Shown here: piece by piece, positions 1 through 64,000 of the stretch
How positions within the stretch are numbered: position 1 is the first letter of the stretch
How the letters are laid out: each line of letters begins with the position of its first letter
Source of the DNA: Bacteroidota bacterium
GTDB lineage: Bacteria > Bacteroidota > Bacteroidia > Chitinophagales > BACL12
Assembly (NCBI GenBank): GCA_016706255.1
Contig: JADJJZ010000029.1
Location: forward strand, 554,675-618,674
Length of the DNA: 64,000 bases
Direction: 5' to 3'
Program-made: the position numbers and the translations under genes
The notes under the pieces: generated by a model
Told to the model about the DNA's origin: nothing
The model's input: the letters and a program-made list of their open reading frames with translations, nothing else
Database searches by the model: none

Positions 1-555
1 CCATTCTCAAACACATTAACATTCAACAATTCATCAGATATTGTTTTTCAACCTGCAGGAAACGAATTAAGGGTTTATGTAAAAGGTGCTTTATTAGGTG
101 CCATTAATGCTGCTTATCCGGTTACGATGTATACCACTGTGTCAAACGGGGTTAAATCGATAACCATGACACAAATTACCAATTCAGTGTATTGTTCGGG
201 AAATACAAATAATCCGAATTTAGATACGGTATATTATAATTTTAATCAACCGGGACATTTGCCATCGGTAAGTTGTTGTGGTTCAAATAATTCCCTTTAC
301 AAAACTATTGGATGGGATAATGATGGTACAAGCCAAACTTGTGTAGGCACAACGGGTTATACCAATGTATTTGATATATCTGCCAATTTAAGTTTCAAAT
401 CAAAAGTTGAACAGGTTATGATTAATAATCAGCCGCAAATAAGAATGGTTGTTCGTTATAGCGGTGGTGTTTTTTTAAATGTAAATGCGTCAATAGCTAT
501 TTGTTATGCAACACCATATTGTTATTATTGCGACCCGACAAATAATGCGTCTTGA
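1..555 (+). CDS. hypothetical secreted protein, C-terminal part; reading frame is open to the left window edge
   Basis: Frame 1 has no stop from nt 1 (PFSNTLTFNNSSDIVFQPAGNELRVYVKG...) into the listed ORF 127..555. Cys/Tyr-rich C-terminus. No domain recognised. Confidence 0.45.
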   Translation, partial: PFSNTLTFNNSSDIVFQPAGNELRVYVKGALLGAINAAYPVTMYTTVSNGVKSITMTQITNSVYCSGNTNNPNLDTVYYNFNQPGHLPSVSCCGSNNSLYKTIGWDNDGTSQTCVGTTGYTNVFDISANLSFKSKVEQVMINNQPQIRMVVRYSGGVFLNVNASIAICYATPYCYYCDPTNNAS

Positions 556-845
556 TGTAAATATTTAAAAAAGCACTGCTCTGGGCAGTTTCCAACTGCG
601 CAGCAAATTCCCGGTCTCTGACCGCGATAAATAATAAATTAAATCATTATTAAATACTTCGTGCGTCTTTACGTACTTGGTTGCATTTTGGTACCTTTTG
701 TTTTTACCGCTAAGGCACTAAGGCCTCGAAGGGGCGCTAAGGATGTTGTGGTAAAATTGAATTACATTCATTTAATAAGTTCTCCATACATCTTCGCGGC
801 CTTTTTTTCGTGGTTCCGGTTGTTAAGCAGTTTTGCTGAATCTGA

Positions 846-2366
846 TTATTTGTATTTATAAAATACCGTTTCCGTGAGTGGCTTTTGATTTATTTTGCTA
901 CTGGTCCACGCAAGTACTTCTTCAATTAAAACTAAACGGCGGTGATTGTTTTGCAAATGCATATCTTTAAAATAGGTAAACATTATCTTAAATACATCTA
1001 ATTGTTCGCGTGCAGGCGTTTTAATTAATTTTTTGAGATATGTAGTAAAAGCTTTTTCAAATTCATTAAATCGATTTTTATTCTGCATACTTCTTATGGC
1101 ATTCCTTATTGCTGAATCCAGATATACTGTATCGCCCAATTCAAAATGCAGTAGCAAATGCATCATTAATGCACCGTGTTGTAAATCCTGCTTTGATTCC
1201 GATTTAAAATTTAATACCTCTTGACAATAATGCAATGCTTTATCATTATTTCCGGTAATGAATAAAAACAAACACAAGTTGTAAGTATCAGCGATATAGC
1301 TGGCATCATTATATTGTTTGTTATACTTATTTACAACAAATTCATATTCGGCCATTAACTCCTCACTCCTGTCGAATTTTGCCGTATTAATAAAATATAA
1401 AATTTTATACTGCAGAATATTTATGGCGATAGTGGCTTCATCTTTAAATTTATCTTTCTGCAGATTATTCAATTTATTCAATAAATCATCATATTCCTCA
1501 TAACGGCCGATATTGTGGGCTGCAGCAAGCACCGATGACAGGGCATCCATATAATTTCCCATTACATTAAAATGGTGTTGCGGATACTGCTCCATGAGCG
1601 TAAGCATCTGGAGATTATTTTTATACAACCCGTCGTAATCGTTCGAAAAACGCAAAATATGACTATGACATTTAATGAATAAAAATTTACCCATATAAGT
1701 ATCAATCGCATCAATATCCTTTAGTAAAGGATGATTTTTATACCCAATAAATCGATCGAGTTGTTCCGGGTCACTTAATTTAGAATCAATTAAAAACTGT
1801 GCCCATAAAATGAAATAAATTTTCCCCAGTTCTGATTCCGCATTTAAACTGTTGAATACTTTTATTTCTTCCTCATGTATCTGATTGATTTTCGAAACCG
1901 GATCTCCTCCTGAATATTTAATTGCAAAAACCCGTTCCCGCTGTAAAATGGCAACCAATAAATAAGTTAAATCAAATTTATAAGCCAGTTCTTTCGCACG
2001 TTTTAATGCCTTCACCCTTAAATCAGTCAGCCCCTTTTCTGTATAAAACAATTCATCCTGAATCAAATCAAACACCTCCGTTGCCGCATTTTTATCAGAA
2101 CGATATAAGCGCATACTTTTAACAATCAGGTCGAAGAGGTAAACCTTGATCTGAGGCAACATTTTAATATCACCTTTCGATTTGAGCTTTTTCTTTAACA
2201 ATTCCTCATCATACAAATCTTCCTGCTCATCTATTAAATCGAATACACGCATATACACCTTCTGCTTATCGTCGCCCTGCCGCTGGGCAAACAACTTGAA
2301 GTAGCGTTTTTCGCTGGGTGTAAGCGATTGAATCAATAAAAAGAGGTCATCTCCGGGTAGCGACAT
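846..2366 (-). CDS. hypothetical all-alpha (TPR-like?) protein
   Basis: ORF 846..2414. The internal ATG at 2366 (MSLPGDDLFLLIQSLTPSEKRYFKLF) is preferred because a TATATTTG box lies inside the longer ORF. Helix-rich, Leu/Lys/Glu-rich sequence; no family recognised. Confidence 0.6.
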   Translation of the reverse strand: MSLPGDDLFLLIQSLTPSEKRYFKLFAQRQGDDKQKVYMRVFDLIDEQEDLYDEELLKKKLKSKGDIKMLPQIKVYLFDLIVKSMRLYRSDKNAATEVFDLIQDELFYTEKGLTDLRVKALKRAKELAYKFDLTYLLVAILQRERVFAIKYSGGDPVSKINQIHEEEIKVFNSLNAESELGKIYFILWAQFLIDSKLSDPEQLDRFIGYKNHPLLKDIDAIDTYMGKFLFIKCHSHILRFSNDYDGLYKNNLQMLTLMEQYPQHHFNVMGNYMDALSSVLAAAHNIGRYEEYDDLLNKLNNLQKDKFKDEATIAINILQYKILYFINTAKFDRSEELMAEYEFVVNKYNKQYNDASYIADTYNLCLFLFITGNNDKALHYCQEVLNFKSESKQDLQHGALMMHLLLHFELGDTVYLDSAIRNAIRSMQNKNRFNEFEKAFTTYLKKLIKTPAREQLDVFKIMFTYFKDMHLQNNHRRLVLIEEVLAWTSSKINQKPLTETVFYKYK

Positions 2367-2385
2367 ATTTAAACTTATAGTTAAG

Positions 2386-2393
2386 CAAATATA
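2386..2393 (-). promoter_or_regulatory. candidate Bacteroidetes -7 promoter box (TATATTTG on the minus strand)
   Basis: Plus-strand CAAATATA is the reverse complement of TATATTTG. This matches the TAnnTTTG consensus and lies ~20 nt upstream of the ATG at 2366. Confidence 0.35.
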
Positions 2394-2604
2394 AACAGAT
2401 AAGGCAAATTGCATTCACGGTATACCGTTAACAAGCATGCAGACCCGCTTGTAAGCCTTTAAATACAGCACTTTCCGACCTTTTACATATTATATTTTTT
2501 AAAATATGTTCGCCAGACGTTGAATAATGACCCTAAAATTGGTTTGCCGGGGGTATGGGGTAGAAATACCTTTGAAACATCAAACAAAGCAAAAATTTAA
2601 AACT

Positions 2605-2865
2605 ATGACTAACGCACTTGAATCAGGACTTATCAGACCAATCGCTTTTACGGAGCGGGAAACCCAAATCCTCAATTTAATCGCAAAAGGCAAAACCACC
2701 CGTGCAATTGCCGATGAATTGTGGCTTTCGGTAAATACGGTGGAAAGTCACCGCAAGCGCATGATCAGAAGAGTTAACGCAAAAAATATATTCGGTGTAT
2801 TCAATTACACCATTACGAATGGAATTATCAACCCTTTGGTATTTAGTGAACCTTGTTTCGTTTAA
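2605..2865 (+). CDS. LuxR/FixJ-type helix-turn-helix transcriptional regulator (stand-alone HTH)
   Basis: ERETQILNLIAKGKTTRAIADELWLSVNTVESHRKRMIRRVNAKN is a typical GerE/LuxR C-terminal HTH. ORF 2527..2865; the ATG at 2605 (MTNALESG) is the more plausible start. Confidence 0.75.
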   Translation: MTNALESGLIRPIAFTERETQILNLIAKGKTTRAIADELWLSVNTVESHRKRMIRRVNAKNIFGVFNYTITNGIINPLVFSEPCFV

Positions 2866-2927
2866 ACACAATTAAAACTCTGCTATCCCAAGCATTTTTT
2901 ATTTCTCACCATAGGCTGTTGAATCTG

Positions 2928-2958
2928 CCGCCCTGTCGTTGGGGCGGCTTTTTTTTTG
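2928..2958 (+). terminator. rho-independent terminator
   Basis: GCCGCCC (2928-2934) pairs with GGGCGGC (2942-2948) and is followed by a T9 run. It lies just downstream of the LuxR-type gene. Confidence 0.7.
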
Positions 2959-2989
2959 TTCAGGTACGGTATATTTGCACCGTCAACAC

Positions 2990-3649
2990 ATGGAGATTTT
3001 TTCATATATCTTTTATTTAGGCGTTATTAATATCGTTTTTTCAACGGTCTGGAAAATTCTTGCAACCGTAACTTCTTCGTTATTAAATGATATGGGTATA
3101 AATAAAGATGCCTCCTTTTTATTTTTTAAGGCTTTGGGATATTATATCCTCGTGAGTTTGGCAGCCTTAGTTACTTTTTCACATATGGAAGCCACCTATT
3201 CACTTGCTGCAATTGCTTACGCCATAGTTGGAACATTTGTAATTTATGCAACCATAGCCAGCAATCTGGAACGCAACCGTTGGCGGGCAGTTATGAATTT
3301 TGAAAGGAAACGAGTGGGCGTTATGCGTTTTGATGGTTATTTGCTGATGGCAAGTATCGTATTATTTATCATCACCATTTTAAAACCCGAAATTGCCAAT
3401 CTGCCGCCCCATCGCTGGCTGCTCACTACCATTGATAAAATTTATCAAACCCCTATAATTAAATATATCATTGGATTTTTTGCGTTTCTGTATATGCTCA
3501 ACATTATTTTCAGAGGAATTAAAGCCTCCGATGAAGTATTTTCCATTTTATTTAACCGCAAACGTAAAACACAACAAACACCGGAATCAGATACTTATTT
3601 CACTGATTATGAGGAAGTTCAGGACGACAATTCCCAACTTCCAAAATAA
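2990..3649 (+). CDS. hypothetical integral membrane protein
   Basis: ORF 2939..3649 starts on a GTG inside the terminator stem, so the ATG at 2990 (MEIFSYIFYLGVINIVF) is preferred. Several hydrophobic segments and an acidic C-terminal tail. Confidence 0.6.
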   Translation: MEIFSYIFYLGVINIVFSTVWKILATVTSSLLNDMGINKDASFLFFKALGYYILVSLAALVTFSHMEATYSLAAIAYAIVGTFVIYATIASNLERNRWRAVMNFERKRVGVMRFDGYLLMASIVLFIITILKPEIANLPPHRWLLTTIDKIYQTPIIKYIIGFFAFLYMLNIIFRGIKASDEVFSILFNRKRKTQQTPESDTYFTDYEEVQDDNSQLPK

Positions 3650-3687
3650 AGCATAACCGATTTCCGTTTAACTTTAAACTTGTATCG

Positions 3688-5895
3688 TTGCGAACTTTTC
3701 TTATCTGTTTATTTTCATTTACGGCAATCACCTTATCCGCTCAACAGGTACAATGGGCATCAGAAGTTGTCCGTTTTTCAACTGAATATACGCGTAAACA
3801 ATTTGCTGCCCGACAGGTTTTGGGCAAACCGGATAAACTGCCTGCATTTGGCGAAAGCGCCGTAGCATGGGCTCCTTCAACCCCCGATAACCCTGCAGGA
3901 GAATTTATCCATGTTCGTTTTGCGCAACCACAACAAATTCAACAAGTAGGCATTGGCGAAAGTAATTGCCCCGGCTCAGTAAAAGAAGTAATTCTGTATT
4001 CAACTACCGGAAAAAAATATACCGTTTATGAAAATCTGACCATCAAACCTGAATTTACTACCGGTGGTCGCATTTTCCGTGTTTTTTTTCCATTAACAGA
4101 TTATGAAGTTAGTGAGGTACGCGTTGTATTAAATACAAAAGCAATTCCGGGTATGAATCAAATTGATTGCATCGGAATTTCAAATTCTGATGTGCCAATT
4201 AAAGCAACTGTAAATGAAGCGGTTTACGCAAACCCTATTGCCGACCCCGAAAATTTGGGGCCAAATGTAAATACAGATGCAGATGACATGTTTGCATTTA
4301 TTTCTCCAGATGGTAAAACATTATATTTTGCAAGAAAAAATTATTACGAAAATACAGGCGGTGCACTGCGCGATGATATTTATGTTTCTAAAAATGCAAA
4401 TGGTGCGTGGACTAAAGCTGTTAATATCGGCACACCTTTAAATAACGACCAGCATAATTATGTTTCATGGATTAGTTCTGATGGCAGTTCTTTATTGCTC
4501 GCTAATAATTATGAAAAAGTAAAACAGGATATTTCAATATCTAAACGCACTCCCGATGGATGGGCGTTTCCCAAAGCATTAAAAATTAATGATTTTTATA
4601 ATGATAACGAATTTTCCTGTTATCATATGAATACAGAAGGCAATGTAATTCTGATGGCTATAGAGCGACCTGATTCGTATGGTGATATGGATATTTATGT
4701 CAGTTTTTTACAGGCTAATAAAGTATGGACGGAGCCTAAAAATTTGGGCATGACCATTAATTCTGCCGCAACGGAAGGCAGTATTTTTATTGCTGCAGAT
4801 AACAGAACGATTTATTTCGCCACAAATGGCAAAAGCGGATATGGTGGTTATGATATGTTTATGAGCAAACGTCTGGATGATACCTGGCTCAATTGGAGTG
4901 AACCTGTAAATCTGGGTAACAAAATTAACAGTGAGGGTCACGATTATTATTATACCATTCCCGCAAGTGGCGATTACGCTTATTTTTCATCTACCAAAAA
5001 TTCATATGGCAAAGCCGATTTATTTCGTATACCATTACCTGTTGAAATTCAACCTGAGGCTGTTACTTTATTAAAGGGAAAAGTTATAGATGCCAATACC
5101 AAAGAACCGATTAATGCGGATGTTCAATTTGGCGGTTTAGTAAGCGAAGAACCCAAAGGCATTACCACTACAACAAACGGTAATTATCAGGTTATTATTC
5201 CGGAAGAAAATTATAATGTTACCATAAAAAAGGAAGGTTATTATCCGGTAACAACAACAATTGACGAAGACCTTGAATTTGATGAAATTGATTATAATGT
5301 AGAAGATCCGGTGGCCATTATTAAACATGATATTAAGACTGATATTAAAACAGAATTAAAACAAAACAAGTGGACAAAAACGGAATTAATTGAAGAATTA
5401 AATAAACGAATAGAAACAGAATTTGCCGATACTGCGGAAGTTTCAAAAGAAGAAATTGTAAAGGAAATTGCAGATGAAATTACTACTGCAAAAGACAGTG
5501 TTTATGCTGAAGTAACGGCAGATGTGGAATTAATTCCAATTCGTGCAGGAACCGTTATTCAATTGGATAATATTTTCTTCGAAGCAAATAAATCGGACCT
5601 GAAACCGGAAAGTTCTGCTTCATTGGATGAACTGGCTGAATTTTTATTGAGCAATCCGAATATTTATGTAGAAATTGGCGGCCATACCAACGGTTTACCA
5701 AACGATGCCTTTTGTCAGAAATTATCGGACGAACGTGCTAAAAACGTAGTCGCATATCTTATGGCTAAAGGTGTACCTGCCACACACTTAACCTCCAGAG
5801 GTTACGGTAAAACCCAACCTATTGCCGACAATGCAACTGCAGCCGGCAGGAAAAAAAATCAGCGTGTAGAGCTTAAAATCATTAAAGTGGAATAA
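3688..5895 (+). CDS. OmpA-family protein with TolB-like (PD40) beta-propeller repeats and a carboxypeptidase-regulatory-like domain
   Basis: TTG start and signal peptide MRTFLICLFSFTAITLSAQQ. PD40-like repeats (FISPDGKTLYFA, WISSDGSSLLLA, FIAADNRTIYFATNG). C-terminal OmpA domain (NIFFEANKSDL...GHTNG...RAKNVVAYL...NQRVELKI). Confidence 0.8.
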   Translation: MRTFLICLFSFTAITLSAQQVQWASEVVRFSTEYTRKQFAARQVLGKPDKLPAFGESAVAWAPSTPDNPAGEFIHVRFAQPQQIQQVGIGESNCPGSVKEVILYSTTGKKYTVYENLTIKPEFTTGGRIFRVFFPLTDYEVSEVRVVLNTKAIPGMNQIDCIGISNSDVPIKATVNEAVYANPIADPENLGPNVNTDADDMFAFISPDGKTLYFARKNYYENTGGALRDDIYVSKNANGAWTKAVNIGTPLNNDQHNYVSWISSDGSSLLLANNYEKVKQDISISKRTPDGWAFPKALKINDFYNDNEFSCYHMNTEGNVILMAIERPDSYGDMDIYVSFLQANKVWTEPKNLGMTINSAATEGSIFIAADNRTIYFATNGKSGYGGYDMFMSKRLDDTWLNWSEPVNLGNKINSEGHDYYYTIPASGDYAYFSSTKNSYGKADLFRIPLPVEIQPEAVTLLKGKVIDANTKEPINADVQFGGLVSEEPKGITTTTNGNYQVIIPEENYNVTIKKEGYYPVTTTIDEDLEFDEIDYNVEDPVAIIKHDIKTDIKTELKQNKWTKTELIEELNKRIETEFADTAEVSKEEIVKEIADEITTAKDSVYAEVTADVELIPIRAGTVIQLDNIFFEANKSDLKPESSASLDELAEFLLSNPNIYVEIGGHTNGLPNDAFCQKLSDERAKNVVAYLMAKGVPATHLTSRGYGKTQPIADNATAAGRKKNQRVELKIIKVE

Positions 5896-5936
5896 TCACA
5901 ATTTCTTTTCCTTATTTTGCCAAATAATTACATCAA

Positions 5937-7664
5937 ATGGCAACTATAATTTATTCGGTGGAGATGCCTTTTCCGGCAAATCATGTGTTCACGGTAAAAA
6001 TGGAAGTGAAGGGAATTGCAGATGAACAACTTGTTGTTGAATTACCCGTTTGGACACCCGGCTCCTATCTGGTGAGAGAATACGCAAAAAATATCAATGC
6101 ATTTAAGGCAAGTGATATAGCAGGAAATAGTTTACCTTTTCAAAAATCATCAAAAAATACATGGTTAATTTATAGCGGTGGTGCAGATGTAATTATTCAG
6201 TATGAAATTTATGCCTACGAAGAAAGTGTGCGCACCAATTGGTTAGATGCCACACATGCTTCGATAATTCCTGCAGCATTTTTTATGTGGGTTAATGGAT
6301 ATAGTGGTGGTGCAGAAATTCATATTACGCCACATAGTTCTTTCAAAAAAATAGCTACTGCTTTGCCAAATGCAGACAATAATAACTGGCAATTATTTGC
6401 ATCATCTAAAGATGAATTATACGATAGTCCAATTGAAATAGGCAATCACAGCAGCACCGATTTTTTAACTGAAGGGGTAATACATACCCTTGCCATTTAT
6501 GGTGAAGGCAATCATGATGAAAAAATTATTATTGCAGATTTAATTAAAATTATTCAGACTGAAGTTGCCATATTCGGACAACATCCCTGTAAGAAATATT
6601 TATTCATATTATTAAATTCAAATACACAACGCGGAGGTCTTGAACATTTACATTCCACCAGTTTAATATTTAAAAGATTTGGTTACGCTGATCATAACAG
6701 CTACCTGGAATTTATCAGCTTATGTGCGCATGAATATTTTCATTTATGGAATGTGAAACGTTTGCGCCCTGCAGCTTTGGGGCCATTTAATTACGGAGAG
6801 GAAAATTACACTACCGGTCTTTGGGTAGCTGAAGGTTTTACCAGTTATTACGATGATTTAATTGTTTATCGCGCTGCTATTTATAAACAAGAAGAATATC
6901 TCGCCATCGTTGAAAAAAATATTAACGAAGCGGAAAACGCACCCGGAAAAAATATTCAAAGTGTTGCCGAAGCCAGTTTTGACGCCTGGATAAAATATTA
7001 TCGTCAAAATGAAAACAGCAACAATTCGCAGGTAAATTATTATGTGCGTGGTGGTGTTTTAGCGTTATTATTGGATATCATTATTATTTCAAATACCAAT
7101 GGTGAAAATTGCCTCGACGATGTTATGCGTGAAGCTTACAATACTTTTTATATGCAACAAAACAGAGGTTTTACGGAAGAAGAATTAAAAAGTATTATCG
7201 AAAAATACGCGAAAACCAATCTCGATGATTTTTACCGCGACCATATATTCGGAACTACTCAAATTAATTATCAGCCGTATTTCGAAAAGTTAGGACTACA
7301 ATTAATTGATAAAAATGCTGGGAGTTTAGATAAAGAATTCGGCTTAACAATTAATGATAAAAATATCATTACTTCCGTTCGCAAAAACAGCTCCGGTGAG
7401 CTTGCCGGATTAAATGTTAATGATGAAATAATTGCGATAAACGAATTTCGCTACACACCGGGCTTTATAAATATTATTACCAACAACAGTGTTGAATATG
7501 ATACTTTTTGGTTTTTAGTTAACCATAATGGTATCGTAAAAACATTCATACCATCATTAGCAATAACCGACAAGGTAAATTACAAACTGGAAGCGCTGCC
7601 AAATCCTACGCCGTCGCAACAATTGTGTTATAAAAAATGGTTACAGCAACATATTAACCCTTAA
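5937..7664 (+). CDS. M61-family metallopeptidase with C-terminal PDZ domain
   Basis: HEYFHLWNVKRLRP zinc motif within an overall M61 glycyl-aminopeptidase-like layout. PDZ-like segment (GELAGLNVNDEIIAINEF). Confidence 0.75.
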   Translation: MATIIYSVEMPFPANHVFTVKMEVKGIADEQLVVELPVWTPGSYLVREYAKNINAFKASDIAGNSLPFQKSSKNTWLIYSGGADVIIQYEIYAYEESVRTNWLDATHASIIPAAFFMWVNGYSGGAEIHITPHSSFKKIATALPNADNNNWQLFASSKDELYDSPIEIGNHSSTDFLTEGVIHTLAIYGEGNHDEKIIIADLIKIIQTEVAIFGQHPCKKYLFILLNSNTQRGGLEHLHSTSLIFKRFGYADHNSYLEFISLCAHEYFHLWNVKRLRPAALGPFNYGEENYTTGLWVAEGFTSYYDDLIVYRAAIYKQEEYLAIVEKNINEAENAPGKNIQSVAEASFDAWIKYYRQNENSNNSQVNYYVRGGVLALLLDIIIISNTNGENCLDDVMREAYNTFYMQQNRGFTEEELKSIIEKYAKTNLDDFYRDHIFGTTQINYQPYFEKLGLQLIDKNAGSLDKEFGLTINDKNIITSVRKNSSGELAGLNVNDEIIAINEFRYTPGFINIITNNSVEYDTFWFLVNHNGIVKTFIPSLAITDKVNYKLEALPNPTPSQQLCYKKWLQQHINP

Positions 7665-8409
7665 ATACGGTTCGTGAATCGCTTTGTGCCGTTGGTAAAA
7701 TGGTAATTTCTTCCAGATTTACATGAGCTGGTCGGGTTGCTGCAAAAAATATCACATCAGCAATATCTTCTGGTTTCAAGGCTTCAAAACCTTCGTAAAC
7801 TTTTGCTGCTTTTTCAGTGTCGCCTTTAAATCTGACGATGCTGAATTCCGTTTCCGCTAAGCCCGGAGAAACATTCGTCACTTTGATACCATATGGCAGT
7901 AAATCCATGCGCATGCCTTTGCTCAATGCAGTAACCGCATGTTTGCTGGCACAATATAAATTCCCCTGAGGATAAACCTCCTGCCCTGCCACGCTTGAAA
8001 CATTGATAATATGTCCGGCCTTGCGCGGTATCATCCCCTTCACTACTATCTTGCTTACATACATCAAACCTTTTAAATTCGTATCAATCATGGTTTCCCA
8101 ATCCGCTAAATCACCATCCTGAAAGGCATCTCTTCCCGCCGCTAAACCTGCATTATTAATCAAAATATCAATTTGTTGCCATTTTTCAGGCAAAGCACTA
8201 AAAGCAGCTTCCACAGCCGCATTATCGCGCACATCAAAAGGAATGGTATACACTTTAATCGGATAATTAGATTCCAGCTCGGTTTTCAGCGCCTCGAGAC
8301 GGTCCGCGCGACGGGCATTAATCAACAAGTCGTATCCTGCAGCAGCAAATTGTTTTGCACAGGCTTTTCCAAATCCGGAACTGGCTCCGGTTATCATTAC
8401 TATCGACAT
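7654..8409 (-). CDS. SDR-family NAD(P)-dependent oxidoreductase
   Basis: ITGASSGFGKA cofactor motif, NNAG, and YCASKHAV catalytic Y-x-x-x-K. 251 aa. Confidence 0.85.
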   Translation of the reverse strand: MSIVMITGASSGFGKACAKQFAAAGYDLLINARRADRLEALKTELESNYPIKVYTIPFDVRDNAAVEAAFSALPEKWQQIDILINNAGLAAGRDAFQDGDLADWETMIDTNLKGLMYVSKIVVKGMIPRKAGHIINVSSVAGQEVYPQGNLYCASKHAVTALSKGMRMDLLPYGIKVTNVSPGLAETEFSIVRFKGDTEKAAKVYEGFEALKPEDIADVIFFAATRPAHVNLEEITILPTAQSDSRTVFKG

Positions 8410-8666
8410 ATCTTCGTTTTACCGCAATTTTAACTAAAAAGCGGGATATCCTGCGTTATTGCCCCGGTTTAACGCGCCAATTTTTTAAATTTGTGTGCTT
8501 GTATTTCGAAATCGGAAGTGCAAAAGAATCTTGTCTTCAAAATTCACACTTTCATCGGCAAAATTGCTGAAATCGTCCAAAGCATTTTGACATAATACAA
8601 TTATCTGCCTTACTTTGCGTCAGTAAATTGGAATAAACTGTTAATGGTCATCATCAATCAAAAAAA

Positions 8667-10844
8667 ATGAAACAAATTTTTACCCTTTTCTTTACGCTTA
8701 GCTTGCTTTCCAATGTTTTTGCGCAAACAACCATCTCAGGGAGTATTCGCGACAATAAAAAAAATGCGCTGCCGGGAGCAAATATCTTTTTAAAAGATAC
8801 TTATGATGGCACCACGAGCGATGTTGATGGAAATTATACATTCACTACAACGGAAACCGGTAAACAAATTTTTACGGTGAGTTTTGTTGGTTACGAAAAT
8901 TATGCGGACACGATTACCATTACCTCCGGTACGATGACCATTAATGTTGAGTTGAAAGAATTATTTAACGAATTAAATGCAGTTGTAATTACAGCCGGTG
9001 CATTTGAGGCAAGTGATGAAAGAAAAAACACCATTTTAAAACCGCTGGATATTGTTACCACAGCCGGAGCTGAAGGTGATATTTATGGTGCATTGGAAAC
9101 CCTTCCGGGAGCAAGTAAAGTTGGTAACGATGACGGTTTATATGTGCGCGGCGGTAGCGATTACGAAACAAAAACCATTATTGATGGGATGTCGGTTAAT
9201 AACCCTTATTTTTCAACTGTTCCGGATGTGCCGTCACGCGGGCGTTTCCAGCCATTTATGTTTAAGGGAACCGTGTTTAGCACCGGTGGTTATTCTGCCG
9301 AATACGGTCAGGCTTTATCCAGTGCGGTTATTCTGAATACGGAAGATATGCCTGAATTTAGTGCCTCCGGATTAAGTGTTGCCCCAATTTTTATCGGCGG
9401 ATTTCATACTCAAAAATTTAAAAATGAAAAAACAGCTTTGGGTGGTGGAATTAATTATACTAACCTTGCTTTATTCGATAATGTTTATGAGCCGACAACT
9501 TTCGACTGGATCGAAAGTGTGGAATCTTTTGACGGAAGTTTATTTTTCCGACAAAAAACATCTAAAACAGGTATCATCAAATTATATGCACAAAAAGAAA
9601 GCAGCAATTTTGCATTAAGAGCAAACGATATCGACAGTCTGCCATTAACCGATGATATTGAACTGGGTAATGATTATAATTATGTAAACGCATCTTATCG
9701 CGAATTATTGACAGACAAATGGGGCATGCAGCTTGGTGTTAGTTATAGCAGTAATTCAGATAAAATTCTTGCAGATGGTTTCGACATCAGTCGTTTTGAT
9801 GAAAATGCACAAACAAAACTTACATTTAATAATCAGATAACAGAAAAAATTAATATTCATTACGGCGCTGAATATCAGCATTTAATTTATAATCAAAATG
9901 CAGGTGATTTAGAATTTGATCTAACCGAAAATTATGCAGCAGCTTATGTTGAATCGGATATTTTTATCACCAACGACCTTGCAGGAAGAATTGGTTTGCG
10001 CGCAGAAAATTCTGAAATTTTGGGAGAAGTAAATCTTGCCCCACGCGTTTCACTGGCATATAAAACCGGTAAAAACGGTCAGGTTTCATTTGCTTACGGC
10101 GATTTTTACCAAACGCCACAACCAACCTATTTATACAATATTTCAGCCTACCCCCTCACTTATGAAAAAGCAACACATTTTATTGGTAATTACCAATATG
10201 TTACCAACGACCGCACCTTCAGAATAGAAGGATATTATAAAAAATATGATGACCTTGTTACACAAGAAGCTACTGATATTCCATTTGTAAATAATTATGA
10301 TAATGCAGGGTTTGGTTATGCAAGAGGAATAGATTTATTTTTCAGAGATAAAAAAAGTATTAAATATGCTGACTATTGGATTTCTTATTCGTTTTTAGAT
10401 ACGAAACGTAAATTTTTAGATTACCCTGAAGAAGTAACACCAACTTTTGCCGCACAACATATTTTAAGTTTGGTATATAAACATTATATCCCCGGTATCA
10501 ATACACAAATCAGCGGAACCTATCGTTTTATTTCAGGTTGGCCGTATTACAATCCGAATAATCCACAGTTTTTGGGAGATGTTTCTCCACAGTTACACAA
10601 TTTATCGCTGAGTGCAAGTTACCTGACCAGCCTATGGGGTAATTTTACGGTGATATTTTTATCGTGGGATAATGCGCCGCAATTTGACCAGATTTATGGT
10701 TATCAATATTCGGCAGATGGCACGGTTCGTGTTGAAAATCAGGCACCTATAAAAAGTACCGTTTTCTTTGGCATATTTATTTCATTCCTATATGGAGATG
10801 ATCGCCGTGTAAATGATATCGATATTGATAAATCAGCCGAATAA
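8667..10844 (+). CDS. TonB-dependent receptor-like outer-membrane protein with N-terminal carboxypeptidase-regulatory-like domain
   Basis: Signal peptide. CarbopepD_reg-like N-terminus (ISGSIRDNKKNALPGANIFLKDTYDGTTSDVDGNYTF). Plug-like segment (LDIVTTAGAEGDIYGALETLPGA). Long beta-rich barrel region. Confidence 0.7.
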   Translation: MKQIFTLFFTLSLLSNVFAQTTISGSIRDNKKNALPGANIFLKDTYDGTTSDVDGNYTFTTTETGKQIFTVSFVGYENYADTITITSGTMTINVELKELFNELNAVVITAGAFEASDERKNTILKPLDIVTTAGAEGDIYGALETLPGASKVGNDDGLYVRGGSDYETKTIIDGMSVNNPYFSTVPDVPSRGRFQPFMFKGTVFSTGGYSAEYGQALSSAVILNTEDMPEFSASGLSVAPIFIGGFHTQKFKNEKTALGGGINYTNLALFDNVYEPTTFDWIESVESFDGSLFFRQKTSKTGIIKLYAQKESSNFALRANDIDSLPLTDDIELGNDYNYVNASYRELLTDKWGMQLGVSYSSNSDKILADGFDISRFDENAQTKLTFNNQITEKINIHYGAEYQHLIYNQNAGDLEFDLTENYAAAYVESDIFITNDLAGRIGLRAENSEILGEVNLAPRVSLAYKTGKNGQVSFAYGDFYQTPQPTYLYNISAYPLTYEKATHFIGNYQYVTNDRTFRIEGYYKKYDDLVTQEATDIPFVNNYDNAGFGYARGIDLFFRDKKSIKYADYWISYSFLDTKRKFLDYPEEVTPTFAAQHILSLVYKHYIPGINTQISGTYRFISGWPYYNPNNPQFLGDVSPQLHNLSLSASYLTSLWGNFTVIFLSWDNAPQFDQIYGYQYSADGTVRVENQAPIKSTVFFGIFISFLYGDDRRVNDIDIDKSAE

Positions 10845-10923
10845 ATTACGACAGTATTTGGCCTGAAATTTGAAATATGTCGTGCGCAATATTTAACCTG
10901 TTACAAACAAAAAAATCACAATT

Positions 10924-11595
10924 ATGAAAAATCTGTTTACAATTATTTGTTTCATGAGCATCACCGTTGCATCGCAGGCTCAGAGTGCGAAGTTTAACGA
11001 TGCTATGACCAAAGCCTTAGCTGAAATGGACACGCTCAAAACGGGCGACCAGTTTATGGCGATGTCGAATAAATTTGAAAGAATAGCCTTAGCTGAAAAA
11101 AATCAATGGTTGCCATATTATTATGCAGCCTTATCAAGAGTTACTGCTACCTACATATATAACGAACCCGCTAAAAATGATGTAATATTAGATGTTGCTG
11201 AAAAATATATTAATGTTGCCGATTCATTAATGCCAAATAACTCAGAAATTTATGTTGTAAAAAGTATGATTTTAGGCGGAAGAATAATGGTTGACCCAAT
11301 GACACGTGGTCAGATGTACGGTATGCAAAGTATGATGCATTTAAGCAAAGCAATGACACTTGATCCTGAAAATCCACGTTCTTATTATGTAATGGGTTTG
11401 AGTTTATTTTATACACCACCACAATTTGGAGGCGGACAAGATAAAGGTTGCGAGATGTTAAATACAGCAAAAGCTAAATATGCAACATTTAAACCTGCTT
11501 CTGACCTGCATCCTTCATGGGGAGAAAATCAGGTTGATGAAACACTGAAACAATGTACGCCACCTGCAACACCTGCCGGCAGTGGCAACAATTAA
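10924..11595 (+). CDS. hypothetical secreted/periplasmic protein (TPR-like)
   Basis: Signal peptide MKNLFTIICFMSITVASQAQS. Helical content. No family recognised. Confidence 0.55.
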   Translation: MKNLFTIICFMSITVASQAQSAKFNDAMTKALAEMDTLKTGDQFMAMSNKFERIALAEKNQWLPYYYAALSRVTATYIYNEPAKNDVILDVAEKYINVADSLMPNNSEIYVVKSMILGGRIMVDPMTRGQMYGMQSMMHLSKAMTLDPENPRSYYVMGLSLFYTPPQFGGGQDKGCEMLNTAKAKYATFKPASDLHPSWGENQVDETLKQCTPPATPAGSGNN

Positions 11596-11613
11596 TTAAG
11601 ATATACATGAATT

Positions 11614-11642
11614 AAAAAAACCGGAATTATCCGGTTTTTTTT
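11614..11642. terminator. bidirectional rho-independent terminator
   Basis: A7-ACCGGA-ATTA-TCCGGT-T8, located between convergent genes. Confidence 0.7.
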
Positions 11643-11716
11643 ATGTACCTAATTGCTAAAATATAATAGTGAAAAAAAACAGGCTGCCTTTTACAACAAC
11701 CCGTTACAACCCAGTC

Positions 11717-13002
11717 TTATTTTTTTATGAAAGAATAACTTGTGCCATCTAACGTTAAAAAATACATGCCACTTTCCAGTTGATGCACATCTACCTTCCC
11801 TCCTGCCGGTAAAGTACCCGAAGCAACAATTTGTTTCGACGCATTCATGATGGTATACTTCCTTTCAACAATTGGATTATTAATTACCAGATAAGTTGTT
11901 GCCGGATTTGGATATAATGCTATTGAATTATTTGAATTTTTTGCTTCAATACATATAATTTCCGATAAATAAGGTTCTTGTAAATCATCGGAACATTGAA
12001 TGCGGTAATAATTAGTTATACTGGATGGATTTTTATGTTCATACACATACATGCCGCTGCCTGAATCATAACCCTGCACACTGCCAATCAGGTTAAAATG
12101 CACGCCATCTGTACTGTGTAATACATTAAAAATTTCAATAGGCGAATCACTAATTGCTTCCCATGATAACGTGTTTTGAGTTGGCTCGGCAATACCCGAT
12201 AAAATAATATCGTCAATGGCTAAAACAGGTAAATCAAAAATCTGATAGCTATACCATTTATTATCTGTTGTGTTAAATAACCACAGTAAATTATTAGCAT
12301 AACTAAATTGATGACTAACGGCAGTAACTGCAGCAGCCGGTAGTGCTGATTCACCTGCGTATGCACATGTAGCTCTGTTTAATAGAATTACTTTTTTTGC
12401 AGTATAATCCAAAATACCATATTCATAACCAGTAACCCCGGTATAAATTACTGCGGTAGTGTTTATTGATCCAAATGTAACGCCGGTTATTGCTGTAGTG
12501 CTTATCAGTGCACCTGTTGTGCGATTATATTTTGATATGCTGCTTGCATTATAAAAAACCACTTCATTATTAACAGGATCATAGGCACCTTCACATTGTG
12601 CGTTTGGACTTAGCGCCCCGGCAAATATTACATTGAATGCGCTAGTAGCATTATTAGCACCATCTAAAACAATTTGCGCCCAACCTATTGCAGAAAAACA
12701 ATTGCGCTCCAACTGATTCGTGTTCGGATTCCACCAAATGCCTCTGGTATCCTGACCGGCAACATCCTGAAACAATAAAGTACCATCATGTTTAAAGGTT
12801 AACAAAGGGTAAGTCGAATTACCAACTCTGGAAGTATAATACAATCCCGTAACCGGATTAAATGCTACTGAGCCGCAGCTGGAAACATCAAGCGGGAATG
12901 CCAGTATTAACGGATTGGTAATAGCTGTAGGGTAAGGAGTTAATTGCGCAAAAATGCTTTTTGTAAAAAGACAATAAGTAGTAATAATGTTAACTTTTTC
13001 AT
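11717..13002 (-). CDS. T9SS C-terminal-domain secreted protein; signal-peptide region is out of frame with the body
   Basis: The body ORF 11717..12844 ends in a CTD (IALYPNPATTYLVIN...GMYFLTLDGTSYSFIKK). Its frame stays open upstream, reading ...CLFTKSIFAQLTPYP. The only ATG plus signal peptide (MKKLTLLLLIVFLQKAFLRN*, ATG at 13002) is in another frame. This implies a 1-nt indel in the T/A runs near 12960-12975. Confidence 0.6.
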
Positions 13003-13171
13003 GCTGACTGAGGTTTGTTGGTTTTTTAAAAAGTTGAAATCGGACATCATTTCCGACGCAACAAAACTCAGTATATCAGCGGGTGCGGACAATCACCAAT
13101 TCTGGTGATGGGTACAAAAAAAAGAGGCCGCCCAAAAGGACGACCTCGATATTTACTTGTTGCTTGATTTT

Positions 13172-15061
13172 TTATTTATTTACAACGAGGCTTTCGAATG
13201 CAACGTTTTTACCGCCTGCACTGATAACCACATTATACATACCAGCTGCAAAATCAGCAGTTTCGATGATTACGGTGTTTTCACCTGAAATCATATTACC
13301 TGCATTAATTGTGCTGATTAATTTTCCTGTAATATCATAAACTGAAATTGTAACATCAGCAGCTTCAGTTAAATTAAATGAAGCAACTGCATTATCAGTT
13401 GTAGGATTAGGATATAATTCAAATTGATTTAATGTATGGATATCAAAAATACCATTGGTAGTAGCAAGACGAATATTATCTAAATATAAGTCGTTACCGA
13501 AACCACTGATTGCATTAAATTTAACCAATACATCGTTCATACCAACATAAGCTGACATATTAACTTCGTCAGTTTCCCACTCATCATCATCCGGTTTGAA
13601 TAAAGATGTAGTATTTGGAGCAGTTGCTAAATCCGCAGCGTCTTTATTATAAACTTCATCCCATGTAGCACCGCAATCACCTGATACCTGAATTTTCAGG
13701 ATATCGTTATAAGATGCATTGTAACGGGCATAAGCACGATCGAATACCAAATTTAAATCGCCTGTAAAATTGGTGAAATCCATTTTAGGCATATATAAAT
13801 CGAAAGTACCTACAGCGATATTAAAGAAATCTGCTTTTGTAGAAGTTGTAGTTTCACCGTATCCACCTGCACCGGTAGCACGACTCCAACCTGTTCCATC
13901 ATTAAGATTATCTACAGCCCAGTCTGTTGGAGGATATGTTGTAGCAACGAAACCTTCAGTAACAACTTCGTAAGGTACATCTAACACACTGATACCACCA
14001 CCAACAACATCATTCACCATATTAATATCGATATCACCAACAGAAACAATTTCAACGTTGATGTCATGATCACCTGCACCACCTAAAGTTGCAGTAGGTA
14101 AAGTAATATTAGCAGAAGCACCGGCAGCAATTGAACCTGTCCAGTTATAAGTTGAAGCAGCACCACCATCGATGCTATAAACAACATCTAATGCAGTTAA
14201 AGTAGCAGCAGAATTATTTGTAACATTTACAACAGGTGTATAATCAGATGTACAAGAAATAGAGCTTACTGAATTTGCTGCATAGTCAACAGTTGGTAAA
14301 CCACCTATTGGTGAAGAAACACCCGCTTGCATAACAGCTTTAGAAGCATCATCCTGCATAAATGCAATGATTTCAATATTGTTGAGGTTGTAGATATTTG
14401 TCATATCCCAAACAAAATCATACGATTTAGTTTCACCTGCATAAAAAGCACCGGTAGATGTTCCTGAAGCTGATGGTAACATTTTTTTCATTACACCAAA
14501 AAATTCAGTTTCACCGTTTGAACCCGGAGGGGTATCAAATAAAATTTCTTTTTCTGCAACGGCAATTTGTAATTTCAAAGAACCCGTAACATCAGGACCT
14601 GCAGTAACTTCAACGTGAACGTTTACTGTTGTATAATCAGGGCTGAATGAATGTGTAGCCGTAATTAAGAAAGGTGAAGTAATAGCATAAGCACCATCAA
14701 TATCATCCTGACTAACACAAGCAGGAGCACCTGCATAGTAAGCACAGTCGTTAATGATATGTACACCATCCATAGTTGCATCAGGCACACCTGAAACAGA
14801 ATAATAACCTACACGCGCATCAACATCCGGTTCGTTTTGTAAATACATTGGGTCGAAACCGGGCCACCAAACCTGATACTTGATAGCAATAGTTTTATCG
14901 GAATTGTCCTGCAACAATGCATTAAATCCCGGGTTTTGAGAAGCACACGGACCACAACTGGCCTGCGTGAATTCTTCGAACAGTACCAAACGCTGATACT
15001 GAGCAAAGCTTACCTGTAACAATCCAATTGTTACGAGACTGAAGAGTAAAACTTTTTTCAT
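13172..15061 (-). CDS. T9SS-secreted protein with N-terminal thioredoxin-fold (CxxC) domain
   Basis: Signal peptide. LVLFEEFTQASCGPCASQNP (Omp28-related/thioredoxin-like). C-terminal CTD (FELYPNPTTDNAVASFNL...GMYNVVISAGGKNVAFESLVVNK). Confidence 0.7.
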   Translation of the reverse strand: MKKVLLFSLVTIGLLQVSFAQYQRLVLFEEFTQASCGPCASQNPGFNALLQDNSDKTIAIKYQVWWPGFDPMYLQNEPDVDARVGYYSVSGVPDATMDGVHIINDCAYYAGAPACVSQDDIDGAYAITSPFLITATHSFSPDYTTVNVHVEVTAGPDVTGSLKLQIAVAEKEILFDTPPGSNGETEFFGVMKKMLPSASGTSTGAFYAGETKSYDFVWDMTNIYNLNNIEIIAFMQDDASKAVMQAGVSSPIGGLPTVDYAANSVSSISCTSDYTPVVNVTNNSAATLTALDVVYSIDGGAASTYNWTGSIAAGASANITLPTATLGGAGDHDINVEIVSVGDIDINMVNDVVGGGISVLDVPYEVVTEGFVATTYPPTDWAVDNLNDGTGWSRATGAGGYGETTTSTKADFFNIAVGTFDLYMPKMDFTNFTGDLNLVFDRAYARYNASYNDILKIQVSGDCGATWDEVYNKDAADLATAPNTTSLFKPDDDEWETDEVNMSAYVGMNDVLVKFNAISGFGNDLYLDNIRLATTNGIFDIHTLNQFELYPNPTTDNAVASFNLTEAADVTISVYDITGKLISTINAGNMISGENTVIIETADFAAGMYNVVISAGGKNVAFESLVVNK

Positions 15062-15381
15062 TTTAGTAAGAATTAAGAGGTTTTAATTACAAATTTAAGA
15101 CTTTAACCCAATTGCTTATTGTAAGATTAATGTCATATATAAATATCAATTCAACTTCAAATATAATAAATTTTGAGATGCCGGTAGTATATATGTATAG
15201 ACAGTTATTTTTTAACAAAAATTAAGCAAAACCGCATTTGTAAGGCACTTTTAGCCGGTTTTAACGGATGTGAATTAGTTGGGGATTGTATAAAAAAACC
15301 ACCCTTTTTGTAAGTAATTGATTATCAGTAGTGCAATGCGGAACATTTAATTTGTTTACTTTTGAATACAATTTGTTTAAA

Positions 15382-16845
15382 ATGAGAAAAATTTACTTCG
15401 GAATGTTGCTCTGCCTGGCTGTTGTCGGGATGGTGCAAACCCCTGCCAATGCACAATTAAAGGAAGGTGATATCGCGCCTGACTGGACTTTAACCGACAT
15501 CAATGGTGTTGAATGGAACCTATATACTTTGCTGAATGAAGGCAAAAGTGTATTCCTCGACTTCTCTGCTGTTTGGTGTGGACCTTGCTGGAGCTACCAT
15601 ACCGGTGGTAACCTGGAAACGTTATACGAAACCTATGGCCCTGACGGAAGTGATGAAGTAATGGTATTTTATATTGAAGGTGATGGTGGATCCACTATTG
15701 ACCAAATGAATGGTATTGGCGGCGGAACTCAGGGTAACTGGGTTGCAGGAACTCCATATCCAATGATTTTAACACATGTGGGTGACGAAAGCTACAATGT
15801 TGTAAGCGATTATGAAATTGGCTACTTCCCTACTATTTACCGAGTATGTCCAAACCGTATCATTAAAGAGGTTGGTCAGGCACCGGTTGCTACTTTATAC
15901 AACAGTATTAATAGCTGTGAGGTTGCCTTTACAAACAATGACCCGGGCATTTTTGAATATACAGGCCCAACTTCAGGTTGCAGTACTGCAGAATTAACCG
16001 TTACCATCCAGAATTTGGGTTTTAACGATTTAACAGCATTTACCATTGCAGCTTATGATGGCGCAACTGAATTAGTATCTTACGACTGGTCAGGTGATTT
16101 AGCATTATACGAATTTGCTGATATTAATCTCGGCGATATTACACTTGCTGATGATGATAATGATATTGAAATAAAAATTATTTCTGCAGATGAAAATGAT
16201 GATAACAATTCAGTAACTGCCAATATTTCTTATGAAAATAACGTAAGTATGATTGTTCATCTTGAAATAAAAACAGATAATTATCCAACACAAATGCGTT
16301 GGGATATTATTGATGAAGAAACAGGTGATGAATTATACGATGGCGGACCATACAGCACAGCCGACAAAAATGAAATTGTTTTTGATGAAGATATTACTTT
16401 ACCTGGATTAGGCTGTTACGGCTTTAATTTTTACGATAATGCCGGTGATGGTATTACCGGAAGCGGATATTACGAACTGACTGACGCTGCAGGAAATATG
16501 CTTTCTGATGGTGATGAAAATGTAGGTTTTAAAAAATCTGCTTCATTAAAAGTTACCGGTTTAACTGCAGTTGATGATGTAACGGTTATCAATGCTGATA
16601 AGGCTTTCCCTAACCCTGCTGATGCTAATGTTACTTACACGTTGTCTTTAAATAATAATGCAGATGTAAATATTAATGTTGTTGACATTTTTGGTCGCAC
16701 TATTGATGTTTTAACAAATAGTTCCATGCTTACAGGTGAACATAACTTTACTGTTGATGTAACAGATTATGCTAACGGCATTTATTTTATACAATCAACA
16801 ATAAACGGAAAAACTGAAAGCACTAAAATTGTAGTGTTGCATTAA
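15382..16845 (+). CDS. T9SS-secreted thioredoxin/redoxin-like protein
   Basis: Start at MRKIYFGMLLCLAVVG. FLDFSAVWCGPCWSYH CxxC motif. CTD (KAFPNPADANVTYTL...GIYFIQSTINGKTESTKIVVLH). Confidence 0.7.
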   Translation: MRKIYFGMLLCLAVVGMVQTPANAQLKEGDIAPDWTLTDINGVEWNLYTLLNEGKSVFLDFSAVWCGPCWSYHTGGNLETLYETYGPDGSDEVMVFYIEGDGGSTIDQMNGIGGGTQGNWVAGTPYPMILTHVGDESYNVVSDYEIGYFPTIYRVCPNRIIKEVGQAPVATLYNSINSCEVAFTNNDPGIFEYTGPTSGCSTAELTVTIQNLGFNDLTAFTIAAYDGATELVSYDWSGDLALYEFADINLGDITLADDDNDIEIKIISADENDDNNSVTANISYENNVSMIVHLEIKTDNYPTQMRWDIIDEETGDELYDGGPYSTADKNEIVFDEDITLPGLGCYGFNFYDNAGDGITGSGYYELTDAAGNMLSDGDENVGFKKSASLKVTGLTAVDDVTVINADKAFPNPADANVTYTLSLNNNADVNINVVDIFGRTIDVLTNSSMLTGEHNFTVDVTDYANGIYFIQSTINGKTESTKIVVLH

Positions 16846-16903
16846 TTCAAAAAAATAAAAGAATGGAACAGGATGAATTTATTCATCTGAAACCTGAACA
16901 AAT

Positions 16904-16941
16904 AAAAAAATCCCGTTGTAGTTTACAACGGGATTTTTTTT
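16904..16941. terminator. bidirectional rho-independent terminator
   Basis: A-run, then ATCCCGTTGT (16910-16919) pairing with ACAACGGGAT (16925-16934), then T7. Located between convergent genes. Confidence 0.8.
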
Positions 16942-16950
16942 ATGCAGTAG

Positions 16951-19900
16951 TTATTCTTTTACAAAAGCACCACTATAAGTAATATTATTATTTGAAACTA
17001 ACAAATAATACATCCCCTGCGATAATTGGGCAACAGACAACATGGTATTAAGTGATGCATCATATTGTTTGCTCATTATAATTTTTCCGGTTATGTCTAT
17101 TATTTGCACTTCGGTAATTCCGGAAATTGTAGCGGGTAATATTAATGTAATTTGATTGGTAGCTGGGTTCGGATAAACTGCAATTGCTTCTACATTACTA
17201 TCATGTATATCAATTCCGCATGGTGTCAGGTAAGCTGCTCCGGGTGAACCTTCCGGACAACTTTCGGTCCAGTTGGAAGCGAAGTTGATATTGGCTTCCA
17301 CATCTACAATTTGCAATGCCGTTCCACCACCATCAGGTGTAAGCGGATATGGAGATGCATCGTCAAAGCCCACACTTTGGAAAATTTTTCCTGCAGCATC
17401 ATAAATTAAAATTACGTCGCCATTGCCATCATAACTAAAATAAATTGGCCCAACTTTATTGCTCACATCAGGAAATGCGGTATTAAATTTTGTGGCATCA
17501 GAATAAAATACCAGATAGCTACTTCCATCTAATACAGTGCCTTCAGGAATTTTGAATGTATTGCCGGTTTTATCTTTTAAAGTCCATCCACTTAAATCAA
17601 CTGCTGCATTATCATAATTATATAATTCAAACCAATCGCCGGCATCGGCAAAAGGTGCTGAATTATAATTAATTTCATCTACCAGCGGATTTTCCATACA
17701 CAAACTATATGCAGCACCCGGTGAACCTCCGATACAACCTTCAAACCATGAGCCCGGTAATGCCGGATTTGCTGCAGCATCTTTTAATTCCATAGTTCTG
17801 CCATAACCATCTGCTGTAAATGGCCATGGGCGGTTATCCTGGTATGTGAATATGGAAACAGTATCATTCAAAAAATCGGTTAGTAAAATCATATCACTAT
17901 CGTTCTTCAACGAAAAGTTATAATCGCCAACCACATTTGTTATAGAAGGATATTTTTCATTAAACTGTGCTTTATTTTCTGCCAACACTAAAAACCCATG
18001 TGCCGGAATTACGGTGTTATTCGGTAACTCAAAATCTGAATAAAAATATTTTTCAATTAAATGATAACTGCTCACATCAACTGCAACATCCGAATTATTC
18101 ATAATTTCAATCCAGTCGCCACCATTAAATGTTGAATCAGGATTATAATTTACTTCTGAAATTACTATCGGGTTTGGAATTGCACTACCCGTAAAATTGG
18201 CGGTAAAAGTTGTTGCGGTTGTGATATTATTGTTAAAGGAAATATCTGTAGGTGAAACAATAAACGGATTCGTGCTCCAGTTGGCAAACGTATATCCCGG
18301 ATTAGGGATTGCAGTTACCGTAACCGGATTACCATTAAAATAAACACCTGTCCAAGGTAAATTTTCAGGAACAATGGTAGAAATTTTTACATAACCTGCT
18401 TCAGGCGGATTTGCCGCGAGTGTAATATCAACCAGTCCCGCTAAACCGAAATACGATTTAATATGATTGCGTTGATTCGCATTGCGGTTATCGTAAAACG
18501 TGTACAAACTATTTACCTGACTATTCCAGAAACCAAGCGCACCGGTGCTCCAGCGAATATTTTGGGGTGTTACCTCAGCTTCCATTTCTGCTTTTAATTC
18601 GTCAATAATGGCATCATTACTTTCTTCCGTAAAATAATAATTAATTAAATCGGCAAAACGATTAATAAAATAATTTCGATATTCATCATTTTCAAGTAAG
18701 GCAGAAAACATATCACCATATACACTGTTATTCGGATTGTTCAGACTGCTTTGTAAAGTATTTGCATTGGATGAAAACTGACTATTTGTGCAATCCCACA
18801 AAATATATCGCCATTTGATATCCGGCGAATAACTGCGGAATAAACGAATATTATTTTCCAGAATATACAACCATTCTTCCTGGTCGGTAAATACTTCTGT
18901 TGCAATATAATCTACCCAGTTTTCTACATCAATTTCATTTTTCACCTGCTCATAAATTGCAGGATCTGTCATATCGTTATCGAGAATTAAATCTATTAAT
19001 GCATAATAAGCAGTGTCACTACCCACTTCAGCAATTGTTTTTTCTTCACCACCCCAACCGGTTTTAATCATATCAACTGCATCTGGATTCACACCAAAAT
19101 TGTCGCGCAAAAAATATTCATCCATTTCTTCTCTTGCGCCATACATGCCCCAGTATTCACCATTTATAAATACCACACAATTTTGATAACCTGTTGAAAT
19201 ACTATTTGTCGGCAAACCGATACGATTAATCGTAATATCTTTCATTCGCGTTCCGGAATAATCCTGGTCTGCATTTCTTACGCGAAAACCATGTACAAAT
19301 TCCATTCCCGGTTTATCGTGTTCAAATACATTGTAGGCAATATCACTTTTAGTTCCATAATCTTCATCGCCAACAAAACGCATACTTTTTTGTGGCAGAC
19401 TGATGGAATAATTACCTACACATTCAAATTTATAATTATCACCAAATTGTTTTACGTGGTCCTGATCATAATATTCAACTGCAACCGATACTTTAGGATT
19501 TCTGTTAAACCAGCCTTCAGCATTATCGTAAGCAGCAATACATCCCGGACCATCATTAAATAAATCGCAAGGATTTGCAATAACACTTACAACAGGTAAA
19601 GTAGTTGGTTCATCAATAAAATAGGTTCCTGTAACTACCGGGCTTGGTAATTTTCCTGCTTCTGTTTGCATGGCTTTTACTACACCGGTATTGGTATAAG
19701 TAATTGGTGCGGTATATACCGATGCACCAACATCCGGATTACTGCCATCGGTAGTATAATAAATTGTTGAACCCGTAATTGCCACATCCACACTACCGGC
19801 ATAAAAGCCCGGAGCAGTAGTAATTACGGGTGCTTCAGCGTATCCGTTGTAACAAGTTACATCATTTGCAGCAAGTGGCGTTGGCTCATCGGAATAGCAC

Positions 19901-20916
19901 CAGGCACCACCATCAGGAATACGTGCGCGCACATGATTTACCTGTAACATGTCGGTATAAATACTATCCGTTTGATTTCCCACAGGGTCAAATAAATAAA
20001 TATTTTCACCATTGGCTATTTTAAAATCGGTGTGTAATTCGGTAGCAGTTCCCGGATTACTAAACCAATCGGGATTATCAAAAAAATACGTATCGGGTGT
20101 AGAAATACCAAAATGTAACCATGTTCTTCCCGTTGCATCATCAGCACCATACTGATGAATTTCAACAGCTAAAACATTGGTACCATCAACTAATAAAGAA
20201 GCAATTAATGCAGAATCTAATTCAATTGTTTTTGGATTTAATCCCATATACATTAATGCTTCGTGCCAATAATTTGCATAGGTGCTATGTGTAGGAACAC
20301 CCTGAATATTGATTCTTGCAACTTCAACATCATTGATATACGCTACAAATCCATCATCATAATCCATACTTAGAATGGTTTTTATGATTTTCGATTTATC
20401 AACTATTTCAAATTCTTTTCTATAATATAAGCAGGAGCTAAATCCGGCGATTATAGTATTATCATCACCATCACCTGTGCCAAATCCACCCTGCCCTGTA
20501 GCCCAAACTGTTGCGAACGAAACATCATTCCAGTTAGCAGGTGGTTCGGTGGTGCCGTTTTTATATTCCCAAATATCATCATCAAAAATGGCTGTTTCCC
20601 AGTGGTCAACAGGCGATACCGGACAACTCGCACAGTTGCGGTTTTTTCCGGATGCATAAACTAACACACGACCGTTTGGCGGCACGATGGAATCAGAAAA
20701 ATACCATTTACCATCAATGGCTTTACTATCAGCAAGCGCATATCCTGCCAGGTTTACAGATGTTGCTCCGGCATTATACAATTCTATCCAATCGGAATAG
20801 TCGCCGTCTTCATCGGTATAAATATTAAAATTGGTGCTCGACACTTCATTGATAACTAACTGTGCCGGTAATTGAAGGGTGAACAGAAAAAAAATAACAG
20901 TACAAACTTTATTCAT
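16951..20916 (-). CDS. CotH kinase-family protein with multiple lamin-tail (LTD) domains, a chitobiase/FN3-associated-like segment and a T9SS CTD
   Basis: 1321 aa. Three LTD-like segments (LVINEVSSTNFN...SDWIELYNAG; IVISEVNYNPDS...GDWIEIMNN; LVDEINYNSAPFADAGDWFELYN). Central region consistent with CotH (my recall of the family). IYYTTDGSNPDVGASVYTAPI. CTD AVYPNPATNQITLIL...GMYYLLVSNNNITYSGAFVKE. Confidence 0.7.
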   Translation of the reverse strand: MNKVCTVIFFLFTLQLPAQLVINEVSSTNFNIYTDEDGDYSDWIELYNAGATSVNLAGYALADSKAIDGKWYFSDSIVPPNGRVLVYASGKNRNCASCPVSPVDHWETAIFDDDIWEYKNGTTEPPANWNDVSFATVWATGQGGFGTGDGDDNTIIAGFSSCLYYRKEFEIVDKSKIIKTILSMDYDDGFVAYINDVEVARINIQGVPTHSTYANYWHEALMYMGLNPKTIELDSALIASLLVDGTNVLAVEIHQYGADDATGRTWLHFGISTPDTYFFDNPDWFSNPGTATELHTDFKIANGENIYLFDPVGNQTDSIYTDMLQVNHVRARIPDGGAWCYSDEPTPLAANDVTCYNGYAEAPVITTAPGFYAGSVDVAITGSTIYYTTDGSNPDVGASVYTAPITYTNTGVVKAMQTEAGKLPSPVVTGTYFIDEPTTLPVVSVIANPCDLFNDGPGCIAAYDNAEGWFNRNPKVSVAVEYYDQDHVKQFGDNYKFECVGNYSISLPQKSMRFVGDEDYGTKSDIAYNVFEHDKPGMEFVHGFRVRNADQDYSGTRMKDITINRIGLPTNSISTGYQNCVVFINGEYWGMYGAREEMDEYFLRDNFGVNPDAVDMIKTGWGGEEKTIAEVGSDTAYYALIDLILDNDMTDPAIYEQVKNEIDVENWVDYIATEVFTDQEEWLYILENNIRLFRSYSPDIKWRYILWDCTNSQFSSNANTLQSSLNNPNNSVYGDMFSALLENDEYRNYFINRFADLINYYFTEESNDAIIDELKAEMEAEVTPQNIRWSTGALGFWNSQVNSLYTFYDNRNANQRNHIKSYFGLAGLVDITLAANPPEAGYVKISTIVPENLPWTGVYFNGNPVTVTAIPNPGYTFANWSTNPFIVSPTDISFNNNITTATTFTANFTGSAIPNPIVISEVNYNPDSTFNGGDWIEIMNNSDVAVDVSSYHLIEKYFYSDFELPNNTVIPAHGFLVLAENKAQFNEKYPSITNVVGDYNFSLKNDSDMILLTDFLNDTVSIFTYQDNRPWPFTADGYGRTMELKDAAANPALPGSWFEGCIGGSPGAAYSLCMENPLVDEINYNSAPFADAGDWFELYNYDNAAVDLSGWTLKDKTGNTFKIPEGTVLDGSSYLVFYSDATKFNTAFPDVSNKVGPIYFSYDGNGDVILIYDAAGKIFQSVGFDDASPYPLTPDGGGTALQIVDVEANINFASNWTESCPEGSPGAAYLTPCGIDIHDSNVEAIAVYPNPATNQITLILPATISGITEVQIIDITGKIIMSKQYDASLNTMLSVAQLSQGMYYLLVSNNNITYSGAFVKE

Positions 20917-21053
20917 TGTTTAATATTGAGGAGTGAATAAAATAATCAAGTTAGCAAATAATACAGATGCCCGTAAGGGAAGGCCCTATTTTCTGCTTAC
21001 TCAAAGTTAACAAAAAATTAATATTTCCTAAAAACGAGCGCCTCAACCCGAGG

Positions 21054-22562
21054 TCAGATTCCGAATATCAGCTTGCCCAATGTCATGGTAAATGTTGTAA
21101 TAACAATAGCTCCAATAATATCAAGCCATAAGCCTACGCGTAACATGGTTTTCACTTTCACCATTTCTGTTCCGAAGACTATAGTATTTGGCGGTGTGCC
21201 AACGGGCAGCATAAATGAATAACTGGCAGCAATTGTTACAGGCATCATAACCAGTAATGGCGGAATGCCCAATTCGGGAATAATCGGCAATAAAATCGCC
21301 ATAAATAAACTCACGGTTGCGGTGTTGCTGGCGAATTCTGAAAAAATGGTGGTAATAACACAAAGTGCAAAAATCATCACCCATTGGTTCAGCGATTTAA
21401 GGCCGACACAATTATTGGCAATCCATTCACTTAATCCGGAAACCTCTACACCTTTTGCCAAAGCAAAGCCACCACCAAATAAAAATAATATACCCAGCGG
21501 CAATCGTTTTACATCTTCCCAATTAATTAAGGCTTCACCTTTTTTATTTTTTGATGGAAAGAAAAATAAACTCAGTCCCATTAAAATGGCAACAAAACTT
21601 TCATTCACAAATTTTTCATCCGGGATAATATGTGCATTTAACAACATGGTTCTCCAACCTGTAATATTTAATCCCCAAATTTCTTTATCATCTAATGTAA
21701 ACCACAATAAAATAGCTGCTGAAAAAATCCATGCAATGGCTTTTTCCTCAAACGACATTTTTCCTAATTTGCGATATTCTTCTTTACAATAATTACTGTC
21801 CGGTAATACGTGATCACTTTTGGGCAGTAACAAATATTTAAATACTAAAAAACACACCAGTAAAAAAACCACACTCAGTGGAAATGCAAATAAAAACCAG
21901 TTCGAAAAATTTAATGGTGCTGCTGTGGCAAAATTTTCATCATAAAACTTCTTCATCACCATATTCGGCAAAGTGCCCACCAACGTTGCGGTTCCGCCGA
22001 TTGTTGAAGCATAGGAAATGGCGAGTAAAATTGCCGTTGCCAGTCCGCTGCGTTTGGTAGCATCACCTCCATGTAATTGTTTTATTACAGCCAATGCAAC
22101 GGGCAACATCATTAAAGTAGTAGAAGTATTATTCAGCCACATCGAAATAAAAAATGTTGCCAGCATAAAACCAAACAATAATTTTTCGGGTGAAGAACCA
22201 AATTTTATTAAAATGCGCAACGAAAAACGTTTATGTAAATCCCATCGTTCAATAGCAAATGTGAGCATAAAACCACCGATGTATAAAAAAATTACATCTT
22301 TCATATATTGTGGTGCAACAGCATCTATACCCATAATTCCCAAAATGGGAAATAATACAACCGGCATCAAACTGGTGACATAAATATTTACTGTTTCTGT
22401 CATCCACCAGTAAGCCATTAAAATTAAAACCGCGGCTGTTTTACTTACCTCAGGTGTGTTACCTGTTTCGTAAAAAATAAAACCAACCAATGTTCCTAAA
22501 ATGGGTCCTAAGAGTACTTTAAAATGTTTATTCACAGCAGCGAAGATAAAAAAAATGCCCAC
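21054..22562 (-). CDS. DASS/SLC13-family anion:sodium symporter
   Basis: ~12 hydrophobic segments. SNTATVSLFMAILLPI and PVGTPPNTIVFG motifs typical of DASS. The start is uncertain: GTG at 22562 or GTG at 22535 (NKHFKVLLGP). Confidence 0.8.
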   Translation of the reverse strand: MGIFFIFAAVNKHFKVLLGPILGTLVGFIFYETGNTPEVSKTAAVLILMAYWWMTETVNIYVTSLMPVVLFPILGIMGIDAVAPQYMKDVIFLYIGGFMLTFAIERWDLHKRFSLRILIKFGSSPEKLLFGFMLATFFISMWLNNTSTTLMMLPVALAVIKQLHGGDATKRSGLATAILLAISYASTIGGTATLVGTLPNMVMKKFYDENFATAAPLNFSNWFLFAFPLSVVFLLVCFLVFKYLLLPKSDHVLPDSNYCKEEYRKLGKMSFEEKAIAWIFSAAILLWFTLDDKEIWGLNITGWRTMLLNAHIIPDEKFVNESFVAILMGLSLFFFPSKNKKGEALINWEDVKRLPLGILFLFGGGFALAKGVEVSGLSEWIANNCVGLKSLNQWVMIFALCVITTIFSEFASNTATVSLFMAILLPIIPELGIPPLLVMMPVTIAASYSFMLPVGTPPNTIVFGTEMVKVKTMLRVGLWLDIIGAIVITTFTMTLGKLIFGI

Positions 22563-22582
22563 GGGAACATTAACTTTGCGTT

Positions 22583-23389
22583 ATGAAGGAAATTATTGAA
22601 CAGGCATGGAATGACAGGTCGCTACTGACCGATTCGGGTGTGCAGGAGACCATACGTGAGGTTGTAGCACAATTGGATTCCGGCAAATTGCGCGTTGCCG
22701 AAAAGGTGGATGGCAATTGGATGGTGAATGAATGGATAAAAAAGGCTGTCATCTTATATTTCCCGATTCAACCGATGGAAACGATTGAGGTTGGACCATT
22801 TGAATTTCACGATAAAATCCCCTTAAAAAAGAACCTGAAAGCAGCAGGTATACGCGTAGTTCCGCACGGATTAATTCGTCATGGTGCATTTGTTGCCAAA
22901 AATGTGATTGTAATGCCCGGTTACGTAAATATTGGTGCTTATGTGGATGAGGGCACTATGGTGGATACCTGGGCTACCGTGGGCAGTTGTGCGCAAATCG
23001 GCAAAAACGTGCATCTGAGCGGTGGCGTGGGCATTGGAGGGGTTTTAGAGCCCGTTCAGGCGAGCCCGGTAATTATTGAGGACAATTGTTTTATTGGTTC
23101 CAGATGTATTGTGGTTGAAGGTGTGGTTGTGGAAGAAGAGGCTGTGCTCGGAGCAAATGTTGTGCTTACGCAATCAACAAAAATAATTGATGTTACCGGT
23201 GACACACCAATTGAATATAAAGGTCGCGTGCCAAAACGCAGCGTTGTAATTCCAGGCTCCTACACCAAAAAATTCCCGGCAGGTGAATATCAGGTTCCTT
23301 GTGCATTAATTATCGGGACGAGGAAGGAGAGCACGGATAAAAAGACGAGTTTGAATGATGCTTTGCGCGACAATAGCGTTGCCGTGTAG
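22583..23389 (+). CDS. dapD: 2,3,4,5-tetrahydropyridine-2,6-dicarboxylate N-succinyltransferase
   Basis: 268 aa. N-terminal helical domain followed by left-handed beta-helix hexapeptide repeats (GAYVDEGTMVDTWATVGSCAQIGKNVHLSGGVGIGGVLEP). Confidence 0.85.
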   Translation: MKEIIEQAWNDRSLLTDSGVQETIREVVAQLDSGKLRVAEKVDGNWMVNEWIKKAVILYFPIQPMETIEVGPFEFHDKIPLKKNLKAAGIRVVPHGLIRHGAFVAKNVIVMPGYVNIGAYVDEGTMVDTWATVGSCAQIGKNVHLSGGVGIGGVLEPVQASPVIIEDNCFIGSRCIVVEGVVVEEEAVLGANVVLTQSTKIIDVTGDTPIEYKGRVPKRSVVIPGSYTKKFPAGEYQVPCALIIGTRKESTDKKTSLNDALRDNSVAV

Positions 23390-23390
23390 C

Positions 23391-23625
23391 AATTAGCTGA
23401 TTAGCTGATTAGCAAATTAGCTAATGGGGGGTTGGAGTAAAATGAAATTGAATCCCAATAGATATCATTTAAACGAAAAAAGTTAAAATGGAATTAATGC
23501 ACTCATTTGCTGAAAGCAAATGAGAACGATAAAGTAATTAAACAAAAAATATTTATTAAAAATCAAAATTTTCAATCACACTCAAAATCCAATTAGCTAA
23601 TTTGCTAATCAGCTAATTTGCTAAT
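23391..23625. repeat. 35-nt inverted repeat arms built from an 8-bp periodic ATTAGCWR unit, flanking a 165-bp spacer
   Basis: Left arm 23391-23425 is AATTAGCTGATTAGCTGATTAGCAAATTAGCTAAT. Right arm 23591-23625 is AATTAGCTAATTTGCTAATCAGCTAATTTGCTAAT. Arms are complementary at 32 of 34 positions. An internal perfect 9-bp hairpin lies at 23502-23524. Confidence 0.8.
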
Positions 23626-23646
23626 AAAATCACCATTAAATCAAAA

Positions 23647-25089
23647 ATGAATCCGCAAACTTCACCCCTCTCCTTTTCATCAGAAGAAAATTTTCTGTTT
23701 GAAAAAATTGCTGCCTGTGCTGAGCAGTTGGGGTTTCCGTGTTATGTGGTGGGGGGATTTGTTAGGGATAAATTGTTGGGCAGAAATTATAAAAAGGATA
23801 TTGATTTTGTTTGTTTGGGCAGTGGAATTTTGTTGGCGCGATTGGTTGCGGAAAATTTGCCGGGACAACCTTTTGTTGCGGAATTTAAAAATTTTGGGAC
23901 AGCACATTTTAAGTTTAATGATATTGATGTAGAATTTGTTGGGGCGAGAAAAGAATCCTATCATCGTGAATCGCGGAAGCCGGTTGTGGAAGATGGTACT
24001 TTGGAAGATGACCAGTTGCGTCGCGATTTTACGATTAATGCATTGGCTATTTCGCTGAATAAAAATGATTACGGCAAATTAATTGACCCGTTTAATGGTG
24101 TTGCTGATCTTGAAGACAGAATTATAAGAACACCTCGGGAGCCGCATATTACCTTTAGTGATGACCCGCTGCGTATGATGCGCGCGATTCGTTTTGCCGC
24201 ACAATTAAATTTTGATATTGAATCGGAAACATACGCCGGAATAAAAGCTGCTAAAGAACGAATAAATATTATTTCGCAGGAAAGGATTAGCGATGAATTA
24301 AATAAAATATTATTGTCACCAAAACCTTCAATCGGATTGTATTATTTATCGGATTCTGGATTGCTGGAATACATTTTTCCTGAGCTGGAAAGCATGCATG
24401 GAACCGATATGATTGACGGCAACGGACATAAAGATAATTTTTATCATACACTGGAAGTTGTGGATAATATCAGTGCTACAACCGAAAATTTATGGTTACG
24501 ATGGGCTGCTTTGTTACATGATATTGCCAAGCCGGTTACTAAAAAATATGTACCACCAACCGGATGGACATTTCATGGGCACGAAATTGTTGGTGCTAAA
24601 ATGGCCAGACGAATTTTTACGCGATTAAAATTACCATTGCAACAGGAATTACGTCAGGTGCAAAATTTGGTGGCTTTACACATGCGACCAATTTCTTTAA
24701 CGAAAGAAAATGTTACCGACTCCGCCATTCGCCGTTTATTGTTTGAAGCAGGTGAAGATTTAGAAGGGCTGATGTTGTTATGTCAGGCCGATATCACCAC
24801 CAAAAATCGTTTGAAAGTAAAACGGTATAAAGAAAATTTTGAAATGGTACGTGAGAAATTACGCGATGTGGAAGAACGCGACCATATTCGTAATTTTCAA
24901 CCACCCATTACCGGTGAATTAATTATGGAAATATTTAATATTAAACCGGGCAAAGAAGTTGGAATTATTAAAGATTATGTTCGGGAATCTATTTTAGACG
25001 GATTAATTCCGAATGATTACGATAAGGCTTATCAGCTCATGATAGAAAAAGGAAGAGAACTCGGTTTACAAATTGTTGCGAATAAATAA
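23647..25089 (+). CDS. cca: CCA-adding tRNA nucleotidyltransferase / poly(A) polymerase-family protein with HD domain
   Basis: GGFVRDKLLGR...DIDF nucleotidyltransferase head, RDFTINA, and an HD region (ALLHDIAKP). 480 aa. Confidence 0.75.
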   Translation: MNPQTSPLSFSSEENFLFEKIAACAEQLGFPCYVVGGFVRDKLLGRNYKKDIDFVCLGSGILLARLVAENLPGQPFVAEFKNFGTAHFKFNDIDVEFVGARKESYHRESRKPVVEDGTLEDDQLRRDFTINALAISLNKNDYGKLIDPFNGVADLEDRIIRTPREPHITFSDDPLRMMRAIRFAAQLNFDIESETYAGIKAAKERINIISQERISDELNKILLSPKPSIGLYYLSDSGLLEYIFPELESMHGTDMIDGNGHKDNFYHTLEVVDNISATTENLWLRWAALLHDIAKPVTKKYVPPTGWTFHGHEIVGAKMARRIFTRLKLPLQQELRQVQNLVALHMRPISLTKENVTDSAIRRLLFEAGEDLEGLMLLCQADITTKNRLKVKRYKENFEMVREKLRDVEERDHIRNFQPPITGELIMEIFNIKPGKEVGIIKDYVRESILDGLIPNDYDKAYQLMIEKGRELGLQIVANK

Positions 25090-25984
25090 ATTGACAAACA
25101 AGAAAAAATTAATCGTAATTGCCGGACCAACAGCTTCCGGAAAAACGGCTTTGGCAATTGAATTGGCTAAGGCGTTACAAACGGTTATTTTATCTGCAGA
25201 CGCAAGACAATTTTACCGCGAAATGCAAATTGGCACCGCCAAACCAACCGAAGCAGAATTAAATGCCGTGCAACATTATTTTATCAATAATTTATCTATT
25301 CACGATGATTATGATGCGGGAAAATATGAGGCGGAAGTAATTCAGTTATTGGATAAATTATTTCTGCAACATGATTCTGTTATTTTATGCGGGGGCAGTG
25401 GTTTATTTATTAAAGCAGTGACGGATGGTTTTGATGAAATTCCGGAAACAACACCGGAAGTGCGCGAACAGGTGCAACAGTTGTATGCACAAAACGGATT
25501 AAGCTGGTTGCAGGAAACCATTTTGCAAAAAGATCCTGTTTATTATCAAAATTCAGACATTCAAAATCCAAAACGATTATTGCGTGCACTGGAAGTAATT
25601 ACCCAAACGGGAAATCCATTTTCATCGTACCATAAACAACATCAGCAGCAACGAAATTTTGATGTGATTAAAATTTGCCTTTCTATTGACCGCGATTTGT
25701 TATATGAACGTATTAATCAGCGTGTAATAAATATGTTTGATGCGGGATTGGAGGATGAAGTGAAAGCATTAATTCCGTATAAAAATCTCAATGCATTACA
25801 AACTGTCGGTTATACAGAGTTATTTGAATTTTTTGAGGGCAAAATAAGCAAAAAACGTGCGCTGGAATTAATTCAGCAGCATACCAGAAATTATGCAAAA
25901 CGACAATTAACCTGGTTCAGAAAAGACAGTGGTTTTATTTGGTGCAAACCTGATTTAAATGAAATTTTACCATTGTGTAAATAA
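25073..25984 (+). CDS. miaA: tRNA dimethylallyltransferase
   Basis: P-loop IAGPTASGKTALAIELA, SADARQFYREMQIGTAKP, and C-terminal YAKRQLTWFRK. The TTG start at 25073 overlaps the preceding gene, so the exact start is uncertain. Confidence 0.85.
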   Translation: MLRINKLTNKKKLIVIAGPTASGKTALAIELAKALQTVILSADARQFYREMQIGTAKPTEAELNAVQHYFINNLSIHDDYDAGKYEAEVIQLLDKLFLQHDSVILCGGSGLFIKAVTDGFDEIPETTPEVREQVQQLYAQNGLSWLQETILQKDPVYYQNSDIQNPKRLLRALEVITQTGNPFSSYHKQHQQQRNFDVIKICLSIDRDLLYERINQRVINMFDAGLEDEVKALIPYKNLNALQTVGYTELFEFFEGKISKKRALELIQQHTRNYAKRQLTWFRKDSGFIWCKPDLNEILPLCK

Positions 25985-25995
25985 CGAAATGCAAG

Positions 25996-26496
25996 ATGAA
26001 AATTTTATTATTATCTGATACACATGGTTATTTGGATGAAGGCATTTTAAAACATGCTGCAGCAGCTGATGAAATTTGGCATGCCGGCGATTTTGGTACT
26101 ATTGAAGTAGTTGATCAGTTACAAAAAATTAAACCCTTGCGCGGGGTTTGGGGAAATATTGATGGCAAAGATGTTCGTATTGTTTATCCGCTCGATAATC
26201 GGTTTACGATTGATGGTTTAGATGTTTGGATGACACATATTGGTGGGTATCCCGGACATTATGAGCAACGCGTTAGAAATATACTTACTGCCTATCCGCC
26301 ACAATTATTTATTTGCGGACATTCACATATTTTGAAGGTGATGCGTGATGCCAAATACAATATGTTGTGTATGAATCCCGGAGCTGCGGGTGTGCATGGT
26401 TTTCATAAAGTAAGAACTATGATTCGCTTTGAAATCAATAAAGGCAAAATTGAAAAGCCTGAAGTTATTGAGTTGGGGTTAAGAGGAAAACTGTAA
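25996..26496 (+). CDS. metallophosphoesterase-family protein (YfcE/MJ0936-like)
   Basis: LLLSDTHG, HAGD, GNID, CGHSH metal-binding motifs. 166 aa. Confidence 0.8.
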   Translation: MKILLLSDTHGYLDEGILKHAAAADEIWHAGDFGTIEVVDQLQKIKPLRGVWGNIDGKDVRIVYPLDNRFTIDGLDVWMTHIGGYPGHYEQRVRNILTAYPPQLFICGHSHILKVMRDAKYNMLCMNPGAAGVHGFHKVRTMIRFEINKGKIEKPEVIELGLRGKL

Positions 26497-26561
26497 CAGT
26501 AGCACCACTGAAGGTTCTAATCAAATCATTATTCATTTTCATTCAAAGCTCCAAACTTGTT

Positions 26562-26643
26562 CTAGCCCGGGGTGTAGCGAAAAGCCCGCAGGAGCAGGAA
26601 CGCAGTGGAGGCGACGAGGACTTGCAGCGGAACACCGGCAACG
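26562..26643. other. short G+C-rich island in AT-rich intergenic DNA, with an imperfect internal direct repeat
   Basis: CTAGCCCGGGGTGTAGCGAAAAGCCCGCAGGAGCAGGAACGCAGTGGAGGCGACGAGGACTTGCAGCGGAACACCGGCAACG. TGTAGCGAAAAGCCCGCA and TGCAGCGGAACACCGGCA match at 13 of 18 positions. Confidence 0.4.
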
Positions 26644-26851
26644 ATTTTGATACGAAGTGCGATGTTTATGCTCCAATTAATCTACATAATGCCATTTTGT
26701 CCGTTTATTAGCTTTCAAACTGCCAATTTGTCCTATTAAACATGTAATTTTTGCAACCTTTGTCGTGGTTTTACGTAAAAATGCCGTCTGGTATTTAGTT
26801 TGAATAGGGTCTGTCGTCAAACAAATTTTCAAACTAAAAACAAAAAACGAT

Positions 26852-27289
26852 ATGTTAACTGTAAGACGCAGACCAAACGGAGTTCCAACATTTGTAAATG
26901 TATTTGAGGACTTCTTCAACCAGGCATTTCCTGAAAAATTTATTAATGTGAAGGGTGAATTTACACCTTCGGTAAACGTGATTGAGAACGACAAATTATT
27001 TCATTTAGAATTTGCTGTTCCCGGTTTCGACAAAGCTGATTTTGATGTGAACATTGAAAAAGAATTTATTACCGTGAGTGGTAAAAAAGAAGTGAAAACT
27101 GATGTAGCGGAAAAAAATTACACCCGTAAAGAATTTGTTTACAGCAGTTTCAAACGCACATTTAACTTACCTGAAAACGTGGCTACAGAAGCAATTACGG
27201 CAAGTTATGAAAACGGAATTTTACATCTTGAATTACCTAAAAAAGAAGTGAAACCCGTAACCGAAGTGAAAAAAATTGAAATAAAATAA
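26852..27289 (+). CDS. Hsp20/alpha-crystallin-family small heat-shock protein
   Basis: 145 aa. Alpha-crystallin core (PSVNVIENDKLFHLEFAVPGFDKADFDVNIE...ASYENGILHLELPK). Confidence 0.85.
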   Translation: MLTVRRRPNGVPTFVNVFEDFFNQAFPEKFINVKGEFTPSVNVIENDKLFHLEFAVPGFDKADFDVNIEKEFITVSGKKEVKTDVAEKNYTRKEFVYSSFKRTFNLPENVATEAITASYENGILHLELPKKEVKPVTEVKKIEIK

Positions 27290-27316
27290 GTGGGTAATAG
27301 TGGTTGATTAAAAGAA

Positions 27317-27348
27317 AACCCCGGCGATAACTCGTCGGGGTTCTTTTA
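27317..27348. terminator. rho-independent terminator
   Basis: AACCCCGGCG-ATAACT-CGTCGGGGTT followed by CTTTT. Located between convergent genes. Confidence 0.65.
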
Positions 27349-27370
27349 TTGTGCCGGTTAAGCAGCAAAA

Positions 27371-28285
27371 TTATTTTCTAACAACAAATTTATTGCTATA
27401 AACAACAGTACCGTTGTCGATTAAACGGAAAGTATAAATACCGCTTGCATAAGCAGCAAGATTTACGCTGTTCATTTCAGGTGAAAGTGTTACCACATCA
27501 ACCTTTTGACCGTTCATATTGTAAACTTCCAAAGTAACATCGTTGTTTGCAGGGTTGTTGATGTTAATGTATTCGCTTGCAGGATTTGGATAAATGTTAC
27601 GAGCAATACCATAACCTTCAAAATCTTCAACGTTGATACCACCAGTTACTTCTAAATCATCAACATACAATACTGAACCGGGAACTAATGAAGTAAATCC
27701 ACCGGAAGAAGTAATGATAATTTGCATTTGATCAGGAACTGCAGGAACAAAGTAAGTGATAGGGCAGTTAAATGACTGATAAGAACCGGAAGTTGCAGGG
27801 TCGCGATATTGGCCCATACCGATTGTATCTTCACCTAACAACATTAACACAACCACGTTCATTGTATCTGAACCTGATGGAGCATATTGATAGTAACCAC
27901 CTAATGCATCGTAAGCAGCAGTAATAGGAGCGCCACCAACAACAGCAGGTGTAAAGGTTACGAAATCGAAGCTGATAACACCAGTAGTAATTGTTCCGGG
28001 AACATCTAAAGGTGTTCCTAATACGTTTAATGTTTTAGTTTCTAAACGTGCTGCAGCAGAACCACCATGCACATTTGATGTTTCTTTGGTACAGTTACGG
28101 TCAGCAATACCAAGATCGGCAGCAATTTTATCCGGAACATCCCAACCTGATGGAACATCAGCTGAAATGCCCGATGCAAGTGACGTGTAAACTGTCCAGG
28201 CCTCAAGGTTGCCATTAGGCACCTGTCCGTAGGCAGCTGATAAAAGGGTAATAAATGTTAAAGAAAGTAGTAGACGAATTTTCAT
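27371..28285 (-). CDS. hypothetical T9SS C-terminal-domain secreted protein
   Basis: Signal peptide MKIRLLLSLTFITLLSAAYGQ. CTD (NIYPNPASEYININ...GIYTFRLIDNGTVVYSNKFVVRK). Confidence 0.7.
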   Translation of the reverse strand: MKIRLLLSLTFITLLSAAYGQVPNGNLEAWTVYTSLASGISADVPSGWDVPDKIAADLGIADRNCTKETSNVHGGSAAARLETKTLNVLGTPLDVPGTITTGVISFDFVTFTPAVVGGAPITAAYDALGGYYQYAPSGSDTMNVVVLMLLGEDTIGMGQYRDPATSGSYQSFNCPITYFVPAVPDQMQIIITSSGGFTSLVPGSVLYVDDLEVTGGINVEDFEGYGIARNIYPNPASEYININNPANNDVTLEVYNMNGQKVDVVTLSPEMNSVNLAAYASGIYTFRLIDNGTVVYSNKFVVRK

Positions 28286-28376
28286 ACTCTTGTTTTTATT
28301 AGTTATTTAATGAATTTGACTATTTTGAAAGGTAAATATATAGTAATTCTGCGAATTATTAAATTATTGTGAAGTA

Positions 28377-28976
28377 TTAACGGTTGGTATACTTATACAC
28401 CAAAGCCCCCAAACCCGCTCCTGCTAAGGCTGTTAAGGCATGTATACAACTATCGAAACCATATGCCTGCAGATTAAAAATATTAAATCCCAATGACACA
28501 GCAGGGTTAAAAGCAGCACCACTTACCGGCCGCGCAGCCATTATTCCGGCAAACACGACACTGCTGATTGCCAGTCCGTAATACTGATTACCTTTGGCAG
28601 CAGGTGCAATGGCCACATTTAAAATAACCAGCATCAGCGCAAATGTGAAGGCTATTTCAAGCAATATGGCTTCGGGCAACAGGCCATCTGCAATTACAAG
28701 ATTTACCTGATTTTCGTTTAATAATAAACATAAACCCGCAGCTAAAATTGCCCCTGCAAACTGGGCAATCCAATAACGAATAGCATCGTATAATCTAATA
28801 GCACCACACATCATAAAACCCACTGTTACGGCAGGATTATAATGTGCCCCGCTGATATGTCCACCCATATATATCAACGCCATTAAAACCCCTGCAATGG
28901 CAAATACATCGCCGGAAATGCCGATTGTAAATACTAAAAAGAAAGTGCCGATAAATTCGACTAAATATTTTTTCAT
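28377..28976 (-). CDS. MIP/aquaporin-family channel (short form)
   Basis: Two NPA boxes (GAHYNPAVT and GAAFNPAVS). Six hydrophobic segments. 199 aa. Confidence 0.8.
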   Translation of the reverse strand: MKKYLVEFIGTFFLVFTIGISGDVFAIAGVLMALIYMGGHISGAHYNPAVTVGFMMCGAIRLYDAIRYWIAQFAGAILAAGLCLLLNENQVNLVIADGLLPEAILLEIAFTFALMLVILNVAIAPAAKGNQYYGLAISSVVFAGIMAARPVSGAAFNPAVSLGFNIFNLQAYGFDSCIHALTALAGAGLGALVYKYTNR

Positions 28977-29108
28977 TTCAATTATGCGCCCAAAGATTAT
29001 TAAAAAAATGCAATTATTTGCTCAACTTATGAACGCAATTCAAATTGTGGTGTTCATATGCTACCAATCACAAACGGTATATTAATTTTACATCAAATTT
29101 ATTTAAAC

Positions 29109-29579
29109 ATGAAACTTGACATTGGCCAGCAGGCACCTGATTTTTTAATGTATGATACTGATAAACAGGCAGTACGCCTGAGTGAACAAAACGGTAAAAA
29201 TGTGTTATTGTTATTTTTTCCATTTGCTTTTACATCAACCTGCACTGCTGAATTATGTGCAACCAGAGATGATATTGCGTTTTATCAAAATGTAAATGCA
29301 GAAGTATATGGTATTAGTGTTGATGCACCATACTCGTTAAAAGTATTTAAAGAAGAACAAAAATTAAATTTCCCTTTATTAAGCGATTTTAATAAAACGG
29401 TTTCTGAAACCTATGGTTGTATTTATGACCGTTGGGGAATGGAATTAAAAGGTGTATCAAAACGCAGCGCTTTTGTAATTGATAAAGATGGTATTATTCG
29501 TTATGCAGAAATTTTAGAAAATGCAGGCGCAATTCCCGATTTTGATGCCATTAAAAAAGTTTTGGAAACTTTAAATTAA
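29109..29579 (+). CDS. peroxiredoxin (AhpC/TSA / redoxin family)
   Basis: Start at MKLDIGQQAPDF. FFPFAFTSTCTAELC peroxidatic-Cys context. Confidence 0.8.
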   Translation: MKLDIGQQAPDFLMYDTDKQAVRLSEQNGKNVLLLFFPFAFTSTCTAELCATRDDIAFYQNVNAEVYGISVDAPYSLKVFKEEQKLNFPLLSDFNKTVSETYGCIYDRWGMELKGVSKRSAFVIDKDGIIRYAEILENAGAIPDFDAIKKVLETLN

Positions 29580-29588
29580 TTTCTGCCG

Positions 29589-29993
29589 ATGTTTAATGTA
29601 CGTGTGTATGGCTTATTAATACATAATAATGCCATTTTAGTAGTGCAGGAGCCTGTAAAAAATAATCGTATTATTAAATTTCCGGGAGGCGGATTAGAAT
29701 TTGGTGAAGGCACAGTAGACGGGCTGAAACGCGAGTTTAAGGAGGAATTACAGGCTACAATTTTTAATGTGCGGCATTTTTATACCACCGATTTTTTTGT
29801 GCAGAGTTTCATTAATCCTGAACATCAGGTAATCAGTATTTATTATCTGGTGGATGCTGCAATTGAAGAACTCAATTTTAATAATGATGAAGGATTAGTT
29901 TTTCAATGGATTCCGATGCACGATTTACATACTGAATTATTTCCTTTGCCCATTGATAAACATGTGGTGCAATTATTAAAAGGCAACGCTTAA
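29589..29993 (+). CDS. NUDIX hydrolase
   Basis: Nudix box GGGLEFGEGTVDGLKREFKEELQ. Confidence 0.8.
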   Translation: MFNVRVYGLLIHNNAILVVQEPVKNNRIIKFPGGGLEFGEGTVDGLKREFKEELQATIFNVRHFYTTDFFVQSFINPEHQVISIYYLVDAAIEELNFNNDEGLVFQWIPMHDLHTELFPLPIDKHVVQLLKGNA

Positions 29994-30000
29994 AAAAATA

Positions 30001-31638
30001 TTACGCTGCTTTTTTCACACGTTTTAAATCCAGCATATTTAATGGATTGGGATCCATACCGCTGACATCTTTTTGCACAAAACGATATACTTCATCATAA
30101 AATAACGGAATTACCGGTGCATCCTGCATCATTAAACTATCCATGGTGTAGTATAAATTTTTTCGGATGGTTTCATCACTTTCGGCAACGGCAACCATAT
30201 ATAAACTATCAAATACGGGATTATGGTAACGGGTATAATTTGGTGGTGCTTCACTCCCGCCGTAAAATACGGTTAGATAATTTTCTGCATCGGCATAATC
30301 GGCAATCCAACTGCTACGAAACATTACAGTTGTTGCATTTAATCGCATCTCCCGCAATAAACGTGAATCTACCGTTTCAATTTTTACGGCAATACCGATA
30401 TCTTCTAATTTATCTTTAATATAAACTGCGATATCCTGATATTGTTCTACGGTATGAAAAGTAATTTCGGGTAAACCCACACCATTCTCAAAGCCGGCAG
30501 CAGCAAGCAATTGCAGGGCAGTATCCGGATTATATACATAACCATAAGGTTGCACCGAATCAGCGCGTTGTGGTAATAAACTGGGTGGAATAATACCTCC
30601 CGTTGCCGCAATACCACGATTATTTTTTAAAAATAATAACATTTCATTTTTATCGAAACCGTAATTAATTGCTTTGCGTACTTCAACAAATGAGAGCGGA
30701 CTTTCTTTTACAATTTGTAGTGAAGTATCCATTAAAATAGCAATGTATTCAACATTTAAATAAGGGCCTTTCAGCAATTTTATTTTATCGCTATATTTTG
30801 GTTGCAGATTGCCATCTTTAGTTAGAATATTATCTTTTAGCGCTGCATCAATATCACTCACAAAATCTAATTCTCCACTTAAAAATTTTAAAAATTCTGT
30901 TGATTTATTCGTATTAAACTGAATATTTACAGCATCGAGATATGGTAGTTGAACACCTTGTGCATCTTTTTCAAAATAGTGTTCGAATTTATGTAAAATG
31001 AGCAGTTCACCTTCCTCCCATTGCACAAATTTAAACGGGCCTGTTCCAACAGGATGACTTCTGAAATCTTTACCGTATTTTTCAATGGCTTCTTTAGGAA
31101 CGATGGAACAATATTGAATACTCAATCGCTGTAAAAATGGTGCAAATGGTTCTTGTAATTTAACTTCTACCGTACTATCGTTTAGTGCATAAAATGCATT
31201 TACACTATCCACAATATGCTGAAAAACCCAATTACCACGGGCAGCAGTTGCAGGGTCGATTAATCGGTAAAAAGAATACACAACATCATCAGCAATTAAT
31301 TTTCGTCCTTTCCCGTTTGGAAAACACGCATCATCGTGAAAATACACATCGTTGCGCAAATGAAAAGTATATGTTTTTCTGTCGTCGGAAATTTCCCATT
31401 TTTCAGCAATGCAGGGCACCACATTGAGGCCGGAATCCAATTGCACCAAGCCATTGAACAATTGATTTACACTCCAGGTATTGGACTGGTCGCTTGCAAA
31501 AGCCGGGTCGAGCGAGGTTAAGGGGATAGATAAATTTAAACGGAAAATGGATTTATCATTATTTGGTTTTTCCTTATTACAGGAAACAAATAACAGGATA
31601 ATAAGCAGTGCAGCTACAGAAAAATGTTTCAATTGCAT
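30001..31638 (-). CDS. ABC transporter substrate-binding protein (family 5, peptide/nickel type), probable lipoprotein
   Basis: Start at MQLKHFSVAALLIILLFVSC (lipobox-like). Family-5 SBP length and motifs. The listed ORF extends to 31689. Confidence 0.7.
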   Translation of the reverse strand: MQLKHFSVAALLIILLFVSCNKEKPNNDKSIFRLNLSIPLTSLDPAFASDQSNTWSVNQLFNGLVQLDSGLNVVPCIAEKWEISDDRKTYTFHLRNDVYFHDDACFPNGKGRKLIADDVVYSFYRLIDPATAARGNWVFQHIVDSVNAFYALNDSTVEVKLQEPFAPFLQRLSIQYCSIVPKEAIEKYGKDFRSHPVGTGPFKFVQWEEGELLILHKFEHYFEKDAQGVQLPYLDAVNIQFNTNKSTEFLKFLSGELDFVSDIDAALKDNILTKDGNLQPKYSDKIKLLKGPYLNVEYIAILMDTSLQIVKESPLSFVEVRKAINYGFDKNEMLLFLKNNRGIAATGGIIPPSLLPQRADSVQPYGYVYNPDTALQLLAAAGFENGVGLPEITFHTVEQYQDIAVYIKDKLEDIGIAVKIETVDSRLLREMRLNATTVMFRSSWIADYADAENYLTVFYGGSEAPPNYTRYHNPVFDSLYMVAVAESDETIRKNLYYTMDSLMMQDAPVIPLFYDEVYRFVQKDVSGMDPNPLNMLDLKRVKKAA

Positions 31639-31746
31639 CAGCACAAAACTAAGAAATTTGTTCGCGCTTTTAAGCAGGGATATGCACATGTTGTAGGATA
31701 TCTTTTAATTTAAAATACAGCATAAAACCGGGCAATATTAAAAATG

Positions 31747-31782
31747 AAATGGCATTCTATCCTTTCGGATACAATGCCATTT
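31747..31782 (-). terminator. long hairpin, probable terminator of the OmpA/TSP3 gene
   Basis: AAATGGCATTCTATCC-TTTC-GGATACAATGCCATTT, with a T-rich stretch following on the minus strand. Confidence 0.5.
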
Positions 31783-31801
31783 ATGAAAATCAATATGTAT
31801 A

Positions 31802-32929
31802 TTATCTGAGTATCAATTCCAGTTCCACTCTTCTGTTTTGTGAACGGCCAACTTCGGTATCGTTTGTTGAAATTGGTTTTGTTTCACCATAACCGGTTGC
31901 AGTAAGTCGTCCGGTTGAAACACCTTTGCTTAATAAATACGCTTTAACGGCATCAACTCTTTCTTGCGATAAAGTCATGTTCATATCATCGCCACCAACA
32001 TTATCGGTATGACCTGATATAACAAGATTGTAATCAGTATATTCGTTTAATATGCTCACCACTTCATCCAATAAAGGATTAGATGTTGCTTTTAATGTTG
32101 CTTTTCCTGATTCAAACTGAATACCGCGAGCAGCAAAGTTTAATCGTTTTTTCACATCTTCTTTAATAACGGGACAACCATTTGGGCTACCTTCACCTTT
32201 TGTAGTTGGACATTTATCGTTAGTATCAATAATACCATCACCATCTGTATCGGCAGGGCAACCTTTCATATCAACTTTAACTCCTTTAGGTGTATCGGGA
32301 CATTTATCATCAGAATCAATAATACCATCATTATCGGCATCAGAACTACAACCGGTTGCGTCAACTTTTATACCTTTTTCTGTATTTGGACATTTATCAT
32401 TTGCATCATCAACACCATCATTATCGGTATCGGGACAACCCTTAAACATATCTAAACCTTTCATGTTCGGACATTTATCCATGGCATCCTGAATACCATC
32501 ACCATCGCTGTCGGGGCAACCCTGAAACCTTGCTAAACCGGGCACTTCGGGGCATGCGTCATCTTTATCGGCAATATCATCTTTATCCTGATCGGGGCAA
32601 CCATTTAATTTTGCCAAACCCGGAACCATTGCACATTTATCTAAGTAATCGGCAATTTTATCGTTGTCGGCATCAACCGGACAACCATGTTCATCAACAA
32701 TAACACCTTCAGGTGTATCGGGACAATCATCGCGTTTATCTTTTACACCATCACCATCGGCGTCTTTGCTTAATTCATATATATCAGTTCCGGCATCTGC
32801 AATAAATAATTCATAATTGCCGCTCACAATTATATCATTTACCAGTGCACCATTTACCTGATTAAAAGCAGTTGCGGGCAACAATAAAGTCGCCACACCC
32901 ATTATTATTTTGGATATTTCAAATTTCAT
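31802..32929 (-). CDS. OmpA-family protein with thrombospondin type-3 (calcium-binding) repeats
   Basis: Repeated DxDxDGxxDxxDxCP motifs (DTDGDGIIDTNDKCP and others). C-terminal OmpA domain (IQFESGKATL...GHTDNVGG...NRRVELELI). The listed ORF extends to 32968. Confidence 0.85.
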   Translation of the reverse strand: MKFEISKIIMGVATLLLPATAFNQVNGALVNDIIVSGNYELFIADAGTDIYELSKDADGDGVKDKRDDCPDTPEGVIVDEHGCPVDADNDKIADYLDKCAMVPGLAKLNGCPDQDKDDIADKDDACPEVPGLARFQGCPDSDGDGIQDAMDKCPNMKGLDMFKGCPDTDNDGVDDANDKCPNTEKGIKVDATGCSSDADNDGIIDSDDKCPDTPKGVKVDMKGCPADTDGDGIIDTNDKCPTTKGEGSPNGCPVIKEDVKKRLNFAARGIQFESGKATLKATSNPLLDEVVSILNEYTDYNLVISGHTDNVGGDDMNMTLSQERVDAVKAYLLSKGVSTGRLTATGYGETKPISTNDTEVGRSQNRRVELELILR

Positions 32930-33272
32930 AAAATAGAATTTAATAATTAAAACATTTTCACCTTCCAAAGATGACCATTATTCAATACGAGGTGTTACAC
33001 AAATATTTTTTTGTTTTGTATAATTCACTGATGTGATAAAGTAATATGGTGTGTTGGTAGGGTTTGCAAGAGTCAAAGACCGGAGTGTTCGAGTGGGCTC
33101 TTGGCTCAATATTAAATTATTATTCCGGCATAACCTTGCGATAAATTGGAAGAAGAAATGAACATGTTTACATCAAATTTTCTTGCCTTAGCGGGTTGAA
33201 GGGTTTTATGTTTTTTTGGGGTGCATTAAACTCCTCGGACTAAATTATAATAAAATTTATCCTACCCAATCG

Positions 33273-33331
33273 CAATTTGCCTACGGTTGTAGGGACGCAT
33301 GCAAATCGTCCCTACAGCCATAGGCCAATTG
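33273..33331. repeat. type-A long hairpin element (GTAGGGACG...CGTCCCTAC core)
   Basis: CAATTTGCCTACGGTTGTAGGGACG / CGTCCCTACAGCCATAGGCCAATTG arms, flanked by conserved CCCAATCG and CTCAATT. Confidence 0.8.
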
Positions 33332-33482
33332 CTCAATTTATTTCCTGAACCACATTTTTCCTTTATAGTTTTACGGGTTGTGTATTTTTTTTCGGGTTTA
33401 AGCGTCATGCTCGGACATCAATGGGTCACCGGAAATTAATTTTGGATTAATTTGACCTATATAGGATTTATGTTACCCGATC

Positions 33483-33543
33483 GCAAATGGCATTGGTTTG
33501 TAGGGGCGGATTCAATTCGCCCCTACAAACCAATGCCATTTGC
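33483..33543. repeat. type-A long hairpin element (variant core GTAGGGGCG), perfect 26-bp stem
   Basis: GCAAATGGCATTGGTTTGTAGGGGCG (33483-33508) is perfectly complementary to CGCCCCTACAAACCAATGCCATTTGC (33518-33543). Confidence 0.85.
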
Positions 33544-33619
33544 TCAATTTTGTGTTTAGAAGCATAATTACACTTCAAAACACAATGTTATAAATTTCAA
33601 TTTTTCTCAAAACTGTCAG

Positions 33620-33670
33620 CATTTATATTTTGTAGGGGCGAATTGCATCCGCCCATATAAAATATAAATG
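33620..33670. repeat. type-B hairpin element, diverged copy
   Basis: CATTTATATTTTGTAGGGGCG...CGCCCATATAAAATATAAATG, with type-B flanks CTCAAAACTGTC and ACGGAG. Confidence 0.6.
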
Positions 33671-33925
33671 ATGACAAATACGGAGTGATAAATGAAAATG
33701 AATGAAATAACCCAAGCTAGGTCAAAGTTGGGTTCGTGCATCACTCATAAATTATTTTTCCAACATGAGCCTGCAATAATTTGAAAGTTGAAATAAAAAT
33801 ATTTGCTGCTAATTAATTAAATTTAAATCGTTGTATGGTCGCAGGGTTTTACTGATTGTTTATTTTTTTGGGGTGTATGAACCCGGCTCGGACAACAGTA
33901 TAATAGGATTTATCTTACCCAATCG

Positions 33926-33983
33926 CAATTGGCCTGTGGATGTAGGACGCATGCAATTCGTCCCTACATCCACAGACCAATTG
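33926..33983. repeat. type-A long hairpin element
   Basis: CAATTGGCCTGTGGATGTAGGACG / CGTCCCTACATCCACAGACCAATTG. Confidence 0.8.
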
Positions 33984-34051
33984 CTCAATTAGGTTGCAAA
34001 AGCACAATTTGAAAAAAGGGCATTTCGCAAATTGACTTTCCACTCAAAATT

Positions 34052-34112
34052 GTCCTGCATGTTATTTTGTAGGGACGTATTGCATGCGTCCTTACAAAAT
34101 AATTTGCAGGAC
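34052..34112. repeat. type-B long hairpin element
   Basis: GTCCTGCATGTTATTTTGTAGGGACG-TATTGCATG-CGTCCTTACAAAATAATTTGCAGGAC. Confidence 0.85.
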
Positions 34113-34345
34113 GCTTACGGAGCTGTTGATGACAATGATTGAAAAAATATAAATGTTTGTCCGGGATGGGGTTGCGTTTCTAAAAAAAGATTATTCTTAA
34201 AAAAGCCTGCAAAAAATTAGAACGATGATGCACCTATCTACTGCAAATAAATTCATCATATTTCCGTGTCCCAAAGGCTTGTTTTTTTATGAGAATTTAT
34301 TACAAATGGTTAAAATGTTGCTTTCACAGTTACCTCAAAAAACAT

Positions 34346-34353
34346 TATCTTAG
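34346..34353 (+). promoter_or_regulatory. conserved TAYCTTAG box (candidate -7 promoter element) upstream of paralog A
   Basis: TATCTTAG lies 16 nt before the ATG at 34370. The same box and spacing occur upstream of B and G, and 19 nt upstream of E. It resembles TAnnTTTG. Confidence 0.35.
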
Positions 34354-34369
34354 CTTTAATATTATCTCC

Positions 34370-36303
34370 ATGAAGATTATAGTATTCATACTGGTGTTCA
34401 CAGTTGGCTTTAATACGCTAGCACAAATACCGGAAATCGATTGGCAAAACACTTATGGTGGGTCAAGTTGGGATATTCCCTGGGCTATTATGCAAACACC
34501 TTCAGACAGTGGATATATAGTTGCAGGAGTTACCGAATCTACAGACGGTGATATTTTAGAAAATGCAGGTATTTATGATTATTGGGTAGTTAAATTAGAT
34601 AGTCTTGGTGAAATAATATGGCAAAAAACCTACGGTGGTTCTAGTATAGATGAATGTGAAGAAATTATTTCAACTGGGGATGGCGGCTATTTATTAGTTG
34701 GTTATACCTATTCAGACGATGGTGATATTTCATATTCGCACGGAAGTGTTGATTATTGGATTATTAAAATTAATAGTAGTGGTGAATTGGAATGGGAAAA
34801 AACTTACGGTGGGTCTAAAGGAGATTTTGGACAAAAAGCTATCATGCTGCCTTCAGGTAATTTTGTTATAATTGGCAACTCACAATCTAGCGATGGTGAT
34901 ATTTCAATGCACCACGAGGGTTTTGATACACCAGAAGACATTTGGATTATCGAAATTAATTCTTTTGGTGATTTGATTTGGGAGCATAGCTATGGTTCAT
35001 CAAATGTTGAAAATGCACGTGATATTATTTTAGATATGGATGCTATGGTAGTAACTGGTTATACATATGGGGGTTCAGACGGAGATATTGAGTCCTCTGA
35101 TGGTGCATCCGATTATTGGGTATTTAAAATAAATTTATTTGGGGACATTATTTGGGAGAGCACTTTTGGTGGTGATGATTATGACTATGGTGCATCAATT
35201 GGTCAATTGCAGAATGGCGAATATATTGTTTGCGGAACAACCTCATCTACAGATGGTGATATAATTGATTTTCATGGAGGATATTCGGATGCATTTATAG
35301 TAATTATTGACAGTCTTGGAAATTTAAAAAACTCTTTTTGCTATGGTGGAAGTAATTATGACTCAAGTTATGATTTAAAGATAGTTGACGATAATAGCAT
35401 TTTAATTTCTGGAACTTCCTCTTCAATTGATGGGGACTTAACTGAAAATAATGGTGACGCTGACTTTTGGATAATTATGGTTGATAGCTCAGGTCTTATC
35501 AAATGGCAAAAATCTTTAGGTGGTACATTAGACGAATATGCTATTTGTTTATCACTCACCCAACAACTTAATTCTTATGCTGTGGCTGGTCGCACCCACT
35601 CTTCAGATGTAGATTTAGACTTTAATCATGGTAATTATGATTTCTGGGTAGTTAAATTAGATATCTGTGAAAATAAATATTTCCTTGATAACGACGGCGA
35701 TGGTTTTGGTGATATTACTAATGATTCAAGTGCATGTGATATACCTTTGGGATATGTGATTGATTCAACCGATTGTAATGATTCATTAAATTTTATAAAT
35801 CCTTCAGTTAAAGAAATTTGCAATTACATTGATGATAATTGTAACAGTGAAATTGATGAAGGTCTAACATTAATACTTTCATTTGAAGATTTAGACAGTG
35901 ATAGTTATGGCAATGAATTAATTGATTCTATCGCATGTGAAATTCCTCCGGTTACGTTTTATCCAACACCGACTGCAACGACACCAATCCCGACATCAAC
36001 CCCGGCGCACCGGAACTCCTCAACGGCCTCGACGACGATTGCGACCAAATTGCTGATGAAGGTTTAGCAATAACAGATATTGTAAAAAATACAATAAGTA
36101 TTTTCCCGAATCCGGTAAATAATACATTATTTATTCAATCGGATGCAACACAACAAATAACAATTGTAAATCAATTAGGAGAAGAAATATTATACACAAA
36201 TTTATTTATAGGTTTAAATACAATTTCGGTAGCAGATTTTGCGAGTGGTGTGTATTGGGTGAAAGTGGAAAATGGGGAGATGGTGGTTTGGGTGAAGGAG
36301 TGA
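34370..36303 (+). pseudogene. family-1 T9SS cargo paralog A (propeller-like repeats, 2 Cys-rich MopE-like modules, CTD); single 1-nt deletion
   Basis: The listed ORF 34289..36067 ends in out-of-frame text (CEIPPVTFYPTPTATT...KLLMKV*). At 35948-35949 the sequence is CC, where paralogs have CCC (AATTCCTCCCGGTTACG). Restoring one C reads CEIPPGYVLSNTDCNDTNPDIYPGAPELLNGLDDDCDQIADEGL plus the CTD, ending at TGA 36301-36303. The real start is probably MKIIVFILVF at 34370. Confidence 0.75.
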
Positions 36304-36482
36304 GTGAGGGGCTAGATTGAAACAGCCATTGAACATCCATTGAATCAAAATTGAACAAAATTGAACGAGCCCGATAGCCGTCGGGAGAATCAAAATTGAG
36401 ATTGGTTATTCGCATTAAAATTTTGATTCAATTTTAAAATTTATAAAATTTGAAATGATGTAAACAATATTTACTCAAAATT
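36304..36482. repeat. conserved 3'-flanking module of family-1 gene blocks (ATTGAAC-rich, with an 11-bp-stem hairpin)
   Basis: AGATTGAAACAGCCATTGAACATCCATTGAATCAAAATTGAACAAAATTGAAC... Hairpin GAATCAAAATT (36387-36397) / AATTTTGATTC (36419-36429). Homologous copies at 45909-46100 and 53879-54047. Confidence 0.75.
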
Positions 36483-36543
36483 GTCCTGCATGTTATTTTG
36501 TAGGGACGTATTGCATGCGTCCTTACAAAATAAGAGGCAGGAC
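36483..36543. repeat. type-B long hairpin element
   Basis: GTCCTGCATGTTATTTTGTAGGGACGTATTGCATGCGTCCTTACAAAATAAGAGGCAGGAC. Confidence 0.85.
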
Positions 36544-36777
36544 GCTTACGGAGCGATAATTGAAAATGATTGAAAAAACCAACCTGTCCGAGCGGGGTTC
36601 TTGCCTCAATAAAAAATTATTAATCCGGCACAACCCTGCTATAAATTGGAAGTAGAAATGAACTTGTATGCTGCGAATTAGTTTATCAAAATACTATATT
36701 TAAAAAGTGGTAAGGCCTTCAGAGTTGTATATGCTTTCGAGTGAATAATTGTAAATTTCATTTACATAAAAAAACAT

Positions 36778-36785
36778 TACCTTAG
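36778..36785 (+). promoter_or_regulatory. conserved TAYCTTAG box upstream of paralog B
   Basis: TACCTTAG lies 16 nt before the ATG at 36802. The leader AAAAACATTACCTTAGTAGTAATATAAATTCCATG parallels that of A and G. Confidence 0.35.
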
Positions 36786-36801
36786 TAGTAATATAAATTC
36801 C

Positions 36802-38942
36802 ATGAAAATTTATTTATTTATCCTCTTTGCTGTTTTAAACCTAACTGCACAGGCACAAGAACCTGAAATACAATGGCAAAAGGCATTTGGAGGGGCAGGG
36901 TACGATGATGCATATTCAATTTTCGAAACTTTAGACAATGGGTTTATTGTTAGCGGTGATACTTGGTCAAATGATGGGGATGTAACCGATTATAATGGAT
37001 CAGGTGACTTTTGGATTTTAAAGTTAAGTAGCGATGGAGAAGCTGAATGGAAGGAAACATATGGTGGTAGTGGTTGGGAGGAATCCTACAAAATTATCCA
37101 AACTAGTGACTTAGGATTTTTAGCGGTAGGATTTTCCACTTCAAGCGATGGAGATTTAACACTAAACCAAGGAGATCAAGATTTTTGGATTCTAAAACTT
37201 GATGAATCAGGGGCTATTCAATGGCAAAAAACTTTAGGAGGCTCAGGTTCTGATAGGGCATACTCTGTTCAACAAACAACTGATGGAGGCTATGTGGTTG
37301 CGGGACTTTCTTCGTCATCTGATGGCGATGTTACAGGAAATCATGGCGCTGCTGATTTTTGGGTAATCAAGTTAAATATTTTTGGTGATTTGATTTGGCA
37401 AAAGTCTCTAGGAGGTACACAAAACGATTATGCTAAATCCATTATTGAAATTCCGGGCGAGGGGTTTGTCGTAACTGGATATGTTGAGTCTAATACAGGT
37501 GATGTAACTGGAAATAATGGTGAGAGTGATTATTGGGTTGTGAAGTTATCAGAAGCTGGAGATATTATATGGCAAAAATGTTTTGGGGGTACAAATTTCG
37601 AATTTGCAAATTCATTAGCTCGAACAAGCAACAACGGATTTCTTATTCTTGGTTATACATTATCTGACAATGGTGATGTATCAGGTTTCCATGGTGGTTA
37701 TTCAGATTATTGGCTAATTAATATAGATAGTTCTGGAGCGTTACTTTGGCAAAAATGTTTTGGGGGAACCGCAACAGATCAAGGATTTTCTATTTGCTCA
37801 ACCAATGATAGTTCATATATACTTACCGGGTATTCTGGTTCAAATAATGGTGATGTCACAGGGCATCACGGTGGAGCGTTATACCCTGATTATTGGGTAA
37901 TAAAAATTGATACAATAGGAAATATTGTTTGGCAAAAATCATTAGGTGGCAATTCAAGTGATGAGTCTTTTTCTGTTGTCCAAACTTCAGATACAGGTAT
38001 TGCTATAGCGGGATGGGCTTTTTCTACTGATGGTGATGTTACGGGACATCATGGTGTGGCACTAAATAGAGATTTGTGGATTGTAAAATTAGGCATGCCT
38101 TGTATTGAAAATATGTTTTATGCAGATTTAGATGGTGATGGTTTTGGCAATATTTCATTAGATACATTAGCATGCGAAGCGCCCATTGGTTTTGTAAATG
38201 ATTCCACCGATTGCAACGATTTAAATCCCGAAATCCATCCCACATTAACAGATATTTGTAATGCCATCGATGATAATTGCAACGGATTAACCGATGAAGA
38301 TGCAACATTTGTTACCTATTTCGCAGATATTGATGGAGATACTTTTGGTGATATATTAAATGATTCAACTGCATGTAATGAATTAATCGGTTATGTGTTA
38401 GATAATAGTGATTGTAATGATTCTAATAATGCAATCTACCCCGGCGCCACTGAAATCTGCAACTACCTCGATGATGATTGTGACGGTATTACAGATGATA
38501 ATGTTACCTTCATTCAAAGTTTTATCGATGCTGATAACGACAATTTCGGCAACGCTGATTTTGATTCCATCGCATGCGAAATTCCTCCCGGTTACGTTTT
38601 ATCCAACACCGACTGCAACGACACCAATCCCGACATCTACCCCGGCGCACCGGAACTCCTCAACGGCCTCGACGACGATTGCGACCAAATTGCTGATGAA
38701 GGTTTAGCAATAACAGTTATTGTAAAAATACAATAAGTATTTTCCCGAATCCGGTAAATAATATATTATTTATTCAATCAGATGCAACACAACAAATTAC
38801 AATTGTAAATCAATTAGGAGAAGAAATATTACACACAAATTTATTTATTGGATTAAATACCATTTCGGTAGCAGATTTTGCGAGTGGTGTGTATTGGGTG
38901 AAAGCGGAGGATGGGGAGATGGTGGTTTGGGTGAAGGAGTGA
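36802..38942 (+). pseudogene. family-1 paralog B (about 7-8 propeller-like repeats, 3 Cys-rich modules); CTD out of frame through a 1-nt deletion in an A-run
   Basis: ORF 36802..38736 ends ...LAITVIVKIQ*. The A-run at 38724-38728 is A5, but A6 in copies A, D, G and H (GTAAAAAATAC). Restoring one A reads NTISIFPNPVNNILFIQSD...WVKE, ending at TGA 38940-38942. Confidence 0.75.
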
Positions 38943-38968
38943 GTGTGCGAAATTAAAATGAAAAAATT

Positions 38969-41202
38969 ATGTTTAAAATTCGCTCTATAAAAATATTAAT
39001 GGCATTGAAAATTAATGCTCGTTTTATTTGCATATTATTTTTTGGTTTTTCTTGTCTTTATAATAAAGCAAATGCACAAGCTACAAGTATAGAATGGTCA
39101 AATGCACTTGGCGGTCCGGGTTATGAAGATGCAACGGATGTTATTTATTCTAATGACGGAGGGTATCTGGTGGTTGCTAACTCAGGAGAAATAGGTGGTG
39201 ATGTGACAGGTTTTTATGGTGGAGCAGTAGACATTTGGTTAACTAAATTAGATAGTGCGGGAAATCTTGTTTGGCAGAAAAATTATGGGGGGTCAAATAT
39301 TGAAAAATCCCGTGCAGGTATTGCGACGATAGATGGTGGATATATTATCGTAGGCTATACTGGCTCTGAAGATCATGATGTAAGTTTTAACCATGGACTC
39401 ACCGATGCATGGGTTTTTAAAGTAGATTCAATAGGAAATATAGTATGGGAAAGGTCATATGGTGGTACAAAAAGTGAGCAAGGATGGGCGATTTGTGGAA
39501 CAGATGATGGGAATTTCGTATTCGTAGGATATAGCCATTCAAATAATGGTGATTTGACATCTCATTACGTTACCACGGCTACTTCAGACTTTTGGATTGT
39601 AAAAATCGACAATACAGGTAACATCATTTGGCAAAAATCATACGGCAGTACGGAAGATGACTATGCATATGGTGTTGTGGAGCTATTCAATGGTGATATT
39701 ACAGTCGGTGGAGTAACACAATGGGGAGATGGTGATGTAATAGGATTTCATGGCGGTATTGGGGTTGAAGATGGATGGGTAATTGATTTAGATTCTAATG
39801 GCGCATTGAAATGGAGTAAAGCTTATGGTGGTACAGACTATGACGTTATATGGGATATCACTAAGGCGTCTGATTCCACAATTCACTGTGTTGGACAAGC
39901 AAAATCATTTGATGGAGATATAACAGACCATAAAGGAACTCCGGATGATTATTATTTAGATGATTGCATGTATCTAAGGCTTGATTCTTCTGGGAATTTA
40001 CTTATAGAAAAGTGCTTTGGAGGGTCAGGCAGTGATGTTGGGTTCTCATTAAGTACAACAATGGATGGGACTGTTATATTAGGAGCTAATTCATCAAGTA
40101 ATGATGGAGATGTATCAGGACATCACGGGGGTGAATATACTAGTGATTTTTGGATAGTGAAGCTGGACTCTTTTGCTAATATCGAATGGTCTGTATCGCT
40201 TGGTGGTGATACCGCAGATGCCAGTTATTCCATCATTCAAGCACCTGATTCTGGGTATGTTACTGTTGGAATTTGTGTATCAGAAAATGGTGATGTAGTT
40301 GACCACTATCCAGGCACATTACACTGGGATTCCTGGGTGGTTAAACTCAATAAAACCTGTCCTGGAATTTTATATTATGCTGATAAGGATGGTGATGGTT
40401 ACGGTGATCCAACTGATATACAAATGTTTTGCTCAGATATGGTTGGATATGTATTAAATAATTTAGACTGTAATGATAATGATGCAGAAATTAATCCTAC
40501 AATAGCTGAAATATGTAACACGTTAGACGATAATTGTAATGGTATTGTTGATGAAGGCCTAGCATTGTTTACCCTTTTCGAGATTTAGATGGTGATACTT
40601 TTGGGAATGATACTGATTTTATAACATCGTGTCTTGAATATATTTCAGGTTTTGTTTTAGACTCAACCGATTGTAATGATACTAACGAATTTATTTTTCC
40701 GGGTGCTGAAGAACTCTGCAACTACCTCGATGATGATTGTGATGGTATTACCGATGATAATGTCACCTTCATACAAAGTTTTATTGATGCTGATAACGAC
40801 AATTTCGGAAACCCTGATTTTGATTCTATCGCATGCGAAATTCCTCCCGGTTACGTTTTATCCAACACCGACTGCAACGACACGAATCCCGACATCTACC
40901 CCGGCGCACCCGAACTCCTCAACGGTCTCGACGACGATTGTGATCAAATTGCTGATGAAGGTTTAGCAATAACAGATATTGTAAAACATACAATAAGTAT
41001 TTTCCCGAATCCGGTAAATAATATATTATTTATTCAATCGGATGCAACACAACAAATTACAATTGTAAATCAATTAGGAGAAGAAATATTACAAACAAAT
41101 TTATTTATTGGTTTAAATACCATTTCTGTAGCAGATTTTGCGAGTGGTGTGTATTGGGTGAAAGCGGAGGATGGGGAGATGGTGGTTTGGGTGAAGGAGT
41201 GA
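38969..41202 (+). pseudogene. family-1 paralog C (tandem twin of D); single 1-nt deletion in a T-run
   Basis: ORF 38969..40588 ends LALFTLFEI*. The T-run at 40575-40578 is T4, versus T5 in D at 42835-42839. Downstream sequence is colinear with D (equal length to the stop at 41200-41202) and encodes RDLDGDTFGND..., two more Cys-rich modules and the CTD. Confidence 0.8.
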
Positions 41203-41228
41203 GTGTGCGAAATTAAAATGAAAAAATT

Positions 41229-43463
41229 ATGTTTAAAATTCGCTCTATAAAAATATTAATGGCATTGAAAATTAATGCTCGTTTTATTTGCATATTATTT
41301 TTTGGTTTTTCTTGTCTTTATAATCAAGCAAATGCACAAGCTACAAGCATAGAATGGTCAAATGCACTAGGCGGCCCGGGTTATGAAGATGCAACGGATG
41401 TTATTCAATCTAATGACGGTGGCTATCTCGTTGTTGCTAACTCAAGAGAAGTAGGTGGTGATGTGACAGGTTTTTATGGTGGAGCAGTAGACATTTGGTT
41501 AACTAAATTAGATAGTTCCGGAAATCTTGTTTGGCAAAAAAATTATGGAGGTTCAAATTTTGAACAATCATGTTCCGGTATTGCGACTATAGATGGTGGA
41601 TATATTATAACCGGTTATTCTTCTTCTATGGATTTTGATGTCAGTTTTAATCATGGGCTTTTTGATGCATGGCTTTTCAAAATTGATTCAATTGGTAATT
41701 TACAGTGGGAAAAGTCATATGGAGGTTCCAAGACTGAAATAGCATGGGCAATATGTCCAACTCAAGATGGAAATTTTGTATTCGCAGGATATAGCTATTC
41801 AAATGATGGTGATTTGACATCTCATTACGGTACCACGGCTACTTCAGACTTTTGGATTGTAAAAATCGACAATACAGGTAACATCATTTGGCAAAAATCA
41901 TACGGCAGTACGGAAGATGACTATGCATATGGTGTTGTGGAGCTATTCAATGGTGATATTACAGTCGGTGGAGTAACACAATGGGGAGATGGTGATGTAA
42001 TAGGATTTCATGGCGGTATTGGGGTTGAAGATGGATGGGTAATTGATTTAGATTCTAATGGCGCATTGAAATGGAGTAAAGCTTATGGTGGTACAGACTA
42101 TGACGTTATATGGGATATCACTAAGGCGTCTGATTCCACAATTCACTGTGTTGGACAAGCAAAATCATTTGATGGAGATATAACAGACCATAAAGGAACT
42201 CCGGATGATTATTATTTAGATGATTGCATGTATCTAAGGCTTGATTCTTCTGGGAATTTACTTACAGAAAAGTGCTTTGGAGGGTCAGGCAGTGATGTTG
42301 GGTTCTCATTAAATGCAACAATGGATGGGACTGTTATATTAGGAGCTAATTCATCAAGTAATGATGGAGATGTATCAGGACATCACGGGGGTGAATATAC
42401 TAGTGATTTTTGGATAGTGAAGCTGGACTCTTTTGCTAATATCGAATGGTCTGTATCGCTTGGTGGTGATACCGCAGATGCCAGTTATTCCATCATTCAA
42501 GCACCTGATTCTGGGTATGTTACTGTTGGAATTTGTGTATCAGAAAATGGTGATGTAGTTGACCACTATCCAGGCACATTACACTGGGATTCCTGGGTGG
42601 TTAAACTCAATAAAACCTGTCCTGGAATTTTATATTATGCTGATAAGGATGGTGATGGTTACGGTGATCCAACTGATATACAAATGTTTTGCTCAGATAT
42701 GGTTGGATATGTATTAAATAATTTAGACTGTAATGATAATGATGCAGAAATTAATCCTACAATAGCTGAAATATGTAACACGTTAGACGATAATTGTAAT
42801 GGTATTGTTGATGAAGGCCTAGCATTGTTTACCCTTTTTCGAGATTTAGATGGTGATACTTTTGGGAATGATACTGATTTTATAACATCGTGTCTTGAAT
42901 ATATTTCAGGTTTTGTTTTAGACTCAACCGATTGTAATGATACTAACGAATTTATTTTTCCGGGTGCTGAAGAACTTTGCAACTACCTCGATGATGATTG
43001 TGATGGTATTACCGATGATAATGTCACCTTCATACAAAGTTTTATTGATGCTGATAATGACAATTTCGGAAACCCTGATTTTGATTCCATCGCCTGCGAA
43101 ATTCCATCCGGTTACGTTTTATCCAACACCGACTGCGACGACACCAATCCCGACATCTACCCCGGCGCACCCGAACTCCTCAACGGCCTCGATGATGATT
43201 GCGACCAAATTGCTGATGAAGGTTTAGCAATAACAGTTATTGTAAAAAATACAATAAGTATTTTCCCGAATCCGGTAAATAATATATTATTTATTCAATC
43301 GGATGCAACACAACAAATAACAATTGTAAATCAATTAGGAGAAGAAATATTACAGACAAATTTATTTATTGGATTAAATACGATTTCGGTAGCCGATTTT
43401 GCGAGTGGTGTGTATTGGGTGAAAGTGGAGGATGGGGAGATGGTGGTTTGGGTTAAGGAGTGA
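41229..43463 (+). CDS. family-1 paralog D: the only uninterrupted copy (signal peptide, propeller-like repeats, 3 Cys-rich MopE-like modules, T9SS CTD)
   Basis: 744-aa ORF. Repeats of the form W-Q-K-x-Y-G-G-S...DGGY...G-x-T-x-S-x-D-G-D-V...D-x-W-(I/V)-V-K-(L/I)-D. Cys-rich modules such as DCDDTNPDIYPGAPELLNGLDDDCDQIADEG. CTD ISIFPNPVNNILFIQSD...GVYWVKVEDGEMVVWVKE. Confidence 0.85.
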   Translation: MFKIRSIKILMALKINARFICILFFGFSCLYNQANAQATSIEWSNALGGPGYEDATDVIQSNDGGYLVVANSREVGGDVTGFYGGAVDIWLTKLDSSGNLVWQKNYGGSNFEQSCSGIATIDGGYIITGYSSSMDFDVSFNHGLFDAWLFKIDSIGNLQWEKSYGGSKTEIAWAICPTQDGNFVFAGYSYSNDGDLTSHYGTTATSDFWIVKIDNTGNIIWQKSYGSTEDDYAYGVVELFNGDITVGGVTQWGDGDVIGFHGGIGVEDGWVIDLDSNGALKWSKAYGGTDYDVIWDITKASDSTIHCVGQAKSFDGDITDHKGTPDDYYLDDCMYLRLDSSGNLLTEKCFGGSGSDVGFSLNATMDGTVILGANSSSNDGDVSGHHGGEYTSDFWIVKLDSFANIEWSVSLGGDTADASYSIIQAPDSGYVTVGICVSENGDVVDHYPGTLHWDSWVVKLNKTCPGILYYADKDGDGYGDPTDIQMFCSDMVGYVLNNLDCNDNDAEINPTIAEICNTLDDNCNGIVDEGLALFTLFRDLDGDTFGNDTDFITSCLEYISGFVLDSTDCNDTNEFIFPGAEELCNYLDDDCDGITDDNVTFIQSFIDADNDNFGNPDFDSIACEIPSGYVLSNTDCDDTNPDIYPGAPELLNGLDDDCDQIADEGLAITVIVKNTISIFPNPVNNILFIQSDATQQITIVNQLGEEILQTNLFIGLNTISVADFASGVYWVKVEDGEMVVWVKE

Positions 43464-43557
43464 GTTGGGAAAATACCCCAATTGTGAATACCAAGCCCTG
43501 TGTGAACGGCGTCTCGCCTGTCATTAGTTTTTATTAAATTTTATCACAAGTATTTAC

Positions 43558-43565
43558 TACCTTAG
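43558..43565 (+). promoter_or_regulatory. conserved TAYCTTAG box upstream of paralog E
   Basis: TACCTTAG lies 19 nt before the ATG at 43585. Confidence 0.3.
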
Positions 43566-43584
43566 TAGTCCCGACGAAAAATAC

Positions 43585-45908
43585 ATGAAATCACTAATTT
43601 TTATCTACATGTTTATTTTTATAGTGCAAGCAAGATTTGCTCAAGCACCGGATATTATTTGGCAAAAATCTTTTGGTGGAAGTGATTACGACCAACCTGC
43701 TAAAATTATAACTGCTCCAGATTCTAGTTTTTTATTATTTGGTGACACGCGATCGGTGGATTTTGATATTGAGAATAATCATGGTTCACGAGATATTTGG
43801 TTATTAAACATTGATGTCAGTGGAAATTTACTTTGGGAAAATACTTATGGCGGTTCGAGCATTGATTATGGTAGATCGTTAACGATTGGTAATGATAATC
43901 AAGTATTAATGACAGGTTATACAAATTCGATAGACGGAGATGTCTCTGAATTTTATGGTATTTATGATTATTGGACTGTCGCCTCTGATTTATTGGGTAC
44001 AATTGTGTGGGGAAAAAATTTTGGTGGTAGTGAATACGATGGATCCAGAGGGATAAGTGAACTTTTAGATGGATATTTGATAATAGGTGACTCTAAATCA
44101 TCCGATGGTGATGTATTAGGGTTACATGGAATTACTAATTCAGATTTTTGGGTGATCAAAATATCTAATGAAGGCGACCTTATTTGGCAAAAATGCTATG
44201 GTTCCAATAACACAGAGCAACCAAACTCAATAGTTAAAACATTAGAAAATGAGTATATAATTGCTGGGACCACCTTAGGAGAAGGGGGCGACGTGACAGG
44301 TAATCATGGATCTACTGATATCTGGGTAATAAAAATTGATTCAGTAGGGAATTTAATTTGGCAAAAATGTTATGGTGGATCTGACGTTGATGGTATAAGT
44401 AAGATTTTAAATACACCTGATGGCGGATTTATACTCAGTGGTGAAACATATTCAAATAATGGTGATGTTTCAGGTTTTCATGGTGGAATAAATGATGGAT
44501 GGATAATAAAAATTGACAGCATTGGAAATATAGAATGGCAAAAGTGTTATGGCGGCTCTGGTAGTGATGAAATTTATTCTATTATTTTACTTGATGACGG
44601 TAATTTTTTATTCGGAGGTCGGTCTACTTCTGCAGACGGAGACTTAACTGAAAATAAGGATGGAAATGATTGTTGGTTAGTTAAAATTAACCCAGAAGGC
44701 GATATAATTTGGCAAAAATCGTTTGGAGGATATGATGAAGATGTAATTTATGATATTGTTGAAGCTGAAAATGGGGATATTATTTTTTTAGCCGAAAGTC
44801 TTTCTTCTGATGGTGATTTAACTTTAAATATGGGAAATTGGGATTTTTGGGTTGTGCGATTAGGTTATTGTACAACCAAATATTTTGAGGACACCGATGG
44901 CGATGGTTACGGAGATATTTCTTCAGATACATTATCTTGCGAATTACCCACGGTTATGTTTTAGACTCCACCGATTGCAACGATTTAAATCCCGAAATCC
45001 ATCCAACATTAACAGATATTTGTAATGTGATTGATGATAATTGTAACGGATTAACAGATGAAGATGCAACATTTGTTACCTATTTCGCAGATATTGATGG
45101 TGATACTTTTGGTGATGTATTAAATGATTCAACTGCTTGTAATGAATTAATTGGTTATGTGTTAGATAATACCGATTGCAACGATTTAAATCCCGAAATT
45201 CATCCAACATTAACAGATATTTGTAATGCCATTGATGATAATTGTAACGGATTAACAGATGAAGATGCAACATTTGTTACTTATTTTGCAGATATTGATG
45301 GAGATACTTTTGGTGATATATTAAATGATTCAACTGCATGTAATGAATTAATCGGTTATGTGTTGGATAATACTGATTGCAACGATACCAATAATGCAAT
45401 CTTCCCCGGCGTCACCGAACTCTGCAACTACCTCGATGATGATTGTGACGGAATAACAGATGATAATGTCACCTTCATTCAAAGTTTTATTGATGCCGAC
45501 AACGACAATTTCGGAAACCCTGATTTTGATTCCATCGCATGCGAAATTCCACCCGGCTACGTTTTATCCAACACCGACTGCAATGACACCAATCCCGACA
45601 TCTACCCCGGCGCACCGGAACTCCTCAACGGCCTCGACGACGATTGCGACCAAATTGCTGATGAAGGTTTAGCAATAACAGATATTGTAAAACATACAAT
45701 AAGTATTTTCCCGAATCCGGTAAATGCGATTTTATTTATTCAATCGGATGCGATACATAAAATTACTATTGTAAATCAATTAGGAGAAGAAATATTATAC
45801 ACCAATTTATTTATCGGTATAAATACCATTTCTGTAGCAGATTTTGCGAGTGGTGTGTATTGGGTGAAAGCGGAGGATCTGGAGATGGTGGTTTGGGTGA
45901 AGGAGTGA
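43585..45908 (+). pseudogene. family-1 paralog E (propeller-like repeats, 4 Cys-rich modules, CTD); single 1-nt deletion
   Basis: ORF 43585..44964 ends SCELPTVMF*. ORF 44937..45908 continues the same protein in another frame. Adding one G to the GG at 44952-44953 reads CELPTGYVLDSTDCNDLNPEIHP. Confidence 0.75.
44973..45374 (+). repeat. 2 x 201-bp in-frame tandem duplication inside paralog E (one Cys-rich module plus linker)
   Basis: GATTGCAACGATTTAAATCCCGAAAT... recurs at 44973 and 45174, and the next unit begins at 45375. The translations DCNDLNPEIHPTLTDICN(V/A)IDDNCNGLTDEDATFVTYFADIDGDTFGD(V/I)LNDSTACNELIGYVLDNT are nearly identical. There is a single copy in B (~38208-38408). Confidence 0.85.
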
Positions 45909-46100
45909 GTTGGGGGGTAAGATTGAAACAGCCATTGAGCATCCATTGAATCAAAATTGAACAAGATTGCACAAAATTGAACAAAATTGAACCATTCAGA
46001 TTGCTATCAGGAGAATTAAAATTGAGGTTGGATTTTCGCATTAAAATTTTGATTCAATTTTAAAATTTGAAATGATGTAAACAATATTTTCCTCAAAAAT
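45909..46100. repeat. conserved 3'-flanking module (copy 2)
   Basis: Homologous to 36304-36482 and 53879-54047. Confidence 0.75.
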
Positions 46101-46161
46101 GTCATGCATGTTATTTTGTAGGGACGTATTGCATGCGTCCTTACAAAATAATTTGAAGGAC
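46101..46161. repeat. type-B long hairpin element
   Basis: GTCATGCATGTTATTTTGTAGGGACGTATTGCATGCGTCCTTACAAAATAATTTGAAGGAC. Confidence 0.8.
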
Positions 46162-46194
46162 GTTTACGAAGTGATAAATTAAAGATTTAATCTT

Positions 46195-46330
46195 TTACAA
46201 ATACAGTTGTAGTATACAAATTCCCTGTATACAAGTAAATTAAATATAAACCAGCGCTTAATTCAGAAGCATCAAAATTAAATGGTGATTGAATTTTATT
46301 GATTAATTCCAATTTAACGAATATTGACTT
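46195..46330 (-). pseudogene. 3' remnant (CTD end only) of a minus-strand family-1 gene homologous to paralog I
   Basis: 46195-46300 aligns with 54141-54250. On the minus strand it reads ...SAGLYLIYLYTGNLYTTTVFVKD*. No upstream gene body remains, because paralog-unrelated gene F starts at 46484. Confidence 0.7.
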
Positions 46331-46483
46331 CTTTAAAAAAATTACTTTTCTGATTTATAACTCTTACTATATCAATTCAGCAGTTGACGTAACCATATTA
46401 ATTACTGTGAAATTGGAAAGTTCTTACTTGAAAAACAAACTTTTTCACATTAAATTTGAGTGAATTTGCTAGATTCTTTTTAA

Positions 46484-49060
46484 ATGAGTAACCAAAAACA
46501 CCCCTTTTTGATACTATTGATGACTTTTGTTGTCTTTTGTAATTCTGGATATAGCCAAACACCAGACATGCGAATAGTCTATCTAAGTTCAGAGTCAGGA
46601 GAACCACTTGGCTATAATGGTAACATAGAACTTCTAAATAGTGTTTTTACCCCCAGTGGATGGGAGCATTTATACTATGAATCAATTGATACATCAGGGT
46701 TGTTTTCTAATGAAACTTGTCTTCTGTTTTTGGAGGGTAGCTATTCCACTTTTTCTGATTTGACGGATTTCTATATAGATTATTATTATGAAATCGAGCA
46801 GTATGTTTTTAACGGCGGTCACCTTTTTGTTAATATGTATTCTGCCGGTAATATATTTCTTGGATTTGATAGTATCAATAAAATTGATAATGGATTCGGT
46901 TCGATTTACGGCTATCATGATGATGATTCTTTGAATTCATTATTTTTTGGTCCACTTTATCCAATAACAAATCCCCTTGTTGGTATATACGGTGGATTTG
47001 GTCCACAAGCAGGTTATGGTACATTTTCCGGAGGTGACTATGATGTATATTTGTTTGATTTAACAGAACAATCTTTCGGAGGAGATACCTCTGCATATAG
47101 AGAAATTGCTATTGGGAAAATATTTGGTTCAGGAGAATTAATATTTGCAAATTTGACAATTGGTAATTGGGTGGACTATACTGCCACTTATAAAAATTTG
47201 CGTACAAATATTCTCTGGAAACTTTCACCATGTTTACATGCTGAAAATGACATAGGCGTTCAAGCATTAATAACTCCTGCGAATTCTTGCAATTTAACTG
47301 CTGAAGAATCTTTAAATATTTTGGTTCATAATTTTGGCTTCGCAGACCAAGATACATTTGATCTGAGTTTTCAGATTGATGGCGGTGCAATTATCACGGA
47401 ATCCTTCTCAGAAAATTTATCAGCATATTTATCTGATACAATTTCCTTTGTTGCAACTGCCGATTTTTCTGAATGTGGAGCGCATGAAATAAAAGTATGG
47501 ACTAATTTATTGAGCGATACGATATATCAAAACGATACTTTAATATATACAGTCGCGAATATATGCGCTTCTGAATCTACTATTGGTTTACCTAATGAAA
47601 TTTGCTATTTAAGTGATCTTATCATTGCCAACCCTGAGGTTGGAGGAGGTTATTGGGAAGGGCTTGGAATTATTGATGGAGATTTGGGAGTTTTAGACCC
47701 TGAAATTATAGGTGCAGGAAATGATGCTGTTATTTCTTACACATACCAAACAGCAATAGATTATACTCGCCAAATAATTCCATTTGAACCACCCGCATTT
47801 ACTGACTCAACTATTGTTTCATTAATATTAAATGATGATGTGGATACACTCTTATTACCTTTTGATTTTGTATTCTTTTCTAATTCCTACGATGTTTGTT
47901 ATCCTGCAAGTAATGGATATATTGCATTTGGGGAACCACATGACACTTGGTATATAAGCATCCCAGATGTTGGTGGCATAAACAATTTATTAGCTCTTGC
48001 AGGATATGACCTGAACCCAACAACCGGAGGAAGTATTTACTATTCGATTACCGGGTCGTTCCCTTATCGTCAATTACAATTACGATATTATGATGTACCT
48101 CTTTCAATCTCACCAGATCATTTTATTGATGTAACAACGGTATTATATGAGACCACTAATATTATTGATATATTCGTTGATAAATTGCCAGATGTTGGTG
48201 TATTAGGTTTTGTACAAGGAATCTCAAATATTGACGGAACTCAATATTATTATACAAAAACAACGGGAACTCCAGTTTGGTTTATAGGGGCAAATGATAC
48301 AGCCTTCCGATTTATTCCAACTTTATGCCCTCGTACCATTTTTGATACAATTCATATTGTTGGAAATGATACAGAAGACCTTTTAGGCCCGGATACTTTA
48401 TTTTGTTTCGGAGATAGCGTTGAACTACTGTCAAATACCAGTAGTAGTTATTATTTATGGAATACAGGGGATACAACACAATCAATTTTCGTTGACGAGA
48501 CAGGATTATATACCATTGAATTAGAATACATTTTGGGATGCAATATTATAGATACAATTAATGTTATAGAGCTAGACAGCATTATTTTAAATATTTCTTC
48601 GACACCTACAGATACAGACGTAAATACAGGTACCGCAACTGTAGAGGTGATTTCAGGTGGAGTAGCTCCATATACATATCTTTGGGACACAGGTGAAATA
48701 GCTTCAACAATTGAAAATCTTACCGCAGGTATCTATGTGGTCGAGGTTACAGACTCCTTCGGGTGCAAAACCACTGCATCTGTTGCAGTTGATAAAAATG
48801 TTTCGATTGGAGATTTTGAGACCTATAATTTATTAACTATTTTCCCTAACCCATCGACTAATTCATTTAGTGTTAAATTAAATTCAAACGTATATGAAGC
48901 AAATTGTGAATTGACTAATCTTGATGGAAAAGCAATTTTTAAAAGTAAAATTAATTCAGCTAACTTTGAAATAAACACCTCGCAATTTGTTAGAGGAGTT
49001 TATTTTTTAATAATTAGAACAAACTCAGGAAACTACTTTTCAAAAGTAGTGCTGCAATAA
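46484..49060 (+). CDS. large T9SS-secreted protein with an SprB-type repeat, unrelated to family 1
   Basis: 858 aa with a signal peptide. SprB-repeat-like segment (TATVEVISGGVAPYTYLWDTGEIASTIENLTAGIYVVEVTDSFGCKTTASVAV). CTD (LLTIFPNPSTNSFSVKLN...GVYFLIIRTNSGNYFSKVVLQ). Confidence 0.75.
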   Translation: MSNQKHPFLILLMTFVVFCNSGYSQTPDMRIVYLSSESGEPLGYNGNIELLNSVFTPSGWEHLYYESIDTSGLFSNETCLLFLEGSYSTFSDLTDFYIDYYYEIEQYVFNGGHLFVNMYSAGNIFLGFDSINKIDNGFGSIYGYHDDDSLNSLFFGPLYPITNPLVGIYGGFGPQAGYGTFSGGDYDVYLFDLTEQSFGGDTSAYREIAIGKIFGSGELIFANLTIGNWVDYTATYKNLRTNILWKLSPCLHAENDIGVQALITPANSCNLTAEESLNILVHNFGFADQDTFDLSFQIDGGAIITESFSENLSAYLSDTISFVATADFSECGAHEIKVWTNLLSDTIYQNDTLIYTVANICASESTIGLPNEICYLSDLIIANPEVGGGYWEGLGIIDGDLGVLDPEIIGAGNDAVISYTYQTAIDYTRQIIPFEPPAFTDSTIVSLILNDDVDTLLLPFDFVFFSNSYDVCYPASNGYIAFGEPHDTWYISIPDVGGINNLLALAGYDLNPTTGGSIYYSITGSFPYRQLQLRYYDVPLSISPDHFIDVTTVLYETTNIIDIFVDKLPDVGVLGFVQGISNIDGTQYYYTKTTGTPVWFIGANDTAFRFIPTLCPRTIFDTIHIVGNDTEDLLGPDTLFCFGDSVELLSNTSSSYYLWNTGDTTQSIFVDETGLYTIELEYILGCNIIDTINVIELDSIILNISSTPTDTDVNTGTATVEVISGGVAPYTYLWDTGEIASTIENLTAGIYVVEVTDSFGCKTTASVAVDKNVSIGDFETYNLLTIFPNPSTNSFSVKLNSNVYEANCELTNLDGKAIFKSKINSANFEINTSQFVRGVYFLIIRTNSGNYFSKVVLQ

Positions 49061-49262
49061 AAGTGGTTATTTATGAAAATATTTAATTACGACTCAAACA
49101 TGTGTTTAACTTATCCAACAGATAGAGTTCCGTATGTGATATTTTTTTGCAATGGGGAGACCACATAAATACAAATTAGCGAAATTAATACCATTTGTAA
49201 GACGTAATTAACTTGTATGCTGCGAATTAATTTATCAAAATTCCATATCTAGCAAGACTGCT

Positions 49263-49301
49263 GGACGCATGCAATTCGTCCCTACAGCCATAGGCCAATT
49301 G
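49263..49301. repeat. type-A hairpin element, right half only (truncated)
   Basis: GGACGCATGCAATTCGTCCCTACAGCCATAGGCCAATTG. The left arm is absent. This marks the left boundary of the duplication shared with 33947 onward. Confidence 0.7.
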
Positions 49302-49369
49302 CTCAATTAGGTTGCAAAAGCACAATTTGAAAAAAGGGCATTTCGCAATTTGACTTTTCACTCAAAATT

Positions 49370-49430
49370 GTCCTGCCTGTTATTTTGTAGGGACGTATTG
49401 CATGCGTCCTTACAAAATAAGAGGCAGGAC
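49370..49430. repeat. type-B long hairpin element
   Basis: GTCCTGCCTGTTATTTTGTAGGGACGTATTGCATGCGTCCTTACAAAATAAGAGGCAGGAC. Confidence 0.85.
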
Positions 49431-49661
49431 AGTTTAAAGTTGAGGATGACAATGATTTTAAAAATGTAAATGCTTGTCCGAGATGCGTTGCGTTTCTAAA
49501 AAAAGATTATTCTTAAACAAGCCTGCAAAAAATTAGAACGATGATGCACCTATCTACTGCAAATAAATTCATCATACTTCCGTGTCCCAAATGCTTATTT
49601 TTTTATGAGAATTTATTACAAATGGTTAAAATGTGGCTTTCACAGTTACCTCAAAAAACAT

Positions 49662-49669
49662 TATCTTAG
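49662..49669 (+). promoter_or_regulatory. conserved TAYCTTAG box upstream of paralog G
   Basis: TATCTTAG lies 16 nt before the ATG at 49686, in a context identical to paralog A. Confidence 0.35.
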
Positions 49670-49685
49670 CTTTAATATTATCTCC

Positions 49686-51618
49686 ATGAAGATTATAGTA
49701 TTCATCTTGGTGTTTACACTTAGCTTTAGTGCGGATGCTCAGGTGCCTGAAATCGAGTGGCAGCGGAACTATGGCGGTTCTGGTTGGGACATTCCTTTTA
49801 AAATTTTATTTACTCCATCAGATAGTGGTTATATAGTTGCAGGCGTTTCAGGGTCTGATGATGGTGATCTTACAGAAAGCAATGGCTATGATGATTATTG
49901 GGTGGTTAAACTGGATAGCGTAGGAAACATTTTGTGGCAAAACACTTATGGAGGCTCAAGTTTTGATCAATGCAATGATATAGTGTTAACATCGGACGGA
50001 GGTTATTTATTGGCCGGATATATTTATTCAAATGATGGCGATATTACATTAAATCATGGAGACGTAGATTATTGGGTGGTTAAAATCAGTGTAACAGGTG
50101 TAATCGAGTGGCAAAAATCATTTGGTGGTGTTGAAACCGATTTTGCGAACCATATACTTACATTACCATCTGGTAATTTTATGATTATTGGCGGGTCAAG
50201 TTCTAACGACGGGGATGTTTTAGAACACCACAATACTCCTACGCTGACAAACGATATTTGGGTAATTGAAATTGACCCTATTGGCAATTTACTTTCGAGT
50301 AAATGTTATGGTTCCTATTTTGATGAAAGAGCCGGGGATTTAATTTTATTAGATGATGGCATTGCGATAGTAGGAACCACATTTGGTTCAGGTGGTGATG
50401 TTACCTCTCATGATGGTGCCACAGATTTTTGGTTATTTAAAATTGACTTCGATGGCAATATAATCTGGGATCGTTCATTTGGGAGGAGATGATTATGATT
50501 GGGGATATTCAATAGGTAAAAAAACAAACGGAGATTTAGTTATTTGTGGTATTACTTCTTCAGTCGATGGTGATATTATTGATTATAATGGAGGGACAGC
50601 TGATGCTTTGGTAGTTATAGTAGATAGTATAGGTAATTTAGAAAGTTCGCATTGTTTCGGTGGTAGTTTGTATGATGAAAGCGATGATCTAATTGTAATT
50701 GATAATAATCAAATTCTAATATGTGGTTCAACAGCCTCAATTGATGGTGATATGACAGAAAATAATGGGAGTAATGATTTTTGGATAGCCATGATTGATA
50801 CAATAGGAAATGTTCATTGGCAAAAATCACTCGGCGGTTCAATAGATGAAGCAGCTTATGCAATTGCTACAACTCCAGATGAAAATTCGTATATAACCGC
50901 AGGGCGTAGTCACTCATCTGATGTTGACGTCGAAGCAAACTTTGGGAGTTATGATTTTTGGGTAGTAAAATTAAATATTTGTGAAACGCTGTATTTTTTG
51001 GATGCAGACGGTGATGGATTTGGTGATATTACTAATGATTCAAGTGCATGTGATATACCTTTGGGATATGTTATTGATTCAACCGATTGTAATGATTCAT
51101 TAAATTTTATAAATCCTTCAGTAAAAGAAATTTGCAATTACATTGATGATAATTGCAATGGTGAAATTGATGAAGGTCTAACATTAATACTTACATTTGA
51201 AGATTTAGACAGTGATAGTTATGGCAATGAATTAATTGATTCTATCGCATGCGAAATTCCACCCGGTTACGTTTTATCCAACACCGACTGCAACGACACC
51301 AATCCCGACATCTACCCCGGCGCCCCCGAACTCCTCAACGGCCTCGACGACGATTGCGACCAAATAGCTGATGAAGGTTTACCTACAACAGATATTGTAA
51401 AAAATACAATAAGTATTTTCCCGAATCCGGTAAATAATATATTATTTATTCAATCAGATGCAACACAACAAATAACAATTGTAAATCAATTAGGAGAAGA
51501 AATATTACACACAAATTTATTTATTGGATTAAATACCATTTCGGTAGCAGATTTTGCGAGTGGTGTGTATTGGGTGAAAGTGGAAAATGGGGAGATGGTG
51601 GTTTGGGTGAAGGAGTGA
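49686..51618 (+). pseudogene. family-1 paralog G (A-like ends, diverged core); single 1-nt insertion
   Basis: ORF 49605..50492 ends WDRSFGRR*. ORF 50479..51618 continues as GGDDYDWGYSIGKK. The run at 50481-50483 is GGG, and GG would read SFGGDDYDWG, matching the family repeat. The real start is probably MKIIVFILVF at 49686. Confidence 0.75.
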
Positions 51619-51644
51619 TTGTGCGAAATTAAAATGAAAAAATT

Positions 51645-53878
51645 ATGTTTAAAATTCGCTCTATAAAAATATTAATGGCATTGAAAATTAATGCTCGTTT
51701 TATTTGCATATTATTTTTGGTTTTTCTTGTCTTTATAATAAAGCAAATGCACAAGCTACAAGTATAGAATGGTCAAATGCACTAGGCGGTCCGGATTATG
51801 AAGATGCAACAGATGTTATTCAATCTAATGACGGAGGCTATCTTGTGGTTGCTAACTCAGGAGAAGTAGGTGGTGATGTGACTGATTTTTATGGTGGAGC
51901 AGTAGATATATGGTTGACTAAATTAGATAGTTCAGGAAACCTTATTTGGCAGAAAAATTATGGGGGGTCAAGTATTGAAAAATCCCGTGCAGGAATTGCG
52001 ACGATAGATGGTGGATATATTATCGTAGGCTATACTGGCTCTGAAGATCATGATGTTAGTTTTAACCATGGACTCACCGATGCATGGGTTTTTAAAGTGG
52101 ATTCAATAGGAAATATAGTATGGGAAAGGTCATATGGTGGTACAAAAAGTGAGCAAGGATCGGCGATTTGTGGAACAGATGATGGGAATTTCGTGTTCGT
52201 AGGATATAGCCATTCAAATAATGGTGATTTGACATCTCATTATGGTACTGCAGAGACTTCCGATTATTGGATTGTAAAAATCGACAATACGGGTAATATC
52301 ATTTGGCAAAAATCATACGGCAAGTCGGAGGATGACTATGCATATGGTGTTGTGGAGCTATTCAATGGTGATATTACAGTCGGTGGCGTAACACAATGGG
52401 GAGATGGTGATGTAATAGGATTTCATGGCGGTATAGGGATTGAAGATGGATGGGTAATTGATTTAGATTCTAATGGAGCATTGAAATGGAGCAAAGCATT
52501 TGGTGGTACAGACTATGATGTTATATGGGATATCACTAAGGCGTCTGACTCTACAATTCACTGTGTTGGACAAGCAAAATCATTTGATGGAGATATTACC
52601 GACCATAAAGGAACTCCGGATGATTATTATTTAGATGATTGCATGTATTTGCAGCTTGATACAATGGGAAATTTACTAATGGAGAAATGTTTTGGTGGCA
52701 CAAGCGGCGATGCTGGATTTTCAATTTGTAAGACATTTGATAGTGGAGAAGTGATAGCCTGTAATTCTGCGAGCGATGATGTGGATGTGGCAGGCCATCA
52801 TGGTGGGACAGACCTTTACGATTATTGGATTATAAAATTAGATTCTTTAGCAAACATTGAGTGGAATATTAATATTGGAGGAATTTCATCTGATGAAAGT
52901 TATTCGATTATTCAACTTACAGATTCTGGATTCTTAGCAGTTGGTCTAAGTAATTCAATAGATGGAGATGTCTTAGACCACTACCCCGGACCTTCCAACT
53001 GGGATTCCTGGGTGGTTAAACTCAATAAAACCTGTCCGGGTATTTTATATTATGCAGATAAAGATGGTGATGGTTTTGGTGATCCAACTGATATACAAAT
53101 GTTTTGCTCAGATATGGTTGGATATGTATTAAATAATTTAGACTGTAATGATAATGATGCTGAAATTAATCCTACAATAGCTGAAATATGCAACACGATA
53201 GATGATAATTGTAATGGTATTGTTGACGAAGGTCTTGCGTTGTTTACGCTCTATCGAGATTTAGATGGAGATACTTTTGGGAATGATACTGATTTTATAA
53301 CATCGTGTCTTGAATATATTTCAGGTTTTGTTTTAGACTCAACAGATTGTAATGATACCAATGCGTTAATTTTTCCGGGTGCTGAAGAACTCTGCAACTA
53401 CCTCGATGATGATTGTGATGGTATTACAGATGATAATATCACTTTCATACAAAGTTTTATTGATGCTGACAACGACAATTTCGGCAACGCTGATTTTGAT
53501 TCCATCGCATGCGAAATTCCACCCGGTTACGTTTTATCCAACACCGACTGCAACGACACCAATCCCGACATCTACCCCGGCGCCCCCGAACTCCTCAACG
53601 GCCTCGACGACGATTGCGACCAAATTGCTGATGAAGGTTTAGCAATAAGAGATATTGTAAAAAATACAATAAGAATTTTCCCGAATCCGGTAAATGCGAT
53701 TTTATTTATTCAATCGGATGCAACACATCAAATTACAATTGTAAATCAATTAGGAGAAGAAATATTGCACATAAATTTATTTATAGGATTAAATACAATT
53801 TCGGTAGCAGATTTTGCGAGTGGTGTGTATTGGGTGAAAGCGGAAAATGGGGAGATGGTGGTTTGGGTGAAGGAGTGA
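51645..53878 (+). pseudogene. family-1 paralog H (C/D-like); 1-nt deletion in the signal-peptide T-run
   Basis: The ATG at 51645 encodes MFKIRSIKILMALKINARFICIL, as in C and D. The T-run at 51714-51718 is T5 versus T6 in C and D, so this frame stops after 40 codons. The body ORF 51704..53878 can start only at a TTG, giving MHIIFGFSCLYNKANAQ, which lacks the charged n-region. Confidence 0.7.
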
Positions 53879-54047
53879 GTTGGGGGTAAGATTGAAACAG
53901 CCATTGAACAGAATTGAACAAAATTGAACAAAAATTGAACCATTCAGATTGCTATCAGGAGAATTAAAATTGAGGTTGGATTTTCGCATTAAAATTTTGA
54001 TTCAAATTTAAAATTTGAAATGATGTAAACAATATTTCCTCAAAATT
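53879..54047. repeat. conserved 3'-flanking module (copy 3)
   Basis: Homologous to 36304-36482 and 45909-46100. Confidence 0.75.
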
Positions 54048-54107
54048 GTCCTGCATGTTATTTTGTAGGGACGTATTGCATGCGTCCTTACAAATAATAG
54101 GCAGGAC
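54048..54107. repeat. type-B long hairpin element
   Basis: GTCCTGCATGTTATTTTGTAGGGACGTATTGCATGCGTCCTTACAAATAATAGGCAGGAC. Confidence 0.85.
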
Positions 54108-54140
54108 GGTTACGAAGCGATAAATTAATGATTTAATCTT

Positions 54141-55889
54141 TTACAAATACAGTTGTAGTATACAAATTCCTGCATACAGGTAAATTAAATATAAACCTGC
54201 GCTTAATTCAGAAGCATCAAAATTAAATGGTGTTTGAATTTTATTTTGTTGAAAAATTAAATCCCCATTTATATTATAAATAGTAAGTAAAGGCGTATTT
54301 ATATTTTCGAATTGAATAGTCAGCTCATTGGTGGCCGGGTTTGGAAAAACTGATAAACCTATCAATTCTGTTTCTATGATTTCCAGGCCATCATCTGCAA
54401 TTTGATTGCAGTCATCATCAATGCCATTTAAAATTTCGGTTGCTCCTGGGTTAATAAACGGGTTGTTATCATCACAATCACCACCTACTAAAACAAATCC
54501 ATCATTAAGTGTGCATGAATAACTATAATTATCGCTATCGCCATAAGTATCATCATCTTGGTCAGGATATACAAGCATTTGGTCACATTCTTTATCCAAC
54601 TTAAATATCCAAACATCAGGATATTCAGAGTCGCCGTAATGGGATGCAATATCTCCATCAGTTGATCTACAAACACCTTGCACAACATAGCCATTACCCA
54701 ATTGTTGAATGTTGTAAAAGTTTTCATTGTTATAGCCACCAAAACAATTTGACCACTTAATAATACCTGCTGTGTCCATTTCAACAATCCATATATCAAC
54801 GGGCTTTGCAGAATAATGGTTACCAAAAACATCGCCATTATGTGGGGAAGCAGTAAAGCCAGATACGATAAACGAGGAATCATTGATAGGTAATAATTGT
54901 TGCCCTTCATCACCACTGGTTCCACCGTAACATTTTGACCATAATAAATTACCAATCGAATCAATTTTACCTACCCACATATCCTGCCATAATGGTGCAG
55001 AGTGATTTCCAGATATATCTCCATCATCTGAATAAGTATAACCGGAAAAGTAGTATTCATTTTCACCAATTTCAGCTATTGAATAAATTAAGTCGTAGTC
55101 AGAGCCCCCATAAAGTTTCACCCAAACCAGTTCACCTGCTTCTGATAGCTCAATAATATATCCGTCCCAAGATGGTAATTCAGGTGATTTTGTGTATCCT
55201 GTTAACAAATAATTACCATCAACATTTTGCATTACTGAAAAGCTTTCGTCATCATTTTCAGTCCCTAAAACTTTAATGAATAAGAGCTCTCCTTCTTGTG
55301 AAATTTTTCCAAAAACAATATCAACATAATCAGCTACTCCGAAATGTGTTCCTATCAATCCATCATCTGATGTACTTAAGCCAGCAAAATAAATTTCGTT
55401 TTCATTATTTATTCCAATATCTATTATGGCGTCATCATAAGAACCCCCAACTGATAATTCCCATTCGAGTAATCCATTTGAGTCAACTTTGATTACCCAC
55501 ATATCTGAAAATCCATAATTAATTGAAATATCGCCACCTTCTGAAACTGTGTACCCGGCAATAACAAAACCACCATCACTAGTTTGTACCATATCTTTAG
55601 GAATATCTGAGGATTCCCCTCCATAAGTATAATCCCATAGTAGTTCACCATTTTTGTCAATTTTATAAATCCAATAATCAGTTTGTTCTGGCTCACTACT
55701 CACATCATAATCGTTAGAATTAGTTTGTGCTGCAATTACCATCGAAGAATCTTCCAAAATTACAAACCCTGCGGGCCAGTCATAAAAACTACCACCATAA
55801 TTTTTCTCAAATGAAAGATTATAAGGCTGGGCATTTGATATTAAAACCGCAATCAGAGTAAAAACTATAAGTAAAAGTAACGGCTTCAA
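54141..55889 (-). CDS. family-1 paralog I (minus strand; propeller-like repeats, 1 Cys-rich module, CTD); last CTD strand apparently frameshifted
   Basis: 582-aa ORF ending ...GLYLIYLYAGICILQLYL*. The plus-strand run at 54169-54170 is CC, versus CCC in remnant 46223-46225. With one extra base the end becomes YAGNLYTTTVFVKD*, with the stop at 54133-54135. That is a canonical CTD terminus. Confidence 0.75.
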   Translation of the reverse strand: MKPLLLLIVFTLIAVLISNAQPYNLSFEKNYGGSFYDWPAGFVILEDSSMVIAAQTNSNDYDVSSEPEQTDYWIYKIDKNGELLWDYTYGGESSDIPKDMVQTSDGGFVIAGYTVSEGGDISINYGFSDMWVIKVDSNGLLEWELSVGGSYDDAIIDIGINNENEIYFAGLSTSDDGLIGTHFGVADYVDIVFGKISQEGELLFIKVLGTENDDESFSVMQNVDGNYLLTGYTKSPELPSWDGYIIELSEAGELVWVKLYGGSDYDLIYSIAEIGENEYYFSGYTYSDDGDISGNHSAPLWQDMWVGKIDSIGNLLWSKCYGGTSGDEGQQLLPINDSSFIVSGFTASPHNGDVFGNHYSAKPVDIWIVEMDTAGIIKWSNCFGGYNNENFYNIQQLGNGYVVQGVCRSTDGDIASHYGDSEYPDVWIFKLDKECDQMLVYPDQDDDTYGDSDNYSYSCTLNDGFVLVGGDCDDNNPFINPGATEILNGIDDDCNQIADDGLEIIETELIGLSVFPNPATNELTIQFENINTPLLTIYNINGDLIFQQNKIQTPFNFDASELSAGLYLIYLYAGICILQLYL

Positions 55890-55953
55890 TTTAGTTTAGT
55901 TTAATGTATTAACGTTAAGCATTATAAATTATTAGAATTTCGGTATTTTAGGT

Positions 55954-56841
55954 TTAATGTATATTTATTTCTTTGGTGTAAATACTTGTTTGATTCATAA
56001 GAACGACAACGTAAATTCCGGGTGGGATTGTTTCCATATCAATCAAAGTAAATTTTTCTTTCAAATCCGTTTCCAAAAGTTTTTGTCCTTGTAGATTATT
56101 AATTGCAAGCGAACATCCAGCGTAATTCTCAGTTTTAACATATAGTCTGTTATTAAAAGTATATACTAACGCATCGAGGACTTTTTTTTCATTTATTGGA
56201 ACTGTGGTATCACCAATCATATCACCGGCAATGATACCCATGTCACACTTATTTTCATAAGCGTAATCCTTAATTGTTAATTTCTCACCATTTTCATTTA
56301 TTGTACATCTTATCCAGCCATAATGTGTACACTCTAAACTATCTTTAAATTTAATGCCTACAAATTTGTCAACTGCTTCAGGGTACCAGTCGCCTCCTTC
56401 AAATAAATAATATATTGACCATTCAGGTATCAATTTATAGGCCATTTTTGCATCATAATGATTAAAAAGCAATTCATCATTAATGATTGTTCCAACATCT
56501 AAAGCTGCAACAAGGTAAGTGTTTGTCGAGAATAAATATGTAGAAAAAACAGCCTTATTCTCAAATCCAGTTAAATCTATTTCGCTCCTGTAAACATCAC
56601 AACCGCACCAATCAGTATAAATTGTATTCGCGAATTTTTGAAATGTAAAATCATTTACACCGTCATTATCAATATCTAGTAGGAAGGCTTCGCTAGGGGC
56701 TATTGAAAGTATTGTATCGGGATCAATATCTACATAAACTGCTTGAGCACCAGTTTCCCAAGGAATACCAAGAAAACTACCAGCTAAAGCCGCATAACCT
56801 GCGAGGTTAAATGCTTTTGAATTTATTTGTCTGTTTTTCAA
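55954..56841 (-). CDS. family-2 T9SS cargo paralog J (DIDPD / HYGWIRC family)
   Basis: 295 aa. AVYVDIDPDTIL, DIDNDGVNDFTF, HYGWIRC, LTIKDYAYEN, and CTD-like end (GIYVVVLMNQTSIYTKEINIH). Confidence 0.7.
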   Translation of the reverse strand: MKNRQINSKAFNLAGYAALAGSFLGIPWETGAQAVYVDIDPDTILSIAPSEAFLLDIDNDGVNDFTFQKFANTIYTDWCGCDVYRSEIDLTGFENKAVFSTYLFSTNTYLVAALDVGTIINDELLFNHYDAKMAYKLIPEWSIYYLFEGGDWYPEAVDKFVGIKFKDSLECTHYGWIRCTINENGEKLTIKDYAYENKCDMGIIAGDMIGDTTVPINEKKVLDALVYTFNNRLYVKTENYAGCSLAINNLQGQKLLETDLKEKFTLIDMETIPPGIYVVVLMNQTSIYTKEINIH

Positions 56842-57020
56842 TTTGTTTTAATGTTTGGACTTACTTACCAAAAATTCAAGAAAGTCTAATTAGGATAGTT
56901 TAAAAATAGGGTTTTATTCGGGTTTACAATATGCTAATTTGTAGGGTATAAAAATTCTGCTTCGGCTGGAATTTATTTAATGTTTAATCACCGAATTTAA
57001 TTGGATTTATCACCCAATCG

Positions 57021-57079
57021 CAATTTGCCTGTGGCTGCAGGGACGCATGCAATTCGTCCCTACATCCACTGGCCATTTG
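57021..57079. repeat. type-A long hairpin element
   Basis: CAATTTGCCTGTGGCTGCAGGGACG / CGTCCCTACATCCACTGGCCATTTG. Confidence 0.8.
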
Positions 57080-57145
57080 CTCAATTAGGTTTAAAAGCAC
57101 AATTTGAAAAAGGTCATTTTACAAATTAATATTTCACTCAAAATT

Positions 57146-57206
57146 GTCATGCATGTTATTTTGTAGGCACGTATTGCATGCGTCCTTACAAAATAATGTG
57201 CAGGAC
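57146..57206. repeat. type-B long hairpin element
   Basis: GTCATGCATGTTATTTTGTAGGCACGTATTGCATGCGTCCTTACAAAATAATGTGCAGGAC. Confidence 0.8.
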
Positions 57207-57339
57207 GTTTACGAAGCTGAGCATGCCAATGTTTAAAAAAACCAACCAGGTCCGAGCAAGGTTCATCCAGCCAAAAAAAATTATTTTCCCGGCACAATTT
57301 TGTGATTATAACATTTTATCCTAATTATTTGAAGATTTA

Positions 57340-58233
57340 TTATTTGTCCAATAACAATGTTTTAGCGAAATATTCTATTCCACATCGCACTTCAACTAAA
57401 TAAATGCCGGTGGTTAAAGAAGTTAATATTGAGTTTCTAGATTCATGTAAATTTTTCTGATAAACACAACGTCCGCTCATATCATAAATGTTTAAAGTAA
57501 AATCTAATTCCGGTCTGCTTGATATGTTTACATAAATAACGTTTCCGTAAGCGTAAATATTTCCAGCTAGAATATTTGAATTAATATTTTGATAAGTTTC
57601 TTTGCTACCTGTTAAAATTGGTTGATTTGTCTCAGATTCATAAGCAAAATCTTTTATTATTAACGCATGACCATCATCCTTTACATCACATCTTATCCAA
57701 CCATAATGAATATTATTATCGCTATCCACAAACTTTGCTCCTAAGTAATGGTCTAATAGCTCTGGTAAGCTTTCGGAATTCCAATAACATAGGTCACAAT
57801 GGTCGTCATAACCACCAGCCCAAGTTTTCCATGCAATGAATTGAATTCCAAAATTTTGCCAGTTAAGTAAAGGTTCAATTAGATTACTTTCAGAGAATGC
57901 ATATGGGAAATATCGATTCCCACCACTATAAAAATAATAATGGGAGATACCAGCAAGAGCATTTGATGATATGAATGGACCTGCTAGCAATGACTGAAAG
58001 GTAACATAACCTAATGTAAAGTCATAGGTTGTAGCAGAGTTATTTAAAAACCCAAAATCAAACGTACCATTATTATCAATGTCTATCGCAAAAAAATCTT
58101 CTGTTTCATTTAATATAGTATCTGGGTCAATATCTGTATAAATTACTTCTCCATTGGTAGTATTAAATATCATGAAATTTGCGCAAGCAAATACTGAATA
58201 TGCTTTCAATTTAATTTTAGATTCTTTTTTCAT
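57340..58233 (-). CDS. family-2 paralog K
   Basis: 297 aa. VIYTDIDPDTIL, DIDNNGTFDFGF, HYGWIRCDVKDDGHALIIKDFAYE, and CTD-like end (GIYLVEVRCGIEYFAKTLLLDK). Confidence 0.7.
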   Translation of the reverse strand: MKKESKIKLKAYSVFACANFMIFNTTNGEVIYTDIDPDTILNETEDFFAIDIDNNGTFDFGFLNNSATTYDFTLGYVTFQSLLAGPFISSNALAGISHYYFYSGGNRYFPYAFSESNLIEPLLNWQNFGIQFIAWKTWAGGYDDHCDLCYWNSESLPELLDHYLGAKFVDSDNNIHYGWIRCDVKDDGHALIIKDFAYESETNQPILTGSKETYQNINSNILAGNIYAYGNVIYVNISSRPELDFTLNIYDMSGRCVYQKNLHESRNSILTSLTTGIYLVEVRCGIEYFAKTLLLDK

Positions 58234-58474
58234 TCTATATATCTTTCATTTGTGCCTAATGAAATTTTCTTCAAAAGATTTTACAAATTAAATCCTACAA
58301 TGTCCTGCCGGAAGAGGTTTATAAGTGGTCATCCTGACATAGATTGTCTAAGTTAAACCAAACAAGATACAAATTAAACCAAAAAAAAATACAAACATCA
58401 GTCCAAGATTGGTGCTTACTTCGCCCAATTTCCCCCATTTTCACTAAATTTACCCTACCATTCATGAAATTACA

Positions 58475-59359
58475 ATGCGTTTAAAAGCTTTACACAATAA
58501 ACTCGCAGATTATTCTCTCCTATCCGGAGCATTTATTTTGATGTATCAAGGTGCTGCAGGACAGGTGGTTTATACGGATATTGATCCGACATTGAAATTG
58601 AATTTGATGGACAAAGAAGTGCATATTTTGATATTGATAATAATGGGCAATTGATTTTGCATTTTAAATTCCTCATGGTCTTATGATTTTAGAATGTATA
58701 GTTTTATTCAGCAAGATTACGCCGTAAAATCTGGGCAGGTCCACTTGAAACAATCAGATAGCCGGTAATTCTTTTCACGATGCGGGATTTGGCGGGTTGA
58801 TATCATCCTTATGCTCTTAATAATGATGCATTAATTACAGAAGACTTAGAGTTTTCAAAATTGGAGACTTCAAACAATGGCAGGCGCTCACATAAAACTT
58901 AGAAACATTTGATGATTGGTTTTAATGGGGCATTGGATATTTGATGAGAATACAATTTTTAGGCTTAAATTTATTGGTCGGACGAGTATATACATTATGG
59001 CTGGATGCGATGTGGCGTAATAGATACAGCAGAATTTTAATTATATTTGATTATGCGTATGAATCTAAATGTGAAACTGGCATTCTTGCCGGTGATACAA
59101 TCGGAGACACAAGTGGAGTTTCAATTTCAGAATTAAATATATTTAAAATTTACAGTTTCAACAATAATATTTATGTCAATATTCCCAATTATCAAAACAC
59201 ACAAATAACTGTTTACGATATTACCGGTAATAAAATTTATAATAAATCCTTGAAGGAAATTCTTCAGTAATCAACATGGAAAGTTTCGCTGCCGGAATTT
59301 ATGTTGTGTCGGTTAAACTAGGGGAAAATGTGGTTACGAAAAAAGTGAATGTGGAGTGA
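58475..59359 (+). pseudogene. family-2 paralog L, heavily degraded (multiple frameshifts)
   Basis: The ATG at 58475 gives MRLKALHNKLADYSLLSGAFILMYQGAAGQVVYTDIDP, after which the frame is lost repeatedly. ORF 58941..59270 retains YAYESKCETGILAGDTIGDT. The CTD end FAAGIYVVSVKLGENVVTKKVNVE* is in yet another frame, with its stop at 59357-59359. Confidence 0.7.
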
Positions 59360-59421
59360 ACCTTATCAAAAAAATCTTATTAAATAATTATTAAACAATA
59401 CAGTTCCAATTTTTAAATAAA

Positions 59422-60334
59422 ATGAAAAAACCATTAGACCAAATATTAAGCAATTATAGTCGAATGGCAGGTATTTTTATTTTATTAAATAACAAGGCTA
59501 GTGCAACCGTTGTGGTAACAGATATTGACCCTGACACTACCATTAATTTGGATGGAGAATTCTATCTTCTTGATATGGATAATAACGCTGTCAGTGATTT
59601 TATAATTTTTAAAGATTCAGGATACTATTATTATGAGGGTTATTCCTCTACAACTCTTCGATTTAGGCAATTAGTTGCAATGGGGCCTCAATACACACTT
59701 TGAATAAAATTTTAGGAGCACATTATTATAATTCATGGACTGGTGCTGATTTTTATTTCCCCATACCACTTATTCAAGGTGAAGAAATTGGATTTAGTCA
59801 AACTTTTTACAATTTTCCTGTACAGATTATATGTGCCGGTCACCTTGAAAACATTGGTTCAGTTTCAGGGTTTCATTTAGGACCCGGTTATTGGTTGGCT
59901 CCTGGTAACCACGGTGTTGAAAATCGATACTTAGGAGTTTCCTTTGTTGATGAAGATGAAAACAGATATTACGGCTGGGTTCGATGTTCCACAGCAGACT
60001 CGATGAAGGCGATTACTATTCATGAATATGCTTTTGAAAATGAACCTAATAAACCTATTATAGCTGGCGATACAATTAGTTATGTAGATATTAATACCCT
60101 ACCAAATACCGAAGCTATCAGCATTTATAGTTTTGAAAATCAAATTCATATTCAATTGATGAATAATCAAGATGCAACGGTAAATATTTACGATATTAAG
60201 GTAATAAAATATTTTTCGAACAAATTAACAGAAATTCTGAAATAATCAATATGGAAAATTTTGCTGCTGGAATTTATGTGGTGTCGGTTAAACTAGGGGA
60301 AAATGTGGTTACGAAAAAAGTGATTGTGGAATGA
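59422..60334 (+). pseudogene. family-2 paralog M, two frameshifts
   Basis: ORFs 59422..59703 and 59700..60245 plus the tail to 60334 are colinear with intact paralog N. There is a break near 59698-59701. ATTAAGGT (~60196) contrasts with ATTAAAGGT in N. The 3' ~400 bp are nearly identical to N. Confidence 0.75.
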
Positions 60335-60403
60335 AATTGTGAAAATAAAATTATCATAATTGAAAATAAGATGTTAAATTAAAATTTAATAAAACGAAAT
60401 CAT

Positions 60404-61318
60404 TTGAAACATCATGTTAGTCAGATATTGAACAGATACAGTCGGATGGCCGGTATTTTCTTATTATTACATAAAGAAGCGTCTTCTACTGTTGTGGTTA
60501 CTGATGTGGATCCGGATACAGTAATTAATTTGGATGGTGAATTCTACTTACTGGATATGGATAATAATTTGATTAATGATTTTATTATATTTAAGGACTC
60601 CGGTGTATATTACTATGAAGATTATTCTTCAACTAGCGTTAGATTTCGTGAATTTATTGGCGCAGGGCCTCAGGCGACCATTCAAAATAAGTTACTTGGT
60701 GGTCATTATTATAACTCTTGGAATGGTGCGGAATATTATCAACCATATGATTTATCTGCAGGTGAGTTAATTAGCCCTGAAGGGCAATTTTATAATGCAG
60801 AAGTTCAAGTAATTTGTGCAGGACATTTTATAAATTTTTACAGTGCACCCGCATTTGACTTTGGGCCCGGATATTGGAAGGATTTTGATTTTGAAGGCGT
60901 GGATGACAGATACTTAGGTGTATCATTTGTTGATGAAGATAACAATAGATATTACGGCTGGGTTCGATGTTCCACAGCGGACTCAATGAAGGCGATTACA
61001 ATTCATGAATATGCTTTTGAAAATGAACCTAATAAACCTATTTTAGCTGGCGATACAATTAGTTATGTAGATATTAATACCCTACCAAATACCGAAGCTA
61101 TCAGCATTTATAGTTTTGAAAATCAAATTCATATTCAATTGATGAATAATCAAGATGCAACGGTAAATATTTACGATATTAAAGGTAATAAAATATTTTT
61201 CGAACAAATTAACAGAAATTCTGAAATAATCAATATGGATAATTTTGCTGCAGGAATTTATGTGGTATCGGTTAAACAAGGGGAAAATGTGGTTACGAAA
61301 AAAGTGATTGTGGAGTGA
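60404..61318 (+). CDS. family-2 paralog N (intact; TTG start)
   Basis: 304 aa. VVVTDVDPDTVINLDGEFYLLDMDNNLINDF, YYGWVRCSTADSMKAITIHEYAFENEPNKPI, and CTD end FAAGIYVVSVKQGENVVTKKVIVE. The start codon is TTG, where M has ATG. Confidence 0.7.
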   Translation: MKHHVSQILNRYSRMAGIFLLLHKEASSTVVVTDVDPDTVINLDGEFYLLDMDNNLINDFIIFKDSGVYYYEDYSSTSVRFREFIGAGPQATIQNKLLGGHYYNSWNGAEYYQPYDLSAGELISPEGQFYNAEVQVICAGHFINFYSAPAFDFGPGYWKDFDFEGVDDRYLGVSFVDEDNNRYYGWVRCSTADSMKAITIHEYAFENEPNKPILAGDTISYVDINTLPNTEAISIYSFENQIHIQLMNNQDATVNIYDIKGNKIFFEQINRNSEIINMDNFAAGIYVVSVKQGENVVTKKVIVE

Positions 61319-61407
61319 AATTAAGTGAAATAATAATACCTTCAACAAAAGAACAAACAGACAACTAACCCTTGAATCACAAAAAAAACATATTATGGTA
61401 TTCTGCA

Positions 61408-61521
61408 ATGGCTGTATCGTATTTGTTGGTGCATAGTGACGTGAAAGCAGATGCAATATATGTTGATATTGAACCGGATATTACGTTGGATAATGGCGGA
61501 GAATCTACTGTAATATGTTAG
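61408..61521 (+). pseudogene. family-2 N-terminal fragment
   Basis: A 37-codon ORF, MAVSYLLVHSDVKADAIYVDIEPDITLDNGGESTVIC*, retains the AxYVDI(D/E)PD motif and then stops. Confidence 0.5.
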
Positions 61522-61563
61522 ATAATACTTCTTATGTTAATAAGTTTTAAATTCAACAATAGA

Positions 61564-63027
61564 ATGATAAAAAAGTTTGTTTCAATATATATAGCAACGC
61601 TTTTGAGCTGCAGTGCTTTTACCCAATCTTACGATAACAACTGGGTATTTGGAGATAGCGCTGGTTTAAATTTTTCAGGCGGTGAGCCGAGTTTTTTTTA
61701 TACAGGTATTAATTCACATGAATCATGTGCCTCAATCTCAGATAGTAATGGTAATTTATTATTCTATACAAATGGAGAGAAAATATGGAATAGAAATAAT
61801 GCTGTTATGCCCAATGGTGATAGCATTCACATCGGATTATTAGTGCCAGGCTATTACCCTTCAAGCATAACTCAAGGGGTTCTTATTTTACCTATTCCTG
61901 AAAGCGATAGTGAATATTATCTTTTTCAAATTCAGGGAGATAGTGAAAATCAAGGAATTGAATATTCAATCGTGGATATGGAATTAGATGGAGGATTAGG
62001 GGATGTAACGCATAAGAATCTAGATCTAAACACAGATACTATTTGTGAAAAAATGCAAGCTGTGAAACATGCAAACGGTCGCGATTGGTGGTTACTCACT
62101 TGTAAAAGTGCTAATGATTCTACGATTAGTTTTATAAAATACCTTATAACACCAAATGCAATCATTGGACCTTATTTACAAAGTTTTACTGATCTCACAA
62201 ATTTAGGCACTAATAGTTCTTTTTCAGCTGGACAAATGAAGTTCTCAAGAAATGGCGCTTTGTTGGCATTCACTCGATCTTACTATATTGAAATTTGGGA
62301 TTTTGATAGGTGCACCGGCGAATTATCAAGTCAACAAACTATTCACAATAATGTGGGTTCTTACGGTTGTGAATTTTCATCTGATAGTCGACGATTATTT
62401 ATTACCAAGACTTCTACAACATCCTATAATGGGTGGCTATATCAATACTGTCTCGATTGCGCTTTACCGATTGAAGAAACTGAAGTAATTATTTATGAAT
62501 GCGAATATGACTACTATTCGCTTGGATCACTTCAAATTGGGCCCGATGACAAAATTTATGCATCCATCGCTCATTTAAATTATAAAGACCATGTCTACTC
62601 AGTTGTGAATAATAATTTATGTATAATAAATAATCCGAATGAAGGAGGTTTAGCCTGTGACTTTGATACGCTTGTAATTTCTTTAGAGGATACTAGAGTT
62701 ACATTTGGTTTACCCAACATGCCCAATTACAAGCTCGGCGCATTAGAAGGCAGTCCTTGTGATACATTATTGTCAATCACCAACTCTAATTCGATTAATA
62801 TTGGAATACAAATTTATCCAAATCCAACAAGTGAAACAATAAAAATTGTATTGTCGCAAGCTGTTAAAATAATTTCAATAAAAACTTTTAATTATCTTGG
62901 TGAAGAGATAGCAATTTCATTTGATGAAAATTTAAATGCCCTAGTAAAAAATATTGCTAATGGTTTTTACATCACTGAAATATTAACAGAGAAGGGCAAG
63001 TTGAGCTTAAGTTGGGAAAAATTGTAA
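61564..63027 (+). CDS. hypothetical T9SS C-terminal-domain secreted protein
   Basis: Start at MIKKFVSIYIATLLSCSAFTQ. The motif NNWVFGDSAGLNFSGGEP is, from my recollection, common in Bacteroidetes secreted proteins. CTD (IQIYPNPTSETIKIVL...GFYITEILTEKGKLSLSWEKL). Confidence 0.65.
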   Translation: MIKKFVSIYIATLLSCSAFTQSYDNNWVFGDSAGLNFSGGEPSFFYTGINSHESCASISDSNGNLLFYTNGEKIWNRNNAVMPNGDSIHIGLLVPGYYPSSITQGVLILPIPESDSEYYLFQIQGDSENQGIEYSIVDMELDGGLGDVTHKNLDLNTDTICEKMQAVKHANGRDWWLLTCKSANDSTISFIKYLITPNAIIGPYLQSFTDLTNLGTNSSFSAGQMKFSRNGALLAFTRSYYIEIWDFDRCTGELSSQQTIHNNVGSYGCEFSSDSRRLFITKTSTTSYNGWLYQYCLDCALPIEETEVIIYECEYDYYSLGSLQIGPDDKIYASIAHLNYKDHVYSVVNNNLCIINNPNEGGLACDFDTLVISLEDTRVTFGLPNMPNYKLGALEGSPCDTLLSITNSNSINIGIQIYPNPTSETIKIVLSQAVKIISIKTFNYLGEEIAISFDENLNALVKNIANGFYITEILTEKGKLSLSWEKL

Positions 63028-63052
63028 CTTAAAAAAAATCAACTTAAACAAA

Positions 63053-63208
63053 ATGAAACAATTTTTAAGTTACTCAAAAATGATGTTTAACAATCAAATT
63101 ATTTTGCCGCAAATAAATAGCGGAGTATATCAAATAGTAATTAAGAACGAGGATGCAATTATTAAATCGGAGAAATTTGTTATTGTGCATTCAGGTAGCC
63201 TATATTAA
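63053..63208 (+). pseudogene. orphan mini-ORF resembling only the last strands of a T9SS CTD
   Basis: MKQFLSYSKMMFNNQIILPQINSGVYQIVIKNEDAIIKSEKFVIVHSGSLY*. The pattern GVYxxxIxxxxxxxxxKFVI is the CTD terminus, with no passenger domain. Confidence 0.4.
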
Positions 63209-63482
63209 ATTCTACTATAATTTCTTTATATAGCTAAACAAAAAAAACTGCCTAGGGGTTCAGTGATCTTTAAGTGATTCAAACCTATCTGCTACACGGT
63301 ATGCAGTGCCATACCTTCCCGTCGATAGCGGGATGCGCTATTCAACTATTTCTCCTTACTATTTTAACATAAAAAAACAGATGTAACATTCACTCACCAA
63401 TTTCTTTCAAATAAATTGTGTATTATTTTAGAAAACAGACTTCGTCTAATCTCCTCAAATAACTACAATTTTACAAGCCTTT

Positions 63483-64000
63483 TTATTGAACAACCAATTT
63501 TGATTTAGCTTCAAAATTATTTCCGTTCAAATGAATTATGTATACCCCTTGCATTAATTTATCCGTTTTCAATGTTGCATTTAATTCACCCGTTTCTGTA
63601 ATCACAATATTTTCTATATAAATAGTTTCTCCAAAAAGATTAACAATACCTAATGCGTAGATACCGGGTTCTAATCCCGCAGCGGAAATGGTGACATTTC
63701 CATGTGTTGGATTTGGATATACGTAAAATTCAGACTCTGATATTCCGCTTTTCAAAGGTAGCGTTGTAAAAGTGTTTATGGGACTATAAGCACTGGAGTA
63801 TATGCCGCAAACAGTTTGAACTGCATATTCATAGGTGGTATTCGGCAGCAGGCTCTTTAGTTTTAAAGAGGTAGTAAAACATAATTTGGTTTTCCAGGCG
63901 GCAGTTCCAAGTTTACGATATTTAACACGATAACTCGATGCACCGGCAACTGCATTCCAAATAATCTTAGCACCGCTATTTGTAATATTGGTTGCATTTA
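63483..64000 (-). CDS. T9SS CTD protein with fibronectin type III-like domain; N-terminus lies beyond the right window edge
   Basis: The frame of ORF 63483..63755 stays open to nt 64000. It reads ...IWNAVAGASSYRVKYRKLGTAAWKTKLCFTTSLKLKSLLPNTTYEYAVQTVC (FN3-like), then the CTD (FYVYPNPTHGNVTIS...GVYIIHLNGNNFEAKSKLVVQ). Confidence 0.7.
   Translation of the reverse strand, partial: NATNITNSGAKIIWNAVAGASSYRVKYRKLGTAAWKTKLCFTTSLKLKSLLPNTTYEYAVQTVCGIYSSAYSPINTFTTLPLKSGISESEFYVYPNPTHGNVTISAAGLEPGIYALGIVNLFGETIYIENIVITETGELNATLKTDKLMQGVYIIHLNGNNFEAKSKLVVQ

Follow-up and report, generated by a model that had tools for sequence, protein, structure and literature searches.

Near-identical ends around an anciently diverged core in two predicted type IX secretion cargo paralogues: a probable case of interlocus gene conversion in a Bacteroidota tandem array

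Concerted evolution by interlocus gene conversion has been described for bacterial tuf genes, rRNA copies and surface-protein families, among others. Repetitive extragenic palindromes (REP/REPIN sequences) are mobilised by RAYT transposases in Proteobacteria. Among the cargo genes of the type IX secretion system (T9SS) in Porphyromonas gingivalis, recombination, gene conversion and domain rearrangement have been reported for kgp, rgpA, hagA and the genes of other adhesin-domain proteins (PMC5266723). The two paralogues described here, A and G, belong to a tandem array of predicted T9SS cargo genes in another member of the Bacteroidota, and, as in P. gingivalis, C-terminal regions are shared and recombination between paralogues or alleles produces mosaics (PMC5266723). 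The present system differs in its propeller and MopE motifs, in its host (an uncultured, activated-sludge Chitinophagales-like bacterium), in that the exchange takes in a non-coding promoter region, and in showing no sign that antigenic diversity is being generated. The A/G pattern is ordinary concerted evolution in a tandem T9SS cargo array, a well-known process, and it opens no new mechanism; its interest lies in a quantified example, from an uncultured activated-sludge bacterium, of regulatory and secretion-signal ends kept uniform while the functional cores stay distinct.

The array was analysed in a stretch of 64,000 nucleotides (the window), to which all positions refer. Its genes are labelled A to H. 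A and G are old paralogues, and the cores of the seven array members compared (A, B, C, D, E, G and H) share only ~30–50% amino-acid identity. In each predicted protein a core resembling a beta-propeller is combined with Cys motifs of the MopE type and a sorting domain at the C-terminus. Three of the genes are located as follows.

34370-36303, + strand: gene A, encoding a signal peptide, seven propeller-like repeats of ~58 aa each, two Cys motifs of the MopE type and a C-terminal T9SS sorting domain
41229-43463: gene D open reading frame
49686-51618, + strand: gene G, a paralogue of gene A

The Por_Secre_tail sorting domain (PF18962/TIGR04183) was matched in G, and in A once a frameshift was corrected, and both proteins begin with a signal peptide (MKIIVFILVF...AQ) recognised by inspection. 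With an N-terminal signal peptide and a Por_Secre_tail domain, A and G correspond to T9SS type-A cargo, and both are predicted to be secreted. A shared TGA ends the two tails at 36303/51618, past the apparent stop of A at 36067.

Alignment of A and G with MAFFT, together with sliding-window identity in window coordinates and an inverted-repeat search, resolved the segments below.

33925-33984, no strand assigned: type-A REP-like hairpin upstream of A, core GTAGGACGCATGCAATTCGTCCCTAC (inverted-repeat search)
33945-34112 versus 49263-49430: REP-like part, 168 nt, 94.6% A/G identity
34052-34112, no strand assigned: type-B REP-like hairpin, with the G copy at 49370-49430 (inverted-repeat search)
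34113-34170, + strand: linker, 75% A/G identity
34171-34393 versus 49487-49709 in G, + strand: proximal block and first 8 codons, 96.9% identity (216/223)
34394-34426: remainder of the signal peptide, 70% A/G identity
34427-35689 versus 49743-51003 in G, + strand: diverged core, 64.1% identity (808/1260)
35690-35946 versus 51004-51260 in G, + strand: tail T1, the first MopE motif and linker, 95.3% identity
35950-36303, + strand: tail T2, the last MopE motif and Por_Secre_tail sorting domain, 96.3% A/G identity
49263-49709, + strand: upstream block of G, comprising half a type-A hairpin, a type-B hairpin, linker, proximal block and 8 codons (from the alignment)

An earlier, sequence-only reading of this DNA had proposed a conserved non-coding flank, a diverged core and a conserved tail, and the sliding-window check confirms that this pattern is real (96.9%, 64% and 95–96% identity, respectively; Fisher p = 4e-29 for block against core). 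The A/G identity changes in sharp steps at 34394-34426 and at about 35690, for which a uniform rate cannot account, and the only other copy of the proximal block (34171-34393) within the window is that of G. The particulars of that reading need some revision. The stretches 33947-34395 and 49263-49711 are nearly identical, as it stated, but a poorly conserved island (34103-34170) lies inside them; the offset of 15316 holds in part only, drifting from 15318 to 15316 through two 1-nt indels, with 33945, not 33947, pairing with 49263; and the last ~210 nt before the ATG contain 8 differences, including one indel, rather than about six (5 lie in the last 199 nt). The core, estimated by eye as roughly three-quarters identical, measures 64%, and the near-identical tail extends over about 614 nt (about 665 nt from DFWVVKL) instead of ~750 nt.

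To place this profile among relatives, contigs from other strains and lineages were compared, with L009 as the orthologue of A and L007 as the orthologue of G. In the segment identity matrix the core follows orthology (A–L009 92.3%, G–L007 93.9%, A–G 64.1%), whereas in the flanks the paralogues are closer than the orthologues: the block gives 96.9% for A–G against 87.8% for A–L009 (G–L007, at 44%, is not homologous), T1 gives 95.3% against 86.0% and 79.8% for A–L009 and G–L007, and T2 gives 96.3% against 91.5% and 88.8%. The flanks thus group by genome and the core by orthology. Substitution rates (Nei–Gojobori) show the same division, since the core is saturated at synonymous sites (pS 0.69, dS about 1.9; dN/dS 0.17) while dS in the tail is only 0.15, the synonymous sites there having been homogenised. 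A saturated core with this dN/dS, combined with flanks that sort by genome and a core that sorts by orthology, points to recombination as the cause, not selection; and because synonymous sites and the non-coding block (3% difference) were homogenised too, constraint at the protein level does not explain the uniformity. Homogenisation of the flanks was one of two causes offered by the sequence-only reading, and it is the one that these comparisons favour: the ends of A and G have very probably been overwritten recently by interlocus gene conversion, that is, ectopic homologous recombination between array members, and the near-identity of the block would reflect its young age rather than unusual constraint. 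Conversion within tandem gene families elsewhere likewise leaves abrupt near-identical paralogue tracts beside anciently diverged sequence, with synonymous and non-coding sites homogenised and paralogues closer than orthologues inside the tracts. What sets the present case apart is that the tracts are the promoter/signal-peptide end and the secretion-signal end while the functional propeller cores stay distinct.

The second proposed cause was diversifying selection on the core. A related reading treats the core as a swappable cassette between conserved recombination anchors, of the antigenic or phase-variation type, and conserved ends around a variable middle do give a superficially cassette-like look in proteins that are surface-located or secreted. 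The rates contradict both versions: the core combines a dN/dS of 0.17 with saturated dS, exactly what the sequence-only reading had itself named as counting against diversifying selection, and the highest dN/dS in any 58-codon window is 0.47. The cores are also stable across strains (that of A is 99.9–100% identical in L001 and L008, that of G 99.7% in L010 and L011), which leaves the idea of the flanks as anchors for cassette exchange unsupported. Furthermore, A and G each have their own (putative) promoter and start codon, the REP doublet is never inverted in five independent assemblies, and the ORFs scanned in the window include no recombinase gene. We consider selection or cassette exchange an exceedingly unlikely origin of the pattern; the middles of A and G appear instead to have retained an ancient divergence under purifying selection. 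An invertible promoter was rejected as well, the five independent assemblies being collinear and the ORFs scanned containing no recombinase domain.

Strong purifying selection on the block as a cis-regulatory element (promoter and operators, leader RNA or small ORF) would also give near-identical upstream regions, and two features of the block bear on this.

34289-34369, + strand: upstream in-frame ATG with a 27-codon extension, not conserved
34346-34353, + strand: TAYCTTAG box, TATCTTAG; the same at 49662 (G) and 43558 (E), and TACCTTAG at 36778 (B)

The TAYCTTAG box, which the sequence-only reading had placed at 34346/49662 in the upstream block along with a type-B hairpin, was found there, as was the hairpin. 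It occurs exactly four times in the window, in each case 16–19 nt ahead of the start codon of A, B, E or G, and this fixed spacing lends the regulatory explanation some weight. The Bacteroidota –7 consensus is TAnnTTTG, from which the box is one mismatch away, and it is probably a promoter –7 element. A sigma-70 and terminator scan, not designed for Bacteroidota promoters, gave nothing above shuffled expectation. In L009 the proximal ~110 nt are 90–96% identical to A, and some constraint on the promoter probably adds to the signal there; the functional part of the block is likely only this last stretch, acting as a promoter (box, start codon and the ~110 nt before it). Beyond it the comparison runs the other way. 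Between the A orthologues the block has diverged faster (87.8% identity) than the coding core has (92.3%), with identity falling to only 78–80% in the distal half of the block; the G orthologue lacks the block, and L018 carries a 33-nt deletion inside it (34303-34335). An Rfam scan of 32900-54200 (E up to 1) returned only sub-threshold matches to miRNA models, located on the palindromes, and the predicted fold of 34165-34372 is no more stable than shuffled sequence (z = +0.34); a cis-regulatory RNA such as a riboswitch or leader was rejected on these grounds and on the faster divergence of the block than of the core between A and L009. Small ORFs in the block (34225-34353, and from 34289 onward) were likewise rejected, as L009 does not retain the codons at which they start. 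Both genes do have the in-frame ATG (34289/49605), and the view that its 27-residue extension is non-functional holds up: the ATG is AAG in L009, 11 codons are deleted in L018, and the ATG lies 5' of the likely –7 box. Selection on the block, moreover, could not explain the homogenised synonymous sites of the tail. Taken as the cause of the near-identity, strong regulatory constraint is thus very improbable, and for annotation the lesson is that near-identical non-coding sequence upstream of paralogues does not amount to a conserved regulatory element. Neither the GTDB representative genomes nor the JGI metagenome collection contained an exact copy of a 31-mer or a 30-mer taken from the block.

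Under the gene conversion model, the upstream block, running from REP-like hairpin through promoter to signal peptide, would have been ancestrally that of A and copied onto G. This polarity is suggested by the presence of the block in L009 and by the unrelated 5' region and signal peptide of G orthologues from other lineages; its basis is one moderately diverged A orthologue together with G orthologues found at another locus. More than one conversion event would be involved, as divergence between A and G varies along the flank, from 3% in the proximal block and 5% in the REP-like part to 25% in the linker and 30% in the remainder of the signal peptide. The homology at which conversion tracts start or end would come from the scattered REP-like palindromes and from the tail that the genes have in common. 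The tail of A is itself a mosaic. T1 is specific to the pair (95.3% between A and G, 72–78% with the other paralogues), while T2, the last 354 nt, is 91–97% identical across all seven members (A, B, C, D, E, G and H); up to 35950 the closest relative of the tail of A is G, and past that point B, E, H and D are closest. The sequence-only reading was right that the tails of A and G are nearly identical and overlooked that these last 354 nt are common to the whole family. The 5' region of G is similarly patched together: the segment just upstream of its A-like block (49195-49251) is 84% identical to the upstream region of B (36646-36702). The linker of A (34113-34170) is less similar to that of G than to the copies found ahead of B (36544-36578) and at 57169-57241.

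The course of events might also have been the reverse, with G arising as a recent whole-gene duplicate of A, its flanks identical by descent, and a G-type core taking the place of its own (49743-51003) afterwards. One replacement tract of 1.26 kb would account for both A-like flanks, and a G-type donor outside the array is plausible, as the G orthologues of related metagenome-assembled genomes (MAGs) are found elsewhere, following a TonB-receptor gene. Either a gene copy at a second locus or DNA from another strain would have been the donor in this scheme. The surroundings of G fit it less well: the far upstream segment (49195-49251) and the downstream junction to H resemble B/C rather than A, so that the G unit is not a simple copy of A, and the 3–30% spread in flank divergence argues for several events. 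We regard core replacement as rather unlikely. Both it and the conversion model invoke ectopic recombination, and they predict the same present-day pattern.

In keeping with conversion, variation between strains at the A locus is greatest upstream of the gene (33 mismatches in 300 nt, compared with about 3 over the 1500 nt of the core), and A-type and G-type variants are mixed in that region. Some of this mixing in metagenome contigs could come from chimeric assembly or from ordinary recombination between the alleles of different strains.

The treatment of the upstream block as one conserved unit needs qualification in another respect, in that its distal third is a repeated REP-like element that the sequence-only reading overlooked. 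The type-A and type-B hairpins, 99 nt apart, form an inverted doublet spanning the first 170 nt of the block. Further type-B copies are located at 33605, 36473, 46091, 54038 and 57136, and hairpin copies number about 12 across the whole window, which has three doublets; related loci carry such elements too. As that reading had recognised, G keeps only the right half of the type-A hairpin (49263-49302), A having it in full, and the A/G homology starts at 33945/49263, the GTA/GGACG junction inside this hairpin. These elements are short, imperfect palindromes that occur between genes in many copies, some of them in inverted pairs, and their stem contains GTAG; in all of this they resemble REP/REPIN sequences. 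They differ in belonging to another phylum, and the link of the palindromes to a conversion boundary is here one observed breakpoint; no RAYT (Y1 transposase) was detected among the 33 ORF products Pfam-scanned within the window. Since the homology starts exactly inside the hairpin and the module of G is grafted onto a B-like upstream region, the palindromes may be preferred breakpoints or initiation sites, and a module comprising the REP doublet, the promoter and the signal peptide may have moved between T9SS cargo genes. We put this forward as a decidedly speculative and unlikely reading, under which module transfer would rewire the expression of T9SS cargo genes.

Finally, both genes contain 1-nt frameshifts in the assembly, which the sequence-only reading overlooked; 1-nt indels in the array are located at 35946, 38724, 40576, about 44945, 50481 and 51713. 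A 1-nt deletion in the C-run at 35946/7 of gene A truncates the called ORF at 36067, and intact 644-aa versions of A are present in Illumina contigs (P0136-P0141; L008, L018, L019). Gene G is broken into two ORFs by one surplus base at 50481 (GGG for GG); L010 and L011 are without this base, and P0134 is the corrected G protein. Indels of this kind, found in the array and missing from the Illumina assemblies, speak of an imperfect repeat consensus, and could be taken to mean that the identical flanks are themselves an artefact of a collapsed or mis-polished repeat in a long-read MAG. That is hardly credible, however, as short-read contigs from several samples carry A with the block (L001, L008, L018) and G with the block (L010, L011), complete with A-specific and G-specific SNPs, and one contig (L019) starts in the block of A and finishes in that of G. 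Phase variation by homopolymer slippage was considered for the frameshifts and rejected: the tracts are very short (2–6 nt) and the G and H indels are missing from near-identical Illumina contigs, both of which make sequencing error more likely. The A and G frameshifts are probably homopolymer assembly errors, which sit in repeats that resist polishing, and the truncated or split proteins deposited for this MAG (for example, the 565-aa A from ATG 34370 and a 379-aa G fragment) are probably artefacts of the same kind.

The two genes compared here, A and G, belong to a tandem array of paralogues coding for T9SS cargo proteins.

Genes of the tandem array (start positions)
34370, + strand: A
36802, + strand: B
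38969, + strand: C
41229, + strand: D
43585, + strand: E
46484: F, an SprB-repeat gene unrelated to the family that interrupts the array
49686, + strand: G
51704, + strand: H

The array members encode a signal peptide, seven repeats of ~58 amino acids (period 174 nt, weakly similar to beta-propellers, those of SBBP type among them), between one and four MopE-type Cys motifs (PF11617) and a C-terminal sorting domain of the T9SS type (PF18962/TIGR04183). Homologues in Chitinophagales/Bacteroidota MAGs are annotated 'MopE-related' or 'T9SS type A sorting domain-containing protein'; A itself is deposited as MBK7443821.1 and a 3′ fragment of G as MBK7443832.1. The cores, the propeller-like middle parts of the proteins, share only about 30–50% amino-acid identity with one another. 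C, D and H (38969–43488; 51704–53963) form unit repeats of 2260 nt, and the C and D proteins are 93.7% identical over residues 1–538; the complete identity of 40145–40444 (C) and 42405–42704 (D) points to a very recent duplication or conversion within the array.

The pattern described in the sequence-only reading for A and G, a conserved flank, a diverged core and a conserved tail, stands on measurement (Fisher p = 4e-29 for block against core), with core identity corrected from about 75% to 64% and the length of the near-identical tail from 750 nt to about 614–665 nt.

Segment identities of A and G, and of each with an orthologue (A with L009, G with L007; coordinates in A)
33945–34112, REP-like part: A–G 94.6%
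34113–34170, linker: A–G 75%
34171–34393, proximal block to codon 8: A–G 96.9%; A–L009 87.8%; G–L007 44%, not homologous
34394–34426, rest of signal peptide: A–G 70%
34427–35689, core: A–G 64.1%; A–L009 92.3%; G–L007 93.9%
35690–35946, tail segment T1: A–G 95.3%; A–L009 86.0%; G–L007 79.8%
35950–36303, tail segment T2: A–G 96.3%; A–L009 91.5%; G–L007 88.8%

Two explanations had been proposed for this pattern, homogenisation of the flanks or diversifying selection on the core, and the second is rejected. Once one frameshift had been corrected in A and one in G, Nei–Gojobori estimates for the core gave pS = 0.69, a saturated dS of about 1.9, dN = 0.335 and dN/dS = 0.17, with dN/dS no higher than 0.47 in any 58-codon window. 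In the tail, dS is 0.15. These values are the very outcome that the sequence-only reading had set as a refutation of diversifying selection, and they indicate that A and G derive from an old duplication, the flanks of which were homogenised recently.

Homogenisation is supported by orthologues retrieved from independent metagenome contigs by exact-protein look-ups. Four contigs (L001, L008, L018 and L019) carry A from strains near the window's, the flanking genome of L001 being ~97% identical to the window, and L009, from an activated-sludge metagenome, carries a more distant A orthologue; G and H occur, 99.7% identical, on L010 and L011, and L007 and L012–L017 carry G orthologues with cores about 94% identical. 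The cores group by orthology, all A–G comparisons lying at ~64%, and the flank segments group by genome, with the paralogues closer than the orthologues in the proximal block, T1 and T2. This combination is what interlocus gene conversion classically leaves behind. What is seen here is ordinary concerted evolution in a tandem family of surface proteins, and exchange between T9SS cargo genes by recombination has precedent (PMC5266723).

The upstream block as a whole is under no unusual constraint, because between A and L009 it evolves faster than the coding core (its distal half is just 78–80% identical) and because the L018 strain, with an otherwise intact A gene, has lost 33 nt of it (contig position 1922, window 34303–34335) directly before the promoter-proximal motif TCAAAAAACATTATCTTAG. 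No Rfam family, significant RNA fold or conserved small ORF was found in the block. The window has exactly four copies of the box TAYCTTAG, one ahead of each of A, B, E and G and 16–19 nt from the ATG. The box differs by one mismatch from TAnnTTTG, the −7 promoter consensus in Bacteroidota, and is thus a putative −7 element. With a promoter here, the transcript would start downstream of the in-frame ATG at 34289; as this codon is also AAG in L009 and adjoins the L018 deletion, the earlier dismissal of an N-terminal extension from it is supported.

At finer scale, T2 is 91–97% identical across all seven array members, A being equally close to B, D, E, H and G, so that T1 and the upstream block alone show similarity specific to A and G. 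Of that block, the distal 170 nt consist of two REP-like palindromes, forming a doublet, whose core is GTAGGGACG...CGTCCCTAC. Such palindromes have two outer-arm classes, with some copies in inverted doublets 99 nt apart, and lie at 33247–33338, 33461–33664, 33900–34112, 36473–36578, 46092–46171, 49263–49465, 54039–54107 and 56998–57241, all intergenic and adjoining T9SS cargo genes. Similar palindromes lie between family genes in the related MAG loci (L012–L017), and no transposase was seen among the scanned ORFs of the window. On the left, A/G homology starts within a type-A hairpin, of which G keeps the right half only, and the sequence immediately beyond (G 49195–49251) resembles the upstream region of B; on the right, the G–H junction resembles the B–C and C–D junctions. 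G thus reads as pieced together from segments that are B-like, A-like, G-type or family-wide, and sub-segment divergence from 3% to 30% argues for several recombination events. That REP-like palindromes bound the tracts is a possible and mildly novel reading, with one breakpoint behind it.

For polarity, copying of A-type sequence onto G is the simplest reading: the upstream block is present in the A orthologue L009, and in other lineages the G orthologues begin with a 5′ region and a signal peptide (MLFSSFNVKC...) of unrelated sequence and occupy another locus, where they lie behind a TonB-receptor gene. The converse, a duplicate of A whose core was then replaced by a G-type core, may also account for the mosaic and would likewise be ectopic recombination. 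In related MAGs (L012–L017, e.g. GCA_016718695.1 JADKCT010000014.1) the G orthologue heads a small array of two to three family genes, with a TonB-dependent receptor gene on one side and a gene for a PAS sensor kinase on the other, unlike in the window, so either the position of G in the window is derived or the arrays have been rearranged.

Between strains, the window and L001 differ at ~3 positions in 1500 nt of the A core and at 33 within 33996–34296, and A-type variants occur mixed with G-type ones in the blocks of L001, L002, L006 and L008. This mixture fits continuing exchange and is supportive only, since allelic recombination between strains or assembler chimerism could also yield it. 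Against window 34150–49576, two independent short-read contigs, L018 (JGI 3300030384) and L019 (ERZ926532), show the order A-B-F-(G upstream) without C, D and E, the B tail being joined straight to what follows E; either the copy number of the array truly varies or the assembler took a shortcut via the shared tail.

Single-nucleotide indels in short homopolymers split or truncate the ORFs of A (35946), B (38724), C (40576), E (~44945), G (50481) and H (51713). Near-identical Illumina contigs (L010, L011) lack the indels of G and H, an intact G in the protein collection (P0134) equals the frameshift-corrected sequence, intact 644-aa A proteins occur there too, and A and B are intact in other assemblies. 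The errors that typically persist in Nanopore assemblies are homopolymer indels (PMC9262707), and a 64-kb window across a near-identical repeat array suggests that the MAG was assembled from long reads. The six indels are probably errors of the consensus that affect only the repeat-rich array, because window ORFs outside it are intact.

T9SS cargo genes are very dense throughout the window (1–64000), with a Por_Secre_tail domain in at least 17 of the ORF products scanned, among them a 1321-aa CotH/LTD protein (16951–20916). A second, unrelated tandem family at 59148–61319 (period ~983 nt, 62–89% identity) encodes small proteins with Por_Secre_tail domains.

Follow-up and report, generated by a model that had tools for sequence, protein, structure and literature searches.

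A tandem array of propeller-headed type IX secretion cargo genes in a Bacteroidota bacterium, probably reshaped by homologous recombination

Introduction

The Hop/Bab proteins of Helicobacter pylori, a host-restricted pathogen, are beta-barrel outer-membrane proteins encoded at dispersed loci and subject to phase variation via dinucleotide repeats; and in the cassette systems of Neisseria (pilE/pilS), Borrelia (vlsE) and Anaplasma (msp2), one expression site is accompanied by promoterless, truncated silent cassettes. Among type IX secretion system (T9SS) cargo, recombinational modularity is known from Porphyromonas gingivalis, in which the adhesin domains of the gingipains and HagA are rearranged (PMC5266723); the first-pass annotation of the locus described here was not aware of a description of such variation for T9SS cargo. 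A further point of reference is CylK, whose active site lies at a domain interface to which an N-terminal Ca-binding domain supplies Arg105 (PMC8916777).

Here we analyze a 64-kb stretch of DNA from a Bacteroidota bacterium (the window), in which 34.4–55.9 kb is occupied by eight paralogs and one remnant of a single family of T9SS-cargo genes. These genes form a tandem array, putatively of surface proteins, that has probably been reshaped by general homologous recombination, without a dedicated switching device, and we read their mode of evolution as concerted together with birth-and-death. The array is not, in our reading, a programmed antigenic-variation system that displays one gene at a time.

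Results

Organization of the array

Seven copies lie on the plus strand and copy I on the minus strand (Table 1), as first annotated, together with the minus-strand remnant, which reads NKIQSPFNFDASELSAGLYLIYLYTGNLYTTTVFVKD and matches the sorting-domain end of an I-type gene. The initial description of all eight copies as full-length is correct once one base is fixed per interrupted copy; as sequenced, only D is free of interruption, and the open reading frame of I spans 54141–55889. An in-frame ATG at 34289, upstream of the start of copy A, is probably spurious. Copy E carries an internal duplication of one module (201 bp), and the closest relatives of its propeller outside the locus are at most 42% identical. 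The region downstream of E that contains the remnant (45909–46300) is homologous to the H–I intergenic region, and the array is broken up by gene F. At least 14 further genes in the window have a sorting-domain match, some under the cutoff; neither por nor gld genes were recognized within the 64 kb.

Table 1. Features of the paralog array and its surroundings, in window coordinates.
Feature	Position	Strand	Description
Hairpin elements (five)	33272–34112		Upstream of A; perfect hairpins of 60–70 nt
Copy A	34370–36306	+	644 aa once one base is fixed; signal peptide, 7-blade propeller, 2 MopE modules, type A sorting domain
Frameshift in A	~35947	+	1-bp deletion, CCC to CC
Hairpin core	36499
Copy B	36802–38945	+	713 aa after correction; 3 MopE modules
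Frameshift in B	38723	+	1-bp deletion, A6 to A5; immediately before sorting domain
Crossover interval	38727–38760	+	Start of B sorting-domain coding region; B-type to E-type in other metagenomes
Copy C	38969–41205	+	744 aa after correction; 3 modules; starts 24 bp past B
Frameshift in C	40576	+	1-bp deletion, T5 to T4
Copy D	41229–43463	+	744 aa; sole uninterrupted ORF; NCBI MBK7443827.1; signal peptide 1–36, propeller 41–460, MopE modules ~465–665, sorting domain 676–744
Conversion tract (as D coordinates)	41500–41830	+	D stretch matching the part of C that groups with H
Copy E	43585–45908	+	774 aa after correction; 4 modules
Frameshift in E	~44952	+	1-bp deletion
Hairpin core	46117
Remnant	46190–46300 (approximate)	−	Sorting-domain 3' end of an I-like gene
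Gene F	46484–49060	+	Unrelated T9SS cargo: SprB repeat and type A sorting domain
Hairpin cores	49277, 49386
Copy G	49686–51618	+	643 aa after correction; 2 modules; partner of A
Frameshift in G	50481	+	1-bp insertion, GG to GGG; within unique core
Copy H	51645–53878	+	744 aa after correction; 3 modules; starts 27 bp past G
Frameshift in H	51713	+	1-bp deletion, T6 to T5; within signal peptide
Hairpin core	54064
Copy I	54133–55889	−	585 aa after correction; 1 module; own diverged tail
Frameshift in I	54168	−	1-bp deletion; final 11 residues altered
Hairpin cores	57036, 57162

Architecture and fold of the encoded proteins

All copies open with a putative signal peptide (a hydrophobic N-terminus ending in AQ, modeled as a helix at residues 2–31 of D), and the predicted structure of copy D (AlphaFold, pLDDT 88) arranges 28 strands into seven blades. 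The beta-propeller originally proposed is indeed present in all eight copies, with the amendment that it has seven blades, not seven to eight, and that these are about 58–60 aa long, not about 52. Its nearest solved fold is the CylK propeller, both by sequence profile (E = 1.5e-39) and by Foldseek comparison with the D model (E = 7e-26; target-normalised TM-score 0.56). Membership in the SBBP/PQQ-type families, which the first-pass annotation listed for checking, is not supported: The NCBIfam SBBP model NF047494 (LipL53), whose cutoff is 400 bits, scored 34, and Pfam SBBP (PF06739) gave no match at E ≤ 0.01.

The Cys/Asp-rich motif DCxD...PG..E.C...DDDC is repeated in one to four MopE modules per copy, 21 altogether, and scores 28–144 bits against the PF11617 gathering cutoff of 27, far over this cutoff (101–144 bits) with three or four stretches; the solved MopE chain 2VOV is a weak sequence match (E = 1.2e-4). 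At the C-terminus, copies D and I exceed the cutoffs of both TIGR04183 (34.5 and 35.7 bits; cutoff 23) and PF18962 (40.7 and 41.9 bits; cutoff 27), and residues 676–744 of the D model form a beta-sandwich; solved T9SS sorting domains were also matched. The PF11617 and type A sorting-domain assignments of the first-pass annotation both stand. The family to which the array belongs is large and already annotated.

Each protein would be exported by Sec, its signal peptide ending between A and Q, and then through type IX secretion. The Ca-type seven-bladed propeller, judging from sequence and model, would form a head that is the putative ligand-binding part, with one to four putatively metal-binding MopE-motif modules serving as a stalk beneath it and the type A sorting domain following.

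Single-base frameshifts

Copies A, B, C, E, G, H and I each contain one 1-bp indel, situated in homopolymer tracts of only 2–6 nt, and a single 1-bp correction yields a full-length frame in all seven. In independent short-read assemblies, A, B, G, H and I are in frame at about 97–99.7% identity: Copy A is unbroken (644 aa) in two contigs (L083 and L087), copy B is unbroken as a 713-aa protein (P0137) in seven independent contigs, and copy H is unbroken in a contig (L001) that is 99.7% identical. Coding indels relative to the short-read assemblies are limited to the frameshift sites and one compensated pair in H; and of six differences between the window and L001, four are indels, a compensated pair included. 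Six of the seven sites are in sequence that has 84–99% identical copies elsewhere in the array.

The five copies that can be tested are all in frame in short-read assemblies, and we read the frameshifts as probable Nanopore error. The length of the MAG contig (1.08 Mb) points to long-read assembly, and sibling MAGs bear isolate and tig-contig names as in one CANU/R9.4.1 Nanopore study, in which polishing consisted of one Illumina Racon round; the link between the window and that study is drawn from accession and naming patterns. Most likely, all seven frameshifts are uncorrected Nanopore homopolymer errors in repeat-rich sequence.

As counterpoints, the frameshift in G falls in unique sequence, where short-read polishing ought to succeed; and because 1–3% substitutions separate the short-read contigs from the window, marking them as other strains, the frameshifts could be genuine strain differences.

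Recombination within the array

Among the seven plus-strand copies, tail dS is 0.11–0.35, whereas propellers of different subfamilies range from 1.4 to saturated, a disparity that is evident even within the A/G pair (tail dS = 0.11 vs. propeller dS = 2.07). Since the tails are this similar at synonymous sites and the propellers are saturated, the pattern of conserved flanks surrounding a variable core, which had been noted at the outset and is real, indicates recombination rather than selection alone. The near-identity of the 3' ends, first ascribed to all copies, applies to the plus-strand copies but not to I (36–39% amino-acid identity to the other tails; dS saturated), and that of the 5' leader applies inside subfamilies (A/G; C/D/H) but not across them.

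Along the A/G pair, identity is 87–97% upstream, 56–71% in the core and 93–97% at the 3' end. Copy C is a mosaic that is H-like at about aa 100–200 and D-like in the remainder: Informative sites among C, D and H switch from about 60 consecutive sites at which C matches H to about 190 at which C matches D, and the H-type tract is about 350 bp long. Module typing shows that tails are combinatorial and that one module (E2) is a hybrid. Recombination in the array is well supported by these sequence comparisons.

Haplotypes in other metagenomes

Comparison across related populations, a check proposed in the first-pass annotation, revealed that the locus varies in copy number and content, with breakpoints in the conserved tail, specifically in the sorting-domain region. 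The gene order A-B-F-G occurs in six independent contigs, and the crossover listed in Table 1 deletes 38760–45726, i.e., the B sorting domain, C, D and most of E. In another contig (L091), a 100% B-type gene is joined to I (haplotype B-I); elsewhere, an unrelated head sits on a 90% identical tail (L089), and a 93% identical B head sits on a different tail (L088). Among 5.8 billion protein clusters, nothing closely matches C, D or E, and all three were seen only in this MAG. From these contigs, the number of genes in the array differs between strains. In principle, an assembly artefact could underlie a haplotype read from metagenome contigs; but because the longest exact repeats among the B, E and H tails (62–97 bp) are shorter than the assembly k-mers named in the contigs (119–127), chimeric assembly is unlikely.

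Transcription units and potential switching devices

Some neighboring copies are only 24–27 bp apart, a spacing that looks like that of operons, and several copies are probably expressed together, in units predicted as A, B-C-D(-E), G-H and I. Hairpin elements with the core TGTAGGGRCG-N9-CGYCCCTACA (Table 1) are found solely between these presumed units. A promoter-like box (CATTAYCTTAG) precedes the ATG of A, B and G by 16 nt; such boxes alone are statistically not distinctive.

Each of the eight copies has its own start codon as well as its putative signal peptide, and the locus contains neither a single expression site nor truncated cassettes. No recombinase or reverse transcriptase was present among the window ORFs scanned, and no invertible promoter is present, the inverted repeats present being self-palindromic hairpins; upstream regions were colinear and in the same orientation in all 6–7 independent assemblies. 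The seven indel sites have no long homopolymer or short-repeat tracts, and the five that can be tested are of in-frame length in all other assemblies.

Discussion

Under the recombination model that we favor, C, D and H would have arisen via tandem duplication, with tracts then passing between copies through gene conversion. Such exchange would hold the 3' tails (i.e., the last module and the sorting domain) of same-strand copies near-identical, as well as the approximately 450-bp 5' flank of the A/G pair, and the inverted copy I would stay outside it. The conserved tails would also act as crossover sites at which whole genes are gained or lost, giving rise to population-specific haplotypes. 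Diversifying selection acting on surface recognition may keep the diverged heads or turn them over, with adhesion targets, phage or grazers as candidate agents.

If most copies were instead silenced by frameshifts or served as donor cassettes, and the displayed propeller were switched by recombination or slipped-strand events, one would expect much of what is seen: seven of eight copies a single base out of frame within homopolymers, variable cores between conserved flanks, a gene-conversion tract, populations that differ in haplotype, and long hairpins bordering the units. We nonetheless regard such programmed variation as very unlikely, since the tracts are far below the length of the contingency tracts known from Neisseria, Haemophilus and Campylobacter loci, every copy is furnished with a start and signal peptide, the gene spacing suggests operons, upstream orientation is constant, scanned ORFs include no recombinase or reverse transcriptase, and all five testable frameshifts are ‘on’ in every other assembly. 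The first-pass analogy to a cassette-type locus with many silent copies is not borne out: The frames are full after correction, and the frameshifts are probably assembly errors. A second possibility is that the frameshifts are recent, genuine inactivating mutations under relaxed selection, as might be argued from their concentration in the family (seven in about 17.5 kb, vs. none seen across about 40 kb of coding sequence outside it), the unique sequence at the G site, and the origin of the comparison contigs from other, 1–3% diverged strains. This we consider unlikely: Every lesion is a 1-bp homopolymer indel (a deletion in six of the seven cases), and nonsense mutations, larger deletions and second hits are all lacking in about 15 kb, a pattern characteristic of consensus error in R9.4 Nanopore data and not of mutational decay; the differences from L001 are themselves mostly indels.

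Could the tails of old paralogs have remained alike, with no recombination, simply because stalk and sorting signal are under purifying selection? The last module and sorting domain are under functional constraint, and an array from another lineage (L043) also has C-terminal halves that are better conserved at the protein level. However, this explanation is extremely improbable, being refuted by the low dS of the tails against saturated heads and contradicted by the identity of the A/G non-coding flanks, the abrupt phylogenetic switches along C/D/H and the position of strain haplotype breakpoints in the tails; moreover, copy I and a dispersed member of the family (P0037) have tails that are diverged yet equally functional. 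We give next to no credence to the notion that these are secreted CylK-type enzymes that activate alkyl halides rather than binding proteins. Although no solved structure is a better relative than the CylK propeller, the matched part of CylK is confined to residues 252–653, the N-terminal Ca-binding domain is absent, the propeller begins directly after the signal peptide, and no halogenase or biosynthetic genes are nearby.

It is quite unlikely that this is a true combinatorial diversification locus in which the homogenised tails, perhaps along with the hairpins, are preserved as substrates for recombination. If it were, phage or grazers could drive a population to acquire, discard and recombine propeller heads at a rapid pace, with copies possibly toggled by single-base indels, and this would constitute a surface-variation strategy so far undescribed for environmental Bacteroidota.

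Individual components of the proteins have relatives of quite different function. The propeller resembles that of CylK (PDB 7FH6, 7RON) in being seven-bladed, in belonging to the same sequence family and in conserving an acidic motif in each blade (CylK itself binds Ca2+ at each blade junction); but CylK is a cytoplasmic, biosynthetic enzyme whose active site is formed by a Ca-binding beta-roll domain at the N-terminus, whereas the window proteins lack such a domain and bear secretion signals. With MopE of Methylococcus capsulatus they have in common the Cys/Asp-rich PF11617 motif; MopE, however, is a methanotroph surface protein that binds copper, whereas the motif here makes up the one to four putatively metal-binding stalk modules between propeller and T9SS signal.

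As for the locus itself, it shares with cassette-type antigenic variation its clustered relatives, conserved flanks, variable cores and segmental gene conversion, and departs from it in that all copies are complete genes. The H. pylori Hop/Bab families likewise have variable middles between 5' and 3' ends that are conserved, with several complete genes coexisting and with gene conversion between paralogs and chimeras arising through general recombination; the present locus differs in encoding T9SS cargo, in its tandem arrangement and in belonging to a free-living activated-sludge bacterium. Similarly, the gingipains and HagA of P. gingivalis are surface proteins exported by the T9SS that have a conserved sorting domain at the C-terminus, and homologous recombination or allelic exchange shuffles their repeated modules into mosaic, strain-specific variants. 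There, however, the genes are dispersed and C-terminal adhesin modules vary behind a conserved catalytic head, whereas here the genes are in tandem, the head is diverged, the tail is homogenised, and whole genes are gained and lost.

Architecture of the array and its proteins

An ORF listing and tblastn searches with copies D and I as queries recovered eight related T9SS-cargo genes where the first-pass annotation had placed them, seven on the plus strand (copies A, B, C, D, E, G and H) and one, copy I, on the minus strand. The minus-strand remnant that it reported was also confirmed by translation, and the segment downstream of E that holds it matches the H-I intergenic region at 84% identity. 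The proposed domain architecture stood up to profile searches: PF11617 (the MopE motif) scored 28-144 bits in the copies (Pfam cutoff 27), PF18962 was also matched, and the sorting domain TIGR04183 scored 34.5-35.7 bits against an NCBIfam cutoff of 23. Membership of the propeller in the SBBP family was not borne out (34 bits, cutoff 400). The number of MopE modules varies (A 2, B 3, C 3, D 3, E 4, G 2, H 3, I 1).

The AlphaFold model of copy D, a check that the annotation had suggested, was built from a 71-sequence alignment (pLDDT 88) and has four parts: a signal-peptide helix, a propeller, three small modules with a beta-hairpin in each, and a C-terminal beta-sandwich. Its propeller (residues 41-460, mostly pLDDT >90) comprises 28 strands arranged as seven four-stranded blades, and according to a blade HMM every copy has seven blades, each ~58-60 aa long, such that the propeller fold predicted from sequence stands but the ~7-8 repeats of ~52 aa do not. 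Among solved structures the closest relative is the CylK propeller, also seven-bladed (profile E 1.5e-39; Foldseek E 7e-26); each of its blade junctions binds Ca2+ (PMC8916777). Unlike CylK, the array proteins have no catalytic N-terminal domain, and a CylK-type enzyme is therefore unlikely. An N-terminal Gln after signal-peptide cleavage is customary in Bacteroidetes, and the signal peptides of all copies end in AQ, which fits this habit. The encoded proteins would be T9SS-exported, have a propeller head stabilised by Ca on a stalk of MopE modules whose length varies, and are probably anchored at the cell surface.

Genes for secreted or surface proteins are abundant in the wider window (11717-20916 and 31802-32968). 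The product of gene F (858 aa) has a SprB repeat and a large N-terminal region without a Pfam match; the gene is conserved in other assemblies (99% identity) and is annotated there with a later start, giving 846 aa. The small cargo proteins encoded just downstream of copy I are unrelated to the array family; those compared share 29% identity (E 8e-29 and 3e-34), and every one has a type A sorting domain, preceded by a domain without a Pfam match.

Features of the window, with one comparable array from another assembly
Feature	Position	Strand	Remarks
T9SS sorting-domain genes (three)	11.7-16.8 kb		outside the array
1321-aa protein	16951-20916		NCBI name 'lamin tail domain-containing protein'
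OmpA protein	31802-32968		thrombospondin type 3 repeats; directly upstream of array
Palindromes	33272-33332, 33483-33543, 33614-33676, 33925-33984, 34052-34112
Palindrome cores	36499-36527, 46117-46145, 49277-49286, 49386-49414, 54064-54092, 57036-57064, 57162-57190
27-codon extensions of A and G	34289-34369, 49605-49685		in frame, upstream of signal peptides
Remnant	~46190-46300	-	I-type sorting-domain end
Gene F	46484-49060	+	T9SS type A cargo unrelated to paralogs, mid-array
Second paralog family	55954-56841 (-), 57340-58233 (-), 60404-61318 (+)		small T9SS cargo, 295-304 aa
Frameshifts, plus-strand copies		+	A CCC->CC at 35947; B A6->A5 at 38723; C T5->T4 at 40576; E CC->C at 44952; G GG->GGG at 50481; H T6->T5 at 51713
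Frameshift, copy I	54168	-	1-bp deletion; last 11 residues replaced
Compensated indel pair, copy H	52322-52325	+	1-bp indels relative to L001; two residues changed (KS vs ST)
L043 array (Bacteroidia MAG of another lineage)	2177-15464 of L043		five tandem genes, ~885 aa, 8 bp spacing

Conserved tails and diverged heads

By self-BLAST the copies form the subfamilies (A, G), (C, D, H), B, E and I, with C and D 93% identical across 3 kb at a tandem period of 2257 bp. Synonymous divergence (Nei-Gojobori dS on codon alignments) differs sharply between the two ends of these genes: in the tail, i.e., the last module and sorting domain (140 codons), dS among all seven plus-strand copies is 0.11-0.35, whereas in the propeller it runs from 1.4 to saturation between different subfamilies. 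For A and G the values are 0.11 and 2.07. This contrast rules out purifying selection as the sole cause of tail identity. The tail of copy I is saturated against all others, and this inverted and unhomogenised copy acts as an internal control for tail homogenisation. Along their length A and G are 87-97% identical over ~450 bp upstream, 56-71% in the propeller and 93-97% in the last 660 bp, and such flank and tail identity around a diverged core points to recent shared ancestry via gene conversion or recombination and not to protein-level constraint.

Smaller exchanges also left traces. At informative sites among C, D and H, ~60 consecutive sites at which C matches H (D coordinates ~41500-41830) are followed by ~190 at which C matches D, and the H-matching stretch marks a conversion tract in C. 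The modules can be typed as (a)-(t) in A and G, (b)-(c)-(t) in B, (b')-(hybrid)-(c)-(t) in E and (d)-(e)-(t) in C, D and H; the terminal module t is common to all seven plus-strand copies, and the hybrid, module E2, arose by a 201-bp internal duplication.

Gain and loss of genes between strains

Comparison of the locus across related populations, which the annotation had also proposed, revealed variation in gene number and content. Six contigs from independent assemblies (JGI 3300030384, four PRJEB14051 runs and ERZ27250670), 97-99% identical to the window, have the order A-B-F-G: their sequence is that of B to 38727 and E-type from 38760, and ~7 kb, comprising the B sorting domain, C, D, and E as far as its sorting domain, is missing. 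Another haplotype, B-I, occurs in contig L091 (with four similar places), in which a gene that is 100% B-type through the modules continues into an E/H-mosaic sorting domain, H-type downstream sequence and a convergent copy I, with C through H missing. Chimeric short-read assembly could possibly produce both the B-F and the B-I junctions, but it is unlikely because exact repeats shared by the B, E and H tails reach at most 62-97 bp, short of the k (119-127) named in the contigs.

A, B, G, H and I were found repeatedly in other assemblies. C, D and E are private to this MAG: they have no match of at least 90% in a collection of 5.8 billion protein clusters, in which the nearest relatives outside the array's own paralogs are 61% (D) and 42% (E) identical. 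An exact look-up of the NCBI copy-C protein returned no contig on record. Two further loci show module exchange beyond the array: in one, a tail with 90% identity across 760 bp follows an unrelated propeller, and in the other a B-type propeller (93% over 1.6 kb) has a different tail and genomic context. P0037, a family member located outside the array in this MAG, also carries a different tail. Among the GTDB species representatives scanned, the array's species was not recovered; the best locus there has 43% identity.

Single-base frameshifts

The annotation described all copies as full-length, but as sequenced only D is uninterrupted. A, B, C, E, G and H each have one frame change at a short homopolymer, and insertion or deletion of one base restores every frameshifted copy to 585-774 aa, with no further lesions in the repaired copies. 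The six repaired plus-strand copies and D end in EMVVWVKE, and I in NLYTTTVFVKD. All lesions are 1-bp homopolymer indels, six of the seven are deletions, and nonsense mutations are absent, a pattern that points to leftover long-read errors at places where short reads multi-map. The G site is in unique sequence; each of the other six falls in a stretch repeated elsewhere in the array at 84-99% identity. In short-read contigs of independent origin, A and B (L082-L087), G (L084), H (L001, 99.7% identity) and I (P0124/P0126, 585 aa) are intact. In the coding sequence compared with short-read contigs, indels are confined to the frameshift sites and one compensated pair in H, likely another long-read consensus error; F and two neighbouring unique genes have none. 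Real recent pseudogenisation of the frameshifted copies is possible, and classical slipped-strand phase variation is unlikely since the tracts are 2-6 nt long.

The study with which sibling MAGs share isolate and contig names assembled R9.4.1 Nanopore reads with CANU, followed by one Illumina Racon polishing round (PMC8012365). From these names we infer that the window (NCBI proteins MBK7443808-834, locus tags IPI65_, on a contig of 1,082,966 bp) belongs to that data set; the source BioProject is presumably PRJNA629478.

Expression signals and intergenic palindromes

The annotation likened the locus to surface-variation systems with many silent copies. No recombinase, reverse transcriptase or mobile element was detected among 30 flanking ORFs scanned; the neighbours are OmpA-family and further T9SS cargo genes. 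The B-C, C-D and G-H gaps of 24-27 bp are operon-like, and a box (CATTAYCTTAG) lies 16 nt before the ATG of A, B and G, with a variant in E. The number of such boxes in the window does not exceed the chance expectation, and none of the family copies has the Bacteroidetes -7 motif TAnnTTTG upstream. An invertible promoter can be rejected: the inverted repeats are self-palindromic hairpins, and upstream regions have a single orientation in all assemblies. The locus thus has no single expression site, set of truncated cassettes or inversion switch, and the silent-cassette analogy is not supported. The extension upstream of the A and G signal peptides (MRIYYKWLKC.FHSYLKKHYLSFNIIS), which contains the CATTATCTTAG box, is probably untranslated and is conserved solely because the entire 450-bp upstream flank is 87-97% identical.

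The palindromes form a family of near-perfect 60-70 nt elements (core TGTAGGGRCG-N9-CGYCCCTACA) with stems of ~20-30 bp, free energies of -35 to -54 kcal/mol and z-scores of -9 to -13. Core matches number 22 against 2.3 expected by chance, all intergenic and within 33-57 kb except one 1-mismatch match (23937). They always lie between presumed transcription units, never between closely spaced genes, and recur in same-species contigs (L082-L087) and once just upstream of a family gene in L002. These could be REP-like elements or terminators; Rfam (gathering thresholds) and tRNA scans of the whole window returned no matches, palindromes included.

Discussion

In its evolutionary sense, the recombination envisaged by the first-pass annotation is borne out by the dS contrast, the tract in C, the module typing and the haplotypes. 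Same-strand tails would provide the blocks of homology at which the general recombination machinery carries out gene conversion and unequal crossover, leading to concerted tail evolution, changes in module number, tandem duplications and heads that are gained or lost in particular strains. Diversifying selection on surface interactions may maintain the diverged heads or drive their turnover.

T9SS cargo makes up much of the Bacteroidota cell surface, and how its repertoire changes in uncultured environmental lineages is little known. The locus offers a clean, quantifiable case in which tail and stalk evolve in concert, heads are anciently diverged, and whole genes are gained or lost between co-occurring strains via tail crossover. 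This suggests strain-level surface diversity in activated-sludge bacteria, with a bearing on floc adhesion and on interactions with phage and grazers. There is a practical caution as well: in Nanopore MAGs, arrays of paralogs can gather one-base frameshifts that give the appearance of pseudogenes or silent cassettes.

Proteins with the propeller-PF11617-PF18962 architecture are very widespread (>5200 matches scored among 8000 candidates examined), and NCBI names them 'MopE-related protein' or 'T9SS type A sorting domain-containing protein'; in our literature searches no publication on T9SS propeller proteins with MopE motifs came up. Other Bacteroidota MAGs (L043, L068, L063, L045) have tandem arrays too, with 4-5 copies. 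In L043, whose proteins share the propeller family and have a different, non-MopE C-terminal region, N-terminal halves are variable and C-terminal halves conserved (heads 50-65% identical, C-terminal halves 73-93%), hinting that head-variable, tail-conserved arrays recur; L068 lacks this pattern, which is therefore not universal. Conserved ends and variable middles kept by gene conversion are classical in other bacterial surface-protein families, and the finding is illustrative, not surprising, because the general mechanism is well known from them. In P. gingivalis, recombinational modularity of T9SS cargo is documented (PMC5266723), and in that cargo as in the array, modules have been rearranged by recombination. 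The locus thus adds a new, well-resolved example to a known mode of evolution and does not constitute a novel kind of system.

Follow-up and report, generated by a model that had tools for sequence, protein, structure and literature searches.

Slipped-strand contingency loci, as known for surface genes of Neisseria, Haemophilus, and Campylobacter, carry tracts that are typically at least 7 nt long and are polymorphic within and between populations. Silent cassettes such as those of the Neisseria pilE/pilS and Borrelia vlsE/vls systems are partial and have neither starts nor promoters. T9SS type A cargo with MopE-type motifs from Chitinophagales and Saprospiraceae (annotated as 'MopE-related protein' or 'T9SS type A sorting domain-containing protein') consists of a signal peptide, about eight GG..D..DGD..W..K repeats of ~50 aa, one to several PF11617 motifs, and a PF18962 tail; thousands of ordinary intact homologues of 700-800 aa are present elsewhere. 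Frameshifts are also produced by consensus indels of R9.4.1 nanopore data (Sereika et al., PMC9262707). Repeat-located errors outlast short-read polishing (Polypolish paper, PMC8812927), and at low depth most polishers add errors (10.1101/2024.03.07.584013).

The window, i.e. the whole stretch of 64,000 nt that was analyzed, stems from an uncultured Chitinophagales bacterium (GTDB f__BACL12, g__UBA7236) and harbors a tandem array of eight family-1 genes (copies A, B, C, D, E, G, H, and I). Their architecture is the same as that of the T9SS/MopE cargo described above, and the array is unusual only in its tandem eight-copy layout and homogenized 3' module. Copy D (41229..43463, + strand) was indeed intact and the only open copy. 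Its product of 744 aa (MBK7443827) combines an N-terminal region of repeats with three Cys-rich motifs of MopE type and, at the C-terminus, a T9SS sorting domain. PF18962, the type A sorting domain, was matched by D (E = 3e-10) and I (E = 1.3e-10), and the putatively metal-binding Cys-rich motif PF11617 was found in three stretches of D (E = 3.2e-29) and one of I. Every copy has a start codon of its own, ATG or TTG, encodes a signal peptide, and is preceded by a spacer of roughly 30-550 nt; the translated N-termini are hydrophobic and end in AQA or AQ. The copies are 88-96% identical, contain exact repeats of up to 519 nt, and share a 3' module with 91-96% identity, which points to gene conversion or recombination working in the array. 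The real feature at this locus is a tandem array, in itself ordinary, of MopE-motif proteins secreted via the T9SS.

Each of the other seven copies was predicted to be broken by one 1-nt homopolymer indel, and coordinates as well as tract lengths were confirmed. Copy A (34370..36303, + strand), a T9SS cargo gene, reads CC at 35948-35949, where five paralogs have CCC. Its repaired ORF comprises 671 aa, or 644 aa from the real start, the listed ORF start (34289) being located 27 codons upstream of the signal peptide. Copy B (36802..38942, + strand; 713 aa after repair) has A5 at 38724-38728 in place of the A6 of A, D, and H, and copy C (38969..41202, + strand; 744 aa) has T4 at 40575-40578 in place of the T5 of D. 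This lesion is the only difference within about 660 nt otherwise identical to D (exact flanks of 519 and 137 nt) and the single gap in the coding part of the C-D alignment. Copy E (43585..45908, + strand; 774 aa) has GG at 44952-44953, and GGG restores CELPTGYVLDSTDCND. Copy G (49686..51618, + strand; 670 aa, or 643 aa from the real start) carries the sole insertion among the seven, GGG at 50481-50483 where GG is expected. The lesions of E and G are situated in unique sequence, with exact repeat flanks of at most 10 nt. T5 is found at 51714-51718 in copy H (51645..53878, + strand; 744 aa), where C and D have T6. Copy I (54133..55889, - strand; 585 aa) has CC on the + strand at 54169-54170; the corresponding tract is CCC (46223-46225) in a 3'-end remnant of a gene resembling I (46187..46300, - strand). 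In I, the lesion changes no more than the final ~10 residues of the sorting domain. All tracts are 2-6 nt long, four of the seven measure just 2-3 nt, and six of the seven lesions are deletions. The frame stays open past each indel, as predicted, and single-base repair gave full-length ORFs of 585-774 aa. The original prediction that no copy carries a second lesion holds for frame-breaking lesions but not for indels in general: copy H contains a window-private, compensated +1/-1 pair at about 52322-52325 (+ strand; GGCAAGT versus GGCAGTA), where it reads SYGKSEDDY while C, D, and contig L001 read SYGSTEDDY.

Exact protein matches at NCBI were obtained not only for intact D. Fragments of the broken copies are already held there as separate proteins, i.e. 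B as MBK7443823 (644 aa), C as MBK7443825 (539 aa), and E as MBK7443828 (IPI65_20580, 459 aa). The records are labeled 'MAG: Bacteroidetes bacterium', bear IPI65_* tags, and belong to a contig of 1,082,966 bp. In the 90% protein clusters of these three fragments, the truncated forms were confined to the MAG of the window.

A single comparable lesion had been claimed outside the paralog families and was placed at 12965-12969, where the + strand reads A5 and the coding strand accordingly T5 rather than T6. It is also a deletion and separates the signal peptide from a T9SS protein of 428 aa in other assemblies; all of contigs L089-L092 have the longer tract. Enrichment of lesions in family 1 proved to be real: the probability that at least seven of eight frameshifts fall into the 16.8 kb of family-1 coding sequence was 5e-4 over the window as a whole and 4e-3 with the count restricted to stretches open to cross-checking. 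Such clustering of indels in paralogous DNA is expected where polishing fails in repeats. Placed at random, seven lesions would each strike a different copy with P = 0.019.

The lesion sites were compared with Swedish WWTP contigs assembled from Illumina reads with MEGAHIT (PRJEB14051), another ENA assembly, and JGI sample 3300030384; these comparators represent other populations (Sweden, other samples) rather than the same DNA, though they belong to the same species and are 98-99.8% identical. The in-frame tract was found at A in four of four contigs (CCC in L002, L003, L007, and L008) and at G in the one contig available (GG in L004). It was likewise found at B in seven of seven contigs (A6 in L002-L008) and at H in one of one (T6 in L001, 99.76% identical over 2519 nt), two copies whose comparators were fetched via intact proteins and are thus biased toward intact alleles, which does not apply to A, G, and I. 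At I, JGI contig L164 has the extra base, and a conspecific sister MAG, JADJSJ, is also in frame at this tract. Accordingly, intact orthologues are encoded elsewhere for A (predicted at 644 aa on L003, L007, and L008), B (P0124, 713 aa, on seven contigs), H (P0001 on L001), and I (P0188, 585 aa, on L164). Among the independent assemblies searched, neither a comparator for the C lesion nor an orthologue of E was found. C, D, and E do not occur on any of the seven short-read contigs, where F directly follows a hybrid B/E 3' end; these three copies may be a recent, weakly constrained, strain-specific expansion of the array.

Five of the seven sites are unbroken in every independent assembly of the species that covers them, and we therefore read all seven breaks as nanopore assembly errors. 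Copy G differs from L004 by 0 substitutions and one indel over 1716 nt, the H region (2519 nt) from L001 by 2 SNPs and 4 indels, and the I region (3 kb) from L164 by 7 SNPs and 6 indel events. Of these six events, five are intergenic, and there the sister MAG agrees with the JGI contig: one at 54092 and four, of 1-2 nt, in an intergenic repeat element (56909, 56923, 56990, and 57011; 56909..57011). A further window-private intergenic indel was seen at 46377 against six contigs (L002-L007). Unique DNA at 1-18410 of the window showed 53-128 SNPs against independent contigs and just one window-private indel, and the coding sequence at 23.5-33.4 kb showed no window-private indels when compared with other assemblies. 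The ratio of indels to substitutions in the cluster is unbiological. The sister MAG has private frameshifts of its own, in a TonB-type receptor, an OmpA/TSP3 gene, two T9SS genes, a methyltransferase, and copy I. These include errors in GG/GGG runs, and third-party contigs side with the window at the frameshift sites. The contigs of the sister MAG also break at either edge of the cluster.

The sister MAG (Hade_18-Q3-R52-61_BATAC.786) belongs to species cluster 174_1 (Supplementary Data 3, PMC8012365), which also holds EsbE_18-Q3-R3-47_BAT3C.161, a MAG with 9.7x Illumina and 16.5x nanopore coverage and a strain heterogeneity of 66.7 (PMC8012365). For the Danish activated-sludge nanopore series that contains JADJSJ (Singleton et al.), R9.4.1 reads were assembled with CANU; polishing relied on Racon and Medaka and closed with a single Racon round with Illumina reads. 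We infer that EsbE_18-Q3-R3-47_BAT3C.161 is probably the source of the window, with an Illumina depth of about 10x. A long-read assembly with limited short-read polishing was thus found as the origin of the window, its exact MAG being probable.

The seven frameshifts are therefore very probably consensus errors left over in a nanopore metagenome assembly of low coverage rather than mutations, as far as sequence comparison can tell. They resemble residual R9.4.1 indels (PMC8812927, PMC9262707) in being single-base changes in base runs, mostly deletions, that split genes, persist at ambiguous alignment or low coverage, are missing from Illumina assemblies (at five of the seven sites), and have private counterparts in non-coding DNA and in the sister assembly. 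They differ in that the tracts of A, E, G, and I span only 2-3 nt, that E and G are located in unique sequence, and that we infer the pipeline step at which each error arose. Within the tandem cluster, copies that are 88-96% identical, exact repeats reaching 519 nt, recurrent intergenic elements, and strain heterogeneity would make both long-read consensus and short-read alignment unreliable, so that 1-nt indels would survive or arise there more often than in unique DNA. The lesions in C and E presumably obey the same rule as the other five. The original prediction had listed consensus or polishing error through cross-mapping among near-identical paralogs as one of three options and had rated it a serious possibility. 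Consensus error is the favored one, five of seven sites being in frame in all other assemblies; cross-mapping fits C, H, and B but fails for E and G and, given their unique sequence, cannot be the whole mechanism. Apart from the unique sequence around E and G, the following speaks against an artefact. The 2-3 nt tracts are shorter than those of classic nanopore homopolymer error, though the sister MAG errs likewise, and one lesion in each of seven copies (P = 0.019) is the pattern expected from selection for one knockout per gene.

The latter pattern, together with the lack of a second frame-breaking lesion in any copy, the focus on one gene family, and the fact that other assemblies do not contradict C and E, would suit the independent and very recent loss of seven of eight paralogous surface proteins of one strain to 1-nt indels. 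Selection against exposed T9SS cargo, e.g. escape from phages or grazers, is a possible driver. Such parallel inactivation, also among the original options, is nevertheless quite unlikely: seven independent indels would be needed while G gained 0 substitutions and H 2, and equally many window-private indels lie in intergenic DNA of the same segment, beyond the reach of selection for knockouts. The unrelated gene at 12965 has the same type of lesion, many private frameshifts affect ordinary genes of the sister MAG from the same pipeline, and the I lesion alters little more than a C-terminal end. More broadly, it is very unlikely that the lesions are real at all, in the form of a near-simultaneous one-base knockout of seven of eight tandem paralogs by a selected sweep or a low-rate short-tract switch. 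A mixture, in which one or two true pseudogenizing mutations in a strain-specific expansion, most plausibly those in C or E, stand among otherwise artefactual lesions, has even slimmer prospects. The absence of C, D, and E from the short-read contigs would fit it, whereas positive evidence for it is lacking and C is otherwise identical to D around the lesion. An error in C would be left uncorrected because short reads align to the error-free paralog D.

Programmed variation, either by an on/off switch based on tract slippage or by gene conversion between an expressed D and silent donor cassettes, is hardly credible. Like slipped-strand contingency loci, the array is a surface-protein family in which the frame is set by base-run length, and tract length differs from other assemblies at five sites. 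However, its tracts of 2-6 nt fall short of a hypermutable tract, which would be a homopolymer of about 7-8 nt or more or a multi-unit short repeat, and at the checkable sites every other assembly has the in-frame length. No tract-length polymorphism was found among the independent samples at A (four contigs) or B (seven contigs), where only the assembly of the window deviates. The family has only three 7-nt runs, none of them at a lesion site. Likewise, one open copy beside relatives that cannot be expressed, along with the signs of gene conversion in the 3' module, recalls pilE/pilS and vlsE/vls. In contrast to those cassettes, each copy here is a whole gene that has a start codon, a signal peptide, and a spacer to itself, and the broken ones lack their frame by one base and are intact in other assemblies where these cover them; neither donors lacking a start, promoter, or 5' end nor a single expression site was found in the array. 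The thousands of ordinary intact homologues also argue against a specialized switch. Switching or silent donors, another of the original options, thus found no support.

Residual consensus error, as the preferred reading, carries a warning for annotation: in public nanopore MAGs of this generation that count as 'high-quality', frameshifts are concentrated in paralogous or repeated genes. For surface-protein arrays, pseudogene counts, calls of silent cassettes or phase variation, and protein-family catalogues derived from such MAGs will be distorted. The frameshift pattern is most likely absent from the organism itself and therefore has little biological weight. Were the lesions real, a wastewater bacterium would have lost an entire array of surface proteins in a coordinated manner.

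Three-frame translation placed a frame jump exactly at each of the seven sites at which the original prediction had located a one-base homopolymer indel in the family-1 genes (copy A, 35948; B, 38724; C, 40575; E, 44952; G, 50481; H, 51714; I, 54169), and past each lesion the old frame was open up to a paralog-like stop. A flank search within the window reproduced the tract lengths: CC in A versus CCC in five other copies, A5 in B versus A6 in A, D, and H, T4 in C versus T5 in D, T5 in H versus T6 in C and D, and CC in I versus CCC at 46223 in the remnant, which is the 3′ end of an I-like gene (46187-46300, minus strand). Sites E and G had no near-identical paralog in this search. Addition of one base (for G, removal of one) produced single ORFs of 671 aa for A (644 from the real start), 713 for B, 744 for C, 774 for E, 670 for G, 744 for H, and 585 for I; copy D (744 aa) was, as predicted, the only one intact without such a repair. 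A global alignment of C with D contained one gap within the coding part. The claim of a single lesion per copy held insofar as one repair gave a whole ORF in every case, but H also contains a compensated +1/-1 indel pair at 52322-52325 that had been overlooked. This pair changes ST to KS and is absent from the H orthologue on contig L001 as well as from paralogs C and D. The comparable lesion claimed outside family 1 was likewise found, a one-base deletion at 12965-12969 that removes the signal peptide (MKKLTLLLLIVF...) of a T9SS protein unrelated to family 1 (gene 11717-12844, minus strand); in four other assemblies the tract is longer and the product has 428 aa. The observation was accurate and the enrichment real, the clustering of lesions in family 1 having P = 5e-4 for the whole window and P = 4e-3 for cross-checkable DNA only.

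Comparison of the tracts with other assemblies of the species revealed that five of the seven lesions (A, B, G, H, and I) are private to the window's assembly. None of the seven was confirmed in another assembly, C and E having no comparator. L001, a Swedish wastewater contig (Illumina/MEGAHIT, PRJEB14051), was 99.76% identical to positions 51428-53946 and encodes an intact H of 744 aa. It differed at six places, two of them SNPs and four one-base indels, namely the H lesion (T6 versus T5), the compensated pair at about 52322-52325, and one intergenic base. Contigs L002-L008, which stem from five Swedish runs, another ENA assembly, and JGI sample 3300030384, span A plus B and/or the 3′ end of E plus the neighboring gene F, and L004 additionally covers most of G. 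Lesion site A read CCC in all four contigs that span it, and site B read A6 in all seven. At site G, L004 had GG, and the extra G was the only difference in this gene, with no substitution in 1716 nt. A further JGI contig, L164, was 99.54% identical to positions 54028-57075 and carried I intact with the extra base (585 aa); the same site was also in frame in the conspecific sister MAG, JADJSJ. The comparators for B and H were retrieved via intact proteins, which biases these two sites, and the contigs used for A, G, and I had been retrieved for other reasons. All comparators represent other populations and not the DNA of the source sample. For C and E, the 90% protein clusters hold only fragments of the window's MAG. 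An intact E orthologue was not found, the best matches reaching 48% in the protein search and 44% in a JGI metagenome scan; thus, E, and likewise C and D, had no comparator. In the contig index, no exact protein match was obtained for D, F, the TonB-type receptor, DapD, or the C fragment, and when GTDB representatives were scanned with D, all relatives recovered were at or below 43% identity.

Private indels were also present outside genes. Over 3 kb, L164 and the window differed by seven SNPs and six indel events, five of them intergenic (54092, 56909, 56923, 56990, and 57011). At these five positions the sister nanopore MAG sided with L164, and because the two agree there, the indels are private to the window. 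Upstream of F, a C at 46377 is missing in the window and present in six contigs. The intergenic window-private indels of the cluster measure 1-2 nt, and those at 56909-57011 lie in an element of which further copies precede A, B, G, and other genes. Positions 1-18410 differed from independent contigs by 53-128 SNPs, the only window-private indel being that at 12965, and no private coding indel was seen between 23.5 and 33.4 kb relative to other assemblies. At 701, both Danish nanopore MAGs have an intergenic A5 (versus A4) with adjacent SNPs, which five other assemblies lack; given its presence in the sister MAG as well and the SNPs next to it, this difference is probably real strain variation. 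A ratio of indels to SNPs close to 1:1, seen both in coding and in non-coding repeats, is a sign of consensus error and not of mutation plus selection, and indels scattered in spacers do not result from selection for gene knockouts.

The sister MAG served as a control for the pipeline. Its contig JADJSJ010000028, retrieved with the SDR protein of the window, is conspecific with it (98.9% identical across 18.4 kb). Private one-base indels of JADJSJ split a TonB-type receptor (725 aa into 583 + 123), a methyltransferase (392 into 198 + 212), an OmpA/TSP3 gene (388 into 127 + 253), a 304-aa T9SS gene (208 + 88), and a 295-aa gene (79 + 229), and broke copy I into four pieces. Third-party contigs sided with the window at the sites they cover, i.e. 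in the TonB-type receptor, the OmpA/TSP3 gene, and the 304-aa T9SS gene. The JADJSJ errors include GG/GGG runs (27678); therefore, the error spectrum of the pipeline covers short tracts that are seemingly atypical for nanopore. On either side of the family-1 cluster a JADJSJ contig comes to an end (L097, the start of JADJSJ010000028, and L103, the start of JADJSJ010000014), indicating that this depth makes the array difficult to assemble. L097 begins with ~840 nt that show no match to copy A, and in L103 the 3′ end of the copy preceding I is C-like (98.6%). According to Supplementary Data 3 of Singleton et al. 2021 (PMC8012365), JADJSJ is Hade_18-Q3-R52-61_BATAC.786 (Chitinophagales, f__BACL12, g__UBA7236, species cluster 174_1; Illumina 4.6x, nanopore 11.6x). 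The only other HQ MAG of cluster 174_1 in that table is EsbE_18-Q3-R3-47_BAT3C.161 (JADJJZ; 30 contigs, Illumina 9.7x, nanopore 16.5x, strain heterogeneity 66.7), which we infer to be the source of the window. The distance between the MBK numbers of the two MAGs agrees with this, at about 4,100 proteins per MAG across the 218 accessions in between. The pipeline consisted of CANU 1.8 (correctedErrorRate 0.105), Racon, two Medaka rounds (r941_flip213), and one Illumina Racon round with --include-unpolished (PMC8012365).

According to published work, residual long-read errors mostly concern homopolymer length. R9.4.1 consensus indels lead to frameshifts (PMC9262707), and at low depth most polishers introduce errors, the bulk of the polishing benefit being reached by 25x (10.1101/2024.03.07.584013). 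Cross-mapping of reads among near-identical paralogs, as originally proposed, is consistent with C, H, and B only. The C lesion is the sole difference within ~660 nt otherwise identical to D, the H lesion is flanked by 94 and 65 nt identical to C and D, and the B lesion by 47 and 69 nt identical to D. Reads from these three sites would fit the error-free paralog better than the erroneous draft and would be captured there, so that the errors may have been starved of correcting reads. Such read stealing as the sole mechanism was rejected by the exact-flank comparison, since it does not fit A, E, and G; at these sites low depth, strain heterogeneity, and mixing of paralog reads under the 10.5% overlap tolerance of CANU might be responsible. 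Family 2, a second paralog family (58900-61330), shows the same tendency: its middle copy (about 59400-60350) shifts frame twice. L103 is ~950 nt shorter at family 2, the middle copy being seemingly absent.

The five private lesions, the private indels in the spacers, and the frameshifts of the sister MAG favor consensus or polishing error among the explanations originally offered. From these sequence comparisons, the seven frameshifts are very probably assembly or polishing errors in a low-coverage nanopore MAG, which is the best explanation. Real and very recent inactivation is unlikely, although it would explain why seven lesions fell in seven different copies, an outcome with P = 0.019 under random placement, as would arise if a single knockout had been enough for each gene. 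Four of the tracts measure no more than 2-3 nt, and the E and G lesions lie in unique sequence. These points, together with the origin of the comparators from other populations, leave a small probability for real inactivation or, with still less weight, for a mixture of artefact and real lesions. Against inactivation, knockout selection would not scatter window-private indels in spacers. The repaired copies had pN/pS values of 0.18-0.58 relative to their orthologues, which is compatible with constraint; the differences are few and cannot separate very recent inactivation from artefact. Reversible switching or a reservoir of silent donor cassettes, also part of the original prediction, is the least probable reading, because the tracts are too short for switching and invariant in length among other samples, and, unlike silent cassettes, each copy is a whole gene equipped with a start and a signal peptide of its own.

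Exact matches at NCBI, to proteins of "MAG: Bacteroidetes bacterium" with locus tags IPI65_* encoded on a 1,082,966-bp contig, were obtained for the fragments of B (MBK7443823), C (MBK7443825), and E (MBK7443828) and for intact D (MBK7443827). Truncated B, C, and E stand there as separate proteins ("putative metal-binding motif-containing protein" and "hypothetical protein"), and therefore the probable errors have already spread into nr. Repaired A, B, C, E, G, and I had no exact match in the protein collection. Other candidate split genes in the window were rejected: ORFs 23647-25089 and 25073-25984 are complete, separate genes for CCA/poly(A) polymerase and MiaA (Pfam), ORFs 2939-3649 and 3688-5895 are also complete and separate, with an OmpA-family protein (Pfam), and a short aquaporin has a normal N-terminus.

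The assemblies differ in array structure as well. In all seven short-read contigs L002-L008, the B gene is joined directly to the spacer and F (window 38206-38944 and 45171-45995); the terminal ~300 nt of this gene resemble E (98-100%), the ~450 nt before them resemble B, and C, D, and most of E are absent. The junction reflects either a true difference in copy number, produced when 3′ modules recombined unequally, or a systematic collapse in the short-read assemblies. Copies A and G are each preceded by a repeated element (34168 and 49484), the two variants of which have changed places relative to the short-read contigs: the variant before A in the window (GGGATGGGG) stands before G in the contigs, and vice versa, due either to exchange between paralogous spacers or to mixing during assembly. 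A TTGAACA(A)AA-type tandem motif downstream of copies (36335-36345 and 53908) differs by 9-21 nt from other assemblies.

Pfam assigns to D three PF11617 motifs, described as "putative metal-binding (MopE)," together with a PF18962 sorting domain for type IX secretion, which is also C-terminal in I, F, and most neighbors. The N-terminal two-thirds consist of about eight ~50-residue repeats without a Pfam model. Thousands of homologues of 700-800 aa occur in Bacteroidota metagenomes, labeled "MopE-related" or "T9SS type A sorting domain-containing." From domain content and homologue annotations it is therefore deduced that the array comprises eight tandem genes for secreted or surface proteins. 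The 3′ ~390-500 nt are 91-96% identical among copies, whereas protein identity falls to as low as ~50% in the N-terminal parts. In the seven plus-strand copies, the ~390-nt 3′ module with the final MopE motif and the sorting domain is located at 35922-36306, 38561-38945, 40820-41205, 43081-43467, 45526-45912, 51236-51621, and 53496-53882. The conserved 3′ ends next to diverged N-terminal parts indicate that this module has probably undergone concerted evolution or gene conversion. The underlying biology is that of a tandem, partly homogenized T9SS cargo array with probable copy-number differences between strains, as is ordinary for Bacteroidota.

Follow-up and report, generated by a model that had tools for sequence, protein, structure and literature searches.

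A probable recent exchange between adjacent paralogs in a family of predicted T9SS-secreted propeller proteins of an uncultivated Bacteroidota

A sequence-only reading of a 64,000-nt stretch of a Bacteroidota contig (the window, in what follows) described one member of a gene family, copy C, as a mosaic: its 5' third was said to resemble the paralog H, and the remainder to be nearly identical to the neighboring paralog D. This raises the question of whether the copies have recombined and, if so, which of them exchanged sequence.

A family of predicted T9SS cargo genes and its interrupted frames

Seven paralogous genes lie on the plus strand at 34.3-53.9 kb of the window (Table 1). An unrelated SprB-repeat gene at 46484-49060 separates copy E from copy G. 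Other genes for T9SS cargo are abundant nearby in the window, including a gene with MopE repeats and a C-terminal sorting domain (CTD) at 54141-55889 on the minus strand. No recombinase was found among the ten flanking genes scanned. Copies C and D are direct neighbors: their starts lie 2,260 nt from each other, and only 26 nt separate the restored stop of C (41202) from the ATG of D. The product of C as called is identical to the database protein MBK7443825.1 (P0002), and H matches the NCBI protein MBK7443833.1.

Table 1. Coordinates of the paralogous genes, of the segments of C and D, and of the frameshifts (window positions)
Feature	Position	Strand	Description
Copy A	34289-36067	+	frameshifted tail extends to ~36305
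Copy B	36802-38736	+	frameshifted tail extends to ~38944
Copy C	38969-40588	+	539-aa ORF: signal peptide, 7-bladed propeller, first MopE repeat, premature stop
Copy D	41229-43463	+	744 aa, uninterrupted frame
Copy E	43585-45908	+	
Copy G	49605-51618	+	
Copy H	51645-53878	+	ATG 51645 out of frame; called ORF start 51704
5' flank of C	38729-39276		C, D and H 88-100% identical, mixed signal; C-D 14/308 differences within 38969-39276
Block 1 of C	39277-39545	+	blade 2 and half of blade 3; H type (H 51952-52220), also the orthologue type
Breakpoint interval	39546-39567	+	22 nt identical in C, D and H: ATGGTGATTTGACATCTCATTA, encodes the conserved NGDLTSHY blade motif
C=D tract	39546-40796	+	D 41806-43057; 99.5% identical
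Block 3 in the tract	39955-40315	+	361 nt; end of blade 5 and blades 6-7; divergent type common only to C and D
3' flank of C	40797-41195		mixed signal again; C-D 22/399 differences
Block 1 of D	41537-41805	+	269 nt, 77% identity; old foreign-looking sequence unique to D
Frameshift in A	~35949		C3 to C2
Frameshift in B	~38724		A6 to A5
Frameshift in C	40571-40574	+	T5 to T4; D has T5 at 42831-42835
Frameshift in E	~44947		one base missing next to a GG run
Frameshift in G	near 50480		
Frameshift in H	51713		T6 to T5; puts ATG 51645 out of frame
Out-of-frame continuation of C	40575-41202	+	two further MopE repeats and T9SS C-terminal sorting domain

Within the family, C, D and H are closely related and make up a subfamily. 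Judging from their sequences, they are paralogs of a predicted T9SS-secreted protein composed of a signal peptide, a 7-bladed SBBP-like propeller, three MopE-type cysteine-rich repeats and a C-terminal sorting domain. The propeller of D comprises seven blades of ~60 residues each at residues 41-460 (AlphaFold model, pLDDT 89.9), and the model places a predicted N-terminal helix (residues 3-31) ahead of it. The closest solved fold to the predicted propeller is the SBBP propeller of CylK (PDB 7fh8, 7roo; Foldseek E=3.5e-25, 23% identity). CylK itself, a Friedel-Crafts alkylating enzyme of cyanobacterial origin, has neither MopE repeats nor a T9SS domain, and the similarity does not imply a common function. 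Membership in the LipL53 family of SBBP lipoproteins (NF047494) was rejected: the score is 34 bits against an equivalog cut-off of 400, while the fold is SBBP-like and 7-bladed.

D scores 40.7 bits against PF18962 (cut-off 27) and 34.5 bits against TIGR04183 (cut-off 23). With a sorting domain above the curated cut-off and an N-terminal signal peptide, it is a predicted T9SS type A cargo protein; C qualifies as such only with its frameshift repaired. The MopE-type metal-binding repeat (PF11617) is detected above the cut-off in both proteins, with 101 bits and three repeats in D and 40.8 bits and one repeat in C as called. By this score, both are predicted MopE-type repeat proteins, their metal binding being putative.

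Among the family members in the window, only D has an uninterrupted reading frame. Six of the seven genes are interrupted, in five cases by a single-base deletion in a homopolymer of 2-6 nt. When one T is inserted after 40574, the CDS of C becomes 2235 nt long and encodes 744 aa collinear with D, ending in VWVKE*. An independent short-read contig from ERR1414268, L001, which is 99.7% identical to H, has the corresponding run intact and a 744-aa frame. The window copy of H contains a 35-nt cluster of five mismatches to L001, which resembles a compensating insertion and deletion.

The window probably comes from a Nanopore-based MAG. Related MAGs bear CANU 'tig' names from a Danish activated-sludge study (R9.4.1 Nanopore reads, CANU, Racon, Medaka and a final Illumina Racon round), to which we infer a link of the window. 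According to PMC9262707, homopolymer indels are a known error of the R9.4.1 Nanopore chemistry. Given such errors and the intact run of H in L001, the early stop of C and its 539-aa ORF are probably an assembly error, and the real gene probably encodes 744 aa. Phase variation at the frameshift sites seems unlikely, as the runs are only 2-6 nt long and that of H is intact in an independent assembly.

The switch of nearest paralog in copy C

Along the greater part of the genes, C, D and H are roughly equidistant (~5-6% at the nucleotide level, dS 0.2-0.3). We built a three-way nucleotide alignment, calculated sliding-window identity and listed the variable sites one by one. The nearest paralog of C does switch, in the comparison with D as well as in that with H. 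In block 1, C differs from H at 6 of 269 positions (97.8% identity) and from D at 63 of 269 (~77%). The H-like stretch and the strong divergence of D over it, both described in the sequence-only reading, are thus real, but the stretch spans 39277-39545 rather than ~39261-39570, and its counterpart in H begins at 51952 (offset 12675), not at 51941.

The last site at which C sides with H is 39545, and a long run of sites at which C sides with D begins at 39568. The best single breakpoint falls between these two sites (MaxChi chi2=167, with 0/2000 permutations as high, p<5e-4), and a 3SEQ-type random walk was never matched in 200,000 permutations (0/200,000 as extreme, p<5e-6). Both breakpoint tests therefore uphold the sharp switch claimed earlier, but they place it in the 22-nt stretch identical in all three copies, upstream of the 39570-39590 suggested.

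Downstream of the switch, C and D differ at only 6 of 1252 positions, namely by five substitutions (39570, 40005, 40053, 40055 and 40716) and a 1-nt indel (40574), and identical runs of 434, 519 and 141 nt lie inside the tract. The I/T difference at 40005 and the LST/LNA difference near 40050 listed earlier are among these substitutions. The near-identity had been given as ~39580-40575 at a constant offset of 2260; it holds over the longer tract of Table 1, extends beyond the called stop codon of C, and has an offset of 2260 up to 40574 and of 2261 after it. Divergence between C and D is 0.48% in the tract (6/1252) versus 5.1% in the flanks (36/707; Fisher p=2.8e-11).

H had been considered strongly diverged from C and D over this stretch, in blades 6-7. 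This is true of block 3 only, where C and D are 64% identical to H (52630-52990) at the nucleotide level and H has the orthologue type. Outside block 3, identity of H to both copies is 93-98% over the remainder of the tract.

Age of the blocks and origin of the near-identical tract

We estimated dS and dN for each block by the Nei-Gojobori method on a codon alignment, with outgroups taken from public assemblies of other metagenomes: O1 (L164/L165), an orthologue of H with ~90% amino acid identity, and O3 and O4 with ~60%; L001 was included as well. In the flanks and the conserved parts, dS among C, D and H is 0.21-0.31. Between C and D, it is 0 to 0.011 in the tract, 0.21 in the 5' flank and 0.23 in the 3' flank. 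In block 1, dS is 0.09 between C and H and 0.87 between C and D; D is at 0.87-1.0 from C and H, with dN/dS of 0.19. In block 3, synonymous divergence of C and D from H is saturated (pS 0.78), and dN is 0.29-0.30. For H versus O1, dS in blocks 1 and 3 is 0.36-0.56. As dS is raised while dN/dS stays at 0.1-0.25 across all blocks, the divergent blocks are old sequence under purifying selection that predates the split from O1, rather than fast-evolving sequence.

Quartet sites with O1 support opposite topologies in the two segments: block 1 groups C and H against D and O1 by 7:1, and in the tract this ratio is 1:137, i.e., C and D are grouped against H and O1 by 137:1 (p=2.6e-10). Opposed topologies of this kind are beyond the reach of rate variation, and dS excludes readings based on positive selection only or on rate heterogeneity. 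The C=D pattern hence appears to be the product of recombination and not of uneven evolutionary rates. A supported switch of paralog, a tract younger than both its flanks and conflicting topologies of the segments, by which gene conversion is recognized, are found together at this locus.

The outgroups show which of the sequence types is the older one. Polarization with O1 assigns the derived state to D at 48 of the 61 sites in block 1 that set D apart from C=H, and to the C/D side at 107 of the 129 sites in block 3 that set C=D apart from H. In the protein alignment, H, L001 and O1, and largely also O3 and O4, have one common type in both blocks. With the outgroups carrying the H type and the derived sites on the side of D or of C and D, the H type is ancestral in both variable blocks. 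By this polarization, D contains two foreign-looking old blocks, C one and H none, and the H-like 5' block of C is its default state and not an import from H.

The earlier account of C as an H-like 5' part joined to a D-like 3' part consequently has to be revised, as D is the outlier in block 1. Similarly, it is C and D, and not H, that carry the unusual sequence in blades 6-7. Segmental gene conversion between paralogs, as proposed, is retained for the tract of C and D on the strength of dS per block and the opposed quartets, but a transfer from H is not, given that O1 and O3 carry the same type. C and H do diverge less in block 1 (2.2%) than in the background (6.6%, p=0.003), and an older exchange between them in this block is possible, though not required.

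We propose that the adjacent copies C and D probably underwent a recent exchange of ~1.25 kb by homologous recombination, which gave C the look of an H/D chimera; gene conversion between them seems to be the best explanation of the near-identical tract. The starting point would be three paralogs ~5% apart, with block 3 already present in C or D and with D having its own block 1; the old blocks may be imports from unsampled divergent alleles or islands spared homogenization. A RecA-type non-reciprocal exchange between misaligned adjacent copies or, equivalently, a double crossover between them, would then have transferred 39546-40796 and spread the very old block 3, and with it blades 6-7, to both copies. 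The exchange may have halted at the edge of block 1 of D, where homology drops and heteroduplex extension is expected to fail. C would look like an H/D chimera because it keeps the ancestral H-like type in block 1. Judging from three sequences, the transfer could equally have run from C to D or from D to C, which makes D as good a candidate for the recipient as C, the copy for which the mosaic reading implies this role. Several histories of three or more events would fit about equally well, and we infer the mechanism, the reason for the tract end and the fidelity of the assembly alike.

Near-identity over 1.25 kb in an exact 2,260-nt register, together with a second identical run at 38868-39064, could also point to a recent tandem duplication. 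Here, an ancestor of C and D with block 3 and an H-type block 1 would have been duplicated as a 2.26-kb unit, block 1 of D would have been overwritten by an unsampled donor, and the ends would have diverged via other paralogs. For the 3' flank, later exchanges are plausible, since it lies within the tail module common to all paralogs. The 5' flank (38969-39276), however, is confined to C, D and H in the window. In this flank, C and D have private derived changes and differ by dS=0.21, which is as deep as their divergence from H, so that duplication would require extra imports from unseen donors, and its event count is at least equal to that of conversion. With O1 as the reference, private derived changes in the 5' flank occur at 5, 4 and 5 sites in C, D and H, respectively, which argues that C and D are old paralogs rather than a fresh duplicate. 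Because of this, recent conversion is preferred, and recent tandem duplication is considered unlikely.

Another concern, raised already in the sequence-only reading, is the assembly itself: the consensus of C could join different strains or paralogs into a chimera, or the polishing of a long-read metagenome assembly could have homogenized C and D. Homopolymer errors do occur in exactly this gene family, in what is likely a Nanopore-based bin; the run of H is intact in an independent contig, and the window copy of H has the mismatch cluster. Moreover, the C/D junction rests on one assembly, and block 1 of D and block 3 of C and D turned up neither elsewhere in the window nor among the 120 closest family members. 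Still, the errors amount to ~0.3% and are single-base ones, unable to yield 1.25 kb of identity where the H-type alternative has only 64% identity; long reads also readily cross a tandem repeat of 2.26 kb. C and D are strongly different on both sides of the tract, which speaks against a spurious duplication, the breakpoint is biologically sensible, with a conserved motif at the edge of the homology drop, and the rest of the family has the same mosaic, concerted pattern. L001 also confirms the sequence of H, including its version of both variable blocks. We consider an artefact unlikely.

That no recombination took place, and that the blocks result from lineage- or region-specific acceleration by positive selection or targeted hypermutation, e.g., by a diversity-generating retroelement (DGR), is hardly credible: although the variable blocks match whole propeller blades of a secreted protein, a plausible target of diversifying selection, dS is raised as much as nonsynonymous divergence (0.9 to saturated, dN/dS ~0.2), the substitutions are of all base types and not adenine-specific, the topologies disagree between blocks, and the C=D tract with dS of ~0 adjoins flanks at 0.2. 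A DGR target was rejected on the spectrum of substitutions in both blocks, and no DGR template copy was found within the window.

As for the sources of the old blocks, neither the window nor the 120 closest family members yielded a donor of block 1 of D or of block 3 of C and D. Apart from self-matches, the old blocks are best matched by the corresponding positions of C, H, O3 and O4, with 58-74% amino acid identity. Short-query searches (block 1 of D with block 3 of C/D; the junction of C) are uninformative on donors, as they gave matches of at most 48% to subjects of at most ~1.75x the query length and missed C itself. The exact proteins of C and D were not found in public assemblies. A scan of GTDB species genomes and JGI metagenomes with D yielded relatives of at most 43% identity, except for a tail fragment (L084) at 94%; neither the source genome nor close strains are represented in the scanned collections.

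Concerted evolution of the family and related systems

The exchange between C and D is set in a family with wider signs of homogenization. The seven paralogs share 84-96% identity over the 3' ~550 nt, which encode the third MopE repeat and the CTD, while the propellers of A, B, E and G have only ~40% amino acid identity to those of C, D and H. In the H orthologue O1, the tail is only 57-59% identical and the propeller ~90% identical to H at the amino acid level. A and G are 96-98% identical in the upstream and signal-peptide sequence and 91-98% in their tails, with only 57-69% identity in the propeller. These comparisons show that the family evolves in concert and that recombination is pervasive in it. 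Given the likeness of the tails across the paralogs and the module pattern of A and G, conserved end modules around variable propeller blocks characterize the family in general.

Interlocus (ectopic) gene conversion and concerted evolution are known in bacterial multigene families such as tuf genes, rRNA operons and the opa genes of Neisseria. The family described here is similar in its two-sided tract of near-identity amid older divergence, in its homogenized end modules and in breakpoints within short identical stretches. Unlike in the classic families, the tract holds a highly divergent internal block and adjoins a second divergent block that escaped homogenization; also, these are predicted T9SS cargo genes of an uncultivated Bacteroidota genome. 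The mosaic of C and D is an instance of a well-known process, gene conversion and concerted evolution in a tandem family, and it reveals no new mechanism.

Within the same secretion system, the closest published parallel comes from T9SS surface proteins of Porphyromonas gingivalis, as the adhesin domains of Kgp, RgpA and HagA undergo domain rearrangement and allelic exchange (PMC5266723). In both cases, T9SS surface proteins of Bacteroidota are diversified by recombining domain-sized blocks, and the mosaics are independent of the genome phylogeny. In P. gingivalis, however, alleles are exchanged between pathogen strains and concern cleaved adhesin domains (PMC5266723), whereas here tandem paralogs in one genome and propeller blades are involved.

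Antigenic variation based on cassettes operates in the pilE/pilS system of Neisseria, vlsE of Borrelia and tprK of Treponema. The present family shares with these systems an array of related sequences, conserved flanks, variable inner segments and segmental non-reciprocal transfer. It differs in that a single expression site with promoterless silent cassettes is not evident, and that only one recent event is seen. We rejected programmed cassette variation, since 7/7 copies have a start codon, signal peptide, propeller, MopE repeats and CTD, and the frameshifts resemble sequencing errors.

Two practical points concern anyone working with such genes. Homopolymer errors make probably intact genes look like pseudogenes, which is a trap for annotation, and no single tree fits the genes of this family, which is a trap for phylogeny.

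A more speculative and, in our opinion, rather unlikely possibility is that the sub-arrays A-B-C-D-E and G-H constitute a standing system of diversification of secreted propellers by blade shuffling. If so, recombination would be anchored in two homogenized modules, a 5' one with the upstream sequence and signal peptide and a 3' one with the MopE repeats and CTD, and ancient blade-sized sequence types would be maintained and exchanged among copies and strains. Many different combinations of binding surfaces would thereby be present in the population, e.g., under frequency-dependent selection driven by phages, predators or substrates, and the tract of C and D would be one freshly caught event.

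The proposed conversion of C and D would in itself provide a clean and dated case in which recombination within one genome has remodeled a family of T9SS-secreted propellers in an uncultivated Bacteroidota. The survival of very old blade-sized blocks in otherwise homogenized genes hints at selection for diversity of the propeller surface.

The shared 3' tail

In all seven paralogous beta-propeller genes (A, B, C, D, E, G and H), the 3' tail, which comprises the last MopE repeat and the T9SS C-terminal sorting domain (CTD), is 84–96% identical in pairwise comparisons, while the same tails are just 57–59% identical to that of the orthologue of H in a related organism. Judged from sequence, the tail module of the family evidently evolves in concert within this genome. 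Within copy E, a stretch at 44952–45664 is directly repeated with a period of 201 nt (44952–45463 vs 45153–45664, 76% identity), which gives E a MopE-type unit in excess of the number found in its relatives.

Frameshifts and copy-specific differences

Six of the seven family genes in the window are split by frameshifts. Five of these were pinned to single-base deletions in homopolymers of 2–6 nt, and the one in G could be placed only approximately. A non-systematic look at the large ORFs in the rest of the window revealed no obvious split pairs. The pattern resembles Nanopore errors that were left unpolished and cluster in repeats; it does not look like pseudogenisation. The sole hint of real decay comes from C, where the frameshift is accompanied by a private G-to-T change at 39570, which puts valine in place of the glycine of the HYG motif (G201 in D), a residue that 90% or more of 121 family members share.

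Compared with L001, an independent short-read contig, H has five mismatches, all within 35 nt (52291–52325), and no others over 2.5 kb. L001 has the base of C and D at all five positions, and that of O1, an orthologue of H from another metagenome, at four. The cluster, GGCAAGTCGGAG vs GGCAGTACGGAG, looks like a compensating +1/−1 indel pair, and represents either a local consensus error or micro-conversion.

Sub-arrays and T9SS cargo

A and G, compared over 33945–36305 and 49263–51621, are 96–98% identical in the 345-nt upstream region and signal peptide and 91–98% identical in the tails, while their propellers are merely 57–69% identical. A stands first in the sub-array A-B-C-D-E and G in the sub-array G-H, an arrangement that suggests a promoter module common to both and, possibly, operon-like arrays. 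The gap between the restored stop codon of C and the ATG of D is only 26 nt.

Besides the seven paralogs, at least seven more genes in the window carry a Por_Secre_tail domain, including one for a 1321-aa CotH/lamin-tail protein; the window is a region rich in T9SS cargo.

Coordinates of tails, frameshifts and further Por_Secre_tail genes
Feature	Position	Remark
3' tail A	35762–36305	
3' tail B	38410–38944	
3' tail C	40653–41204	
3' tail D	42914–43466	
3' tail E	45417–45911	
3' tail G	51069–51618	
3' tail H	53329–53881	
Frameshift A	~35949	1-nt homopolymer deletion
Frameshift B	~38724	1-nt homopolymer deletion
Frameshift C	40574	1-nt homopolymer deletion
Frameshift E	~44947	1-nt homopolymer deletion
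Frameshift G	~50480	approximate position
Frameshift H	51713	1-nt homopolymer deletion
Por_Secre_tail gene	16951–20916	
Por_Secre_tail gene	27371–28285	
Por_Secre_tail gene	46484–49060	SprB-repeat protein
Por_Secre_tail gene	54141–55889	further MopE/CTD family member, minus strand
Por_Secre_tail gene	57340–58233	
Por_Secre_tail gene	60404–61318	
Por_Secre_tail gene	61534–63027	

A JGI metagenome contig (L084; Ga0116161_1020693, locus 2–613) begins within a family tail, which is 94% identical at the amino acid level to residues 467–744 of D. Its source may be the same population or a sister one, and the contig could show what lies downstream of another array end.
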